Origin: Bdellovibrionales bacterium
GTDB lineage: Bacteria > Bdellovibrionota > Bdellovibrionia > Bdellovibrionales > JAUICD01
Assembly: GCA_965262715.1 (NCBI GenBank)
Contig: OZ253553.1
Coordinates: forward strand, 736,001-800,000
DNA length: 64,000 nt
Direction of reading: 5' to 3'
The stretch's first letter is position 1. Every line of letters begins with the position of its first letter. This document shows positions 1 to 64,000 of this stretch, piece by piece. Position numbers and translations under genes: made by a program. Under the pieces are notes generated by a model that saw nothing but the letters and a program-made list of their open reading frames with translations, had not been told where the DNA came from and ran no database searches.

Positions 1-256
1 TTTTTTAGTGATGGTCATTAGTAGGGAAATACACCAAAAACATCAATGATTTTAAGGGTACACCACTGTAACTTATGTACGTAAGTTACAGTGCTAAGTA
101 GTTGAAATCATTAGAATACTAGACGGCCTAGTCTAGTATTAAGACAACATTTAAGTTCAGAAAATAATAAAAACGTTGAATATTGATAAATAGTTTGTAT
201 CTAAGCAGAACAACTCCTTATATTTTCATTTTAACGAGAAAAAAACTCAAGGAAAT

Positions 257-404
257 TTTCCTTAACATTTTGTAAAAAAATAAAAAGTATCTTCTTACTA
301 AAAAATAAACATGCTTTTGAGGTAGTCAGCTTTTTGCTGAAGGTGTAACCCTTCAGGCTGACTACCCAAAAGTGGTCAGAGACCAGTTTATTTTTAGTGA
401 AACA
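257..404 (+). repeat. Family-1 structured intergenic element (second copy at 688-835)
   Basis: TTTCCTTAACAT...CTAAAAAATAAAC...GGTAGTCAGC-bulge-CTGAAGG(TGTAAC)CCTTCAG-GCTGACTACC...TGGTC-AGA-GACCA-GTTTATTTTTAGTGAAACA. Confidence 0.9.
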
Positions 405-491
405 ACATATTGATAAAACATCTGTCTCTCAACAGGACAACTTTAAGTTTATTGGTAATTTGTTAAAGAGTAACCAAGTTTTCAGAAACAA

Positions 492-639
492 TTTCCTTAA
501 CATCATGTAAAAAAATGAAGAGAATCTCTTTCCTAAAAGTGAACAGGTTTTTGAGACAATCAGCATTTTCTTGAAGATGTAAGTCTTCAGGCTGATTGTC
601 CAAAAATGGCCAGAGGCCAGTTCATTTTTAGGGAAACAG
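492..639 (+). repeat. Family-1 structured element (second copy at 923-1070)
   Basis: Same layout with covarying stems GACAATCAGC/GCTGATTGTC and TGGCC-AGA-GGCCA. Confidence 0.9.
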
Positions 640-1118
640 AACAACTCCTTATATTTTCATTTTAACGAGAAAAAAACTCAAGGAAATTTTCCTTAACATT
701 TTGTAAAAAAATAAAAAGTATCTTCTTACTAAAAAATAAACATGCTTTTGAGGTAGTCAGCTTTTTGCTGAAGGTGTAACCCTTCAGGCTGACTACCCAA
801 AAGTGGTCAGAGACCAGTTTATTTTTAGTGAAACAACATATTGATAAAACATCTGTCTCTCAACAGGACAACTTTAAGTTTATTGGTAATTTGTTAAAGA
901 GTAACCAAGTTTTCAGAAACAATTTCCTTAACATCATGTAAAAAAATGAAGAGAATCTCTTTCCTAAAAGTGAACAGGTTTTTGAGACAATCAGCATTTT
1001 CTTGAAGATGTAAGTCTTCAGGCTGATTGTCCAAAAATGGCCAGAGGCCAGTTCATTTTTAGGGAAACAGAACAACTCCGTATATTTTCATTTTAGCGAG
1101 AAAAAAACTCAAGAAAAA

Positions 1119-1274
1119 TTTCCTTAACATTTTGTAAAAAAAATAAAAAGTATCTTCTTACTAAAAATAAACAGATGGCAAGCCTCTCGAGGCAAGCCTC
1201 TTTGAGGATTGCCCATGTGGATAAATGAGGTAGTCAGCTTTTTGCTGAAAGTGTAAACCTTCAGGGTGACTACT
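1119..1274 (+). repeat. Family-1 element, interrupted and truncated
   Basis: 5' end and P2 hairpin present; GCCTCTCGAGGC insert at 1177-1200; 3' end missing just before IS256. Confidence 0.75.
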
Positions 1275-1311
1275 TTTCAATAAGAATCTTTAGGTTTTTA
1301 CTCTAACAGGA

Positions 1312-2718
1312 GAGGTTGTCCCATAGATCGGTGAAATTTTCTTATAGGAATTAGAAGAAAGTAGAGCTCCCGGCTATCCTAAGTGGTCTAGCCGTTGTTT
1401 ACTGTTTTTATTTTATCAGGAAATAGATAACAGAAAGGAGCTATTATGAAGAGTAGTAAGAATGGTTATTCAATTCAAGTTTTATCATCTGAGTCAAATG
1501 AGATTCGAGAGATCCTAGAGCATCGCATGAGATCAATGGTTATTAATATGATCCATGATTTCTTTGAGGATGAGTTATTATCACTGTGTGGTAAGCGTCA
1601 TGTTCGTGGTCGTGATACAAGATATTACAGAGCGGGTAGTGATTCTGGGAGTGTTCTTGCACAAGGTCAAAGGCTTCAGGTGAGGAAGCCTAGGGTGAAG
1701 GAGAAGGGAGGTTCTGATATTAAGCTGCGGTCTTATTCAGTGCTTCAAAAGTATGACATACTTTGTGATAAAGTTTTGAGTCATGCTATGAGAGGGGTAT
1801 CTTGTCGTAATTACAATGAACTTCTTGATGATATTGTAGGAGGAACGGGTCTTTCTAAGAGTACAGTGAGCAGAGTCTTTAATAAGTCATCTAGGAAGTT
1901 TCTTGAATCTTTAAATGGTCGTGATCTGAGTAAGGATAAGTTTTCATCAATTATGATTGATGGTGTTGTTTTTGGATCAAGGACAGTGGTTGTAGCTCTT
2001 GGCATCACAGTTGAAGGTAAGAAGTTAGTTCTGGGTCTTAGAGAGGGTCATACAGAGAACTGGGAAGTTTGCAAGGACTTATTAGAGAGTTTAATAGCAA
2101 GAGGTCTTTGTTCAGATAAGCCTTACCTTTTTGTAATTGATGGTAGCAGATCTTTAAGGACAGCTATTAATAGAGTTTTTGGTAAGAGAGCAGTAGTTCA
2201 ACGCTGTATTCACCACAAGGAGAGGAATGTTTTAAGTTATTTACCTCAGGAACGTCATTTAGAGTTTAAGCGTCGCTGGAAGATGGTGCATGGTTTTAAT
2301 GATTATGATTCTTCTCAGAGAGAATACAATAAGTTACTGAGTTGGTTAAGCAGGATTAATTATGCAGCATTGGCTTCACTTAAGGAAGCAAAGGAGGAGA
2401 CACTGACAGTTATCAAGTTGAAGGTATCTCCACTGCTAAGGAGAACCTTATCTTCTACAAATCCTATTGAGTCTGCCTTTTCTATTGTAAGTGATAAAGT
2501 CAGCAGGGTTAAGAACTGGAGAAGTTCTCCAGATCAGGTTATGAGATGGGCTGCTGCTTCTTTAGTTGAAGCTGAAAAGAAGTTTAGAGCTATTAAAGGG
2601 TATAAAGATTTAAATACAATGGAAGAAAATTTAAACCTATTGACTAACAATAGAAACAGGCGTAGCAAAACATCAAGCTCTGCTTAACTTCAATTTCACC
2701 GAAACGTGGGACATCCTC
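1312..2718 (+). mobile_element. IS256-family insertion sequence
   Basis: Imperfect IRs GAGGTTGTCCCATAGATCGGTGAAATT / AATTTCACCGAAACGTGGGACATCCTC around the transposase; no matching target duplication seen. Confidence 0.9.
1446..2687 (+). CDS. IS256 (Mutator) family transposase
   Basis: Motifs IMIDG, VIDGS..L..AI, QRCIHHKERN, STNPIES. Confidence 0.93.
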   Translation: MKSSKNGYSIQVLSSESNEIREILEHRMRSMVINMIHDFFEDELLSLCGKRHVRGRDTRYYRAGSDSGSVLAQGQRLQVRKPRVKEKGGSDIKLRSYSVLQKYDILCDKVLSHAMRGVSCRNYNELLDDIVGGTGLSKSTVSRVFNKSSRKFLESLNGRDLSKDKFSSIMIDGVVFGSRTVVVALGITVEGKKLVLGLREGHTENWEVCKDLLESLIARGLCSDKPYLFVIDGSRSLRTAINRVFGKRAVVQRCIHHKERNVLSYLPQERHLEFKRRWKMVHGFNDYDSSQREYNKLLSWLSRINYAALASLKEAKEETLTVIKLKVSPLLRRTLSSTNPIESAFSIVSDKVSRVKNWRSSPDQVMRWAAASLVEAEKKFRAIKGYKDLNTMEENLNLLTNNRNRRSKTSSSA

Positions 2719-2832
2719 ATAGGAAATGGAGATCGCCATTATCTTTACATGAGGATTGGGTATCTAAAGGGGTTTTTTCAAGGGATGATCTTGGGCAAAT
2801 TTCTCAATATCTTATAAACTTCACTCCCTATT
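2257..2832. repeat. 576-bp direct repeat, left copy (right copy 4783-5358), flanking IS1634
   Basis: Both copies abut the IS1634 IRs exactly; one difference seen (T2492 vs A5018). Confidence 0.93.
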
Positions 2833-4782
2833 CCTGAGTTTGGCAGTTGAAAAAATAAAGTTAAGTAATTTTAATTACTTAAAGGCACATTGAGATTTTG
2901 TGCCACTAGGTTTTTGTTTTTTAGTGTGGTTTTTAAGAAAAGTAAATTGCAGTAATGAAGTTATTCTACTTTAAGTTGTTTAGAAGGTATCTTAACTCCT
3001 ATAGCTTTAAATACATCAGCATTGTTACCGTTAATGTCTGTTCTGATCCAAATAGTTTTGTCTTTATATCTGACAGGTATAGCTCGTACTTCTTTCAGCT
3101 TTAACATAGCCTCTGCTACACTTAATGGTCTTGGCTTTATTCTCTTGCCTGTGGTCGCATTATCTTTTAATGTGATCTTTTTTTGATCTAACTTCTTAGC
3201 ACAATAAGCCTCACATAAATAAGATAGAAAACATACAACTAAATGTCCTAATATTCTCTTGTCTGTCCAGTGGAACATAGGACGTGTCTTTAATGTACCC
3301 TTCAACTCTCTAAATGAATTCTCTACCTTCCATAACTGCTTATAGTTCATTATAATCTCTTCAGAGCTTAAATCTGTATTTGTAATTATTCCAAAAAAAC
3401 CATCTGTCTTTTCTGACTCATTTATAGCTGACTTATTTAAAGTAGGCTTGCCTTTACTCTTAGGATGAGTGATGTATTTCTTATAATTACTATTAGATAA
3501 AAAAGATCTTGTGCTTATGGACTTCTTTGATAATTGAGCTTCTATCTTAGATAGAATATCTTCTCTTACTTTCTTATCTCGTTCTGCTCTCTTTCTTGAC
3601 CATGTAATTATACAACGATCATTATTATAGCTCGTCTCGTATATAGCTAAATCTTCATTTATAAATTTAAAATTCTTTATACTATATATCTCTTCATGAC
3701 GATCCTTTAATAAACCTAGCTTTAATCCTACTATAAATTCATCTCCCTTTGCTTTTAGAGATTGGAGATTCTTATTAGAAAATAAACCTCTATCTCCTAC
3801 TAATATAAATCTTCTGATCTTAAACTTCTTCTTTAACTTTGTCATAACTGAAGGTATTGTTTTACCTTCAAAGGTATTCCCGGGATAAACATCAAATCCT
3901 AAGGGCATACCTTCTGTATCTACTAAAAGTCCAAATACCACCTGGGTACAATCACTTCTTTTCTCTTTGCTATAACCAAATCTCCGAAGATTATCTAAAT
4001 CCTCACGGGTGCTCTCAAACCTCAATGTCGTTAAATCATACAAAATAACATCACACTCATTGAAAAAACTTAACTGAGACTTACCTCGCATATAAAGACT
4101 CTTCTCTATATCTTCCTTATGGTGAGATAGAATATCTAAAGAACGATAAATATCATCGATCTTAAGATCCTTCTCTAAAAAATCAGGGTAAAATAACTGT
4201 TGCCAATGTGAATATAATTTCAGCTTAGAACATGGCTCTATGAATCGATTTACAACTAATGTAAAAACTACCTTCATAAGATCAAATGCAACTTTAGGAT
4301 GTCGCTTCTGTATATCTTTTAGTAATTCATACAAACCCAATTGCTTAAATAGGGTATCTATAATAAGTAAGGGACCTAATATAAAAGTGTTCTGTACATC
4401 AATCTCTTTAGCTATTTGACTGGCAGATACAACATCTAAATGACGGCTTAGAAGAGCAAGAAGATCTTCTAGTCGAGCATCTTTAGCTCGGCCTAAAGAC
4501 ATGAGGGTTCTATGGTTACTTTTACCATCTTTCCAATAGCTTTCAGCTATGTGATAGTAAGCTTGGCCTCTGGAGTTTTTTGTCTTCTTTATGAACATAG
4601 AGATATACTAGGATAAAAATATAAAAAATCAAGTAAAATAAGTATATAATGCAGTGTATAATAATAAGTTGTTTCACTAGGACTTTTGACCAAAACTCAA
4701 ACCCAATAACCCCTAACTACTATAAATAAAGCATTCTTTAAAAAAAATGTTCCGAAAATTAAAATTAACTGCCAAACTCAGG
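2833..4782 (-). mobile_element. IS1634-family insertion sequence
   Basis: Perfect 16-bp IRs CCTGAGTTTGGCAGTT / AACTGCCAAACTCAGG. Confidence 0.93.
2961..4598 (-). CDS. IS1634 family transposase
   Basis: N-terminus MFIKKTK..Y.HIAESYWKDGK; YDLTTLRFE, FGYSKEKR, VGDRG, VENSFRELK, RPMFHW. Confidence 0.93.
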   Translation of the reverse strand: MFIKKTKNSRGQAYYHIAESYWKDGKSNHRTLMSLGRAKDARLEDLLALLSRHLDVVSASQIAKEIDVQNTFILGPLLIIDTLFKQLGLYELLKDIQKRHPKVAFDLMKVVFTLVVNRFIEPCSKLKLYSHWQQLFYPDFLEKDLKIDDIYRSLDILSHHKEDIEKSLYMRGKSQLSFFNECDVILYDLTTLRFESTREDLDNLRRFGYSKEKRSDCTQVVFGLLVDTEGMPLGFDVYPGNTFEGKTIPSVMTKLKKKFKIRRFILVGDRGLFSNKNLQSLKAKGDEFIVGLKLGLLKDRHEEIYSIKNFKFINEDLAIYETSYNNDRCIITWSRKRAERDKKVREDILSKIEAQLSKKSISTRSFLSNSNYKKYITHPKSKGKPTLNKSAINESEKTDGFFGIITNTDLSSEEIIMNYKQLWKVENSFRELKGTLKTRPMFHWTDKRILGHLVVCFLSYLCEAYCAKKLDQKKITLKDNATTGKRIKPRPLSVAEAMLKLKEVRAIPVRYKDKTIWIRTDINGNNADVFKAIGVKIPSKQLKVE

Positions 4783-5244
4783 ATTTAGAGTTTAAGCGTC
4801 GCTGGAAGATGGTGCATGGTTTTAATGATTATGATTCTTCTCAGAGAGAATACAATAAGTTACTGAGTTGGTTAAGCAGGATTAATTATGCAGCATTGGC
4901 TTCACTTAAGGAAGCAAAGGAGGAGACACTGACAGTTATCAAGTTGAAGGTATCTCCACTGCTAAGGAGAACCTTATCTTCTACAAATCCTATTGAGTCT
5001 GCCTTTTCTATTGTAAGAGATAAAGTCAGCAGGGTTAAGAACTGGAGAAGTTCTCCAGATCAGGTTATGAGATGGGCTGCTGCTTCTTTAGTTGAAGCTG
5101 AAAAGAAGTTTAGAGCTATTAAAGGGTATAAAGATTTAAATACAATGGAAGAAAATTTAAACCTATTGACTAACAATAGAAACAGGCGTAGCAAAACATC
5201 AAGCTCTGCTTAACTTCAATTTCACCGAAACGTGGGACATCCTC
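4783..5244 (+). pseudogene. Duplicated 3' fragment of the IS256 transposase plus its right IR
   Basis: Copy of 2257-2718 inside the long direct repeat. Confidence 0.92.
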
Positions 5245-5870
5245 ATAGGAAATGGAGATCGCCATTATCTTTACATGAGGATTGGGTATCTAAAGGGGTT
5301 TTTTCAAGGGATGATCTTGGGCAAATTTCTCAATATCTTATAAACTTCACTCCCTATTTTTTTAATTTATCTGAGTTCGACATAGCCAATAAAGCAATCA
5401 AGAGGATAAAACCAATTTTATATACATTTGATCAGATTTGGTCTTTGAATAAGCTTAAAGGTTTGGAGGAAAAGAAAGCAGCTTTACACAAGATTCTATT
5501 GTCAGTAAAAAAAGACTTAAAAGGAGAAGAAAAAGAGTATATAATAAATGTGTTATTAGGTATAAAGAACTATCTTCTTCAATATAACCCAGAGCTAGGT
5601 GAGGGGCTTTTAGAAGAGGTTTCAAAAGAGATCACAAAGGAATTAAGAGGAGAGAATATCATGAAAGAGCTTGATTTAACTATAGCAGAAATTGTTCGAA
5701 AAAACTGTCAAGACTGGAAACAGGAGGGAAGGCAGGAAGGCCTGCAAAAAGGAAAACAGGAGGGAAGGCAGGAAGTGATATTAAAACTACTCAAAGCTGA
5801 TATGAGTGTAGAGAAGGTATCTGAAATAACCGGTCTTTCAAAACAGGAAATCCGTAATTTTCAAGGATGA
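5245..5870 (+). pseudogene. 5'-truncated Rpn/YhgA-like (recombination-promoting nuclease family) gene
   Basis: C-terminal EGRQEGLQKGKQEGRQE repeats and MSVEKVSEITGLS HTH-like tail; the N-terminal nuclease region is replaced by IS256. Confidence 0.75.
5661..5870 (+). CDS. Candidate internally initiated small Rpn C-terminal protein (RpnS-like, 69 aa)
   Basis: In-frame ATG at 5661 preceded by AGAGGAG Shine-Dalgarno sequence. Confidence 0.5.
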   Translation: MKELDLTIAEIVRKNCQDWKQEGRQEGLQKGKQEGRQEVILKLLKADMSVEKVSEITGLSKQEIRNFQG

Positions 5871-5879
5871 ATCTTACAT

Positions 5880-5940
5880 TATATAACTTTTAAAAATATC
5901 TATAACCATAAAAAAGTTGCACTTGCAATTTGAAGTTACA
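5880..5940 (+). mobile_element. Solo IS30-type right end
   Basis: Matches 53275-53335 (…GTTGCACTT.C.ATTTGAAGTTACA). Confidence 0.8.
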
Positions 5941-5943
5941 TTT

Positions 5944-6543
5944 TTACTTTCTTGCAAAAATTATAAGTTCTAAAAAAGATCCTGCATCTGCTTTTCTTAA
6001 AGCAGTAAGGTATAATTTACGGACTTTACTTTCTATATCAATAGATGAGTGATTAAAACTCTCCCCCCATGTAAAGGGTTCTTGATCATTTGTTTTTAAT
6101 AATATGTCAGTCATTAATCTAGCATGTCTTCCATTACCATTTGGAAAAGTATGAATTAAAACTAACTTATGATGAAATCGAACAGCCAACTCATCCCATT
6201 CGTAAGTTTTATTTTTGATCCAATATTTTGTATTTTCAAATAGATCTTTTAGCTTCATTGGTATTTGTGAAAAATCTACACCAATATTTTTATTTGTTTT
6301 TCTTTGTGTGCCTGCCCATTTCCATACTTGATAAAACATTCTTTTGTGAAGAGAGTTATTAAATGTGATGTTAAGTATGTCTGAATGTTTCTTATGGTAG
6401 GCCCATTCAATAGTTTCTGTAATATTATTGTGTTCTAATAAGTTTAATTCCTTTTGAGTTGTAATATAGTCAGGAATAAGATATTTTATTTCATTTGGAT
6501 CAAGTGGCGTTGATCCATATGGATATGTTGGCTTGAAGTACAC
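5944..6543 (-). CDS. Mobile mystery protein B (Fic domain)
   Basis: Fic motif HTFPNGNGRHARL; G.TPLDP.E N-terminus; paired with an XRE gene. Confidence 0.9.
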   Translation of the reverse strand: MYFKPTYPYGSTPLDPNEIKYLIPDYITTQKELNLLEHNNITETIEWAYHKKHSDILNITFNNSLHKRMFYQVWKWAGTQRKTNKNIGVDFSQIPMKLKDLFENTKYWIKNKTYEWDELAVRFHHKLVLIHTFPNGNGRHARLMTDILLKTNDQEPFTWGESFNHSSIDIESKVRKLYLTALRKADAGSFLELIIFARK

Positions 6544-6545
6544 TG

Positions 6546-7046
6546 CTATTTAGCCTTTTTATTCTGAAAAGTTTCCCATAGACGGGAATTCATTTTTGAT
6601 TTTAGTTGAGAAGCTAATTGAGAAATTTGCTTTTTTGTTTCTTTAGTAGAGATACCTTGAGATTCAAGTTTCATATTGTGTCCTGCTTTTTTTACTAAAT
6701 AATTAGCGAGAGTATTTGCTTGTTGGTTTATAATTTCATTGAGGTTATTAAACCCTGTTTTAGGAACAATTGCGTAAATGAATTGGCAGTTCATTGCTTT
6801 GGCAGCTTTAGCAAGAGATTCAATAGTAGCCTTCCCTTGAACTTCACGTTTTTCAAGTCGTAAAACTGATGAATGTCGAACTCCAAGTCTGTCTGCTAGT
6901 TGACGTGTATTCAGTCCTAAAGAGCCTCGAATAGCCTTCAGCCAGCCATTTAGTGGTATCTTCTCCCCTCTTAACTTTTTCCAAGGTCGTATTTTATTTT
7001 CCATAAGATATCTCTGATTTTGTTTTTTTCTCTGATAAAGCTTCAT
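6546..7046 (-). CDS. Mobile mystery protein A (XRE HTH)
   Basis: GWLKAIRGSLGLNTRQLADRLGV, HNMKLESQ; start reassigned to ATG 7046. Confidence 0.88.
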   Translation of the reverse strand: MKLYQRKKQNQRYLMENKIRPWKKLRGEKIPLNGWLKAIRGSLGLNTRQLADRLGVRHSSVLRLEKREVQGKATIESLAKAAKAMNCQFIYAIVPKTGFNNLNEIINQQANTLANYLVKKAGHNMKLESQGISTKETKKQISQLASQLKSKMNSRLWETFQNKKAK

Positions 7047-7052
7047 GTTATT

Positions 7053-7105
7053 ATTGTGCCTTATAAAGCACAATGTGTAAAGAAAAAAGTGCCTTATAGA
7101 GCACA
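7053..7105. promoter_or_regulatory. Paired palindromic operators upstream of mobile mystery A
   Basis: ATTGTGC-CTTATAAA-GCACAAT and GTGC-CTTATAGA-GCAC. Confidence 0.65.
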
Positions 7106-7473
7106 GATATATAAACACTTTTTATATATAGACAATGTAAATAATGTTTACGTGGTTTACATAGAAGTTAACCTTTAGGATTCTGGGTTTTTTTCTATAG
7201 GAATTGATGTAGGACTTTTGTTTGAAAGTAAAAACAAATGATTTATTGATTAAATCTATGGTCTGGGTCTATTTTTTAAATACTATTTTTTGAATATTTA
7301 TATCTTATGAAAAGAGAACTGAGGTGTACCCTTTATTTGGAGGATCCGTTCCATATTTTACTCACTGCTGAGATTCCCATTGTTGTTAATTCTACAAAAT
7401 AAATTAACGTTGATTCTAAATTAGTAAAAAAGGAAAGTTATATTCATAAAATTTTAGGTTAAGACAATCTGTT

Positions 7474-8511
7474 TTAATCATATAAATCGGTTGTCATTAT
7501 CAAATCTTCTATGATTTCTATGCTTCTTTGTATGTTTCGAACTGCTTTTGTTCTATTTTTTTCTGATGCGGGACCAAGTCCTAATCTTGCTAACCAAGAA
7601 TCAAATACACCAGGTTGTTCAAAAATTGTATTTCTTTGTGTAAATAACTCTGTGGTCAAAGAATTGTTTAAAAGACTATTAAGATCAATCTGTGGATATT
7701 CAGATATAATTTCTTTTTGTATTTCGGTTATCACTCTTTCATCCATAATTGAGGTTGCTGTTTCTTCATGTTCACGTTTTAAATCGCAGTGGCCTAACTC
7801 GTGAAATAGAGTTAACTGTCTTAAAAAATAGTCTCTTGCATATCTTTCTTCGTCAGATAAGCTTGCCTCCTTTTGCTCTTCTATTCCTATAGTTAATCGC
7901 TTAACTCTATTTCTTGCTTCTGTATCAAAGGAGAGGTATGGTTGTAAATGTTCATTTGGTATCACTTGTGATAATCTTTCTAGTAATATGTCATCTTCTA
8001 TTGATGATGGATTTTGTCTGCGTTCCTCAATAACTTGATCTAATATAGAAAATGTTTCATGTGTGATATTAACAAAATAATTACTCCACAGTCTGTTATT
8101 TATAAATATGAAGCCAAAAAAGTAAAAACAGAATCTTTCAGTCAATCGATACTCATGATCAATAGATAATTTTGAACCATCATAAAAAAAGATCCTTATA
8201 TTTTGATCTATAGGTGAACCTTTAAGTCTCTCATAGTCTTCAATGTAAGGTAAAAAGTCATTAGCAATTTCTATTTCTTGAAGACTTCTTATTAAGTTTG
8301 AGTTTTCTATAAGTACAGACTGTACTTCAGGTAAAACAAATCGATACTCAGCATCTTTGGAGTGATTTATTAAAATTGGTTCTAAATGCGCATATTCATC
8401 AAGAGTAGGAGGAACTTGATACGCATACAAAGTGGTTGTTAGAAAAGTTAGAGCTATGAAAAAGCCATACAGCTGTGTATCTTTAAAAAAAGAATTTTTT
8501 ATTATACTCAT
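7474..8511 (-). CDS. Secreted putative zinc metallopeptidase (HEXXH)
   Basis: Signal-like N-terminus; FHELGHCDL.R.H…SIM; paralog of 41322-42059. Confidence 0.65.
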   Translation of the reverse strand: MSIIKNSFFKDTQLYGFFIALTFLTTTLYAYQVPPTLDEYAHLEPILINHSKDAEYRFVLPEVQSVLIENSNLIRSLQEIEIANDFLPYIEDYERLKGSPIDQNIRIFFYDGSKLSIDHEYRLTERFCFYFFGFIFINNRLWSNYFVNITHETFSILDQVIEERRQNPSSIEDDILLERLSQVIPNEHLQPYLSFDTEARNRVKRLTIGIEEQKEASLSDEERYARDYFLRQLTLFHELGHCDLKREHEETATSIMDERVITEIQKEIISEYPQIDLNSLLNNSLTTELFTQRNTIFEQPGVFDSWLARLGLGPASEKNRTKAVRNIQRSIEIIEDLIMTTDLYD

Positions 8512-8745
8512 ATCATACGATCCTCTTTAATTCTATGTTACTAAATTGCTTCATAAAAATCTTTTTCAAAAAAATGTAACCTTTTTGAGATTATTGTTAA
8601 AGGGTTTTATGAAGTTTCTGCAAAAAATAAGTGTATTTTTTTATACCTTTTTGTAAATTTTACAATTATTTATTTAGAACTTTGAAGAAGTTTTCTATTA
8701 TGATATCATCAGTAAAATTTAAAATAATTTATTAAGGAGGTTATT

Positions 8746-9204
8746 GTGAAGTCCAAATCAATACTTTTAATGGGTTTATTTGTTTTTGCTTGTTTTTCTG
8801 TATATACTCAAGCTCAAGAAAATGAACAACATAAAATTACTTTTCTTCCTGTTTCTGTTAGTAGTGATTCAAATTTGAGTCTTTCAGAGAGAATGAAACT
8901 TCATAGGTTAGCAGAGGCATGGTATAAATTTCAACATAGTACTGTGATTTGTACTGCAAATAGATATGAAATAACTTGCGAAGGTACAATTAACGAAGAA
9001 TCAGCTGTAGATGAAATACTATATAGAGAGGAACTAGCATCACGTGCTGTTTTTGGGCCGGATACAGAATTACGTGTAATTTTCACAGAGAGAATTGGTG
9101 ATTTATTTTGTTATTCTCTAAAACGCAATCATGATAATTATTCTTTTGAATCAGATTTTTATATATTAAGAGGACCTGCAGTATCTTGTGTATCAATTGA
9201 TTAA
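8746..9204 (+). CDS. Secreted hypothetical protein
   Basis: AAGGAGG RBS, GTG start, signal peptide ending TQA. Confidence 0.8.
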   Translation: MKSKSILLMGLFVFACFSVYTQAQENEQHKITFLPVSVSSDSNLSLSERMKLHRLAEAWYKFQHSTVICTANRYEITCEGTINEESAVDEILYREELASRAVFGPDTELRVIFTERIGDLFCYSLKRNHDNYSFESDFYILRGPAVSCVSID

Positions 9205-9285
9205 TACCTTTTGAAAGGCATTGATTAGTATGGAGTGATATATTTTTACACAAAAAGAAAAATTCTTATGAAATAATCAATTTTT

Positions 9286-9368
9286 ATATTTTTATTTGTT
9301 TTTCTTTGTGTGCCTGCCCATTTCTACACTTGATAAAATATTCTTTTATGAAGAGAGTTATTAAATGT
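9286..9368 (-). pseudogene. 83-bp copy of an internal segment of the Fic gene (6284-6366)
   Basis: Direct alignment with about 4 mismatches. Confidence 0.85.
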
Positions 9369-9510
9369 AAAGTGTAGAAAGTTTGGGAAGGGATATCATG
9401 ATAGAATCCTATCAAAGATTACCCTCATTTATGCGCTGCATAAAATCCCCCACAATTTAGAGTAGTTTTTCACTTGTTTTTAAAAACTTTATAAGGTTAT
9501 ATTAGATCAA

Positions 9511-10245
9511 ATGATTATTTATCAAAGTAAAAAAGGGTTATTACTTTTTTCATCTCTATTTATATTTGCGACTATTTCGGTTATTCTTTTTACTTTAATT
9601 CTTCAAAATGAAGGCAAAGTTACGGAAGCTGAAGAAACTCGCTATAGACTTTATGTGCGTGCTGATCAATTACGCCAAACCTCTGATGATCTAACTCGCA
9701 TGGCGAGGCTTTATGTTATTACAGGAGAGTCTAAATATAGAGAATACTTTCAAACTATTTTAGATATAAGAGATGGGATAAAACCACGCCCCAAAGACTA
9801 TTACAGGATTTACTGGGATTTTTACATTTCCACAGGAAAGCCCCCAAGAATTTCAGATAAAGCTATTTCTCTCCAAGAGTTAATGAAACGAGAAAAATTC
9901 ACAGAAAAAGAGCTTTTGTTTCTACAAGAAGCAGAAAGAATTTCTAATGAACTTGCTAAAATAGAAAAGCAAGCTATGGATATAATATCACAAGATGTTC
10001 CTGAGTTAGAGACAGCCCGTCAATTACTTTATGATGCTAAATATAATAGAATTAAAGAAGAGATCATGCGACCACTTGATAACTTTTTCGACTTAGTAGA
10101 AACAAGAACAACCGATACTCTAAGTCATTATAGAAATATTAGAAGAATACTAGATGCCTTGTTTATTATTACTCTTTGTCTCCTCTTTATATCTTTCATA
10201 TTTATTTCAAATAAAATTCTAGAAGAAGAAAAAGAGTTATCATAG
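9511..10245 (+). CDS. Membrane protein with an MCP/histidine-kinase-type periplasmic sensor domain and no output domain
   Basis: TM - ADQLRQTSDDLTRMARLYVITG…ILDIRDG.KPRP..Y..IYWD - TM - short tail. Confidence 0.7.
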   Translation: MIIYQSKKGLLLFSSLFIFATISVILFTLILQNEGKVTEAEETRYRLYVRADQLRQTSDDLTRMARLYVITGESKYREYFQTILDIRDGIKPRPKDYYRIYWDFYISTGKPPRISDKAISLQELMKREKFTEKELLFLQEAERISNELAKIEKQAMDIISQDVPELETARQLLYDAKYNRIKEEIMRPLDNFFDLVETRTTDTLSHYRNIRRILDALFIITLCLLFISFIFISNKILEEEKELS

Positions 10246-10578
10246 AGAATACAGTAATTCCCACGTAAGAATCCTTGCGCCATTTCTAACATAAGCTACT
10301 TGTTTACAAGACTTGCTCAAGTTTTTATTATTAGAAGCCATCTCAAAATTATTTCCTGTGCTCACGTTTCTAAAACAGCCTCTTAATTTAAGTATCGAAC
10401 TTATGTTTGCGATATTGATATATTAAGTTTATTGAGCTAGAAATAGGCTTATTTTCAAAAAAATACCTCTCATAAAAATCATACTTTGGATGAATCAAAA
10501 GCACAGTGTAAATTTGTCTTCAAAGAAAATTCCTGAGACTCCTCACAGGTTTGAAGACTTTTATTGCACTGCAAGGTA

Positions 10579-10655
10579 TGGTGAGCCGCCCTGGGCTCGA
10601 ACCAGGGACCCTCTGCTTAAAAGGCAGATGCTCTAACCAGCTGAGCTAGCGGCCC
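10579..10655 (-). tRNA. tRNA-Lys (anticodon UUU)
   Basis: GGGCCGCTAGCTCAGCTGGTTAGAGCATCTGCCTTTTAAGCAGAGGGTCCCTGGTTCGAGCCCAGGGCGGCTCACCA folds as a cloverleaf with encoded CCA. Confidence 0.97.
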
Positions 10656-10800
10656 ATTTTTTACTTTGATTGTTCATAAATATTTCTTTATGATCTTAAA
10701 CCAAGTAGCTTATAAATAGCATAAATGTTTTTTAGGAAATAACAAGTCACAAGTCAATAATAAGAATGAGAAGCCATCGATATTTTTTAAGGACATCCAA

Positions 10801-11532
10801 ATGAAGCAAAAAATAAGAAGAGTTATCGGACTGCATGCTTGTAAAGAAACATTGAAAATTCGACCTAAAAGTGTTGAGCTAGCTTATATCTCTAAGAATT
10901 GGCAATCATCTGATATGTTAAAAGACTTTCACGCTCTCTTAACACAACATAAAATTTCTGTAAGATATAAAAGTCAGAACTTTTTAAGAGGATGGCAAGG
11001 TATCGCCCTCGAGTCCAATCATTGGCCCCTTTGGAATTGGGATATTGTTAAAAATAACCAGCAGATGATCTTAGTGGCTATCGATAGCCTAGAAGACCCT
11101 CAAAATCTTGGTAATATTCTAAGATCTTCTTGGCTCTTTGGGGCTTATGGGGTTTTACTTTGTAAACATCATTGCGTGCACCTGACAGAGTCTGTGCATA
11201 AGATTGCTAGCGGGGCTGTAGAGCATGTTCCTGTAGAAATCGCATCTAATTTGTCAGATCAACTTCAAAAACTAAAGGATCTAGGGTTTTGGGTTTATGG
11301 CCTAGAAACTTATAAAGAAAAAGATACAAAATTATTATGCAATGAGGAATTTCCACAAAAAGTTGTCCTACTCGTAGGAGCAGAAGGTAAAGGTATACGT
11401 CAAAATGTTAAAAAAACATGTGATCAACTTTTAACCATCCCTCAAATCCAAAAAGATCATAGCCTGAACGCCTCTACAAGCCTGGCAATAGCCCTTTACG
11501 AAGTAGATAAAAATCTTATAGTAAAATCATAA
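10801..11532 (+). CDS. rlmB: TrmH/SpoU family rRNA methyltransferase (RlmB-like)
   Basis: EDPQNLGNILRS, GAEGKGIR, SLNAS motifs. Confidence 0.8.
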   Translation: MKQKIRRVIGLHACKETLKIRPKSVELAYISKNWQSSDMLKDFHALLTQHKISVRYKSQNFLRGWQGIALESNHWPLWNWDIVKNNQQMILVAIDSLEDPQNLGNILRSSWLFGAYGVLLCKHHCVHLTESVHKIASGAVEHVPVEIASNLSDQLQKLKDLGFWVYGLETYKEKDTKLLCNEEFPQKVVLLVGAEGKGIRQNVKKTCDQLLTIPQIQKDHSLNASTSLAIALYEVDKNLIVKS

Positions 11533-11813
11533 AATAACAATATAAACTATTGTAATAATTAATATTTTTATATATCTGGTTAGATTTTGGATTTTTTCCT
11601 AAGTTCTTATTTAAAAAAATAGGTTGATAGCAACTTTTTCTCGCGACTCATTGATACTTAGGCCAATACTTTACCCACTAGAAGCTTGTGTTGTCACAGC
11701 AAGGATTGGAATGATAAGAGCTGTATGATGAGAGTGTTACACACGGTTCTTGAGGATTTCAAAATTCCCCTATTCTACTAGTTTATTTTTCTGGTATAAG
11801 TATAAATTTGTCA

Positions 11814-12749
11814 TTATGCTTTTAGAAGTTTTTCTGGAGGGATATTGGATTTGAAAAGAGCTGTTTTAAAAGGTAAGGAGCGTCCAAGTTTTCTGCTAAG
11901 CCAATGATTGATTCTTATAAGTGAGTTAATATCTACACCTGTTTTATATCCTAGCCTTTCTAAAAAATACACAACAATTTCTGTAGCTACATTGCCTACT
12001 CGATGTTTTGAGTAAGGACATCCTCCAAGACCTCCAAGGCTACAGTCAAAAATAGAAATACCGTAATCTAAACTTTCTTTGATATTTGTAAGTGCCAACC
12101 CTCTGGTGTCATGAAAGTGCATGGCAATTTGATGAGGTGGTATTATCTTTAACAACACTGATAAGAGTTGATTAACTTCTTTTGGCGAGGCAGCTCCAAT
12201 AGTATCTCCAATAGAAATTTCATAACAGCCCATTTCTATGAGCTTTGTTGCTAATTGAACAACTCTATGAGGACCAATATAGCCTTCATAAGGACAATAA
12301 AAGGCTGTGCTGATATAACCTCTTAAACGGCATTTTTTAGGTAACATTTTTGTGATGTCCTTTAAGCGATTTAAACTTTCTGAAACAGAGCAGTTAATGT
12401 TTTTTTGAGTAAAAATTGTGCTTGCTGCTGTAAAAAAAGCAACTTCTTGAATACCCGAGAGAAGAGCTATTTCCATCCCTTTTGTGTTTGGAACAAGAGT
12501 AGAAAAAGAAATGTCCTTAGAAATTTTATTTTTCTTTTGTTGAGCTAAAATTGTTTGCGCTAACTCTAATGACCCTTCCATTTGAGGAACCCACTTTGGA
12601 GATACAAAAGCTCCTATCTCAATTCTTTTAAGGCCGGCAAGGCAAAGTCTTCTGATAAATTTTTCTTTGTTGGTTTGATCTAAAACAATGGATTCGTTTT
12701 GCAGGCCATCCCTGGGTCCCACTTCAACTAAAGTTATCTGTTTTGTCAT
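11814..12749 (-). CDS. hmgL: Hydroxymethylglutaryl-CoA lyase
   Basis: EVGPRDGLQNE, HFHDTRG, GGLGGCPY; ATGA overlap with the upstream stop sets the start at 12749. Confidence 0.93.
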   Translation of the reverse strand: MTKQITLVEVGPRDGLQNESIVLDQTNKEKFIRRLCLAGLKRIEIGAFVSPKWVPQMEGSLELAQTILAQQKKNKISKDISFSTLVPNTKGMEIALLSGIQEVAFFTAASTIFTQKNINCSVSESLNRLKDITKMLPKKCRLRGYISTAFYCPYEGYIGPHRVVQLATKLIEMGCYEISIGDTIGAASPKEVNQLLSVLLKIIPPHQIAMHFHDTRGLALTNIKESLDYGISIFDCSLGGLGGCPYSKHRVGNVATEIVVYFLERLGYKTGVDINSLIRINHWLSRKLGRSLPFKTALFKSNIPPEKLLKA

Positions 12750-14611
12750 TTTTTCTCCAAAGGTTTTAATTGTATGAGTATTTGCTCTTTTTCCACTTGT
12801 TGACCGCAAGTGACGTGAATAGACTTAATAACTCCATCTCTTTCTGATTTGATCAGATGTTCCATCTTCATAGCCTCTAAAGCTAAAAGTGTATCTCCTT
12901 TTTTAATAGAATCACCTTCTTTTACCATGACTTGAAGAACTTTTCCGGGTGTGAAAGTTAAAATATGATCTGGTACACTTTGGTGCTCATCTAGGCTGTC
13001 TTTATCAGCTCCACTGTAAGTCCAAGTAGCTCCTTGAAAATGCATCCAAAGATCTTGAGAGTCAAAACAAATATGTCCTTGCCTGTTTTTTCCATTAATA
13101 AAAAGTGTTAAAGTGTGAACTTGCACTTGAGGGTTTTTCCATTGATGAACATACGAGCTTTCAAAGATAGATGCTTTTTTATGAGCAGTTTTTCTTCTAC
13201 TTATAAACTGTTTTGCATGGTTTTGAAAAATTAACTGTGCATTTGAAAGAGCACCCTCCTCTTTTGGAGTTAATCCTTTTTTGAAATATTTATCAATAAA
13301 ATCAGTAGTGACAGCCCCTTTAAGAAAAATAGAATGTTCTAAAATAGCTTTAAGGTATTCAAAGTTAGTTTTTACACCAAAGACATAAGATTCATTGATA
13401 GTGTTTTTCATCTCTTGAATACAAGATGAGCGGTCTTTAGCCTTAATAATGATTTTTGCAAACATAGGATCATAAAATGAAGAGACTTCGTCACCGTCAT
13501 CTAAGCCATAATCAAAACGTCGATTGACACCACGAGACCATTTTTGAGATATTCGACCTGTACTAGGAAGGCCCTCCTTATAAGGATCTTCCGCATAAAC
13601 ACGGCATTCCATCACATGCCCTTGAGGCTTTAATTGAGATGAAGAAAATGGCAGCTTGTCTCCTTGTGCCACTTGAATTTGCGCTTTTACTAAGTCTACG
13701 TTTAAAAGCATTTCTGTAACAGGATGTTCTACTTGAAGACGTGTGTTCATTTCTAAAAAATAATAGTTTTCACCATCTAATAAAAACTCAACTGTTCCCG
13801 CTCCTACATAATTCACTGCTAAAGCCGCTTTAATAGCATCATCTGCCATTTTGGAATGGTGTTTTTGACATTCTAAAGCAGGAGACTCCTCTATGATTTT
13901 TTGATGCCTGCGTTGGACACTGCAATCACGTTCGAAAAGATGAATGATGTTGCCATGTGTATCTCCAAATATTTGAAACTCAATATGCCTAGCTTTTTCT
14001 ATATATTTTTCTAAAAAAACTTGATCAGAACCAAAAGCGGCTAATGACTCTCTCTTTGCAGAGTTTAATTGTTGAAGAAAGTCTTTTTCAGATCTAGCTA
14101 TCTTGATGCCACGCCCTCCTCCACCAAAGCTTGCTTTGATAAGAAGAGGAAATCCAATTTGCAATGCCATGCTCTTTAACTTTTCATCAGTTTGAACGGG
14201 GTCATGATAACCAGGAATGACAGACACACCTGCTTTCATCATGATTTTTCTAGCTGTTGTTTTATCTCCCATTTTGGCAATAGCTTCATAGGAAGGACCA
14301 ATAAAAGTGATACCAGCATCTTCCACAGCTTTAGCAAATTGAGCATTTTCAGATAAAAAACCAAATCCAGGGTGCAAGGCATCTGCTTGGACCTTAAGAG
14401 CTGCTGATATATTTGCCTCAATATTTAAATAGCTTTCTGAGGAGGGTGCTGGGCCAATACAGATGGTTTCGTCTGCTTGCCTAAAAGCTGCTGATTTTAT
14501 ATCAGCTTCCGAGTGCAGTAAAACCGTTGGGAATTGAAGCGCTTTACATGCCTTCAAAATCCTTAAGGCCACCTCTCCTCTATTAGCAATAGCAAGTTTT
14601 TTAAAGCTCAT
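12746..14611 (-). CDS. Biotin carboxylase/biotin-carrier subunit (likely methylcrotonyl-CoA carboxylase alpha)
   Basis: IANRGE, GGGGRG, EMNTRLQVEH, EAMKM; leucine catabolism context. Confidence 0.9.
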   Translation of the reverse strand: MSFKKLAIANRGEVALRILKACKALQFPTVLLHSEADIKSAAFRQADETICIGPAPSSESYLNIEANISAALKVQADALHPGFGFLSENAQFAKAVEDAGITFIGPSYEAIAKMGDKTTARKIMMKAGVSVIPGYHDPVQTDEKLKSMALQIGFPLLIKASFGGGGRGIKIARSEKDFLQQLNSAKRESLAAFGSDQVFLEKYIEKARHIEFQIFGDTHGNIIHLFERDCSVQRRHQKIIEESPALECQKHHSKMADDAIKAALAVNYVGAGTVEFLLDGENYYFLEMNTRLQVEHPVTEMLLNVDLVKAQIQVAQGDKLPFSSSQLKPQGHVMECRVYAEDPYKEGLPSTGRISQKWSRGVNRRFDYGLDDGDEVSSFYDPMFAKIIIKAKDRSSCIQEMKNTINESYVFGVKTNFEYLKAILEHSIFLKGAVTTDFIDKYFKKGLTPKEEGALSNAQLIFQNHAKQFISRRKTAHKKASIFESSYVHQWKNPQVQVHTLTLFINGKNRQGHICFDSQDLWMHFQGATWTYSGADKDSLDEHQSVPDHILTFTPGKVLQVMVKEGDSIKKGDTLLALEAMKMEHLIKSERDGVIKSIHVTCGQQVEKEQILIQLKPLEKK

Positions 14612-15399
14612 TGTTTTTCATTGGTTTGATTCCAAGAAGGTTTGCGTTTTTCTAAAAAGGCAGCTAAGCCCTCTTGACCTTCTTGACTGGAACAACATTT
14701 TTTAAAAAGATCAATGACTTCAGCTTCTAAATGAGTAAAATTGAATTTTTCTTTTTCACATTTTCTAATAAGAGATTTTGTATGTCTTACCGCTTGTCTG
14801 CCTACAGAAGAGAGTTTATGGCACTTATCCTGGATATATTGATCTACTTGATCGGGAGTGCCTACAAAATCTAAAAGACCTTTAGAAAATGCCATTTGAG
14901 CATCAAACTTTTCACCTGTAAGCATCAGCTCTAGTGCATGTGGTGGGTTGATCTTTCTACAAACAAAAAGACTGATAACAGCAGGTATAATACCTAACTT
15001 TACTTCACTAAATGCAAAAACAGTGTCCTTTGTTGCTGCCACTATATCACAGGCAGCGGTCAAACCAATACCTCCTCCAATAACATGACCGTGAATATGG
15101 CAAAGTACAGGGTGAGGACAATTATAGATAGTGCTTAAAAGATCATAAAGCACTCTGATATTAGATGTATTTTGAGGTGAATGAGCTGTGTTTTTAATCC
15201 AGGAGATGTCTCCTCCAGCACAAAAGCTTTTACCATTTCCTCTTAAAACAATAGCGGAGATATCAGATTGAAGCTGAGTGTCGGAGAAAACTTGAGTGAG
15301 TTCTTGCATTAACTCTGCATTGAGCGCATTTCTAACCTGTGGCCGGTTTAAGCTAATTGTCAAAATAGATTTTTCTTTTGAATATTCAACAGATGACAT
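14608..15399 (-). CDS. Enoyl-CoA hydratase (methylglutaconyl-CoA hydratase-like)
   Basis: FCAGGD, GGGIGL, FSEVKLGIIP. Confidence 0.9.
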   Translation of the reverse strand: MSSVEYSKEKSILTISLNRPQVRNALNAELMQELTQVFSDTQLQSDISAIVLRGNGKSFCAGGDISWIKNTAHSPQNTSNIRVLYDLLSTIYNCPHPVLCHIHGHVIGGGIGLTAACDIVAATKDTVFAFSEVKLGIIPAVISLFVCRKINPPHALELMLTGEKFDAQMAFSKGLLDFVGTPDQVDQYIQDKCHKLSSVGRQAVRHTKSLIRKCEKEKFNFTHLEAEVIDLFKKCCSSQEGQEGLAAFLEKRKPSWNQTNEKQ

Positions 15400-15491
15400 A
15401 AGAATCCTTTTGTTGTTTTTTTATGCATTTATACTACTATTAAATATTAAGATATTTCAAGCTCTAACATATTCACTCATTTTGTATTATT

Positions 15492-15570
15492 CAGGCAGTC
15501 CGGCAACCTGGCAGTCGAGCAATTAAGTTCCCGGCAAGTTATTTGCCGGATTGCGGGTCTTCCGGGGAAA
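15492..15570. repeat. Family-3 GC-rich CCGGCAA/TTGCCGG imperfect palindrome (others at 16308-16385, 26790-26825, 29040-29120, 41088-41156, 42251-42285, 43458-43535, 51931-51976)
   Basis: Arrays of 8-9-bp units such as TCCGGCAA…TTGCCGGA and CTCCCGG in AT-rich spacers. Confidence 0.7.
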
Positions 15571-15746
15571 AATATAAGAACTCTCTACTATTGATAATAA
15601 AAGAACTTTTTGTCAAATTTTCCAAACTTGATACATCAGTATTTTAAATCATCATTTTTAGAAATATAAGTTAAGAAAAAAAGCTGATTCTCCGATGTTG
15701 TAAGAAATAATATCCAAAATATAAACCCTCATTAAGGAGAATTAAA

Positions 15747-16277
15747 ATGAGACACTTAATATTGAGTTTATTGGTATTGGGCTTTTCTCAAAATCTGCAA
15801 GCAAAGTTAGGTGTAGATGAGCCTTCTAGCGAAAATAATGAAAGCAATAAAGAGTATTTAGAATGTGCAAATAGGATAGAGGCATCTGGTAAAGTGTATT
15901 TAGAATGTGTAAAAAGTGTAAAAGAAGAACCAGTAAAAAGTCTTTCAGCAGGAGTGGTTTTCAAAGAACCTAGATCAAGGGCCTCAGCCAATAATCAGCA
16001 GAAAGAGAATGTAAGAAAACCTGCACAACGAGAGACATCTAATGAGCAGATTTTCTCAGAGGCTCATTCTTGTGTTGCCCGTTTTACTAGTGATGGACTT
16101 CCTGACATTAAATGTAATGGGCAGAGGTTGAAATGGTTGGGAAAGAGTGATGGATTCACTAATGTGATCTCTCTTGCAAATCATTATTTAGCAGAAGCTG
16201 GCTTTATTCCTATTAATTGTTGGTCTGCATCAAGTTACAACTTTTACTGTATTTATCATAAACATTCACAGAATTAG
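15747..16277 (+). CDS. Secreted Cys-containing hypothetical protein
   Basis: AAGGAG RBS; signal peptide ending LQA; RKPA motif; paired Cys. Confidence 0.8.
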   Translation: MRHLILSLLVLGFSQNLQAKLGVDEPSSENNESNKEYLECANRIEASGKVYLECVKSVKEEPVKSLSAGVVFKEPRSRASANNQQKENVRKPAQRETSNEQIFSEAHSCVARFTSDGLPDIKCNGQRLKWLGKSDGFTNVISLANHYLAEAGFIPINCWSASSYNFYCIYHKHSQN

Positions 16278-16485
16278 TTAGTTATTTTACTAAAGATACT
16301 TCTAATGTTTCTGGCAATCTGACAACTGTTTTCGGCAACAGATGTCAGAGGCAGATTGCCGGTGTGCCAGACTCCCGGAGAAAATGAGAAAATATTTTTT
16401 TAAGGAATTTTCTTAAGAATGATATCACTGATAATAAGAGAACTTTTTTGGGTCGAATGCTGTCTCACTCAAAATAAACCAACCT

Positions 16486-16639
16486 CTGTTTCCCTAAAAA
16501 TGCCTCTCGCCTCTGGCGACTTTTTGGCATTGTCCCCAAACGAGCTTACACTGTTTGGTAAATAGGACAATGCCTAAAAAGCTTGAGGTATTTTTAGTAA
16601 GGCAGATACCTCTCGTTACTTAACACAATATTAGGGAAA
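16486..16639 (-). repeat. Family-1 element, inverted and divergent
   Basis: Reverse strand: P1 CTAAAAATACCTC/GAGGCATTTTTAG, P2 GGCATTGTCC/GGACAATGCC, P3 TCGCC-AGA-GGCGA. Confidence 0.85.
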
Positions 16640-16763
16640 ATCTGTCTTTAGATATTTAGTTTATTATCTCAAACTTGTTTACTTTGAGTAGAAGAGATAC
16701 TCTTTATTTCTTTATATCATATTAAGGAAATCATTTTTTTAAGAAGCTTTTCAAAAATTGCTT

Positions 16764-17804
16764 CTATTGATAATAAGAAAACTTCTTAGGATCAAATGCC
16801 TCTCTAATGGCTTCTCCGATGAAGGTGACCATAGTCAGGACAAAAGACATAGCAATCACTACAGATGCAACAATCCAAATGGAATCCATCTGTGACATTC
16901 CCTCTTTAAGAAGCTCTCCCCAGCTAGGTGTAGGCTTAGGAAGTCCATATCCTAAATAATCAAGTGCTGTTAATGCTGTGATACCATAAACAACAGAAAA
17001 TGGGATAAAAGTGATAATGATAGAAATGATGTTAGGTAAAATATGATGAAAAATAATTCTTGTGTGACTTGCTCCCATCGTTTTTGCGGCAAGGACATAC
17101 TCTCTTGCCTTCTCTTTATAAGTAGAAGTTCTCATATTCCATGTGATCTTTGTCCATTCAAAGAGAACCATAATGCCAATTAAAATAATCAGTGTAGGAG
17201 AAATGATAGATGCTACGATGATTACGACATAGAGTGCTGGAATATTCGACCAGATTTCTATGATCCTTTGGAAGAAGAGATCAAAACGTCCTCCTACATA
17301 ACCAATCAGACAACCCAGAACGATTCCAATAATGTAGTTTAAAAAAAGAAGAGCAAAAGAAAAAATGATGGCCACACGAAAGCCATAAAAAAGTCTAGCT
17401 AAAACATCTCTCCCTGATTTGTCTGTCCCTAAATAATGTTGATTTGCTGTAGATGGTGGATAGGGAGGGTACTTATCCTCCTGATAATCGTTCTCAAAAG
17501 GATTGTAGGGAACAGGTGGCATAATGACCCAGTTGTTTGTACCCTCAAGTTGTTTTTGGAGGTTCTTATAGTCAGTCTCATATTCGTAATCAAGTCCAAA
17601 GGTTATACCAGGAATAATACCACCATAGGTTGGGAAATAATAGTCACCATTGTATTTGACAACAAGAGCCCTCGAGTTGATCAATAGCTCAGCAAATAAA
17701 GAAAGGAATACAAAGATGGAAAAAATAATAAGAGAATAATAACCTCTTTTAATCGCTTTAAACTTTCGAATCTTTTTAAGAGTTAAAGGATTGAGTTTTA
17801 TCAT
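16764..17804 (-). CDS. ABC transporter permease (YejE/OppC type)
   Basis: LGTDKSGRDVLARLFYGFR; EAA loop; ATGA overlap with the upstream gene. Confidence 0.9.
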   Translation of the reverse strand: MIKLNPLTLKKIRKFKAIKRGYYSLIIFSIFVFLSLFAELLINSRALVVKYNGDYYFPTYGGIIPGITFGLDYEYETDYKNLQKQLEGTNNWVIMPPVPYNPFENDYQEDKYPPYPPSTANQHYLGTDKSGRDVLARLFYGFRVAIIFSFALLFLNYIIGIVLGCLIGYVGGRFDLFFQRIIEIWSNIPALYVVIIVASIISPTLIILIGIMVLFEWTKITWNMRTSTYKEKAREYVLAAKTMGASHTRIIFHHILPNIISIIITFIPFSVVYGITALTALDYLGYGLPKPTPSWGELLKEGMSQMDSIWIVASVVIAMSFVLTMVTFIGEAIREAFDPKKFSYYQ

Positions 17805-18808
17805 TCGAAGCGTATCCTTGGATCGATTAGGGCTACACAAATATCAGATAGGATATTGCCTAAAAAAAACAGTAGGGAAGAAATAACAAGAATTCCCATA
17901 ACAACAGGGTAGTCTCTTTGAACAATAGATTCATAACCTAAAAGACCTATGCCATCTATATTGAATATGGTTTCAATTAAAAAAGAACCTGTTATAAAAA
18001 AAGAGATATTATTTCCAAAATGTGTAGCAATAGGGATAAGACTATTTCGAAAGGCATGCCTTAAAACAGCCTTAGGAAAAGATAAGCCTTTTTGCAAAGC
18101 AGTTCTGACATAATCGGCAGAAAGATGATCCATCAATGAATTTTTCATCAATAAAGTTGTAAAGGCAAAACTGCCAGAAAGATAAGCTATTAAAGGTAAA
18201 GTGGCGTGATAAATGATATCCTTGCATTTTTCAAAGAAAGAAAAATCATCAAACTCATCGCTTGTAAATCCTTCCATAGGAAACCATTCCCATAAAGAGC
18301 CTAGCCAAACTAAAAGTATAACTCCTACAATATAGTTAGGAATAGCATAACCTAAAACTATAAATATGCTCGTTAAACTGTCGAAGATAGACCCATGATG
18401 GATGGCTTTAAATATCCCCAATGGGATGCAAATAAGATAAGTGATGAATATTGTCATGAGACCATAGAAAATAGAGATGGGCAGCCTCTCTTTAATAAGA
18501 CCCCAAACAGGTTCCACATAGCGAGTGGATTGTCCCAAATCTAAACGAAAAATATTTAATATCCAGTTGGCATAGGCAATAGGAATAGGCTTATCAAACC
18601 CATAATAGATCTCGAGATCGTGGAGTTGTTCTTTTGATAAAGAAGTTCCAGGTTCATCTAAACGCCCTTGATTAGCTTGCTGAGCTTGACTTAACATCAT
18701 TTCAATAGGGCCGCCTGGTACAATGCGAGTGATGGCAAAGACAATCAATGTCAGCCCTAAAAAAGTAGGAATGATCAATAAAAAACGTCTGAGAAAGTAA
18801 ACACCCAT
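17801..18808 (-). CDS. ABC transporter permease (YejB/OppB type)
   Basis: RRFLLIIPT, VPGGP, HAFRNSLIP, RDYPVV. Confidence 0.9.
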   Translation of the reverse strand: MGVYFLRRFLLIIPTFLGLTLIVFAITRIVPGGPIEMMLSQAQQANQGRLDEPGTSLSKEQLHDLEIYYGFDKPIPIAYANWILNIFRLDLGQSTRYVEPVWGLIKERLPISIFYGLMTIFITYLICIPLGIFKAIHHGSIFDSLTSIFIVLGYAIPNYIVGVILLVWLGSLWEWFPMEGFTSDEFDDFSFFEKCKDIIYHATLPLIAYLSGSFAFTTLLMKNSLMDHLSADYVRTALQKGLSFPKAVLRHAFRNSLIPIATHFGNNISFFITGSFLIETIFNIDGIGLLGYESIVQRDYPVVMGILVISSLLFFLGNILSDICVALIDPRIRFE

Positions 18809-18899
18809 ATTTAATAAGCTACAAAAAAAAACCGCAAACAACAAGTCTCTTTATTGAGTATTTAAAATATAGGAATTAGATGGTAAGATGACTTAGCGA

Positions 18900-19391
18900 T
18901 TTCCTTAACATTTTGTTAAGTAACGAGGAGAGTCTCCCTCCTAAAAATGGTCAGAGGTAAGGGGTGTATTGTTTTTTTTAGAAAAAACAGAGAAAAAAAT
19001 CTTTGAAGCAATGACTTTGGATATTTATGGCAAAATCTTGTAGTCCTCGGGCTATTGCCCTGCGGAAGAACAATCTTTTGCCATAAATATCCAGTTTTAT
19101 TTTGCTATAAAGATTTAGTGTGATTTGTAAGGAGAGGAGATAGGAAATAAGGTAAGTGATTTCCTTAACATGGTGTTAAGTAATGAGGAGAGTCTCCCTC
19201 TTAAAAATGAACAAGTTTTTGAGGCAGTCAGCATTTTCTTGAAGGTGTGAACCTTCAAGCTGACTACCCAAAAGTGGTCAGAGACCAGTTTATTTTTAGG
19301 GAAACAGCATTGCCCTATTTGCCAAACGGCGTGAGCCAGTTGGGGGGCAATGCCAGAAAGTGGCCAGAGGCCAGACTATTTTTAGGGAAAA
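18900..19391 (+). repeat. Cluster of family-1 elements (deleted copy 18900-18990, full copy 19160-19307, partial copy 19307-19391)
   Basis: TTTCCTTAACA starts; P2/P3 hairpins; TTTTAGGGAAA ends. Confidence 0.85.
19019..19092. repeat. Family-5 hairpin (inverted homolog at 53120-53195)
   Basis: 17-bp arms GGATATTTATGGCAAAA/TTTTGCCATAAATATCC. Confidence 0.85.
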
Positions 19392-19392
19392 G

Positions 19393-19896
19393 TTAGGCAC
19401 TCGCCGTGAAATAGAAAAGACGATGAAAGAAAGCTTTTTCTTTTTTTAGATCAAATCCAACCATCTCTCCACCTTTAAGTATAGATCTAAAAATATGAGA
19501 GAGAAGGTCAATTTCTATATCACTTCCATCTAAAGCAAGGGTTTCTTCTATGGCTTGAAAAACTTTATACAAGTCTGTTGTTGTAACAACCTTTGGTACT
19601 TCTCTCATATCTAAGCCATGGATAGGGTAAGGTTTGAAGCCAATGAGTTGTTGGGTTAGCAGAACTTTTGATCCGCTTGAAAAATCAATTTGTATAAAAT
19701 CTCTACGTTTAGAATCTTTGCGTAAAATCACATCACTGAGATTTTGAATACGTATAGGTAATGATTTGTTGTCTGAAAGTTGACTGATATTAATAGAGAG
19801 TTCATCACACCAATTTATAGCTAGACCTGGAGTCTTATCTATAAAATGGGCGATATTTTCAATTAACTTTTCTTGATGTAGGCTTGAGATATTCAA
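19393..19896 (-). CDS. Conserved hypothetical protein
   Basis: Globular-looking 167-aa ORF (GFKP…PKVVTTTDL). Confidence 0.7.
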   Translation of the reverse strand: MNISSLHQEKLIENIAHFIDKTPGLAINWCDELSINISQLSDNKSLPIRIQNLSDVILRKDSKRRDFIQIDFSSGSKVLLTQQLIGFKPYPIHGLDMREVPKVVTTTDLYKVFQAIEETLALDGSDIEIDLLSHIFRSILKGGEMVGFDLKKEKAFFHRLFYFTASA

Positions 19897-20651
19897 GGTA
19901 AGTTCCTCATCTAGTATTTGATTTGTATTATAAAATAATATCGTCTTTCAAGCTACACAACTTAAATGCTATCTGTATTCCAATACTTTTATTTTATAAT
20001 TTTCTAAGTTTTTACCATTAAGTGTCATCGTAATAGACAGTCATGGGCAAAACTTATATTAAATTGAGACTGATTGTCAGCCTGCTTTTGGATAACAAAT
20101 GTAAGTGTTAAACATATTTTTTGGAAACTTGTCTAAAAATAAATCAAAATAGTAAAGAAGGGGTAAAGGTTATTTGATAGGGATTGGGGTATGCAGTTGT
20201 TAAAAAGATGGATTATAGCCAGAAAGCCATTACAAAAAGATTCAAAAATAAAAGTTTTACAACAAGTAAAATCTTATTTGCATTTAAAGTAAAGAATCAA
20301 TGAGATTAGAAAAATACTGAATTTGAGTTTAGAATGTCATCTTTGCAAATTCTTTAAGAGAGCTTGAAAAGGGACTCTCCTTTTTTTATGGAGCTTCCTA
20401 GTATTTTGATTAAGGTTTTGGTTTCTAAAAGAGATTGAGAAAATAGATTCACCTTATAAACTATCTTCTTTGTTTGGCCCAGAAGTAAAAGAGTTAATGA
20501 AAAAGCCTTCAACTATATAAGCCCATCGTCTAACCTAGGTTAAGCCTATAAGATAATAGAATTACAATAGCATAGACTTGTCTATGTTCAGTAAAGAAGA
20601 CCCCAGCAAGATAGCTTGTAGGTTATTCTGTGTAAGTTCTAAGTAAAAAGG

Positions 20652-21128
20652 TTATTTAAATACAATATTGAGGATTTGGTACTCTTTTATTCCTTTATTA
20701 GTTGATAGTTCTGATATATCGCCAACTTTTTTACCAACGAGAACTCTAGCTAAAGGAGAGAGAATAGAAATTCTACTTGCTTGTACATCAGCTTCTTCAG
20801 GTCCTACAATTTGATAAAAAACTTCCTTGTCATCTTCGTGGTCTAAAAGTGTGACAGTTGCGCCAAAGATCACCTTATCTGATTTAAGTTTGTTAGGGTG
20901 AATCACCTCAGCACCAGCAATACGTCCTTGAATTTCTGATATGCGAGCCTCAATCCATCCTTGACGTTCTTTTGCTGCATCATAGTCTGTGTTTTCACTG
21001 AGGTCTCCATGGGCTCTAGCTTCTTCAATAGCTTTAACCACAGATGGACGCTCCTCTTTAATTAATTTCTTTAATTCTTTTTCTAACTTCTTTTTGCCTC
21101 GATTGGTTATAGGTAATTGATTGTTCAT
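20652..21128 (-). CDS. greA: Transcription elongation factor GreA
   Basis: ARAHGDLSEN..Y.AAKE; IS.LSPLAR.L.GK. Confidence 0.96.
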   Translation of the reverse strand: MNNQLPITNRGKKKLEKELKKLIKEERPSVVKAIEEARAHGDLSENTDYDAAKERQGWIEARISEIQGRIAGAEVIHPNKLKSDKVIFGATVTLLDHEDDKEVFYQIVGPEEADVQASRISILSPLARVLVGKKVGDISELSTNKGIKEYQILNIVFK

Positions 21129-21314
21129 AGTTTTATGACCTCAAAAATAAAAACGTTTAAAAAAATTAAAAGAAAATACATTCTATATTCTTTTCGTGAA
21201 ATAAGCAAAAAAAATCTTTGAAATTGGCAGGTTACAACCATTTTTAAAGCATTGAATTTATTAATCGATCCTATTTAAAAATCTTATGATTTTTATTTTA
21301 ATGACCTTATAATC

Positions 21315-22688
21315 ATGCTATACATTGATGATATGCATTTAAACACAGCCCAAATTTCTATCATTAAAAGGCTATTAAATCAAAGAAGCCAAAGGAGTCA
21401 GCAGCTTTTAAAGTCTGTGTTGCTAAAGATCGAACCTGCTGATCTTTCACAACTTTTTGAGCATATCACTGATAAAAGCAAAAAAAAAATATATTTAGAG
21501 GTCCTTATAGAGATAGGAAAAGCAGGTGTTGCTCTTAGCTCTTTACACCCCTTGCAAATCAAAGATATCTTGGCCGCCATCACTAAAAAACAAAAGATTG
21601 CTCTTCTATCTTCTAGCTTTGAAGATGACTCTGCTTATTTCTTAAGTCTTATGGATGAAAATGACACGTCGCATCTGCTAGAGTCATTGCCTTTATCTTT
21701 GAAATCACGTATCAAGCAAATTTTAAGTTATCCAGAAGGTACTGCTGGAAGAGAGATGAGCACAAAAGTCTTTACATTACCTTTAAATCTTTCAGTTCAG
21801 ATGGCTATTGAAGAAGTGAGAAAGAGATTACATGAGGAGTCTATCTTTTATATTTTTTGTGTGGACAGTGAGGATAAATTGGTAGGAGTGACTTCCCTAA
21901 AAACACTTGTAACAGCATCAGAGCAGACCCCTTTAAAGGATATTATGAAAACAGAGGTTATTTCTGTTCTACCAGAAACAAGTTCGCAAAAAGTAGCGGA
22001 GTTAGTTAATCATTACAGTTTCATTGCTATGCCTGTGGTCAATCAGGCAAGACAGCTTTTAGGTATTATTTCTATTGATAGTATTATTGATATTATTAAG
22101 GAACAAACAACAGCAAGCGCTTATGCAACAGCGGGATTGCAGGTCAATGATCGTGTGTATACGAAAGCAGGTTTAAGTATTAAAAACCGTATTCCCTGGC
22201 TCTTCCTTAATCTTATTTTAGCTATTCTTGTAAGTGGTATTGTCTCTCTTTTTGAAGACACAATGAGTGAGCTTATTATTCTAGCAACTTTGCTTAATGT
22301 TGTTTCGGGTCTTGCTGGCAATACTGCGATTCAAACACTTACTGTTGTCACACGGGGCTTGGCTATGAATGACTTTCATCTTATCAGTTATGCAAAGGTA
22401 ATCTTTAAAGAGATTAAAGTGGGGTTGGTTATTGGTATTGTTATTGGTATTGGCGCGGGAATTTTAGTGTATTTATGGAAAGGACATTTAATTGTGGCTT
22501 CTATCATTTTTATTTCTATGATTTTAAATACAGTAGTAGGAGCAACTATTGGAGCATTAGTCCCTATTATATTAAAAAAACAAAACTGGGATCCTGCAAT
22601 GGGTAGTGGAGTTTTAGTAACTATTATCACAGATTCTTTTAGTATTTTCTCTTTTCTTGGTATTGCAGCAATAACGATTCACTCATAA
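21315..22688 (+). CDS. mgtE: Magnesium transporter MgtE
   Basis: YPEGTAG.EM, CBS pair, five TM helices, DPA…TIITD. Confidence 0.92.
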   Translation: MLYIDDMHLNTAQISIIKRLLNQRSQRSQQLLKSVLLKIEPADLSQLFEHITDKSKKKIYLEVLIEIGKAGVALSSLHPLQIKDILAAITKKQKIALLSSSFEDDSAYFLSLMDENDTSHLLESLPLSLKSRIKQILSYPEGTAGREMSTKVFTLPLNLSVQMAIEEVRKRLHEESIFYIFCVDSEDKLVGVTSLKTLVTASEQTPLKDIMKTEVISVLPETSSQKVAELVNHYSFIAMPVVNQARQLLGIISIDSIIDIIKEQTTASAYATAGLQVNDRVYTKAGLSIKNRIPWLFLNLILAILVSGIVSLFEDTMSELIILATLLNVVSGLAGNTAIQTLTVVTRGLAMNDFHLISYAKVIFKEIKVGLVIGIVIGIGAGILVYLWKGHLIVASIIFISMILNTVVGATIGALVPIILKKQNWDPAMGSGVLVTIITDSFSIFSFLGIAAITIHS

Positions 22689-22764
22689 GATATTATTTGT
22701 ACTATTGTGGTTGATCCAATAATCGGACATTCAAGCTAACCATCGTTCTAAAAAGTTACTATCA

Positions 22765-22872
22765 GCCTAAAAATAGACAAGTTTTTTAGGCAATCAGCAT
22801 TTTGCTGACGGTGTGAACCGTCACGCTGATTGCCCAAAAATGGTCAGAGACCAGTTCATTTTTAGTGATACA
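22765..22872 (+). repeat. Family-1 element, 5'-truncated
   Basis: GGCAATCAGC..TGACGGT-GTGA-ACCGTCA..GCTGATTGCC; TGGTC-AGA-GACCA. Confidence 0.85.
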
Positions 22873-22880
22873 GCTTTTCT

Positions 22881-23045
22881 AGGCAAGCCTTTTGAGACAA
22901 GCCTCTGTCTGGCTCTAGGCAACCCCCGTGCCATGCATTGCTTTTACTTTTTGATCTTATTATAGAATAAAATATTTTATACAAGCTTTGTCTCCTAAGG
23001 CACTGGCCTAAGCCAATCCAGAGGCTTGTCTCAAAAGGCTTGCCT
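22881..23045 (+). repeat. Family-2 long hairpin element
   Basis: 27-bp perfect arms AGGCAAGCCTTTTGAGACAAGCCTCTG around a conserved core. Confidence 0.9.
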
Positions 23046-23075
23046 TAAAGGTTGATTTATTTTGAATAAGACATC

Positions 23076-23350
23076 TTATGTATTTTGGCATAGCTTATAG
23101 AGATAAGCTCCTAATATATCAGCTTCTTTGATAAGCTCAATATGGTTGATGATGTCTAATATGGCCTGGACTTCCCTCAATGATCCAAAAGCAATCCTAT
23201 AAAACTTTCTTCGGTCTTTTGCCGTTGATTTTGCGCTCCCTTCAGCTAAATTAAGCACAATACTTAAAGAGGCTCTTTTAATTTTAATTTATTAGATTTA
23301 TGATAAAACTGTTTAGCTAACTGATAAGTTTTAAATTTTTGCATCGTCAT
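23076..23350 (-). pseudogene. Four-helix-bundle protein (23S rRNA IVP/Avd-like), frameshifted
   Basis: MTMQKFKTYQLAKQFY… then RASLSIVLNLAEGSAK…FYRIAFGSLREVQ in another frame. Confidence 0.85.
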
Positions 23351-23399
23351 AAAAATTTCCTCCTTTACTTAAGCCGTAAGGCGATGGGAGGAAATTTTT
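23351..23399 (-). promoter_or_regulatory. RBS-sequestering hairpin
   Basis: 13-bp stem AAAAATTTCCTCC/GGAGGAAATTTTT ending directly at the ATG. Confidence 0.65.
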
Positions 23400-23514
23400 T
23401 AGATGGAAAAATTTAAAACAGATACTTGTTGCCAGGCACTGCCTACCGGAGTACAGTTTGCCTGATTGCCAGAAAGTCGTCAGAGGTAAGAGGCATTTTT
23501 AGTGTATAGTACGA

Positions 23515-23661
23515 TTTCCCTAACATGTTATAAAAAACGAGAGGAGTCTCCCTACTCAAAATAAACAATTTTTTGAGGCAGTTAGCGTTTTCTTGAAGAC
23601 GTGAGTCTTCAGGCTAACTGCCCAAAAATGACCAGAGGTCAGTTTATTTTGAGTGAAACAG
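23515..23661 (+). repeat. Family-1 element
   Basis: P1 ACTCAAAATAAAC/GTTTATTTTGAGT; P2 GGCAGTTAGC/GCTAACTGCC; TGAAGAC-GTGA-GTCTTCA; TGACC-AGA-GGTCA. Confidence 0.92.
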
Positions 23662-23663
23662 CC

Positions 23664-24305
23664 TTATTGATTGAAGTTTTTGATCTTCTTTTTATTGACC
23701 ACACCATCATCATTAATAAGCCCTTTGGTTTCCAGAAGTTCTTTTGCTAGGTGTGATCCTGTTTTGATATATTTATCATAGAGTCTAAGCAGATCTGTAT
23801 TGTTTTGAAGTTTTGATTTATGACTAAAAAACGTTAATAGGTCCATAAACTTTATAAACTTTGTAGCAAACTCCATATAAAGTTCTTGAAAAGAATTGTC
23901 ATTTATAGTTTTCGATAATCTTTGATAAGCAACACAACCAATGTCAGCATAGTAGTCAACGTCGATGATTTTGTATTTTAGAGAATCTCCTAAGAAACCG
24001 CTAACATAAAGACTTGTATCTCCTAATTTTTTAAGCAGGTTGATACGAATACCTTGTTTTTGGTTTGTAGCGGTTAATAACATTTCTGCAAGTGTGCCTG
24101 TTGAGGGGGTTTCTTTATTGTTTGACTTTTCTGTCTTTTTCTCAAATAAGTTATCCGCAGATAAGAATTGTTCCATAACTTCTATGAGGTAAAAGCGCGC
24201 CATTTGAGAAGGGTAAAACTTTGTTTTTTGCATACCTTCATCAATGACCTCAGTAAAATACTCCCTGCAAGAAACTACGGCATTATTTAAAGGTGGTTGG
24301 CTCAT
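23664..24305 (-). CDS. Conserved hypothetical protein
   Basis: AGGAG RBS; LKKLGDTSLYVSGF.GDSL…DVDYY, LYDKY..TGS. Confidence 0.8.
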   Translation of the reverse strand: MSQPPLNNAVVSCREYFTEVIDEGMQKTKFYPSQMARFYLIEVMEQFLSADNLFEKKTEKSNNKETPSTGTLAEMLLTATNQKQGIRINLLKKLGDTSLYVSGFLGDSLKYKIIDVDYYADIGCVAYQRLSKTINDNSFQELYMEFATKFIKFMDLLTFFSHKSKLQNNTDLLRLYDKYIKTGSHLAKELLETKGLINDDGVVNKKKIKNFNQ

Positions 24306-24480
24306 ATTAACTCCTCTTGATATATAAAGAAGGCCTTGCCATCACATATTTAATAGTATAACTTTATATCTCTTAATTTATAAGTGGTACATGCCTTTTA
24401 GCTATAAAATAGCCGTACTTTTGGCTGGATTAAACGTTAAAGTAGTAAAGCAATAATAAAGATTTCTTAATTTTTTAAGG

Positions 24481-26379
24481 GTGGAAAACACTATGGGAGA
24501 AATTTCTGATATTTTAATTGTGGGAGCTGGCCATGCAGGGGTAGAAGCTGCTCTTGCAGCCAGTCGTTTAGCTTGTAAGGTCACAGTTGTAACGACAAAC
24601 ACAGATCGTATTTCCTTTATGAGCTGTAACCCTGCAATTGGGGGTTTAGCAAAAGGACATATAGTTAGAGAGATTGATGTGCTTGGTGGTGAAATGGGAT
24701 ATCAAGCAGATAATGCTTGTATTCAATTTAGGCGTCTTAATGCAAGTAAAGGTCCTGCTGTAAGGGGTTCACGCGCTCAGTGTGATAAAGTTCTTTATTC
24801 TCAAAATATGAAAAAAGCTTTATGTTCTCATTCAAATATTCATTTATTAAAAGCTGAGGTTTCCAGTTTGATTATAGAAGATAATATTTGTAGAGGAGTT
24901 ATTTTAAAAGATAACTCACGTATATTTAGTAAGACTGTTGTGATCACAACTGGAACTTTTATGAACGGGATGATGCACATAGGTACAAATAAGCAAATGG
25001 GAGGCCGGGTAGGAGAAAAAGCCACAGTAGGGCTTTCTTCTCAGCTTGCTGATATAGGATTTTCTGTACATCGTTTAAAGACAGGTACCCCTGCTCGCCT
25101 TGATGCTAAAAGTATCAACTGGTCTTTAACAGAGGAGCAGTTAGGTGATAAATTGTTTTATCCTTTTAGCTACCGGAGTTCAAATGTTCCAAAACTACCT
25201 CAAATCAGCTGTTATTTAGCTTACACAAGTGATAAAACCCATGAGATTATCAGAAAAAATATTCATAAAAGTCCTATATATAATGGAATCATTGAGAGTA
25301 CTGGTCCAAGATATTGTCCAAGTATTGAAGATAAAGTGATGAGGTTTCCGGATAAACTTCGACATCAAACTTTTTTAGAGCCAGAAGGTCTAAATACAAA
25401 TTCTATTTATCTTCAAGGTATTTCAACAAGTCTTCCTAAGGAAGTTCAAGATGATTTTTTAAAAACCATTCCAGCACTTAAAAATGTTAAAGTTTTACAA
25501 TATGGCTATGCTGTAGAATATGATTTTGTTGAGCCTTGCCAGATCAAGCATACACTTGAAACAAGACTGATCTCTAATTTATTTTTAGCAGGGCAAGTTA
25601 ATGGTACAAGTGGATATGAAGAAGCAGCAGGTCAAGGATTAGTTGCAGGAGTAAATGCGGCTTTAAAGATTAAAAATCAAAACGAATTTTTATTAGAAAG
25701 GGACCAAGCTTATATTGGAGTTCTTATTGATGACCTTATCACAAAAGGAACTAAAGAGCCTTATAGAATGTTTACTTCTAGAGCTGAGTTTCGTATGAAC
25801 CTTAGGGAGGATAACACTTTAGAAAGGCTTTTAGAAAAAAGTTATAGATTTAAGCTTTTAACTCAAAAGGATTTTGATCATCTCAACACAATAGTAGAGA
25901 ATCGAAAACAACATTATAAACTACTTGATCAGACAAGGTTAAATCCTAAAAAACAGGTTAAGGAAAAATTTGAAGAATTACAAATACCTTTTCTGCAAAA
26001 ACCTCTTAGCTTTAAGGATTTACTACGTCGTAATGATATTTCATACAAAGACTTAAAACATTTTGGATTTCCTATTATAGAAGACAAAAAGGTAAGTGAA
26101 GCTGTTGAAATTGCTATAAAGTATGAAGGATATATTTCAAGACAGCAGGAATTAATTGACCAAGCTAGGAAATTAGAAGACCTTCCTTTAGAAGATGAAT
26201 TTCCTTATGATAAAATTAAGGGACTTTCTAGGGAAGAAGTTGAAAAACTTCAAAAAATTCGTCCACGCACTTTAGGGCAAGCAAGCCGTATTAGTGGTGT
26301 CAATCCATCAGCTATTCAAGCTTTAATGATTTATAAAAAGGCTAGAGCCAATCAAAACTCTAAAGCTAGTTATAGCTAG
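24481..26379 (+). CDS. mnmG: tRNA uridine-5-carboxymethylaminomethyl modification enzyme
   Basis: GAGHAG.EAA, MSCNPAIGG, RLKTGTP, GPRYCPSIEDK, GTSGYEEA. Confidence 0.97.
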   Translation: MENTMGEISDILIVGAGHAGVEAALAASRLACKVTVVTTNTDRISFMSCNPAIGGLAKGHIVREIDVLGGEMGYQADNACIQFRRLNASKGPAVRGSRAQCDKVLYSQNMKKALCSHSNIHLLKAEVSSLIIEDNICRGVILKDNSRIFSKTVVITTGTFMNGMMHIGTNKQMGGRVGEKATVGLSSQLADIGFSVHRLKTGTPARLDAKSINWSLTEEQLGDKLFYPFSYRSSNVPKLPQISCYLAYTSDKTHEIIRKNIHKSPIYNGIIESTGPRYCPSIEDKVMRFPDKLRHQTFLEPEGLNTNSIYLQGISTSLPKEVQDDFLKTIPALKNVKVLQYGYAVEYDFVEPCQIKHTLETRLISNLFLAGQVNGTSGYEEAAGQGLVAGVNAALKIKNQNEFLLERDQAYIGVLIDDLITKGTKEPYRMFTSRAEFRMNLREDNTLERLLEKSYRFKLLTQKDFDHLNTIVENRKQHYKLLDQTRLNPKKQVKEKFEELQIPFLQKPLSFKDLLRRNDISYKDLKHFGFPIIEDKKVSEAVEIAIKYEGYISRQQELIDQARKLEDLPLEDEFPYDKIKGLSREEVEKLQKIRPRTLGQASRISGVNPSAIQALMIYKKARANQNSKASYS

Positions 26380-26434
26380 AAGCGGTCTTAAAAATGCTAG
26401 GTCTACTATTTGAACTTACCTTAATGTAATGATC

Positions 26435-26591
26435 TAGAGTTATGGCAGGCTTCTTACATAAGCAAACAGGCAGCCCACGTGCCTTGTATTGCTGTCATTT
26501 TATAATTTTATTATAGAATAAAATATTTTAATGAAGAATTTGTTTCCTAAGGCATTGGCCTTACACTTATTTCAAGCCTGCCATAACTCTA
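26435..26591 (+). repeat. Family-2 long hairpin element
   Basis: 18-bp arms TAGAGTTATGGCAGGCTT; core matches the 22881 copy. Confidence 0.9.
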
Positions 26592-26909
26592 TCTCAATAT
26601 TGCAAAATGCAAAACTTATTTTGCCAGATCGTTTGTAATATATTGGGCTTTGTAGTTCAATGAGTTGATTTTTATCTAACTTGTATCATGAACCTTCTTC
26701 ATCTAGAGATTTGTAATTTTAAGTATTTTTGTTATCTATTAGACTTCTTGGTGTACGTTCTGCTGCATCTATCTTATTTTCATTGTGTTCTGATTCTCCG
26801 GTCTCCCGGGTTCCCAGATTTCAAAAGATGGTAATTTATCAAGATTTAACTTAGATAAATCAATAAACAACAACAAACCTCTTAAATTATAAAGGTTACG
26901 TAAGGTCAG

Positions 26910-28849
26910 TTATTTAGATGGAGGTGTCACTAAATTAACCTCTTCTATCAAAGAAGATATTTTTTCATCAGTGAGGTTTGGATAGGGTTCTTTTAAAAAA
27001 TTGAGATCTGTATGAGCTATTTTTGCCCTGCCGTTACTATTAATAAACTCAACAAATCCATCTCCATGAATTTTAATCCATGCATGGCCAATTTCTTTTG
27101 TAGGAGGAGTTATTCCCATGAGTTTTGTGTGCAAACCATATTCAGAAAACAAGATACTACCAAACTCACTTAACTCTTTACAAACAGCTGATTTTATATC
27201 CAATATATGGCCTAGATGTGGAAGATAGACACCGGGGTTATTTCTGTAGTAGTTTACATTATAAGTTAAACCTCTAGAATGTCCATATTGATTTCTATTT
27301 GGATCTTCTATTAAAGGAACAATATCATTGAGCCAGACATGATAAATTTGAGATCTCTGGTCAGCACTTAAATCTTGAGGTCCTGGTGTGATCCCTATTT
27401 TTTCTTTTATAATATCTGTAGCTCTTTTCATCCATCTTTGTAAACTAGGATCTGTCCAATCAACAACATTATCAAAGGATATCATGTCAAAATGAGGATG
27501 TTCTGCTTCCCCCTTAATTTCAGGAGAGGTTTGACTTAAAAAATGATATTCATCATCAGATGTGTTTAGGGGTGTATTGTTACTTCTTAGAATGCGATTA
27601 ATATCATCGTCTTGAGCATTACCATTACGTAAAAAGTAATCCTTTGCCGTCTGACTCACCTTAGAGGATTCCCAAAGAGGTAGCATCTGTCTTCCACCAA
27701 ATGATAAAGTTCTGTGTTTCAAAGATAGTAGATCAGTGTCACCGTTATAAACTTGAAGTATTATATGATCCCCATTCCACTCAATAATCTTAGCTATATA
27801 TTTTCTTTCACTACCTTCGTCTATAAATGAAATAAACCTTTGATCTCCTCTTAAAACACCTGCAATAAGACCTCTTCTAAAGGTATCTTTAGCTGGATCA
27901 CCAGACATCTCTATTTGTGTTGTATCAAAAAATTGACTTTCTGTATTATTTCTTATGACTTGAATGCTATCCTCTTTTAATGGATCAACATCAGCTTGTT
28001 CAAATAAAATTTTTGCTGCAGGGTCTTGCCAAATAGTATTTAATTGCTGTTCATTTTCAATAGTAATATTTTGACCACTTAAGCTTTTTACAACAATGCT
28101 ATTGGAAGAAACATCAATAATCTTGCCTGGAACACGTTCTTCTTCTGTATTGATATAGCTTATAAATCCTTGGTTACTATCTTGAAGTTCCTTTAATTTG
28201 CTTAAAAAATTGTGTACAATTGAGGGTTCCTGTTCTGGAGGATCTAAGAAGTTACTATCACTATCAAAAGCACTGGATATAAGGAGAGGAAGTAAAAGAG
28301 AAGATTGAAATGCATCTATATCAAAATGATAACTTGTATCTGTAGTCTGTGAAATGAGTTTTGGATAAGCCCTCCTTCTGATTTTATCTTAAAAGGTCCT
28401 AAGTTATTACGATCAAACCCTAATTGTTTTAGCAGAAAAAACTGAAAATCTTCTAGTACATTTAATTCTTTTAAAATATTAAAGAGGGTGCCATCAATAA
28501 GACTCTCCTCGTTAGGCATTTCAAATGCTGTAATTTCTGTTATACCTGCAAGGAAAAAATGATATAGGTTAACCTTTACCTCTTTTGGTGTAAAGAAAGG
28601 GTTAGCTTGATGATTAAGTATTATAGCAATTCTTAAGGATAGCCACATCATATCATGAACTTCTTCAGTAAAATTGTTTTTAGGGTTCCCGTGTAGCTGA
28701 GGAAGAAGTAAGGCACTTGTACACTCTAAAGGGTTTCTTTGTCTAACATTTAGTCTATCTGGGTTTGTTGATTTACTTTCTTGAGCTTCTAGTTCTCCTG
28801 AAATAAATAAAAGTAATAAAAACATATAAAGGAAAATTTTAAATTTCAT
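26910..28849 (-). pseudogene. Secreted transglutaminase-like protein (~646 aa) split by a 1-nt frameshift near 28360
   Basis: The frame of ORF 26910-27908 stays open upstream past 28360 and overlaps ORF 28316-28849; span = 3n+2; signal peptide; AVCKE…GHAWI motif. Confidence 0.75.
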
Positions 28850-28930
28850 TTAAGTATATTCCTTTGATAAAACTTGAAGTTAAGATTATCCCAAAAAATA
28901 GAAGTGATATCAAGAATTATTCTTATAGGT

Positions 28931-28965
28931 TGTAAAATTTACATGTATAAATTGTAAAATTTACA
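28931..28965. promoter_or_regulatory. Tandem TGTAAA-N-TTTACA palindromes
   Basis: Perfect copies at 28931 and 28953; also at 8652, 41199 and 57355. Confidence 0.6.
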
Positions 28966-28967
28966 GT

Positions 28968-29161
28968 GAAGTGATCTCAAAAATAAGTTTTGTAGTCTGC
29001 TTTTGCGAGTTAAAAGTTAAAATAGTAAGTTATCATTATCCTGGGATCTGGCATTCAGGCAAGCCGGTAATCATTTCCCGGCAACTGGTTACCATATCTC
29101 CGGATTGCCAGATTGCCTGAAAAAGTATTTAGTAATACATTTATGGTTTTGAGATGAGTTC
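28968..29161. mobile_element. Family-4 MITE-like element (inverted shorter homolog at 59064-59174)
   Basis: Ends GAAGTGATCTCAAAA / TTTTGAGATGAGTTC; 31-bp internal identity with the 59121 region. Confidence 0.7.
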
Positions 29162-29244
29162 TAAAAAGAATTAAGAAAACTTTAGATAAAGAATCATAAA
29201 ACTTATTTTAATTGGATCAAATACTTTTTTAACTTTTATAAAAA

Positions 29245-31746
29245 CTAATTTATAGAGTTATGTTGACTGAATATCTCATACTGAAGAGAGATATTTAATT
29301 CACCTGAGCCCCTAATATTGTAAGGATCTGTATTATCGAAAACATTTTCACTCAAGTGTAATTGTATATCATCTGAGGCATCTGAAAATGTGATTTCAAA
29401 ATCTTGATCAGAAACAATAACATTGTTTAATTTAAGAGATACTGAATTTATTTGTATATTAGAAGAGTCTTGATGTTTTGGATCAGTGGGTAATAAAAGT
29501 GAATGTTCTCTGATATTATTTCTTAAACTACCCGCTTCGTATTGAATAAAAATTTCTGCCCCACTTGGAGGAGGGTTTGAAAAAACAATTTCCCCATTTT
29601 TAATAGAAAAATCGTATTCTGGCTGTTCATTCACTGTTACAAAGACATAATTTTTGTTAATAGCTGTATTCTGATTTAAGTGCCAATAAGATTGCAGTTG
29701 TTGACTTCCATCTGGTGTGCTAGAGTGAACATCTTCTATTTGAATATCCATTACATCTGTACTGACTGCTAAATTACTGGTTAAGGAAATATATCTATCC
29801 TCTAAAGGCAAAAGAGCATTTAATCCTTCTTGGTCTTCAACAAAATATTCTATTTTATAAGTAATATCTACCTGATCTCTAATTTGACCAAGGATATTAT
29901 CCATATCTTGATCGTTAAGATTTTTAATATCGAACCATTGACCAGATGTTGCATCGGAAAGAGAAGGGTGCCCAAAGTAATCTTTGGAGAATCCACCGTA
30001 ATCCTGAGCTAAAGTAAAAACTTGTATATTATTATCCTTAAGAGCTTTGATAGTGTCTTCATAATCTGGTGCTCTTTCTTTTGATTCACCTTTGTTAACT
30101 GAGGTCCAAAACAGAGCATCTGTGATCAAAATAACTATACGTTGACTATCAGTACTCCATGGCACTTGGGATGCTGAAAGTACTCCTCCTAATGCATTTT
30201 GAGGATAACTACCGCCTTTTTGAAACTCTAATCTAGAGATATCACTTAAAAATTTTAAAGCGTTATCATTTTGAGGAGTAAGAGGATTATCTGGAAAGAA
30301 ACTATTACAATATCTTTTCACTAAATCTTTAAATGCCACAAAACAGAAACTTGTATATAGCTGAGTTTCTTCTAATTTATTTACAAAATAAGTGATATTT
30401 TCTTTAACAATATGACCATATTCATCCATACTGCCGCCTGTATCAATTGCAAAAACTACTTCTAATGTGTGGTCAAGTTTTTGACTTTGAGAAGAAAGTG
30501 TGTAACTTTCTATTTCTATTTGATTTTCCAAAAGGTGTAGATTATTTTTTTCTAAATCTCTAACATTTAAACCATAATGATCAAAAGCTTGAAAAAATAG
30601 AGTCATTTTATTTTTATTATATGCTGATTGAAAGAATGAATCTTCATTTAGCGCATAGCTGAAAGTATCATGGAATTCATGTTGAGACTTTCTTTCTATA
30701 ACTTTTGGAGGAAGTTGTTTGATAATAAAAGATGTTTTTATATCTGGTTGAACGTCTATAGGTTGGAGGACATTGATTTCATGTTGGGGGTTTATATTTA
30801 AAACATTTGGTATATCTTGAGGTTGGTAAGAAAGGTTAGAATTGTTTTCAAGACGAAAAGTGGGTGGAAGTACTTGAATGGAAGGAGAATCTATATTTGT
30901 ACTACTGTGAGTTTGAATTAACTCTGTTGCAGGTATCGAATTTAAATCTGATTGTAAGTTTGTTAAATTAGGTGAATTTATATGGGCTGTATCTACATAA
31001 GTGATGGGACTGCTTGGTTTTATATCAATGGTTAGAGATGGTGTTGAGGTTATAGTGGGTCTTAAATTCGTAGCATTAAGTGTATTTATATGAACTTGAT
31101 TTGTGTAAGAAGTCTGTAGTGGTGTTTTTATATTTGTTGTAGGTGAGTCTAAGTTTGTGACGTTAGACGTGTCTATGTTCACTGAGTCCATATAAAGTGT
31201 GTGAAGCATAATTGGTTTTTTTATATCTGTGAGTGGATTTGAATTTATATCTGATTTTAAACTTATAATAGGGGCGTCTACAGAATTCATATAAGAAATA
31301 AGAGGTGATGAATTTATATTGATAATTGGAGAAGAAGTCGTATTTATATTTAATTTTAAAGGTGTAGTTATATTAACTGAGCTCATATAAGATGTATGGG
31401 CTGTATCAGGTATTTTTATTGTATTTAGATATAAACTTGAACCTAAGTTTAAACCTGCAACACTAAATGCATGCTCTATAGCATAGGATGTGTGTGTCAT
31501 ACTTGGTGGTTCTATATGAGGTGTTTGATGTATGTTGATATATTCAGCAGTGGATGGAGAGGGTATTGCAATTAATGAATAGGCTTGGTTATTTGGAGTA
31601 ATTAAAGGTCTAGATGGAATGAGAGGCGCAAGTGGTGCTGGAGGTAATCTAGTAGGTCGCTTTATATTATAAAAAAAAGCTTGTTTACCACAACCAGAGT
31701 TTAGAATAATAATAAATAAAGCAAGATAGTTGAGAAGTTGTTTCAT
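29245..31746 (-). CDS. vWA-domain lipoprotein with a long Pro/Thr/Asn-rich repeat stalk
   Basis: Lipobox-like NSGC; VFAIDTGGSM, VILITDA. Confidence 0.8.
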   Translation of the reverse strand: MKQLLNYLALFIIILNSGCGKQAFFYNIKRPTRLPPAPLAPLIPSRPLITPNNQAYSLIAIPSPSTAEYINIHQTPHIEPPSMTHTSYAIEHAFSVAGLNLGSSLYLNTIKIPDTAHTSYMSSVNITTPLKLNINTTSSPIININSSPLISYMNSVDAPIISLKSDINSNPLTDIKKPIMLHTLYMDSVNIDTSNVTNLDSPTTNIKTPLQTSYTNQVHINTLNATNLRPTITSTPSLTIDIKPSSPITYVDTAHINSPNLTNLQSDLNSIPATELIQTHSSTNIDSPSIQVLPPTFRLENNSNLSYQPQDIPNVLNINPQHEINVLQPIDVQPDIKTSFIIKQLPPKVIERKSQHEFHDTFSYALNEDSFFQSAYNKNKMTLFFQAFDHYGLNVRDLEKNNLHLLENQIEIESYTLSSQSQKLDHTLEVVFAIDTGGSMDEYGHIVKENITYFVNKLEETQLYTSFCFVAFKDLVKRYCNSFFPDNPLTPQNDNALKFLSDISRLEFQKGGSYPQNALGGVLSASQVPWSTDSQRIVILITDALFWTSVNKGESKERAPDYEDTIKALKDNNIQVFTLAQDYGGFSKDYFGHPSLSDATSGQWFDIKNLNDQDMDNILGQIRDQVDITYKIEYFVEDQEGLNALLPLEDRYISLTSNLAVSTDVMDIQIEDVHSSTPDGSQQLQSYWHLNQNTAINKNYVFVTVNEQPEYDFSIKNGEIVFSNPPPSGAEIFIQYEAGSLRNNIREHSLLLPTDPKHQDSSNIQINSVSLKLNNVIVSDQDFEITFSDASDDIQLHLSENVFDNTDPYNIRGSGELNISLQYEIFSQHNSIN

Positions 31747-31968
31747 ATAATAATAGTTACTCTTTAGTTTTCTAAATCCTATTTTTTGTCTCTGACTTAA
31801 TCAGAAAGAGTTATCACACAATATAAAAGTCTGAATCAATATAGATAAGGGTTATATAAAAATTATCCTTTGGTTATCAAATATAATAAAGATGTTTTTT
31901 TAATATATTGACCTTTGATTTAAATAACTTGTCTTTTAGAACTAAAGACTTAGAAGAGGTTATCTAGT

Positions 31969-33759
31969 TTAAATAGCTTCATAAGAAAACGATATGCTTA
32001 ACCCCTTTGATTGTCTTATATTAAAGGGATCTTCGTCAGAGAAAACATTACTTCTAAGGTTTAGCAAAATACTGCCATCATCTGCAGACTCAACCTCAAA
32101 ATAGGTTTGATCTGCCTTCTTTTCATTGAGGAATAAAGAGAGGTTTGAAACTTCTATATGGTTAGAAGACTGTAAGATTAAAGGGTGTTTTTTTACATTG
32201 TTGATTAAGCTTTCAAATTCATATCTTACAAGAATTTCAGAACTGTTTGGAGGAGGCTCTTCAAAAAATATCTGTCCATTTTCAATAAAAAAGTCGTTTC
32301 CTATTTTTTGCCTAACTCTATTAACTGTTACAGTGACATTATCTTTCTTGATATCTGGTTCATTTAAAGGCCAATGAGATAGTAATTGGTCAGCACCTTC
32401 CGGTAGATTGGAATGAATACTTTGAACTTCTATTTGAACATCTTCTTCATGAGAATTTTGTATTGTGGTTGTAGTTAAGTTGATTTCTCTGTCTTCTAAA
32501 GCTAAGAAAGGATTTAGTCCTTCTTGATATTCAACAAAGTATTCTATTTTATAGAATATATTAAGTTGCTCTCTAATGTGGTTAAAAATATTTTGTATAT
32601 TTCTTTCTTCAAGAGTTTTAATATTAAACCACTGGCCTGATGTTGCTTCTACAAGAGAAGGGCATTTGAAATAGTCTTTAGAAAACCCATTGTAGTCTTG
32701 AGTTAAAGCAAAAAGTTGTATATTACTTTCTTTCAGCGCATTAAGAACAGTTTGATAATCAGGTGCCTCTCTTGATTCAGGACGTGAATTGTAAAGTGGA
32801 ATCCAAAAAAGGGCATCTGTAGCAAGAATGATCATGCGTTGATTACCAGGATTCCATGGAGTGTGTCTAATTGCTTCAAGCATTCCTCCTAATACATTTT
32901 CATGATATTCATTATATCCTCTATGTAATCTTAGACGTGAGATATCATCTAAAAATTTTAAAACATTTTCATTTTGAAGTGTTAAAGGGTTATCTGGGTA
33001 AAAGAATCTGCATCTCTTTTCTATTGAATCTCTAAATGTAACAAGGCAGAGATTTACATGCATTTGATCTTCTTCTAGTTTATTGACCAAATAGGTAATA
33101 TTATTTTTAATCATATCAATATATCTTTCCATAGAGCCTGCTGTATTGATGACAAAGACTACTTCTAATTTATGATCAAGTCGTTCTCTTTCAGAAGATA
33201 GTGTGTAACTTTTTATGTCAATTTGATTTTCTGAAAGATGTAGGTCATCTTTTTGTAAGTCTCTAACATTGAAACCATAATGATCAAAAGCTTGAAAAAA
33301 TAAAGTGGTTTTATTGTTTTCATTTGTTATTTGCTGAAATGATTTTTGAATCCATCGATAGGGAAAAAAGTCTTGAAATAAATGATGAGATTTTTGTTGT
33401 GCTACTGGAGCAGCTTTAGGAGGAAGAGGAGTGGTAGTAATACTGGGAGCAGGAGAAATAGAGAAGGCAGTGATAGTAGGAGCAGGAAATATAGAGGAGG
33501 TTGGTTGTATGGGGTTGGTAGGTATAAGTTGTTTTGAAGGGATATTAGGTGAGTTTTTCTTTGGTATAGTGTTTTGTACAGGTGATTTAGAGTTGATAGA
33601 TTGATTTGGTTTTACATTAAAAGCAGGTCTTTGGGCATTATGTTTTAGGCTATTTGTCTGTCTAATGGGCTTTGTATGAAAAAGTGCGTTCTTACTGCAT
33701 CCTAATTGAAGAGTTAGAATTATTAGTGATAGTGATAAAAAAAAATTATTTTTCTTCAT
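31969..33759 (-). CDS. vWA-domain lipoprotein, paralog of the adjacent gene
   Basis: QLGC lipobox; VFVINTAGSM; shared LFFQAFDHYG and ATSGQWF. Confidence 0.8.
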   Translation of the reverse strand: MKKNNFFLSLSLIILTLQLGCSKNALFHTKPIRQTNSLKHNAQRPAFNVKPNQSINSKSPVQNTIPKKNSPNIPSKQLIPTNPIQPTSSIFPAPTITAFSISPAPSITTTPLPPKAAPVAQQKSHHLFQDFFPYRWIQKSFQQITNENNKTTLFFQAFDHYGFNVRDLQKDDLHLSENQIDIKSYTLSSERERLDHKLEVVFVINTAGSMERYIDMIKNNITYLVNKLEEDQMHVNLCLVTFRDSIEKRCRFFYPDNPLTLQNENVLKFLDDISRLRLHRGYNEYHENVLGGMLEAIRHTPWNPGNQRMIILATDALFWIPLYNSRPESREAPDYQTVLNALKESNIQLFALTQDYNGFSKDYFKCPSLVEATSGQWFNIKTLEERNIQNIFNHIREQLNIFYKIEYFVEYQEGLNPFLALEDREINLTTTTIQNSHEEDVQIEVQSIHSNLPEGADQLLSHWPLNEPDIKKDNVTVTVNRVRQKIGNDFFIENGQIFFEEPPPNSSEILVRYEFESLINNVKKHPLILQSSNHIEVSNLSLFLNEKKADQTYFEVESADDGSILLNLRSNVFSDEDPFNIRQSKGLSISFSYEAI

Positions 33760-33950
33760 AGTGGTTTTATTTGTTTAGTTATAATTGTTTAATATTTCGG
33801 TCATATTGATAGATAAGACATCGCATTAAAGTCTTAATAAAGTCTAGAAAACCTTGTGTTTTATACTATGTATAAAGTGGATAGCTTTTTAAGAAACTTA
33901 CTGACTGGTCTTATGCAAGACATTTTAATAGGGTCAATTGTTAAGATGGC

Positions 33951-34379
33951 TTAAAAAGAAGGTTTGAGTACAGCAATGAAAATAATAAGGACTAAAAAAA
34001 GTGTTGGGATGTGGCTGATCAAGCGACATTGCAAAGAGGATAAAAATATCTCACCTTTAACAAATCGGGATAAAGTATAGCCAACAAAGAAATGATAAAA
34101 AATGAGTAAAAATAGCAGAGTCAATTTGAGATGAAACCAACCCATCTTCATATAAAAGAAACTTTGTAAGAGAAGAGCAAAGCCAAAAATAAGAGTTAGG
34201 ATCATGAAAGGGGTTGTTACGAAAAAATATAGACGATAAGACATTTTTTGCAGAAGAGATGTGATTTCTTTAGATTGGGCATTTTCTATATAGTATCTGA
34301 AAATATAGAATATGTAGATAAGTCCAGCAAACCAGCCTACCATAGAGATCAAATGTAGAGCTTTAAGAGTTAAAAACAT
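33951..34379 (-). CDS. HemJ/CopD-family membrane protein
   Basis: KALHLISMVGWFAGL, WFHLKL, four TM helices. Confidence 0.7.
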   Translation of the reverse strand: MFLTLKALHLISMVGWFAGLIYIFYIFRYYIENAQSKEITSLLQKMSYRLYFFVTTPFMILTLIFGFALLLQSFFYMKMGWFHLKLTLLFLLIFYHFFVGYTLSRFVKGEIFLSSLQCRLISHIPTLFLVLIIFIAVLKPSF

Positions 34380-34601
34380 ATCTTACCTCATTTTAAAATC
34401 AAATTTTATAGATATATAGCTTATGAGTCATCATGGCTTTTGTGTATTAGACAGTTTTAGATGGCTCTGATTTAAGTAATTCTAAGGTTATTTGTTTCAT
34501 CTCATATTTATGTAGAAATTCTATTGTTATAGATTATGAATTAAGTGTATGCTATCAATATAGTCATAAATATGTCAAGGTGGGCAAAATAGGAGAATAT
34601 C

Positions 34602-35606
34602 ATGGAATCTCAAGATGAATTTCAATTTAAACCCATTAATGAGGGTTTAGGTTTTCATAAGAAGAAACCAGTTATTAATTTAGATTTTGATGAAAATATG
34701 AGCCATCAGGAACTATCGACTCAGCCGGGGATAAATAGAACGCAGTTTGACAGTCAGTATCAACAAGGCTCTTCACTTCATGGGACTTTTCAACAAAAAG
34801 ACAAGGAAATACCTTATATAACAGATCCGGGGATTCAGTTTGATAGTGAAATTGACAAAAATGCATTTGATGAAACTCAAAGCATGATGACTTACCAGGG
34901 TGATATTTTTTCTTCTCACTTGCAACCTGAACCGTCAAAAAAAACCACTCAAGTATCAAATGCTAAAACCACAGATGTGATGCCAAACGCTGCTATAAAT
35001 TCTTTTTCTCAAAAACACCACTTATCACAACAACAACATGCAGATCAACAAGCCTCTTATTCTAATCTTTCTCAATCTATTCATCCTAATACTCATTTTA
35101 ACTCAACTTATCAGGCCGATCTAAATTCTCCAAAAGAGATGCTATCTCATAAGATGGCTGAAAATATTGCATCTCATCAAAAGGTTCAAAACCTTGCTCC
35201 TCATTTTGGAGCATGGTTATTAGATTTGTTTGTAATTATAGGTCTTGTTCACATTTGTGTTGTTCCTTTACTATTTATCACTGAGTTGAGTGTTTCATAT
35301 ATCTTAACAGGTATCCAAACAGACTTTGCCTTGCAGATCAGTTTAGGCATTTTATTTCTTTCTGTTTTGAATTTTTATTTAATAACTACCAGAAACTTTT
35401 TTGGAGCTACATTAGGGGAATGGTCATTTGACATTGCTGTAGGGGATTTAAAGAAGAGGCAATCTTCTGTTTATCCTATTTTGGTAGCCTGGAGATGTTT
35501 GTTGATGAATATAACGGGTATTATTACCTTACCTTTTTTGGGATTGATCACCAGGACAGACATATTAGGAAAACTCACTTCTGTCCGGCTCACAAGATCT
35601 CTTTAG
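34602..35606 (+). CDS. RDD-family membrane protein with a disordered N-terminus
   Basis: FKPINEGLGFH N-terminus; AWLLD…TLGEW. Confidence 0.7.
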   Translation: MESQDEFQFKPINEGLGFHKKKPVINLDFDENMSHQELSTQPGINRTQFDSQYQQGSSLHGTFQQKDKEIPYITDPGIQFDSEIDKNAFDETQSMMTYQGDIFSSHLQPEPSKKTTQVSNAKTTDVMPNAAINSFSQKHHLSQQQHADQQASYSNLSQSIHPNTHFNSTYQADLNSPKEMLSHKMAENIASHQKVQNLAPHFGAWLLDLFVIIGLVHICVVPLLFITELSVSYILTGIQTDFALQISLGILFLSVLNFYLITTRNFFGATLGEWSFDIAVGDLKKRQSSVYPILVAWRCLLMNITGIITLPFLGLITRTDILGKLTSVRLTRSL

Positions 35607-35687
35607 AAGCCATCTCAAAAATAACGTTCTATAACATTTAAGAAGTCGAATTGCAAAATGCAAAATATTATTTTATGAGATGGCTTC
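35606..35687. mobile_element. Family-4 MITE with TA flanks
   Basis: TA|GAAGCCATCTCA…TGAGATGGCTTC|TA. Confidence 0.75.
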
Positions 35688-35690
35688 TAG

Positions 35691-35766
35691 TCAAAATGGA
35701 CGGACTCTTTTGAAGTGCGTATGTGCACTTTAAAAGAGCCATAAGGGTCCATTTTGAGTGAGACAG
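35691..35766 (+). repeat. Divergent family-1-like hairpin
   Basis: TCAAAATGGAC/GTCCATTTTGA enclosing CTCTTTTGAAGTGC/GCACTTTAAAAGAG; ends GTGAGACAG. Confidence 0.6.
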
Positions 35767-35901
35767 TCCTTTTATATAGAGTCTAAACTAAGAGGTTGTT
35801 TTGAAAACGTGATGACAGGAAGTAATTTTGAAATGAGTTCTAAAATCACTTGCGCATAACATCTCATTATGGCATTTTTTGAACATAATGGAGTTAGATG
35901 A

Positions 35902-36894
35902 ATGTCATCCTTAGATAAAGCTTTACTTTTAAAAATATATGATCTCATGGTACAGTCACGTATTCTTGAAGAGCGCATGATCAAAATTTATAAAAGTGGT
36001 CAGGCTTATTTTTGGATTGGAGGCCCTGGTGAAGAGGGGTTTGGAGTTCCATTAGGATTGTTAGTCTTAAAAGGTTCTGGGGCTAATTACGATTATTTGC
36101 ATTTACATTATAGATCTTCATCTACTTTGCTGGCAATGGGAATGCCATTTGAAGTGGCTATTCGTTTGATTATGAATAAGGCAACAGATATGCAAACAGG
36201 AGGGAGACTTTTTGCCAGTCACTATTGTTATCCTCCTTGGAATGTCATGCCTGTCACATCTCCTATAGAAGTTCAATATTCTTTGTCTATTGGAACAGCT
36301 TGGGCTCAACGTAGAAGAAAATCTCGTGGGATCACTATAGTTGGTGGAGGTGATGCTGGAACAGCAGAAGGAGATTTTGCAACTTGCTTGATATGGTCAT
36401 CTCGACCTAAAAATGAATTACCTCTTTTGATTATAGTTCAAAATAACCGGCATGGAATTTCAACATCTTATGAATCACAGCATGGAGAGGAGAAAATAAC
36501 TCATCGAGGTGAGGCTTTTGGTATGAGAACAGCTGTGATCAATGGTATAGATCCTGTTGAATGTTATCTCAAATTAAAAAGCGAAATAGACTATATACGA
36601 AAAAACAAACGTCCTGTTTTAGCAGAGGTTGAAGTATCTCGAATGTATGGGCATTCTTCTGCAAGTGGGGCAAACTTAGACCTGTCTGCTCCAGACCCTT
36701 TAAAAGACTTTGAATTGAAGCTGCTTAAGGATAATTTAATAAAGGAGGCAGATATTAAAATTTTATATAAAAAATACTATGATATTTGCCTTAAAATCAC
36801 TGAAGAGGTGCGTTTGGAAGCTGACCCTTCAAAAGAGTCTATTTGGGATCATGTTTATTATGGAAATGAAAATGCTAACTGGAGATACTTTTAA
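35902..36894 (+). CDS. ThDP-dependent 2-oxoacid dehydrogenase E1 alpha subunit
   Basis: GDAGTAEGD…QNN ThDP motif; R.YGHSS. Confidence 0.9.
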   Translation: MSSLDKALLLKIYDLMVQSRILEERMIKIYKSGQAYFWIGGPGEEGFGVPLGLLVLKGSGANYDYLHLHYRSSSTLLAMGMPFEVAIRLIMNKATDMQTGGRLFASHYCYPPWNVMPVTSPIEVQYSLSIGTAWAQRRRKSRGITIVGGGDAGTAEGDFATCLIWSSRPKNELPLLIIVQNNRHGISTSYESQHGEEKITHRGEAFGMRTAVINGIDPVECYLKLKSEIDYIRKNKRPVLAEVEVSRMYGHSSASGANLDLSAPDPLKDFELKLLKDNLIKEADIKILYKKYYDICLKITEEVRLEADPSKESIWDHVYYGNENANWRYF

Positions 36895-36940
36895 ATATCT
36901 TTCTTTTGGAGATGGCTTCTAATTGTTGTAAGTGATAACT

Positions 36941-37312
36941 CTAAAAAGGTTTTTTCAATTGGCATTTAGTACTTATTTTATATCTATTTTTTGCCAATTT
37001 TAAATAAACAAAATTAACCGCTTTTCTGAGGGGCCAGGGCCAAAGTATCCATCCAATAAGAAATAAGAGTGGAAGTTTCTGGCAAATCTTAAGTACAGCA
37101 TCACCACCTCCATATATTTTTTCACTAGAACTAATAAGCTTTATTTCTCTTTCGCATTTTTCAGGTTTAAGTGTAGAAAATTCTAAGTATAAACTTTGGT
37201 CTTGAGATGGGCGACACTGAAATCTATCAAACCAATCTAGTTTTTCTAAAAGTAACCGGGATTTTTCACATATTCCACAATCTCCGTCGTACACAACAAT
37301 CATTTTCTTCAT
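36941..37312 (-). CDS. DCC1-like thiol-disulfide oxidoreductase (DUF393)
   Basis: YDGDCGIC; Y..LAKNRY. Confidence 0.88.
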   Translation of the reverse strand: MKKMIVVYDGDCGICEKSRLLLEKLDWFDRFQCRPSQDQSLYLEFSTLKPEKCEREIKLISSSEKIYGGGDAVLKICQKLPLLFLIGWILWPWPLRKAVNFVYLKLAKNRYKISTKCQLKKPF

Positions 37313-37377
37313 AAAATCATACCTTGATAGGATGCCTTATCTCTGGATTTATTGACCAGATCTTTTGCAGCATCTTC

Positions 37378-38277
37378 TCATTTTGGAAATTCAAATTTAA
37401 ATCCATTATCGATTAATCTTTTAGGTAACACATATCGACTTTTTAACAGAAGTTCTGAATCTGTTCTTAGGAAAAAAGCTCCAATCTCTAACATCCATTT
37501 TGTCAAAGGAAAACAGATGGATATTCCCCAAGCTGCTCGAAGAGAGGACATAAAATGTTTTTGTGGTAGTGGGTTAGGTGAACAAATATTGATCACACCA
37601 CTTATACTTTTTTTGCTAATTAAAAACAAAATAGCATGAACAAAATCTTTTTCATGAATCCATGAAATATATTGAGATCCGCCATCTACAGGCCCACCAA
37701 GACCGAATTTTGTAAGTGATAAAAGAGTATCAAATATACCTTTTTTATCTGGGCTCATAACTATTGAAGATCTTAAGGCAACTTTCCGTGTATTAGGTGT
37801 ATTAGACTCAAAAATAGTTTTTTCCCATTGAGTAGCAATTTTAATACTAAAACTCCAATAGCTAGGTACATTTGGCTCATGTCCACCAATAATCCCTGTC
37901 TCTTCATCATTCGGTTTCTCGTAAGAATGGGCATAGATGGTGGCTGTACTCATTTGTAACCAAAGTTGAGGTGGATTTTTTGCCTTTGCGATGGCCTCAC
38001 TAATGACTTTTGTTGAATCTATCCGTGAATTTAGCATGTCAGTGAGATTTTGATCTGAATATCTGCAATTAACATTTCTTCCTGCAAGATTGATGATAAT
38101 ATCACAGCCATCTATTTTTTTATGCCAAGGCCCTAGTGTTTTGCCATCCCAATATAAGTAGTTGTCTTTTTTATCTGCTGAACGTGTGAGAATGTAAACT
38201 TCATAATTTTTACTTTGAAACTCTCGAAGTAAAATATTTCCAATTTGTCCAGATCCTCCAGCAATAACAATTTTCAC
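37378..38277 (-). CDS. TIGR01777-type NAD-dependent epimerase, C-terminally truncated by a TGA
   Basis: IAGGSGQIG, NLAGRNV; the frame continues past the TGA to 37309. Confidence 0.85.
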   Translation of the reverse strand: MKIVIAGGSGQIGNILLREFQSKNYEVYILTRSADKKDNYLYWDGKTLGPWHKKIDGCDIIINLAGRNVNCRYSDQNLTDMLNSRIDSTKVISEAIAKAKNPPQLWLQMSTATIYAHSYEKPNDEETGIIGGHEPNVPSYWSFSIKIATQWEKTIFESNTPNTRKVALRSSIVMSPDKKGIFDTLLSLTKFGLGGPVDGGSQYISWIHEKDFVHAILFLISKKSISGVINICSPNPLPQKHFMSSLRAAWGISICFPLTKWMLEIGAFFLRTDSELLLKSRYVLPKRLIDNGFKFEFPK

Positions 38278-38284
38278 AATCACC

Positions 38285-39028
38285 TCAACGGCCAAAGCTT
38301 TTTCCAGCAATCCAATAATGTTCAATGTTTTTCATAATTAAGGCATGATCAAACTCTATGCTCCCAGTTGGAAATAGTTTTTGATTATTAAAATAACTAG
38401 AGTCTATTTTCTCAACATGCAGAGGTTTTACCTTCCAATTGTCTGTTTTAAATTCTAATGATTGAAAATTTCTAGAACATCTTGTTAGAGAGTAGCCAAT
38501 AGATCCCTTTTTAAAAAAATTTGATGCTTCCTCTAAAGAGGAGAACATCGAATTTTTGGGAAACTCGCTACCTTCATTACAATTTATCTTTAGATAAGTT
38601 CTATCTTTTTTATTTCGAAAAGAAATTTCATAATTTTTTTCATATTCATTCACATTAAAGTCAGAAGTGTAATGAACTCCAGGGAACAATCGTCCACCAA
38701 ATATAGAATTGAGAATTAATGAAGTGTCCCTTCGAGGAATATATACACCCTTTTTAGTCTCTCCTTGATCTTCCCATTGAATAGCAAAGCGATGAGCAGC
38801 ATTTTCAGATTTTATACCAATAAACTTTGGAAAAAATAAAGGTCTAGTTTGCTTCAATTTAATCAAGCAGACTCCAACTGAAGCGTATCCATTGTGGACA
38901 ATTGGAGTAAAAGGTGTCGGTAAGAGATTTTTTGCCACTATAGGATCCAGTTTGTAATTGATAAGGATTCTCCTATCTATGATTCCTTTGATTTTAGTAA
39001 AATAAACCTTATTCATTTTTTTCCTCAT
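38285..39028 (-). CDS. DUF2071/YqjF-family protein
   Basis: RRILINY, SENAAHR, GVYIPRRDT, GGRLFPG.H. Confidence 0.8.
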   Translation of the reverse strand: MRKKMNKVYFTKIKGIIDRRILINYKLDPIVAKNLLPTPFTPIVHNGYASVGVCLIKLKQTRPLFFPKFIGIKSENAAHRFAIQWEDQGETKKGVYIPRRDTSLILNSIFGGRLFPGVHYTSDFNVNEYEKNYEISFRNKKDRTYLKINCNEGSEFPKNSMFSSLEEASNFFKKGSIGYSLTRCSRNFQSLEFKTDNWKVKPLHVEKIDSSYFNNQKLFPTGSIEFDHALIMKNIEHYWIAGKSFGR

Positions 39029-39684
39029 AGATTTGGCAAAAAATCTCTTAAAAGCGAGATAACAGTTTTTCTGAAAGGTATTGATATAGGACTTTTAAAA
39101 GCTTGGTTCAGAGAGTTTATTAAAGGCACAGTCTTATTGATAAGTTTAAAAGTTTTTTTAGATTTTTTTGATTGATCATAAATCCAATACAAAATAACTC
39201 CCATTTGATAGAGCCAAAGATATTTAGGAAGTAAATCTTTTAAATCAGCACTGAATTTGTCATCACTACCGTTTACGACATCTTCAAAGATCTTTAGTGA
39301 TTTAAGCCTAAGTTTTTTGGATTCATCACTAAAAGGTGATAAGGGGCTTAGAGGATTTGCCGCAATTCTGTATAAGGCAGTAGCCATTTTTTTGTAGGGT
39401 AGTGCTCCTTCAATTTTACTGGTTACAACTTTATGTAAACGTTTTTCAAAAGACTTTTCTTCATTTAAGAAGTTTCCTAACTCTTCAATATGTTTATCAT
39501 GAGACTGCTTGTAATACTCATAAACAAAACTTTCTTTACTTTCAAAGTAGTAATAGGCAGCACCTGGTGTCATACCTGCCTCAGATGCGAGCAATCTCAT
39601 TGTAATTCCCTCAAAACCTTTTTCAGAGATCATCGCAGTTGCGATATTAAATAGTTTTTTTTTGGTTATTTCTGATTTACGCAT
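39025..39684 (-). CDS. TetR family regulator
   Basis: N-terminal HTH (TMRLLASEAG…AYYYFESKE); SPLSPFS. Confidence 0.92.
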   Translation of the reverse strand: MRKSEITKKKLFNIATAMISEKGFEGITMRLLASEAGMTPGAAYYYFESKESFVYEYYKQSHDKHIEELGNFLNEEKSFEKRLHKVVTSKIEGALPYKKMATALYRIAANPLSPLSPFSDESKKLRLKSLKIFEDVVNGSDDKFSADLKDLLPKYLWLYQMGVILYWIYDQSKKSKKTFKLINKTVPLINSLNQAFKSPISIPFRKTVISLLRDFLPNL

Positions 39685-39692
39685 TTTTCACC

Positions 39693-39763
39693 TTTTTAAA
39701 CATGTTTAAAAATTAACAGGCACAGAAGAAGAATGCAAGTATTTTTTTAAACATACTTAAAAA
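39693..39763. promoter_or_regulatory. Two putative TetR operators
   Basis: Perfect 20-bp palindrome TTTTTAAACATGTTTAAAAA and a 2-mismatch copy at 39744. Confidence 0.7.
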
Positions 39764-40323
39764 ATATACATAAACTATTAATAATACTATTATATTTTTT
39801 TTAAAAAAGAAGAGTTAATTCTAAATACTGTGGATTTAATGAAATTAAGTTTTAGGAAAAGCCCATCTTTATTGATTAATCAATGAGTCAAAAGCTAAAA
39901 AGCTACAGGAAGAACTCTGCTACTGTGTTAGAATTTTTATAATTATTCGTCTCATACAACCTTCACTTTACAAATAAGAAAAGTCGATAATGCTGGCTGT
40001 TTGCTCTTTAGTTATTACCTCTTTTTCATTTATTTTGTATCAATATAAAGTGCTTGGAAATAAAAGAATTAAACTTAAATAGTAATGATAAGGGTTGAAT
40101 TTTTGCATAAGTAATGAAAGATAAAAATATTTTCTATAGCATCATTTCAAAAAAAAGGGGTTCATAGCATCTTGTACATTCTGTAACCTATGTCTCAGAA
40201 TGTGCAATATAGATGAGATCAGTTTTTTTAATATAGAGATGAAATTAGTGCTAGCTAATAAAATTTTGTATTGGTACATTGATATAATCAAGGCAAAAAA
40301 ATTATGTTGAACTTAAGATTTTT

Positions 40324-40989
40324 ATGAAACAGTTTTGGATTTATATTTTTTCATCAGTTGGACAAAAACAGCTTATGGCTCTATCAGGTTTAGGCTGGGG
40401 TCTATTTGCTTTAACTCATATGTTAGGGAACTTACTGATCTTGTGTGGAGATGAAGCCTACAATAAGTACAGCCATGCACTCGTGAGTAACCCTGGTATT
40501 TTTATTGCTGAGCTTGGCCTGTTCGCTCTGCTGCTCACTCATGTTTTTTATGGGATCAAATTATCTCTTGAAAATAGTAAAGCAAGAGCAATGGGGTACA
40601 GTGTGAATAAAACAGCAGCCAAGGAGGCTTCTTTAGCTTCTCGCACGATGAAATACCAAGGTATTGTGATACTGTGCTTTATTGTTTTGCATTTGATCAA
40701 CTTTAAGTTTGGAACAGAGTATATGATCACTTATGATGGAGCTGAAATCAGAGATATTTTTCGCTTAGTAGTTGAAAAATTTCAAAACCCTCTTTATGTG
40801 GGGATATATATTATCAGTGTTTCTTTATTAGGGTTTCATTTAAGTCATGGTTTATATTCATCTGTTCAATCTCTTGGGTTTTATCACGATAAATATATGG
40901 TTTGTATTAAGAGGTGTAGTGTTATTTATGGTTTTATTATTGGTTTAGGTTTTAGTATCGCTCCTATTTATATATATTTCTTTTATTAG
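40324..40989 (+). CDS. sdhC: Succinate dehydrogenase cytochrome b subunit
   Basis: SSVGQKQLMALSG, HMLGNL, HLSHG..S..QSLG. Confidence 0.92.
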   Translation: MKQFWIYIFSSVGQKQLMALSGLGWGLFALTHMLGNLLILCGDEAYNKYSHALVSNPGIFIAELGLFALLLTHVFYGIKLSLENSKARAMGYSVNKTAAKEASLASRTMKYQGIVILCFIVLHLINFKFGTEYMITYDGAEIRDIFRLVVEKFQNPLYVGIYIISVSLLGFHLSHGLYSSVQSLGFYHDKYMVCIKRCSVIYGFIIGLGFSIAPIYIYFFY

Positions 40990-41321
40990 CAGTGTTTGCT
41001 GCGCAAGTATTTTTATCATCAACTTTTCTTTTAAATCTCTATTAGTTTCCAGCAACTGGGAAATAAAATATTACTTATATCCGTTGTAGCCGGAATTCCG
41101 GATCCCAGAAGCCGGAAACTGATTGCCGTATTGCCTGACTCCCGGTTTCCCGGAAAGGTTCTACCAAGGAACATAGGTAACATTTATATCAGAGACTATG
41201 TAAACTTTACAATTGGCTATAGAATTTTTTCAAAGCCTATTGCCTTATTAAAAAGAATGAATTAAAATACATAAACTAAAAAATCTAAAAATCAATATAA
41301 GGAATAGAGATTATAATTATT

Positions 41322-42059
41322 ATAAAACAGTTGTTTATAGCACTATTTTTAACCACTATCTTTGCTGGTTGTGGGAAGGTTCCAGTGATTGGACTGATAG
41401 ATGTGATAAATAGAACCGATACTCCTAATCCTTTTAATAATTCTTTATTTGCAAATTATGAAACTTATCAATCTGCCTTACAAGAATTAGATGAGGTAGA
41501 CTCTATGACTGATACTGAGCTGGAAGACTTTTTATTTAGCGAAGATTACAGAGTCCATACTGAATTTTTGCCATATATTGATGAGTATGAACAACTTAAA
41601 GAATGGTTTACAGGTGAATCGACAATAAGAGGTAACATTAAATTTGTAATGACAGATTTAGAAAATATTGCAACAGAGGCGGATTTTAGAGAGTTTAAAG
41701 ATACAGATAGATTAAAAGGTATAGCAGGTGAATGTCGCTGGAAGAGACTAGACAATGAAAAGCCAGTAAGGCTCATTAAAATAGATTATACTTTTTGGGT
41801 TCTTAGTTCTTCATTAAATCAAATGAAAACAATATTTCATGAACTAGGACATTGTGACTTAGATCGTACTGATGAACCAGATGACACTCCCTCTTTGATG
41901 GCGTATAAGGGCAGGATTATTTCTGACTTTAAAAATGACCGACTACCGAAATATCGAAAAACAAGACTTTATCAAGAGCTTTTCGATTTTGAAAAAATGA
42001 ATAATAACGAGTATGATTTTTTTAGAAGGTATGAAGAGGATTATTTTTCTAACAACTAA
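41322..42059 (+). CDS. Lipoprotein, putative zinc metallopeptidase (HEXXH)
   Basis: (ATA)KQLFIALFLTTIFAGC lipobox; IFHELGHCDLDR; alternative TTG start at 41331. Confidence 0.75.
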   Translation: MKQLFIALFLTTIFAGCGKVPVIGLIDVINRTDTPNPFNNSLFANYETYQSALQELDEVDSMTDTELEDFLFSEDYRVHTEFLPYIDEYEQLKEWFTGESTIRGNIKFVMTDLENIATEADFREFKDTDRLKGIAGECRWKRLDNEKPVRLIKIDYTFWVLSSSLNQMKTIFHELGHCDLDRTDEPDDTPSLMAYKGRIISDFKNDRLPKYRKTRLYQELFDFEKMNNNEYDFFRRYEEDYFSNN

Positions 42060-42148
42060 TGAGCTTGTTGAATAAATATCAAGTTTAAGGATTTAATCTT
42101 ATAGGCTACAGCTAATTATCATTTGATCCAGAAAACAATGAACAAATA

Positions 42149-42229
42149 ATGGATTATAACTTAGGATATTTTGGTTTAGAAAATAAAAAATTAACGGCTC
42201 TGGAAAATCCTTTTGGGCCAAAAGTGTAA
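42149..42229 (+). pseudogene. C-terminal remnant of an IS481-family transposase
   Basis: MDYNLGYFGLENKKLTALENPFGPKV* resembles the YDLGYFDLE…NPFG terminus and runs into the IR. Confidence 0.75.
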
Positions 42230-42524
42230 CCTATATCTCCAGAATGGACCGACTGAAGTCTGCCCGAGTGCCTGACTGCCAGATCGGTCCTGCCCAGGGA
42301 TATAGATAACAGATTCTCCAAGGCAATAGGTAACAATTTTTATTATCAAAAATAGGTAATAGGGTTGTCCGGCATCAATGATTCTTTTATAAACTGTAAA
42401 TATTTATTCAAAGACTATAATTATTTTACAATTAAATATAGAACTTTTTCAAAGTTTATTGTTTAATTAAAGAGAGTAGTTTAAAAACAAGCTAGAGAGA
42501 AGTAGTTATAGATAAGAACCTTTT

Positions 42525-43430
42525 ATGAAATATTTATGGTTGTTTTTTATAAGTAATGTATTTGCGCTAAATGTCTTTGCTGATGATTTTTGTGATCCAT
42601 CTTGGGCAGCGAGTTTAACAAGAGATGAAGTACTAAGACTTATAGACCAAAAAGTTGATTTTGAACAGAAATGTGATGAAGTCTATACTCCTTTAGAGCT
42701 AATAAAGATATATAATTATGATGTGGAAGTTCATTTTACTTTAGAAGAGTATTTTGATTATATAATCCCCGATATTTTTAAACTAGAGCTGGCAAGCATA
42801 AACTTGCCAAAAGATTGTAGATTTTTTTCAACAGATAATTTAGGTAGGAACCTTTCTTGGGCTCACTTTCCAATTGTCTTATGGCTACAATCGAGTATGC
42901 CTGATAAATATATAGAATCTTTTCATACGGCAGCTCAGGTTTGGGAAGATAGATTTAATACAAATTTTTTTGATTTTCAAAGACTAAGGGAAAAATCTTT
43001 AGTAACTTCTTGGATATCCTCTCTGGCCTCCTTTTTTTCATTTGATTGGCCTATTGCAAGTGAAGAAGAAAGCGGTAAATCTATTATTTATTGGGATCAA
43101 AATTTGAATGAAGACAATAGTTACGTGTATGTAGCTAAAACCCATCATGATCATGTGGAATCTCGAATTATAAAATCTACTGTTCGTATCAATGCTACAC
43201 TTTATAGATATTACACAAATACAGATATTGCAAACGATAGAATTGGAGAGGATGATTACCATTTAGAAAGTATAATTATACACGAGCTTGGGCATGTTTT
43301 AGGTCTTGCTGATAATGATAGAGAAGATAGTATTATGGGCCCTTTCCAGCCAAAAGAAGAAATAGAAGAATTAGAAGAATTTGATTATAGAAATATATTA
43401 TGTGAATATGACTTTATTAGTGACTTATAA
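42525..43430 (+). CDS. Secreted matrixin/metzincin-like metalloprotease
   Basis: Signal peptide; HELGHVLGLAD; SIM Met-turn. Confidence 0.8.
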   Translation: MKYLWLFFISNVFALNVFADDFCDPSWAASLTRDEVLRLIDQKVDFEQKCDEVYTPLELIKIYNYDVEVHFTLEEYFDYIIPDIFKLELASINLPKDCRFFSTDNLGRNLSWAHFPIVLWLQSSMPDKYIESFHTAAQVWEDRFNTNFFDFQRLREKSLVTSWISSLASFFSFDWPIASEEESGKSIIYWDQNLNEDNSYVYVAKTHHDHVESRIIKSTVRINATLYRYYTNTDIANDRIGEDDYHLESIIIHELGHVLGLADNDREDSIMGPFQPKEEIEELEEFDYRNILCEYDFISDL

Positions 43431-43638
43431 TTTTTTTTCAAAGTCTTTGGTGCTAATTTTCTGGAAATCTGACAAATGGGCAATTAAGTTTCTGGCAGAT
43501 GTTTTCGATTGCTAGTTTTGCCAGATCCCAGAAACATAAATATATCTCTTAATAATGAATGTGATTTATATGGTATAGTAAAACTTTAGTAGCAATTAAA
43601 AATTGACTGAGAATTCATTGTAATGAGAATATAGAGAA

Positions 43639-45558
43639 ATGAGTGACAGTCTTCTTAATTCTCAAGTTCCAAATGGAGATATAACAACTCTTTGGCAAGA
43701 TTATAAGTCCAAAATGAGTCTTGTTGCCCCTAATAATAAGCCTAAATACACAATTATTGTTGTGGGGACGGGACTTGCTGGAGCCTCTGCTGCTGCGTCA
43801 TTAGCGGAGCTTGGGTATCAAGTTAAATCTTTTTGCATTCAAGATAGTCCACGAAGAGCTCATTCCATTGCAGCTCAAGGGGGTATTAATGCTGCGAAGA
43901 ATTATCAAAATGATGGTGATAGTGTTTACCGTTTGTTTTATGACACGGTGAAAGGGGGAGATTTTCGCTCTCGTGAGGCCAATGTTTATAGGTTGTCAGA
44001 ACTTTCTGTGAATATTATTGATCAGGCTGTAGCTCAGGGAGTTCCTTTTGCCAGAGAATATGGAGGATATTTAGATAACCGTTCTTTTGGTGGGGCTCAA
44101 GTTAAACGCACATTCTATGCTCGTGGGCAAACGGGACAACAGCTTTTACTTGGAGCCTATTCTGCTTTATGTCGCCAAGTTGAAAAAGGTTGTATACAAC
44201 TCTTTCCACGTCATGAAATGTTGGACCTAGTCGTTGTAAAAAATAAGGCAAGAGGAATCATTACACGAAACTTGGTAACAGGTAAGCTTGAAAGTCATAA
44301 AGCTGATGCTGTTTTATTGGCTACAGGAGGTTATGGAAATGTCTTTTATCTTTCTACAAATGCAAAAGCTTCAAATGTGACAGCAGGCTTTCGTGCCTAT
44401 AAAAGGGGAGCATTTTTTGCAAATCCTTGTTTTACTCAGATCCACCCTACCTGTATTCCTGTTTCAGGAGATTACCAATCCAAGCTCACATTGATGTCAG
44501 AATCTCTACGTAATGATGGAAGAGTTTGGGTACCTAAAAAGCTAAATGACAACCGGAATCCAAAAAATATCCCTGAAAGTGAAAAAGATTATTATTTAGA
44601 GCGTCGTTATCCTAGCTTTGGCAACCTTGTTCCGCGTGATGTCGCTTCTCGTGCTGCTAAAAAGGCTTGTGACGAAGGTTTTGGGGTTGGATCTACAAAA
44701 CTGGCTGTTTATTTAGATTTTCAAAAAACCATTGAAGGGTTAGGTCGCGATGTTATTGCCAGTCGATATGGAAATCTATTCCACATGTATGAAAAAATCA
44801 CAGGTGATAACCCTTATGAAGTTCCAATGAGGATATATCCAGCTACTCATTACACAATGGGAGGATTGTGGGTTGATTATCATCTGATGACAACTCTATC
44901 TGGTCTTTTTGCATTAGGAGAATGCAATTTTTCAGATCATGGAGCGAATCGTTTAGGGGCATCAGCCCTTATGCAAGGTCTGGCAGATGGCTATTTTATC
45001 ATTCCTTATACCTTAGGTCATTATTTAGCCAACCATGATATAGAAGATGTATCTGTAAATGATGACGCATTTCAACAGGCTCAAAACAGTGTGAATGAAA
45101 AAATACAAAGATTATTAAAATTAAAAGGAAAACAAACAGTAGATGATTGTCACCGTAAGTTGGGACATATCATGTGGGATCATGTAGGCATGTCCAGAAG
45201 CAAAGAAGGTTTAGAGCAGGCACTCACTCAAATTGTAAGCCTTAAAGAAGAGTTTTGGAATGATATGTGTGTTGTTCCAAATAAGCAATGCAATGCTGAA
45301 TTGGAAAAAGCAGGTCGTCTTTTAGATTTTTTAGACTTAGGGCAGATGATGGCGCAAGATGCTTTGGATAGAGAAGAGTCTTGTGGAGGACATTTTAGAG
45401 AAGAATATCGGACAAAAGAGGGTGAAGCACTTAGAGATGATAAAAATTTTTCACATGTAGCTGCTTGGCAGTATCTGGGAGAAAATCAAAAAGCTAAGCG
45501 ACATAAAGAAGATCTGCAATTCTCTTATGTCAAATTAGCTCAAAGGAGTTATAAATAA
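43639..45558 (+). CDS. sdhA: Succinate dehydrogenase/fumarate reductase flavoprotein
   Basis: [29 protein letters not shown]. Confidence 0.96.
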
Positions 45559-45571
45559 TGCAGAGGCTGTT

Positions 45572-46327
45572 ATGACGCAAACATACAAACTGCACCTTAA
45601 AGTTTGGCGACAAAAAGGCCCTTTTTTTGAGGGGAAGCTTGTTGATTATGATTTAGATCATGTTAATCCTGATATGTCTTTTTTAGAAATGATGGATACA
45701 CTCAATGAAAAGCTTGTTAAAAAAGGTGAGGACCCCATTGCTTTTGATCATGATTGTAGAGAGGGTATATGTGGCACCTGTTCTATGACAATCAATGGGG
45801 ACCCTCATGGCCCCAAAAAAGGCACAACAGTTTGTCAACTCCATTTAAGACACTTTAAAGATGGAGATACTATTGTTGTTGAGCCTTTTAGAGCGAATGC
45901 TTTTCCTGTTATTAAAGACCTTATGTTGGATCGCTCTGCTCTTGATCGCCTTATGCAATCAGGAGGTTATATTTCTGTGTCAACAGGCAGTGCTCCTGAA
46001 GCTAACAGTATTCCCATCAGTAAACCATCTGTGGATAAAGCATTTGACTTTGCTACTTGTATTGGTTGTGGAGCTTGTGTGGCTGCCTGCAAAAATGCGT
46101 CAGCTATGTTGTTTGTGGGAGCCAAAGTGTCTCAATTAGAGCTCCTTCCACAAGGTACTGTTGAAAAAGACAAAAGAGCCTTAAATATGGTAACAGCTAT
46201 GGATAAAGAAGGCTTTGGAGCTTGTTCTAATACAGGGGCTTGCTCAGCTTCTTGTCCTAAAGAGATCACTTTAGAAGCTATTGCTAAACTGAATAGAGCT
46301 TACATGAGAGCTACATTAAAAAAGTAA
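45572..46327 (+). CDS. sdhB: Succinate dehydrogenase iron-sulfur subunit
   Basis: [30 protein letters not shown]. Confidence 0.96.
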
Positions 46328-46349
46328 TAGCTTTTTACTTCTTCGCCAT

Positions 46350-46373
46350 AAGTCTGGCAGCTAAGCCAGACTT
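46350..46373. terminator. Hairpin between convergent genes
   Basis: AAGTCTGGC-AGCTAA-GCCAGACTT. Confidence 0.55.
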
Positions 46374-46399
46374 TATCTGTGGCAAATTTTTAAAAAAGG

Positions 46400-46789
46400 T
46401 TATCTTTTTTTCTTTTTCTTTGTGATTTTCTTTTTAGGGGTATTTTTTGTAGCCTTTGATTTAGAAGTGGTCTTTTTAGATTTCTTTTTACTTGAGCCTT
46501 TCCTCTTAGATCTTATATTTAAATCGACTTCTAGTTGAAATGGATCTAAAAACTTCTGGAGTGTTGCTATTTTAGGAATGGCATCTTGAGATAACATTCT
46601 AGAAATATTAGGAGATTTAATTCCTGATATTTCTGAAAATTCTTTTGTTCCCATACAAGATATAGTATATTTAAGGGCTTCCATTACACTCTTACCTTTT
46701 TTGATAGCACCTAGGATATAAGTCTTAGAATAGTGGTTTTTTTTAAGCTTTTTTGATAATTTATCATCGAAAGTTTTTCTTCTGTACAT
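46400..46789 (-). CDS. XRE-like HTH protein (antitoxin-like) with a Lys-rich tail
   Basis: AAGGAG RBS before ATG 46789; MGTKEFSEISGIKSPNISR…PKIATL; basic C-terminus. Confidence 0.7.
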   Translation of the reverse strand: MYRRKTFDDKLSKKLKKNHYSKTYILGAIKKGKSVMEALKYTISCMGTKEFSEISGIKSPNISRMLSQDAIPKIATLQKFLDPFQLEVDLNIRSKRKGSSKKKSKKTTSKSKATKNTPKKKITKKKKKR

Positions 46790-46959
46790 AATAATATCTC
46801 CTTTAAAAAATTGTAAAAATAATATAGAATGAAATACTAACCAGGGTGTCTTATTAGACAACATGTATATAATTAATAATAACTATAATAATGTCAAATA
46901 AAACGTCTTTACAAATAAATAATTTAAAATATAATTGAAGAGACAGGGGTACAATTATA

Positions 46960-49407
46960 ATGAATCATCTTCCTTTTAACATTCCTTATATTCCTGATGT
47001 TTTTTGTTGGTCTTTTATTGGGCTTGGCCTGATTTGTCTTTTAGTATTTGGATATAAAGGGCTTCCTCTTATTGTTTATGCTCTTTTTATCGTTTTTTAT
47101 CTATTTATGCTCCAAGCTCCTGTTTGGATTATTTCTATTGTTTCTTTTATTTTTTTAATCTTTTTAGTTAAGCCTGTGCGTACTTTGTTGATATCGAATT
47201 CTATTATGAAATTAATTCAACGCATCAATTTGGTGCCTCAAATATCTGCAACTGAAAGGGTAGCTGTTGAGGCAGGGACATTATGGATTGATAAGGATTT
47301 ATTTTCAGGAAAGCCAGATTATCAAAAATTGATGTCTGAGCCTTATCCAGAATTGACTCAACAAGAAAAGGGGTTTGTTGATGGCCCTGTTGAAGAGCTA
47401 TGCCACATCATTCATAATTTTGACATTATGAATAAAAGGAGAATCCCTCAAGAGATTTGGGATTACATTAAAAAAGAAAAATTTTTTGGAATGATCATCC
47501 CTAAAGAATATGGAGGCTTGGGTTTTTCAGCTCTTGCCCATAGTGCTGTCATTTCAAAGCTAAATTCTCGTAGCTCTACTGTTGCTGTCACTGTTATGGT
47601 TCCTAACTCCCTTGGGCCGGCTGAGTTATTAATGCATTATGGTACAGAAGAGCAAAAAAAATACTATTTACCTAGATTAGCAGATGGCAGAGAGATACCT
47701 TGTTTTGCTCTTACAGAGCCTGAGGCTGGAAGTGATGCTGGTTCTATTCAAGCATCTGGAGTGGTGTTTAAGGGTGAAGATGATAAACTTTATATACGTT
47801 TGAATTGGAATAAACGTTGGATCACACTAGCTGCTATTTCTACAGTCATGGGAATGGCTTTTCGACTTAAAGATCCTGATCATTTACTTGGTGGTAAAGA
47901 AGATATAGGTATTACTTGCGCGCTAGTTCCATCTCAAACTAAAGGGGTTGTTTTAGGTGAGCGTCATAATCCTATGTTTGTACCTTTTTATAATTGCCCT
48001 ACACAAGGGAAAGATGTGATTGTTCCTATTGATGCTATTATTGGAGGTCAAAAGCAGGCAGGGCATGGTTGGCGTATGTTAATGGAGAGCCTTGGTGCTG
48101 GTAGAGGTATATCTTTACCTTCGCAGTTATGCGGAGGCAGCAAGATGACCTCAAGAGTTGTAAGCAGTCATGCTGTAATTCGCAAGCAGTTTGGATGTTC
48201 CATTGGCAAATTTGAAGGTGTTAAAGAACATCTTGCTAAGATAGCAGCCAAAACTTATATGATTGACGCAATGAGGGTTTACACCTTAGGGGCTTTGGAC
48301 AGTGGGATTAAACCACCTATCATCACTGCTATTGCTAAATACCAAACTACTGAAATTGGCCGGGATATCATGAATAATGTTATGGATATTATGGGTGGTG
48401 CTGGACTTTCCTTAGGACCACGTAATTTGGTGGCTCCTCTTTATATGACCACTCCTATTGGTATTACAGTGGAGGGGGCTAATATTTTGACCCGAACACT
48501 TATGATTTTTGGTCAAGGAGCTATGAGAGCTCACCCTTATGCTTTTCAAGAGATAAATGCTTTAGAAAATAACAATGTTAAAGATTTTGATAAGGCTTTT
48601 TGGAGTCATGTTGGGCATGTTTTTTCTAATTTATGCAGGAGCATTGGCTTAAGTTTAAGTCGTGGACTTTTATCTAAACCTTATGGTGATCGTCATACAA
48701 AGAGATATTTTAGAAAACTTTCGTGGATTTCAGCTTCCTTTGCATTAATGACAGATGTTGTGATGGCTCTTTTTGGTGGAGCACTTAAAAAACGAGAGAT
48801 GTTAACAGGACGATTTGCTGATATTTTATCACATATGTATATGGCAACATCTGTTTTAAGACGTTATGAAGCAGAAGGTCGCAGAAAAGAGGACTTACCT
48901 TTCGTCCATTACTCGATGAAGTATTGCTTAAATGAAACACAAAAAGCTTTTGATGGTATTTTTTGTAATATAGAGGTTAAGGGGTTAACTTGGATATTTA
49001 AATTTTTTTTACGCATTTGGTCAGACATCAATACATTAGCAGAAAGTATCAGTGACACTCTAGTTTACAAAACTTCTAAGGCTTTTTTAACAGATGGTCC
49101 AGCTCGCAACAACCTAACCAGTGGTATTTACCTTCCTGATGATAGAACACAGCATATAGCTCGTTTAGAGCATGCTTTTCAGGTGATTTCACGTTCAGAA
49201 AAATCAGAGCGTAAGATAAGAGATGCTATTAGGAAGAAGGAACTACCTAAAAAGAAAGTCCGTTTTGTTATTGATGAGGCTCTTTCTAAAAACATTATTT
49301 CTCAAAAAGAATACGATGAGCTTAAAGAAAGCGCAGAGTTAAGACTTGATGCTATACAAGTAGATTCCTTCACTCAGGAAGAATACCTCAATCCTTGGAC
49401 TTCATAA
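46960..49407 (+). CDS. fadE: Long acyl-CoA dehydrogenase
   Basis: ISATE..A.EAG, VPNSLGPAELL, ITVEGANILTR, 815 aa. Confidence 0.93.
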   Translation: MNHLPFNIPYIPDVFCWSFIGLGLICLLVFGYKGLPLIVYALFIVFYLFMLQAPVWIISIVSFIFLIFLVKPVRTLLISNSIMKLIQRINLVPQISATERVAVEAGTLWIDKDLFSGKPDYQKLMSEPYPELTQQEKGFVDGPVEELCHIIHNFDIMNKRRIPQEIWDYIKKEKFFGMIIPKEYGGLGFSALAHSAVISKLNSRSSTVAVTVMVPNSLGPAELLMHYGTEEQKKYYLPRLADGREIPCFALTEPEAGSDAGSIQASGVVFKGEDDKLYIRLNWNKRWITLAAISTVMGMAFRLKDPDHLLGGKEDIGITCALVPSQTKGVVLGERHNPMFVPFYNCPTQGKDVIVPIDAIIGGQKQAGHGWRMLMESLGAGRGISLPSQLCGGSKMTSRVVSSHAVIRKQFGCSIGKFEGVKEHLAKIAAKTYMIDAMRVYTLGALDSGIKPPIITAIAKYQTTEIGRDIMNNVMDIMGGAGLSLGPRNLVAPLYMTTPIGITVEGANILTRTLMIFGQGAMRAHPYAFQEINALENNNVKDFDKAFWSHVGHVFSNLCRSIGLSLSRGLLSKPYGDRHTKRYFRKLSWISASFALMTDVVMALFGGALKKREMLTGRFADILSHMYMATSVLRRYEAEGRRKEDLPFVHYSMKYCLNETQKAFDGIFCNIEVKGLTWIFKFFLRIWSDINTLAESISDTLVYKTSKAFLTDGPARNNLTSGIYLPDDRTQHIARLEHAFQVISRSEKSERKIRDAIRKKELPKKKVRFVIDEALSKNIISQKEYDELKESAELRLDAIQVDSFTQEEYLNPWTS

Positions 49408-49508
49408 CCTTTATCTCCTTTTTAAAAATAAACAAGATTTAAGAGTCGGCTTTTTATTGAAAAGATATCTTCTGTAGTGTAAAAATCTTCATGCTAAGTG
49501 TTATAGAT

Positions 49509-49679
49509 GGAGATTTCAGCAAGCTTCTTTCAAAGGCGACAGGCAACCCCTGCGCATCACATAATGTAAAGATGAAATATTATTTGGTAGAATGAAATAT
49601 TTCTTAGAACTTTAACTTTTTAAATGCGCTGGCCTGAGGTGGCTCGCCACAACCAAATCAAAAGCCTGCTGAAATCTCC
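49509..49679 (+). repeat. Family-2 long hairpin element, divergent
   Basis: Arms GGAGATTTCAGCA.GCTT; core AGGCAACCCCT-GCGCAT…ATGCGC-TGGCCT. Confidence 0.8.
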
Positions 49680-49756
49680 TAATTACTAGGTAGGTTGATT
49701 TATATAACAAAGTGATTTCAATATATTATCTCGAAATGGCAACAGCCTTTAATTTT

Positions 49757-50703
49757 TTAAAAATTTGTGGAATTTAAGCAGGCATGCGTTAATCCACTCT
49801 CTACATATTCTTGATGTGCTGATCCTCTAAGAACAATCCCATTACCTTCTTGCTCCAGTATCAATCCGATGGCAAAGTTGTCTCGTTCTTGACTGATTGT
49901 ATCCAATTCATTTTCTAAATTAACAAAACCTCTAAGTTTTTCTATAGCTTCTAGGTCCTCTATTCTCTGTGTTTTAAGAAATTCTTCAAAATCTTGAGGT
50001 GCAATTAAAGCAGTAGGATCTTTTTCATTATGAGTGGAGATAAAAAGATGAAATTCATCGATTTGTTCAGGTGTAAGATTCATATTATTATTGGAAATGA
50101 TATCTGTATATTCTCTCATGAGGTTTGTTGTTATTTCATTTGCTTCCAAATACAAATCCCTGTCTTCTAAGGGAACAATTCTCGTCCCACCTATTCCATT
50201 AAGGACAACATCAGGTTGTTCTACTAAAAGTTTTATTGAAATAGGATAGAGAAGATATAACAAGTCATCAGCATTTTCTTGACTCCAAAGATGTGGGACG
50301 ACATTGTGGAATGTATTAAATATTTCTTTACTTGTTTTATATTCCTCGACTTTTCCTTCAAAATCGGTTTCAGGAGGATATTCAATGCCTACCCAATCTA
50401 TTTTTTTAGATCTTAATAATGAGGTGATTTGTTGAAATTCAGATTTTTCTGAGTTGATCCTATCAGTGTAGTCATCAAGAAGCTGACTCCATGTGGTGAG
50501 TACTTCAGTTATATTAGCGCCATTGAGAACGGAAAGAAAGGTACGTACTTCTTCTTTATCTAAGTGGGGGCAAATAGGGTATAAATTTGTCTGTCATTGA
50601 TATTAGCCACTCTGATATCTCTAGAATAGGGATGAAAATAACAACTAAAAGCGTTGCTTGTAAAAAAGGTAAAGGTAAAGAACATAATATAAAAGTTTTT
50701 CAT
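49757..50703 (-). pseudogene. TraB/TIKI/ChaN-like secreted paralog 1, -1 frameshift in a C5 tract (50566-50570)
   Basis: MKNFYIMF… signal peptide; one extra C restores FAPHLD…WVGIE. Confidence 0.85.
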
Positions 50704-50814
50704 ACAAATACCTTTATAAAGGTTTCTAAATCCTTTAGAATAATTGATTTATCTATTACACCTTTTAGAACTTGTAAATAGTAAAATTAAGGTTTTTATA
50801 GAAAAAATGTTTTT

Positions 50815-51813
50815 TTATAAGTCTCTAGAATCTAAGCAGACCTGTGTTAATCCACTTTCTATATTCTGCTGATGTGCTAATCCTCTAAGAACAAGCCCAT
50901 TACCTTCTTGCTTTAATATTTCTTGCACAACAAATTCATCTCGCTTCTGATCCATTGCAATAGTTTCTAAATTCAATTCATTTTCAAAATCAACAAGATC
51001 TGTGAGTTCTTTTCTGACCTCTGGGTTTTCTATCTTATTGATTGTAAGAAATTTTTCAAGCTCTTGAAGATCAATTAAAGCAGGGGTACCTTTTTCATCA
51101 TAAAAAGTATTAATAAGATTCTCAAAAGCAGATATTTGTTCATGTGTCATGTTTATATTTTTGTTTTTGTTTATACTAATTCTTTCTTCAGCTCGTCTTG
51201 CATGTAACTCAGATAACTCGAATGTTGCCTTATACAAAGCTTCATTTTCTAAAGGAATAACTCTTATTTTATCTGTATCCGTTATATCTAAGGTAATATC
51301 ATTTGGATATTCTGCTAGAAGTTTTACCTCAACAGGAAAAAGGCGATAGAGAAAATCATGACTGTTTTCTTGAGTCCAAAGGCCTGGAATATTATTCGAA
51401 ATTGCTTTTTTAGTTTCTCTATAAGATTCTATTTGTTGTTCAATTATCTGCATATCGGAAGGAGATTCAACTCCTATCCATTCTATTTCTTGAGAAGTTA
51501 ATAAGCGACTTATTTGTCGAAAATCAGATTTTTCAAAGTTAATCGTATCAGCATGCTCAATAAGGAATTGATGCACTAAAGCCAGCTTCTCACGCTGGTG
51601 AATGTCTGAAATTGAAATATTATAAAGGGTATTGTAAATGGATTGACCTCCATCGCTGAGATCTAAATGAAAGGTGAATAAAGTATAGATCTGTCTGCCA
51701 TTGATATCAGCCACTCTGATATCTCCAGAGTATGGACGGAACCAGCAGTGATAACCAAAAGCATTACTTGTAAAAAATATAAAAGTGAGGAATATAATAT
51801 AAAGATTTTTTAT
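50815..51813 (-). CDS. Secreted paralog 2 (ATA at the start-codon position)
   Basis: GGAGG RBS then ATA-AAA-AAT-CTT in frame, homologous to the MKKFY starts of its paralogs. Confidence 0.75.
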   Translation of the reverse strand: MKNLYIIFLTFIFFTSNAFGYHCWFRPYSGDIRVADINGRQIYTLFTFHLDLSDGGQSIYNTLYNISISDIHQREKLALVHQFLIEHADTINFEKSDFRQISRLLTSQEIEWIGVESPSDMQIIEQQIESYRETKKAISNNIPGLWTQENSHDFLYRLFPVEVKLLAEYPNDITLDITDTDKIRVIPLENEALYKATFELSELHARRAEERISINKNKNINMTHEQISAFENLINTFYDEKGTPALIDLQELEKFLTINKIENPEVRKELTDLVDFENELNLETIAMDQKRDEFVVQEILKQEGNGLVLRGLAHQQNIESGLTQVCLDSRDL

Positions 51814-52011
51814 ACTAAAAGTACCTCCAAAAAATGTCTAAGTTCCTTAAAATAATAGAGGTATGTCTACTATATCTCTTAGGTATTGTCAATACAAATA
51901 TAATGAAATAATTTACAAGCTCCAAACAAACAGATTGCCAGATTTCCGGTCTCCCGGGATCCCGGAATACCGGAAGATGGCTAGATCTAGATAATGTAAC
52001 TTAAGATAAAT

Positions 52012-53335
52012 GGTGGATTCAAGTTGTAAGTGCAACTCCTTGCATAGTTGTTTAAAGCGGGTTAGAGGAATACTCTAGTCCATACGCTTTAAACACAGAA
52101 AGGAGTATTCCATGAGCTACACTCATCTAACCCAAGTTGAGAGATACCAGATTTTAGTTCTTTTGCAAAGTGGAAAATCAATAAGTTCAATTGCTACTCA
52201 GCTAGGTCGAGATAAAAGCACCATATATAGGGAATTGAATCGTAACAAAGGTTTGCGAGGTTATCGCCATCAACAAGCCCATGAAAAAGCGGTTTATCGT
52301 CTTCAAAACTCTCATAGACATATAAAGATAACACAAAAAGTCATTAATAAGCTTGAGAGGTTTCTTCGTGATCGTTTGAGTCCGGAACAGATATCCGGTT
52401 TTCTTAAACGAAAAGGTTTGTCTATAAGTCATGAGAGTATTTATCAGCATATTCTTGGAGATAAGCAATCAGGAGGAGATCTCTACAAATTTTTAAGATG
52501 TCAGAGGCAACGGAAGAAGCGATATGGTACAAGTAGATTTGATAAAAGGGGTCAGATAAAGAATAGAGTGAGCATTGATAAAAGGCCTAAGATAGTAGAT
52601 AAGAAGAGTCGGATAGGAGACTGGGAAGGTGATCTAATGATAGGTAGACATCATAAAGGAGCTTTAGTCACGCTGGTAGATAGATGCTCTAAGAAGACGA
52701 GGATCGTCAAAATAGAATCTAAGAGATCTGAAGCCGTTTTTCATGCTATTTCTAAAGCTCTTAAAGGAGAGATTGTTCATACGATCACATTAGACAATGG
52801 TAAAGAGCTTTCGTGTCATGAGAAGATCAGTGAATATACCGGATGTAAAGTTTATTTTGCACATCCTTACAATTCTTATGAGTGAGGTTTAAATGAGAAC
52901 ACAAATGGTTTAATCCGTCAGTATTTTCCAAAGAAGACAGATTTCAGAAAGATCACTCAAAAGGATGTAAAAAGAGTTGAAGTTCTTTTAAACCATCGTC
53001 CTCGAAAGAGTTTAGGATTTCTAAGTCCTAATGAGTTTCATAGACAGAAGATGGTTTGCTGAAGTCATTATTAATTCAATGTTATTTAATCCTATATAAC
53101 AGTTTTTAGTAAGTAAAGCTTGATGTTTATGGCAAAGGATCGTTCTTCCGCAGAGCTTTAGCTCGAGGACTACGAGACTTTGCCATAAATATCAAAATAC
53201 ATTCATTCAAATTAAATAATTTACAATAATCTTTTATGATAATTAAAACTTTGTTGGAATATTAATCCTAAAATGATACAACTTTTAAAAATATCTATAA
53301 ACACAAAAGAGTTGCACTTACGATTTGAAGTTACA
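52012..53335 (+). mobile_element. IS30-family insertion sequence
   Basis: 27-bp imperfect IRs (…TTCAAGTTGTAAGTGCAACTC); 3-bp AAT duplication at 52009-52011 and 53336-53338. Confidence 0.9.
52112..53062 (+). pseudogene. IS30 transposase with a nonsense codon at 52883
   Basis: GDWEGD, ITLDNGKE, SYE*GLNENTNGLIRQYFPK continuing to TGA at 53062. Confidence 0.92.
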
Positions 53336-53385
53336 AATGAATAAACAATAGACTTCTTAAAATTATAAAGATTACGTAGGATGAA

Positions 53386-54321
53386 TTATAAATTTCTAAT
53401 ATCTAAGCAGGCCTGTGTTAATCCGCCTTCTACATTTTCTTGATGTGTCGAGCCTCTAAGAACAAGCCCATTACCTTCTTGCTTCAATATTTCTTGCACA
53501 ACAAATTCATCTCTCTTCTGATCAATTATGATCTTTTCGTTCAATGAATCAACAGCAACTCTGATTTTTTCTATTAGCTCTGGGTTTTCTATTCTATGGG
53601 TTTTAAAAAACTCTTCAAGAAGTAGAGACTCTACTAGATCAAATGGCATATGATCGTTGAAAAGAAAAGTATTAAGAGCATTCTGTTGTTCAACTGTTAT
53701 GTGAGTATCATAAAGAACCTCATCGAACCTTTGATTGAAAATTATTGTTAATTCCACTCTCCTCATGCCTAGATTTTGATCTTCCAAAGGAATAACTTTT
53801 ATTCCGTTTGCCCCATCTAGAACAATATCATTTGGATATTCTGTTAGAAGTCTTATCCAAACAGAGTGAAGAAGATAAAGCAAATCATCAGTTGTTTCCT
53901 GGTTCCAAGGACCAACTGAATTAAATGATTCTTTGGCAGTTTGATAATTTTGTGCTTTTTGTTCAGTCGCCTGTATGCCCTTAGGATTAGATTCAACCCC
54001 TATCCAGTCTATTTCTTGAGAAGTTAATAGTGAGGTTATTTGCTGAAATTCAGACCTTTCAAAGTCAATTGTATCCTTGTTTTTATCAAGAAACCTATAC
54101 AGCACAATTAACCCTTCATTAGGATCAATATCTAAATTCAAAATATTGTTAAGTTCTTCAGGTTCGTTAACTAAATGAGGGGTGAATAAAGTATAAACTT
54201 GTCTGCCATTGATGTCAGCTACTCTGATATCTCCAGAATATGGGAGGAACCAGCAGTGATAACTAAATGCATTGCTGGTAAAAAACACAAGAGTGAGGAA
54301 CATAGTGTAGAAATTGTTCAT
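53386..54321 (-). CDS. Secreted paralog 3 (TraB/TIKI/ChaN-like)
   Basis: LFTPH, WIGVE, KRDEF, LVLRGSTH. Confidence 0.85.
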   Translation of the reverse strand: MNNFYTMFLTLVFFTSNAFSYHCWFLPYSGDIRVADINGRQVYTLFTPHLVNEPEELNNILNLDIDPNEGLIVLYRFLDKNKDTIDFERSEFQQITSLLTSQEIDWIGVESNPKGIQATEQKAQNYQTAKESFNSVGPWNQETTDDLLYLLHSVWIRLLTEYPNDIVLDGANGIKVIPLEDQNLGMRRVELTIIFNQRFDEVLYDTHITVEQQNALNTFLFNDHMPFDLVESLLLEEFFKTHRIENPELIEKIRVAVDSLNEKIIIDQKRDEFVVQEILKQEGNGLVLRGSTHQENVEGGLTQACLDIRNL

Positions 54322-54434
54322 GTCAAAATATCTCTGGAAAGCTCCTAAACCTCTTCTTAGTATATTTATATCTTTTAAAACTTGTAAATACGGTCATAAT
54401 AAAATTAAGAGGTTTTTATAGAAAAAATGCTTTT

Positions 54435-55361
54435 CTAAAGGTTTTTAGAATTTAAACAGACCTGTGTTAGTCCACTTTCCACATTCTGTTGATGTGCCGA
54501 TCCTCTAAGGACAATTCCATTGCCTTCTTGCCTTAATATTTTTTGCACAACAAACTCATCTCGCTCTTGATGAGCTGTAATAGTCTCATTGAGTAAGTCG
54601 ATATAAGTTCTGATTTTGTTTCTGGTCTCTGGGTCTTCTATTCCATGAGTTTTAAAAAAATCCTCAGTATCTGAAGAATCAATTAAAATAGATGTATCTG
54701 ATATAGGATTAGAAAGAAAATCAACAAGGGCAGAGGTCTGCGGGCCTGTTAGATTAATATTATCATGAATAAATTTTATACTTAGTTGTGCAATCATTGT
54801 TAATGTCCCAGCTCTTGTATACAAAGTTTCATTTTCTAGAGGAATAATTCTTATTCTTCGATTCAGAACAGCATCACTTAAATGTTCTGTTAGAAATCTT
54901 AACCAAAAAGGGTAAAGAAGATAAAGCAGATCATCAGTCTTCTCTGGATTCCATAGGCCATTGCTTATTTGGTTAAATGATTCTTTAGTATTTTGATAAG
55001 ATTGCACTACTCGTTCAATTGTTTGTAGATTGGGATAATATTCAACTCCTACCCAGTCTATTTCTTGAGAAGTCAACAGTGAGGTGATTTGTTGAAAGTC
55101 GGATCTTTCAGAGTTAATTCTGCTAGAATAGTTATCCATAAATCTATTTGTTTTTTCAATGATGTCAGTACCTGAGTTTAAAATATCTTGAAATTCATCA
55201 GCTTTCCCCTTTGAGTGGGAGCCAAATAAAATGTAAATTTGTCTGCCATTGATATCAACCATTTTGATATCTTCAGAATACGAAAGGAACTGACAGTAAT
55301 AGCCAGAGGCATTGCTGGTAAGAAACATAAGAGTGAGGAACATAGTATAGAAATTGTTCAT
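54435..55361 (-). CDS. Secreted paralog 4
   Basis: Start MNNFY at 55361; LFGSH, WVGVE, ERDEF, IVLRGSAH. Confidence 0.85.
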   Translation of the reverse strand: MNNFYTMFLTLMFLTSNASGYYCQFLSYSEDIKMVDINGRQIYILFGSHSKGKADEFQDILNSGTDIIEKTNRFMDNYSSRINSERSDFQQITSLLTSQEIDWVGVEYYPNLQTIERVVQSYQNTKESFNQISNGLWNPEKTDDLLYLLYPFWLRFLTEHLSDAVLNRRIRIIPLENETLYTRAGTLTMIAQLSIKFIHDNINLTGPQTSALVDFLSNPISDTSILIDSSDTEDFFKTHGIEDPETRNKIRTYIDLLNETITAHQERDEFVVQKILRQEGNGIVLRGSAHQQNVESGLTQVCLNSKNL

Positions 55362-55639
55362 GTCAAAATGTCTCTGGAAAGTTCCTAAACCTTCTCCTAG
55401 TATATCTAGATGTTTTAGAGCTTGTAAACACAAATATGATGAAATAAGAGTTTTTATAGAAAAAATGATTTTTTCTATAGAACCGGAAAAATAAAAACTT
55501 AATAAACATTGTCAGAGATTCATAACTTTATCTAACATACAATGCATATCAGTGTTCATCTTCGTCTATAAACCTTTGTGCCTATTACCTCTAATTTCTT
55601 GTATAAAAGGGTTATCTTCCAAGATGAGCCTGCTTTTTT

Positions 55640-55814
55640 TTCACTAAAATGCATCTGACGTCTCGAGGTGAGCCTCTCGAGGTGAGCCTCTGGTCACTTT
55701 CTGGCAGTAAGTCCGACGGTTCTTACGGCCGTCGGCAAATAGCTTACTGCCTAGGAAGGCTAATGCATTTTAGTAGGGAGGATATTCTTGTATCTTAACA
55801 CAATATTAGGGAAA
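55640..55814 (-). repeat. Family-1 element with two 14-bp inserts in P3
   Basis: P1 ACTAAAATGCAT/ATGCATTTTAGT; GGCAGTAAG/CTTACTGCC; CCGACGG..GTAA..CCGTCGG. Confidence 0.85.
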
Positions 55815-55937
55815 GTGTAGATATTGAGACATAGGTAACAGGTAGGTTAAATTTATAAATATAGGATATAGTTTATTTTTTATTGAAAGTTTTTCAAGTA
55901 GGAATGAACTTACTTGTACTTGTAAAGGTGTTTTGGT

Positions 55938-56885
55938 ATGAAAAAATTTTATATTATATTCTTCACCTTTGTGTTTTTCACAGGCAATGCCTTTGGTTAT
56001 CATTGTTGGTTCCGCCCATATTCTGGAGATATTAGAGTTGCTGGTATTAATGGCAGACTAATCTATACTTTATTCACTTTTCACCTATCTAATGAATACA
56101 AAGATTTTTACAATACTTTAAACTTAGACATTTCTATAACCGATAAGATAGCTCTATGGCATGATTTTCTTAATAAACATGCTGATACAATTAACTCTGA
56201 AAGCTCTGATTTCCTACAAATAAGCTCACTGTTAGCATCTGAAAAAATCGATTGGATTGGAATTGAACATTTCTCTGACACACAGGAACTTAAAAATCAA
56301 GTGCAACGGTATCGATTAGATAAAGAAGGGTTCGATTCATATAGTGATATCTCAATATTTTGGAATGAAGAAAATACTGATGATTTGCTCTATCTTCTTC
56401 ACCCTGTTGAGATAAAACTTCTAGCAGAATATCCAAATAATATCACTCTTGATCGAACAGATAAAATAAGAATCATTCCTCTAGAAAATAGAGACTTACA
56501 ACTGAGATCAAGTGAATTAATAGTAGACTTAATGCAAAAAATTGAAGAGATGTCGGATACGGGTCACATAACAGATGAACAAGAAGTTGCTTTTATTGAT
56601 CTTGTCTTTGATGATGAAAAAAATCCCTCCAGTTTAATTGATTCTCAAGATGTTGAAGAATTTTTTACAAACTTTAGAATAGAAGATTCAGAGATTATAA
56701 CAAAGCTTAGAGAGTTTATTGATTTGCAAAATGCATTTGCTATAACTCATCAAGAGCGAGATGACTTTGCTGTTCAATCTATACTAAACCAAAAAGGTAA
56801 TGGAATTGTTCTTAGAGGTATAAGTCATAAAGAAAGTGTAGAAAATGGATTAACACAGGTCTGTGTAGATTCTGGAAGTTTATAA
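55938..56885 (+). CDS. Secreted paralog 5 (inverted orientation)
   Basis: LFTFH, WIGIE, ERDDF, IVLRGISH. Confidence 0.85.
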   Translation: MKKFYIIFFTFVFFTGNAFGYHCWFRPYSGDIRVAGINGRLIYTLFTFHLSNEYKDFYNTLNLDISITDKIALWHDFLNKHADTINSESSDFLQISSLLASEKIDWIGIEHFSDTQELKNQVQRYRLDKEGFDSYSDISIFWNEENTDDLLYLLHPVEIKLLAEYPNNITLDRTDKIRIIPLENRDLQLRSSELIVDLMQKIEEMSDTGHITDEQEVAFIDLVFDDEKNPSSLIDSQDVEEFFTNFRIEDSEIITKLREFIDLQNAFAITHQERDDFAVQSILNQKGNGIVLRGISHKESVENGLTQVCVDSGSL

Positions 56886-56994
56886 GCTATTCCTTATAAA
56901 CTCTCAACATTCATAGAACATCTATGAAGCCATCTCAAAAATGCTACTAGAGATAACAGTTTTAGAAAAAACACCAGTTTTGCATTATACAAAC

Positions 56995-57149
56995 TCACTC
57001 AAAATAAACCAGCCTCTCGAGGCTAGCCTCTGGCTGTTTTTGGGCAATCAGCGTGACGGTTAACACCATCAACAAAATGCTGATTGTCTCAAAAACCCGT
57101 TTATTTTAGTAGGGAGGATCTCTTCGTTCTTTTACATCATATTAAGGAA
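56995..57149 (-). repeat. Family-1 element with one 14-bp insert
   Basis: Reverse strand GACAATCAGC/GCTGATTGCC, AAAATAAAC/GTTTATTTT. Confidence 0.85.
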
Positions 57150-57422
57150 AATTTCCTTCATTCTGTTTTACTCAAAATGAATAGCCTTTCTAGGCAATGG
57201 TCTAATGGCAAGAATAAACTGTAACCTATGTCTCAATATGTAACAGATCCCAGAAAAAAGAATGCTTAACTAGATTATGAGCCCTTATTATGAATATTCC
57301 ATGTTATAAGGTGACAGCCGGTTGCCTTTTGTTATAAGAGTATGGCGTATATTTTGTAAATTTTACATTTGATTTTATACGAGCTTTTGTTGCATCAATA
57401 TTAGTAGGTATATAGAGGTTAG

Positions 57423-57576
57423 AGAGTTATGGCAGGCTTCTGGAATAGGCCTAGGCCAGTGCCTCAGGAGATAAAGATTTTATAAAATACTTTATTCTAT
57501 AATAGGTTTTTAAAATAATAGAAATAAAAGGCGCGGGGGATGCCTGCCGCCTATGGAAGAAGCCTGCCATAACTCT
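57423..57576 (-). repeat. Family-2 long hairpin element
   Basis: 19-bp arms AGAGTTATGGCAGGCTTCT; core inverted relative to 26435. Confidence 0.9.
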
Positions 57577-57667
57577 TTTATAATGTTTATGCCACAAGGC
57601 CATTTTATACATGTAATTTTTACAAGATGCTCTTATTTAAGTAAAATATAAAGTATTTGGATTTTTT

Positions 57668-59053
57668 ATGAAATTACCTTCACCTCCACATAATGTAGAA
57701 GCTGAAATGTCTGTACTGGGCGGCTTGATGCTAGATCCTAAAACTATGGACCATATAGAAGGCTTTTTAACTGCTGAAGACTTTTATATGCCAGCGCACA
57801 TCAAGATATTTGAGACAATAGAGCAGCTTTATAAAAGTAGACAACCATTTGATATTGTTATGGTATCAAATCATCTCTCAGATCGTGGAGAATTTGAATC
57901 CATAGGAGGTGCCAATGCTTTAACAGAACTTTATGAAAACACCTTTTCAACAGCTAATATTGAATCTTATGCGCGAGTTGTTAAAGATAAATCTCAACTC
58001 AGAAAAGTGATCACAATTTTAAATAACCTTTCTACAGAAGCTTATGAGCCCACAAAACATGAATCTGTAACTGACTTTATGCGTTATGTTGAGTCTTCTA
58101 TTTATGCTTTAGCGGATGAAAAAAATGTATCAGGTTTGCTATCTGCAACTGATGTTATCAAAAGCAGTATGGAGCGATTAGAAAAGCTATCTAGACAGCA
58201 AACAGAAGTTACGGGTATACCCACAGGTTTTGTGGATTTGGATAAAATGACAGCAGGTTTTCAACCACAAGAGCTTTTAATTTTAGCAGCTCGTCCTTCT
58301 ATGGGTAAAACAGCTTTAAGTTTAAACATTGCAGTTAACTCCGCGTTAAGAGCTGGTAAGAAGGTGGCTTATTTCTCTTTGGAGATGTCTAAGGAGCAAT
58401 TGATGTTACGTATTTTAGCATCAGAAGCTCAGGTGGATTTATCTAAATTACGTGTAGGTAAAATTCCAGATAAGGCATGGTCTCAACTTATTTCTACAGC
58501 AGCAGCTATTTCAGAGTCTGATCTTTACATTGATGATACTTCTGGTGTTAGTCCTTTTGAAATTCTAGCAAAGAGCCGAAGGCTTAAAAATCAAAAAGGC
58601 TTAGACCTTATCATTGTAGATTATTTACAGCTTATGGATTTAAAACAAAAAGTAGAGAGTCGAGAAAGAGCTGTTTCCGAAATTTCAAAGACGTTAAAAA
58701 AAGTAGCAAAAGAACTTAAGGTTTCTATATTAGCGTTAGCTCAGCTTAACCGTTCTGTTGAATCGCGCACTGATAGAAGGCCTATCCTTTCTGATTTAAG
58801 AGAATCTGGTTCTCTTGAACAAGATGCTGATGTAATAATGATGATTTATCGAGAAGATTATTACCAACCTCAATCTGAAGATAAAGGAATAGCAGAAATT
58901 ATTATGGCCAAGCAAAGAAATGGACCTGTAGGTATCATTAAGCTAGCATGGAAACCTCAATCTGGTATTTTTATGAATTTAGCTCCTGCAAGTTTGACTG
59001 GACCTAACCCTTCTGATGTATTGTCAGGACTAGAGCCTCTCAATTTTCTTTAA
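57668..59053 (+). CDS. dnaB: Replicative DNA helicase
   Basis: PPHN.EAE, AARPSMGKT, DYLQLM, DLRESGSLEQDAD, KQRNGP. Confidence 0.97.
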   Translation: MKLPSPPHNVEAEMSVLGGLMLDPKTMDHIEGFLTAEDFYMPAHIKIFETIEQLYKSRQPFDIVMVSNHLSDRGEFESIGGANALTELYENTFSTANIESYARVVKDKSQLRKVITILNNLSTEAYEPTKHESVTDFMRYVESSIYALADEKNVSGLLSATDVIKSSMERLEKLSRQQTEVTGIPTGFVDLDKMTAGFQPQELLILAARPSMGKTALSLNIAVNSALRAGKKVAYFSLEMSKEQLMLRILASEAQVDLSKLRVGKIPDKAWSQLISTAAAISESDLYIDDTSGVSPFEILAKSRRLKNQKGLDLIIVDYLQLMDLKQKVESRERAVSEISKTLKKVAKELKVSILALAQLNRSVESRTDRRPILSDLRESGSLEQDADVIMMIYREDYYQPQSEDKGIAEIIMAKQRNGPVGIIKLAWKPQSGIFMNLAPASLTGPNPSDVLSGLEPLNFL

Positions 59054-59267
59054 AGATTATTTAAAAGCCATCTCAAAAACCGTGAATCTGTGAGTCTACC
59101 AGTCCCTGAGATAATGATGGTTTACTATTTTAACTTTTAACTCGCAAAAGCAAAATACAAAATGAGATAGTTTCTAATATAACCCAATTGCCATGACTTT
59201 ATTGAAGGCTATACTTCAATTATTTGTAAATAGATTCAAGATGATCTATTTTTTCTCTTAAAAATAT

Positions 59268-60695
59268 TTAAGTGTGAGGTGGCTCTTCTGCATGATTGCG
59301 GAGTAAAATATTTGCAATGAATATCAAAGCAATAGCTGTGAGGCCAAGTGCAGCAAAGTAAGGCCATGCATCTCCTACAGAGACTTGAGTAGATGGGGCC
59401 TTATTAATTTTCCAAAGTCCTTCTACTAAGTAAAATGGTAGAATGGAGATAATAGCACCAAGTTTCATTCTTTGTTCACCAATTGACATAATAGTTTTTT
59501 TTCCAAGTCTTTGCCTTACATTGTGGGGGAGAGTTGTGGAAGCTTCATGAATACGGCTTGCTGCATAACTTTTAAATAAGGGACGTAGTGCACCATATAG
59601 AGTGCGAGCAAAAAATATAGACAACCCTAAAGCAATAAGACGAAGAACTGTTGAGGGGATGAATAATGTAATAGGAATCAGAGCTGATACAAAAGCATAC
59701 TTTAAGGTCATATTACGGAGGTTATTGATGGAGTTTGTCGTTGGAATAGGCCGAATTAGAAAAGGTGCAATGAAGTGAATTTTGGAGCTCAAATAGAACA
59801 GGGAATTCCTGACAAAAGGTGTCTTGTAAGCTGCGCCTATTAAAGATGGTAGCCATAAACAACCAATAACAATGATTAGGGATTCAGCTTTTGGACCTTT
59901 GCTAAGAACATAATATGTTGGAATAAGTCCTTCCATAGTTTGCGCTAAGCCATAAACAATTGCTAAAACCCAAAAGACACGATTAACATCTGGCAATTCT
60001 TGTTGAAGTAATGGTTTTGCTTCTTTAACTAACTTCCAAAAGTCTTTATTTTTTAAATGATCTTTTTCTGTTATTTTGAGTTTATTATTTGTTGATTGTT
60101 CTGATTGAGACTCCTCTATTATTAAAAGGCAAATTGCAGATGCTATAAAAGCGCAAATACCAGAAATAATGAGACTGATTTCTTCGCTCAAGAGGAGTGA
60201 TACAATTCCTCCAAAAGTCAAGCTTATCCAAAAGAAGGTTTCTGAATATGTGAAAGCCGCGTCACTCTGTTCTTGATCAATGCATAAGCTGTGTAACCAA
60301 ATTTCAAAGTTTCCACTTAGAAGTGTAAATGCAGCTGCAAAGCTTACTAATAATATAATGCTTATTAAAAGGTATAATCCAAGGTCAGTGGGAGGAAAGT
60401 ATATCATGAAGACAGCTGTTCCAATTGAAAAGAAGCCTTTTAACATAAAACTACTAGCAAATGTGGACTTGGAACCCAATTGATCTGCTGCAGCGCCACC
60501 AAAAAGCTCTAAGGGATACTCAATAAGAAAAAGCAATCCTATCCATGTGAGTCCAATGAGCTTAGGATCAAGGTCAATGAAAAAAGATCCAGTTTGACCA
60601 AATATAGCAATATATACATTAATGTAAAGTCCAGTATGCAGGCCGAGAAAAAATTGAATAATATAGGCTAACAATCTAGCTTGTTTAAGTTTCAT
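59268..60695 (-). CDS. MFS-like transporter
   Basis: About 12 TM segments; E.P..LFGG..ADQLG.K. Confidence 0.7.
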   Translation of the reverse strand: MKLKQARLLAYIIQFFLGLHTGLYINVYIAIFGQTGSFFIDLDPKLIGLTWIGLLFLIEYPLELFGGAAADQLGSKSTFASSFMLKGFFSIGTAVFMIYFPPTDLGLYLLISIILLVSFAAAFTLLSGNFEIWLHSLCIDQEQSDAAFTYSETFFWISLTFGGIVSLLLSEEISLIISGICAFIASAICLLIIEESQSEQSTNNKLKITEKDHLKNKDFWKLVKEAKPLLQQELPDVNRVFWVLAIVYGLAQTMEGLIPTYYVLSKGPKAESLIIVIGCLWLPSLIGAAYKTPFVRNSLFYLSSKIHFIAPFLIRPIPTTNSINNLRNMTLKYAFVSALIPITLFIPSTVLRLIALGLSIFFARTLYGALRPLFKSYAASRIHEASTTLPHNVRQRLGKKTIMSIGEQRMKLGAIISILPFYLVEGLWKINKAPSTQVSVGDAWPYFAALGLTAIALIFIANILLRNHAEEPPHT

Positions 60696-60728
60696 ATTCT
60701 TTTCTCTTCACATGAAAATTTATAATTT

Positions 60729-60810
60729 CATAAGTTCAAATAGCAAGTGCAGCTTTTTTATGATTATAGATACTTTTAAAAAGTGTATAATACTAGGATC
60801 AAGATTCCAA
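60729..60810 (-). mobile_element. Degenerate solo IS30-type right end
   Basis: Reverse complement aligns with 53254-53335. Confidence 0.75.
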
Positions 60811-61008
60811 TAGGAAAGTTAATTGTCATGAGAGGTTATTGTAAGTTATTTGAGCTGATAGATCTTCTAAAAAAAACTTAATAATTTCTTTAAATTTAGC
60901 TTCTAAAATTCTTGAATGAACAAAACACCTATTTTTCATAGTTATATAGATTAATTTTGGAAGTCAATTTAAAGTGCCATGAATTTAATGTAAGTAATAA
61001 TAAATGCT

Positions 61009-61986
61009 TTATAAGCCTTCTGGATAGTCACCCCAGCAGTGACTATTATTTTGTGCATTCTCTTCTACTCTTAAACAACTGTAATCATCATTTGCTGTAA
61101 TAGATTGAATAGATAGACCCTGCATAGCTTCAGGAATTTCAACTACGACTGGTTTAAGGCTTTCATTGATGTTGTTGGAAACTCCTAATTGTCCTTTTTG
61201 ATTGTCTCCCCAACAAACAACCTTCTTTCTACTTTCCAATAAACCACAACTATGTTTTTTGCCAAGAGCGAGTGAGATAATACCATTGAGTCTATTATCT
61301 TCTAAAATCTCATCTGTATGACATTCATTTGTATTATCTTCTTTGACAACATAATTTGCATTTTGAGCTTGTTTATGAGAGGACTTACAGTTATTTCCTA
61401 ACTGTCCATGCTCATTGCTACCCCAACATTGTACATATTTTTTGGTTCCTGTAATACGACAGGAATGATTTATATCATTATTTAAAGAATTGTTTAATCG
61501 TAAGGAGCAACACGCACCAGGCTCAGTATCATAAATTTGGGATACTGGTACATTTACATCAACTGTATAAAATTCAGGATTGTTGCAATGGTGGTCTCTG
61601 CCAAGTATGACACCTGATGTTTCTAGGTGAGTCCTAAGTTTTTTCTCACATGAAGGAAGGCATTGTCCTTCAACTTCTTTGTAATCTGGTAGTGTTTGAT
61701 TCTCAGAGCAGCCTATGTTTCTGGTTGATAAAGATGAAAAGCCTATAAGGTTTGATTGCGCAGATGTGGTCGTTGTAGTAGATGCAGAAGTCGTGGAAGT
61801 TGTAGAAGAAGAAATTGTAGAGGCAGTTGTGGTAGATGAAGGAGGAGGAGAAGAAGAATCTAATGTTTTTTTAGCTTCCCAGCTACAACCTGCAAGAGAG
61901 CAAAGCAAAATAAGAGAAAGAGGTAGTGATAAAAAATGATTGAAAAGCTGATAAGCAGACGCTTTAGGTTTTTTTTGATTATTCAT
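61009..61986 (-). CDS. RCC1-repeat lipoprotein with Ser/Thr linker
   Basis: LAGC lipobox; CWGSNEHGQLG, CWGDNQKGQLG. Confidence 0.85.
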   Translation of the reverse strand: MNNQKKPKASAYQLFNHFLSLPLSLILLCSLAGCSWEAKKTLDSSSPPPSSTTTASTISSSTTSTTSASTTTTTSAQSNLIGFSSLSTRNIGCSENQTLPDYKEVEGQCLPSCEKKLRTHLETSGVILGRDHHCNNPEFYTVDVNVPVSQIYDTEPGACCSLRLNNSLNNDINHSCRITGTKKYVQCWGSNEHGQLGNNCKSSHKQAQNANYVVKEDNTNECHTDEILEDNRLNGIISLALGKKHSCGLLESRKKVVCWGDNQKGQLGVSNNINESLKPVVVEIPEAMQGLSIQSITANDDYSCLRVEENAQNNSHCWGDYPEGL

Positions 61987-62248
61987 AACTCATCTCTTTT
62001 TTAGCAAAATTAGGTATTTTATGGATTATTATTTTATTCCTTATATTTGAATCGTAATTTTACATAAATATCTTTATATTTTTTGCTTAAAGATATTTTT
62101 CAAAGTTGTTTTCTCGACTTATATCGTGTGATAGATAACAAGCTTTCGTCTTGCTCTTCTTTGATTTTTTACTAAGGAGGTAATTTGATATTTTAAGTTG
62201 GTATTATAAGGATTTGAGGTGATTTATTAAGGAGTGCAAAAAAAAGGA

Positions 62249-62410
62249 TTTCCTTAACATTATGTAAAGAAAGAAGGGTATCTTCCTCCTAAAGATAGTC
62301 AAGCTTTCTAGAGGGCAGGCTACTTGCTGACAGTGCAAACTGCCTGCGCTTACTGTCAGAAAGTTGCCAGAGGCTCGCCTCGAGAGGCGAGATGCAGTTT
62401 AGGGAAACAG
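62249..62410 (+). repeat. Family-1 element with one 14-bp insert
   Basis: TTTCCTTAACAT…CAGT-GCAA-ACTG…TTTAGGGAAACAG. Confidence 0.75.
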
Positions 62411-62411
62411 C

Positions 62412-63425
62412 TTATTTCAGTTGGTATTTCTTAACAGCTTTTTTATGCTCGCTATAGGTCTTTGAAAAGTAATGTGTACCATCATTACGACTTACAAAAT
62501 AAAGATCATTTATTTTTTCTGGAAAAAGCACAGCATGGAGTGCTTCTCGACCCGGATTAGCAATAGGTTCTAAAGGCAATCCATGAATAGTGTAAGTATT
62601 ATAAGGATTTGGGTTTATGATATCTTTTTTTCTAATATTTTTGATGAGTATACCTGTTTGAGCCAAAATGCCATAAATGATGGTCGGGTCTGACTGCAAC
62701 ATCATTTTTTTGCGGAGTCTATTTAAAAACACAGCAGCAATACGAGGTCTTTCATGTGGCGTGCCTGTCTCTTTTTCTACAATACTTGCTAAACGAACAA
62801 TATCATGTCGATTAAGTTCAGTTTGACTATTTTTTTGCTGCATGACCTGCGAGTAGACAACTAAAAATCGTTTGACCATTGTTTCAATCACTGTTTTAGG
62901 ATTTGATTTTTTTTCAAAATGATAAGTTTCAGGGAAAAAATAACCTTCAAAACTCAAAAGTTTTTGATCTAAAAGATTTTCAATAAAAGTTTGATCTTTA
63001 GATAGTTTTAAGAACTCACTTTTTTGCAGGATATTTTTTTCTTCTAAAATATCTGCGATTTCGTATAAGTTAATACCTTCTGGAAAGGTGATGGGATAGG
63101 AAACACTCTTTCCAAGAGTGATGATATTAAGTATTTCTGGCATTGTCATGGCCGCTGATAGGTGGTATTCACCAGCTCGAATTTTCTCCCCTTGCTTATT
63201 TAACCGACTGTAAACTTTAAATAATGTTGGATCTCTGATAAATTCTTCTTGATATAGTTTTTGCGCAACTTCTTGAGTTGATTGACCTTTTGTGATCTCA
63301 AACACTTTAGATTCTGCCTGTTTTTTGTAGGGACTAGTGATCCACATAAATATCTGACAAGCAAGTCCAATGACAAGGACGCAAATAACAATGCTTAAGA
63401 AAGTAAAAATTCTTTTTATCATCAT
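62412..63425 (-). CDS. mltG: Endolytic transglycosylase
   Basis: TFPEG, EGYFFPETY, LASIVEKE, LQSDPT, PYNTY. Confidence 0.95.
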   Translation of the reverse strand: MMIKRIFTFLSIVICVLVIGLACQIFMWITSPYKKQAESKVFEITKGQSTQEVAQKLYQEEFIRDPTLFKVYSRLNKQGEKIRAGEYHLSAAMTMPEILNIITLGKSVSYPITFPEGINLYEIADILEEKNILQKSEFLKLSKDQTFIENLLDQKLLSFEGYFFPETYHFEKKSNPKTVIETMVKRFLVVYSQVMQQKNSQTELNRHDIVRLASIVEKETGTPHERPRIAAVFLNRLRKKMMLQSDPTIIYGILAQTGILIKNIRKKDIINPNPYNTYTIHGLPLEPIANPGREALHAVLFPEKINDLYFVSRNDGTHYFSKTYSEHKKAVKKYQLK

Positions 63426-63662
63426 AAATAATACAGCTTTTACCTTTTGTAAAAAACTGAGTCTTTACAAAAATAAGCTAAAAGGTTACTTTAAGTCAAA
63501 ATATCTCTTCTTATGCAGTAAATAATAAAAGATAGAAATTAAATCAAGTATTTTCTTAAAAAATAATAAGAACTCATCTCAAATTTGCTTTTTATGCTCA
63601 CATCTCCAGAAACATTTTTGGATTACTTCTTTAAAATACTTATTCAATAAGGCTACCGTTTA

Positions 63663-64000
63663 TTATCTTTTAGAATCTCTTATAATATTTTGAAAAAAGT
63701 TTTTTAGGATTTGAGAGCACTCTTGTTCCATCACATTTGTAATCACATGTGGTCTATGATTAAGCCGAGGATCACTTAAGGTTTGATAAAGAGAAATAAC
63801 AGCACCTGCTTTAGGATCTAAGGCTCCAATAACAACTTTTGGAATGCGTGATTGCAGGATAGCACCAGCACACATCAAACAAGGTTCTAGTGTGACATAG
63901 AGCGTGCAGCCTTCAAGTCGCCAATTTGAGAGTTTTTGTGAGGCTATCTGAATGGCCAATATTTCAGCGTGTGCTGTAGGTGAATTGGATATTTCTTTGA
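63663..64000 (-). CDS. tadA: tRNA adenosine deaminase (5' end outside the window)
   Basis: PTAHAE and TLEPCLMCAGA motifs. Confidence 0.92.
   Translation of the reverse strand, partial: KEISNSPTAHAEILAIQIASQKLSNWRLEGCTLYVTLEPCLMCAGAILQSRIPKVVIGALDPKAGAVISLYQTLSDPRLNHRPHVITNVMEQECSQILKNFFQNIIRDSKR

Follow-up and report, generated by a model that had tools for sequence, protein, structure and literature searches.

Copies and distribution of the repeat

The window, a stretch of 64,000 nucleotides from the genome of a Bdellovibrionales bacterium (contig OZ253553.1, positions 736,001 to 800,000), contains 11 near-full copies of a non-coding repeat of ~145 nt together with partial ones (Table 1), detected with a covariance model at E values of 1e-16 to 4e-34. 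Four of these copies, the pairs 257/688 and 492/923, resulted from one tandem duplication. Genome-wide the model returned 459 matches, equivalent to 2.1% of the focal genome, with the left end intact in 408 of them. A sequence-only reading of the window had listed ~14 copies; those copies were real, and all 16 stem strings quoted for them were present at the copies named, but the number was too low, and the element is confirmed as much commoner than first noted. The repeat is not an assembly artefact: short-read contigs from 4 runs (2 studies) included flanks and copy ends with 0 differences. Perfectly palindromic relatives of the repeat also exist.

Table 1. Copies of the repeat and related features, by position in the window
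Feature	Position	Strand
Full copy with GAAA end; left part (43 nt) conserved in sequence, then three-way junction	257..402	+
Full copy	492..636	+
Full copy, duplicate of 257 copy	688..833	+
Full copy, duplicate of 492 copy	923..1067	+
431-bp tandem duplication, 426/431 identical	194..1055	+
Copy with ~50-nt insert past P1 5' strand; truncated after P2, shortly before IS256-family element	1119..1273	+
Outer copy, 5' half	16666..16730	-
Full copy nested within outer copy	16489..16639	-
26-nt 3' remnant of outer copy, beginning at P3 hot spot	16463..16488	-
Left part only	18900..18954	+
Full copy	19160..19304	+
3' remnant (P2, P3, P1 3' strand) immediately 3' of full copy	19305..19390	+
Junction core without left part	22763..22870	+
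Broken four-helix-bundle gene (PF05635) flanked by copies	23115..23282	-
3' remnant	23454..23504	+
Full copy	23515..23658	+
Short-core relative with P1 closing helix and right end, within another repeat; absent from earlier list	35657..35763	+
Full copy, P3 hairpins duplicated	55639..55814	-
Full copy, one extra P3 hairpin, in palindromic relative	56994..57150	-
Full copy, one extra P3 hairpin	62249..62407	+

Among 151 genomes of the order, the repeat was limited to one lineage of uncultured bacteria, in which a congeneric single-contig genome (90% complete) carried 962 left ends. A phylum-wide pattern scan gave matches in 2 of 401 genomes, the second through one isolated match in G005, which the covariance model left unscored. 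Pattern scans yielded 0 matches in viral sequences and, in metagenomes, 0 and then 2 chance matches, neither scored by the model; phages and plasmids likewise gave no match. Genome G004 was rejected as a third host because its 9 left ends sit on three contigs that look mis-binned, these being ~82-94% identical to and collinear with the focal genome in long syntenic blocks, whereas sampled main contigs were 65-73% identical. The expectation that no known RNA family would match held: an Rfam scan of the window at gathering score returned tRNA only, and E-value mode applied to 18800-23700 and to 13 copies gave nothing close to the gathering score. A literature search limited to main texts, with most subscription papers outside its reach, found no description of the repeat family.

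Copies lay near gene 3' ends and rarely in open reading frames (7 of 227 clusters), favouring convergent gaps (55/207) over divergent ones (48/321), and their orientation relative to neighbouring genes was near even (72 vs 52). For shared neighbours the count was 16 of 95, compared with a baseline of 270/1825. The focal genome is rich in IS elements, and genes for PF05635 four-helix-bundle proteins were frequent neighbours and targets, 12 of 19 such loci having a copy within 420 bp. This protein was rejected as a partner and treated as a target because it occurs widely, in 58 of the 151 genomes and on repeat-free G004 contigs.

Conserved structure

The repeat consists of a first part of ~43 nt, conserved in sequence only, and a three-way junction of ~105 nt that covaries strongly; two small hairpins in the left part showed no covariation. 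In an alignment of 45 copies, 96.4% of cells were paired (34-50% with slid partners) and double changes occurred in 31 of 40 pairs, with 341 double-change cells as against 110 ± 10 in shuffles (0/500 shuffles as high), bearing out the earlier claim that the stems covary. The fold z-score was about -7.6 as RNA and about -10 as DNA (25 copies). The multi-stem fold proposed from the sequence was right as to these stems but overlooked a lower P2 helix, a bulged A kept in 106 of 107 parsed copies, and a 3-nt purine-rich junction. An alternative pairing of the ends, TTTCCYTAA with TTAGKGAAA, did not hold up: the ends agreed at 8-10 of 12 positions in 81/109 copies with no covariation between them, and across 107 copies the right-end position that is either G or T tracked its P1 partner (A:T 58, C:G 27, A:G 10, C:T 9) while the left-end C was fixed.

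GNRA was the commonest loop class, accounting for 47 of 83 four-base loops in the 107 parsed focal-genome copies; in the congeneric genome 176 of 181 loops were GNNA, made up of 122 GNRA and 54 GNYA. Since the loop finder used for the latter was noisy on the focal genome (30/94 'other'), focal counts come from the separate 107-copy parse. The GNRA loops noted earlier were thus the majority class within a broader GNNA pattern. With the third position free, the loops do not mark RNA, as had been assumed; GNNA is a family of stable DNA tetraloops by the account in PMC10085684, and single-stranded DNA fits the loops at least as well as RNA. A loose hammerhead ribozyme motif (CUGANGA/GAAA) occurred on the plus strand of 10 and the minus strand of 29 out of 109 copies; it fell within paired P2b and was rejected.

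G.T pairs exceeded A.C in the focal genome (70 vs 20), indicating a single folding strand, and did so whichever way copies faced relative to the gene upstream (35:13 and 35:7). A first parse of the congeneric genome gave G.T 31 vs A.C 55, a reversal that arose from tied registers next to the bulge; without the bulge-adjacent pair the counts were 31:6 there and 35:12 in the focal genome. Linkage was high at paired sites (r2 0.74) and low at unpaired ones (0.058), and four gametes were present in 2686 of 3455 unpaired site pairs. As judged from the alignments, helix alleles recombine within the family to form a mosaic, in which the compensatory changes are not independent per-copy events; ordinary gene conversion could explain this mosaic.

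Insertion sites and exchange between copies

Three copies on sister-lineage contigs had no counterpart at orthologous focal-genome sites. In a separate comparison all 3 testable syntenic gaps (from 77 loci) were empty in the focal genome. The element is mobile. Among 216 distinct right flanks, C (0.71), A (0.81) and a purine (0.87) were followed by background composition. Junctions were compared in 39 filled/empty pairs, many of which descend from one composite and whose empty sites are paralogous rather than true: the right junction had no extra bases in 15 and 4-15 unmatched bases in 21, a left leader of 5-40 nt was present in 35, and target change at insertion ranged from -24 to +69 nt. An A-rich bias left of the element reached background by about -25, and identical leaders preceded copies in unrelated targets; one locus, L226, combined a 23-nt duplication with an 8-nt leader. 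No fixed 2-9 bp target duplication emerged from 162 flank pairs at 20 offsets (weak cells only, e.g. 5 vs 1). An inverted-target 'guide' leader fitted just one site, and a left-junction CT rule failed when inspected.

Insertion of copies into one another was concentrated 26-27 nt from the right end (22/33 and 49/87 remnants). Orthologous copies between rpsQ and rplN differed by 26 nt, including 6 double changes, and their spacer differed at 4/56 positions; the 60-nt inner module of the sister copy exactly equalled that of two non-orthologous focal-genome copies. Three properties are newly described: polar junctions, with a precise right end before N-A-R and a sloppy left end carrying a leader and variable loss or duplication of target; insertion of copies in one another; and in-place swapping of inner modules. 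Elements that move as lagging-strand single-stranded DNA are expected to show replichore bias, and none was seen (120/227, p 0.43, with a noisy skew). Reads over 15400-27000 revealed no empty allele and no clear circle joint, the joints listed coming from other copies.

Candidate mobilising enzymes

No Y1 enzyme, reverse transcriptase (RT), IS110 recombinase or matching IS end common to both hosts was found. The sole Y1 gene of the focal genome is IS200-type with its own hairpins and has no copy within 1.7 kb; the search of the congeneric genome for Y1 found none, RAYT-like queries from G002 found nothing further, and a GTAG or CGTC tag preceded P1 in 0/109 copies. The focal genome has an intact group II intron-type RT gene, with no copy within 3 kb, and a second RT with one copy ~440 bp off; RVT_1 gave no match and 0 candidates in the congeneric genome. 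The suggested RAYT or RT partner flanked by copies was therefore not borne out in either host. No IS110 recombinase was detected in the focal genome by a search that recovered 6/14 controls, and no IS91 Y2 transposase by one whose control was likewise blank. IS ends matching the repeat were absent from the listed multicopy transposase clusters (IS3 and IS30 ends covered in part), and none of 342 left ends belonged to an ORF-carrying copy.

The Rpn nuclease (PF04754) is no more than a weak candidate mobiliser: it occurred in 4/41 genomes including both hosts, yet with 16 matches in repeat-free G003; 10/43 genes lay near copies, and it is described as non-specific in PMC5350276. Rejected were the tyrosine recombinases, of which each host has an XerD-like one and one that is a lone catalytic domain, neither framed by copies, and a TnpB-domain match lying in a 1343-aa frame rather than in a TnpB-sized gene.

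Discussion

The element is not an Rfam family, a fixed-duplication MITE or a RAYT-linked REPIN, and the proposal of a multicopy, fold-conserving mobile element that folds as a single strand is supported. We give about an even chance to its being a non-autonomous selfish repeat, an orphan copy-in element recognised through the single-stranded fold of its top strand, DNA likelier than RNA. An as-yet-unnamed enzyme would bind the fold, with the 43-nt left part perhaps serving as a sequence-read site; copying would start at a fixed point 4-6 nt beyond the P1 foot, at target N-A-R, and synthesis would pass through the element into variable donor flank, the leader, before returning to the target at short homology, leaving target bases deleted, intact or duplicated. 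Insertion into an existing copy may yield nested stacks, or may replace that copy's inner module in situ; duplications may seed tandem arrays, and the fold would be selected at the copying step, not in host mRNAs. Polar junctions, loops, the one-strand G.T excess, module swaps and empty sites count for copy-in; the missing enzyme match, the lack of replichore bias, extra right-junction bases and the prevalence of GNRA count against it.

SINEs have a precise 3' and a ragged 5' junction with variable duplication, and target-primed reverse transcription produces such polarity. The repeat shares these junction features, so that a SINE-like retro-element, its top-strand RNA reverse transcribed at a nicked target, could also account for the G.T excess and the GNRA majority in a genome that encodes two RTs. 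We nevertheless consider it unlikely: no RT is common to the hosts, despite the many left ends in the congeneric genome, the intact intron-type gene stands apart from copies, 5' truncation is rare, the GNYA loops fit DNA, and a sigma-70 promoter match is absent at 18800-19450. Distinctly improbable is mobilisation of the REPIN/IS200 type by a Y1 HUH enzyme since lost, unassembled or too diverged for detection, because the one Y1 found has its own hairpins and no copy close by, the tags are missing and precise strand transfer should not give target loss or duplication; the single-strand fold, extrahelical base and set distance from helix foot to right end would suit it, as would self-insertion clusters and arrays with flank, which are REPIN-like by the account in PMC3116915.

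Movement by a DDE transposase acting on imperfect 12-bp terminal repeats, as in a classical MITE, is already disfavoured and very unlikely: the partial agreement of the ends and the IS-rich genome invite it, but fixed duplications are missing, as are cognate IS ends among the listed transposase clusters, the right-end variable base tracks P1 rather than the left end, and relatives with a short core retain P1 and the right end but have no left end. It is also very unlikely that the repeats are mRNA elements benefiting the host, or hairpins in which template-switch repair produced the covariation without selection. Placement near gene 3' ends and in convergent gaps, and the palindromic relatives, can be read that way, but orientation is near even, the G.T excess is independent of it, the bulge persists, and positions are not conserved beyond baseline.

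Among known systems, IS91 and Helitron rolling-circle elements are precise at one end, show read-through at the opposite end and make no fixed duplication. The repeat resembles them in all three and differs in its variable target loss or duplication and in the Y2 search, blank like its control. Rickettsia palindromic elements, Correia and RUP are, like the present repeat, dispersed in repeat-rich genomes; from Rickettsia palindromic elements and MITEs it differs in its rarity in ORFs and lack of cognate IS ends. These elements are also alike in size, according to PMC3184786. That source describes bcr1 of the Bacillus cereus group, a transcribed element flanked by 5-bp direct repeats, which resembles ours in length (~150 nt), in a branched fold kept by compensatory changes and in positions non-conserved among relatives; the fixed duplication is absent here. 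REPINs mobilised by RAYT, as described by Bertels & Rainey 2011 (PMC3116915), are likewise small, extragenic, folded as a single strand and present in hundreds of copies, with clusters formed by insertion into or beside copies and tandem units with flank, whereas here there is a three-way junction, no doublet of tagged REPs and no RAYT found, helix sequences vary freely and junctions are polar. IS200/IS605 elements insert 3' of a conserved left tetranucleotide (PMC6006769); they share the reading of structure rather than sequence and a cut at a set distance from the helix foot, as would apply to the repeat, whose conserved target is on the right and whose left junction is ragged.

A doubtful but real possibility is that the repeat represents a class of mobile DNA in bacteria that has so far gone unrecognised. 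Here a three-way-junction template (single-stranded DNA, or RNA as in a bacterial SINE) would be copied into targets, starting at one precise end, by an enzyme belonging to none of the known Y1, Y2, RT, IS110 and cognate-DDE families; this enzyme would also rewrite existing copies. Several small bacterial repeats, such as the CGTC REPs, have no assigned mobiliser by the account in PMC3733652, and this repeat offers data usually missing for them: two single-contig genomes holding hundreds of copies, empty sites in a sister lineage and a junction signature. As a caution, strong covariation and GNRA-looking loops need not imply a structured RNA. With a short list of excluded enzymes and close relatives free of the repeat, its mobiliser could be hunted by comparing the two host proteomes, and a fold-guided copy-in reaction that demands roughly three bases of target would also merit attention as an insertion tool.

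Anatomy, covariation and range of the element

The host genome (G000; a single contig of 2.94 Mb with 33.6% G+C) contained plentiful IS elements and other repeats. An iterated profile of the dispersed element gave 459 matches on both strands, 311 of them near full length, which grouped into 227 clusters and took up about 61 kb (2.1%) of the genome; mean identity among 109 distinct copies of 140-151 nt was 71%. From 5' to 3', the element comprised a left part of ~43 nt, P1, a 3-nt purine-rich junction, a 6-bp lower P2, a bulged A (present in 106/107 parsed copies), a 10-bp P2a, a 5-6-nt bulge (102/107), P2b, P3 with an AGA loop (103/107), the 3' strand of P1 and GAAA. The stem strings quoted in the sequence-only reading were all found in the window, and the covariation it described was borne out, with double changes at 31 of 40 pairs among 45 copies chosen for diversity and far lower values in all controls. 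The left ~43 nt was conserved in sequence without covariation, and the alternative pairing proposed for the two ends gained no covariation support.

The family is real and belongs, as a new form, with small dispersed structured repeats; a literature search found no description of it. REPINs and bcr1 work most like the element, yet it lacks their defining features (PMC3116915, PMC3184786, PMC6006769, PMC3733652, PMC5350276).

Of 151 genomes searched in the order, three matched the covariance model: G000, a congeneric relative (G001) with 962 left ends, and a bin (G004) with 9 left ends on three contigs, which were taken as a mis-binned sister lineage of G000 because they are collinear with it at about 82-94% identity. 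G004 contigs C1, C4 and C11 resemble mis-binned contigs of a G000 sister species, ribosomal protein operon included. Viral, metagenome, phage and plasmid searches returned no match or chance matches only, and we treat the family as restricted to one genus among the genomes searched.

Folding strand and polymer

In the helices of G000 copies, G.T exceeded A.C by 117:41 (70:20 with P2b left out), and by 27 vs 16 when distinct position classes were counted, the copies being related and the events therefore not independent. The excess held whichever way copies lay relative to the upstream gene and on each putative replichore, so the top strand folds regardless of host transcription. A first parse of the relative's copies gave 31:55, a result traced to a register tie beside the bulge; dropping that one pair gave 31:6 in the relative and 35:12 in G000.

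Triloops of the A-N-A type are stable in DNA. Four-base loops in G000 (n = 83) included 47 GNRA, 62 GNNA and 77 NNNA, and those of the relative (n = 181) 122 GNRA and 54 GNYA, so the GNRA-type loop noted earlier is common; its value as a mark of RNA falls away, since stable DNA motifs include GNNA tetraloops and GNA triloops (PMC10085684). The loop evidence tilts, without proof, toward single-stranded DNA over RNA, and the element is probably not a structured RNA gene.

Mobility, junctions and rewriting

Five sister-lineage regions were aligned with G000. Two held three copies without a counterpart in G000, one of which came with a leader (extra bases at the left junction) about 17-20 nt long and lacked a duplication; in the other three the site was common and copy number or make-up differed. 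All three gaps testable from the more distant relative were empty in G000. No target duplication of fixed length was found in the flanks of G000 copies. Among 39 non-redundant filled/empty pairs drawn from 249 full copies within G000, in which paralogous repeats served as the empty sites and several pairs have an ancestor in common, the right end had no extra base in 15, a left leader of 5-40 nt was present in 35, and the target had anything between 24 nt duplicated and 69 nt lost. The right flank read C/A/purine and then background, and left-flank base bias faded over about 25 nt. Long duplications with a spacer occurred at 21/186 G000 copies (0.8 expected), mostly in tandem arrays, and at 7/168 (3.2 expected) in the relative's set, which pools two sources of loci, leaves out three named foreign loci and covers only part of that genome. 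Insertion of copy into copy was mainly at the P3 loop (22/33 and 49/87).

Orthologous copies between rpsQ and rplN differed between G000 and the sister at 26/145 positions, and six of the changes were compensatory doubles; differences numbered 4/56 in the spacer next to the copy and 30/300 in the flank. The sister copy's 60-nt inner module matched two G000 copies elsewhere exactly, and family-wide, paired sites were locked (r2 0.74) and other sites nearly free (0.058). The covariation thus reflects a stock of helix alleles that are reshuffled between copies, with the fold as the constraint.

Neighbouring repeats and genes

Other features recorded are listed below. The Rpn/YhgA-like family is large in G000 (43 ORFs), several members having a sigma-54-like motif upstream.

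Coordinates of neighbouring repeats and genes
Location	Feature	Remarks
window 1312-5213	IS256-family element	broken by IS1634-like element; 3' part duplicated
window 5232-5870	Rpn-like C-terminal fragment	follows IS256-family element; labelled by clustering, without Pfam match
window 19002-19102, 53111-53211	second dispersed hairpin family, about 180 nt	in many cases immediately precedes an element left end
window 22917-23017, 26440-26600, 57445-57545	third repeat	also in 5' region of IS5-like element, from which it is possibly derived
window 23115-23282	four-helix-bundle (PF05635) genes	19 loci genome-wide, many dispersed copies; each gene bordered by short tandem-like repeats, with a hairpin covering the ribosome site; units resemble a separate mobile module
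window 49757-56885	exported protein of ~315 aa, five paralogues	no match in Pfam; the group includes a truncated IS30-like gene
G000:C1:387304-387470, 858481-861229	diverged ~120-nt core	closing helix and right end as in element; inner sequence unrelated
G000:C1:482268, 490607	element copies in array of 28-nt direct repeats	each between one whole and one near-whole repeat; array resembles a CRISPR array

Mechanism

Dispersal, turnover, a one-strand fold, polar junctions, self-targeting and module exchange are counted as demonstrated for the element. We put at even odds a target-primed copying of the folded top strand with a DNA template, in which copying would be primed at the target, begin at the element's right end and finish when it switches back onto the target through short homology. 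The same process with an RNA template, to which the loops lend less favour, appears unlikely; three reverse transcriptase matches were present in G000, none framed by element copies.

A Y1 (IS200/RAYT-type HUH) enzyme that has been lost or hidden is rather less probable again: G000 has one IS200-type gene, with hairpins of its own and not framed by copies, and neither Y1 nor reverse transcriptase families were found in the relative. IS110 was not found in G000, and IS91 gave no match there, its control also being blank and the search hence uninformative. No candidate gene enclosed by an element copy was found, and genes adjoining copies in both genomes (16/95) were at chance level. Three possible mobilisers (Rpn, the four-helix-bundle protein and tyrosine recombinases) were considered and dropped or left as weak candidates. 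Because both genomes are rated 90-93% complete and named families alone were searched, absence of a mobilising enzyme is not proven. A DDE MITE is improbable, the IS ends shown for G000 giving no match to those of the element, and a host function or repair artefact ranks lowest. The main interest of the element lies in its orphan mechanism.
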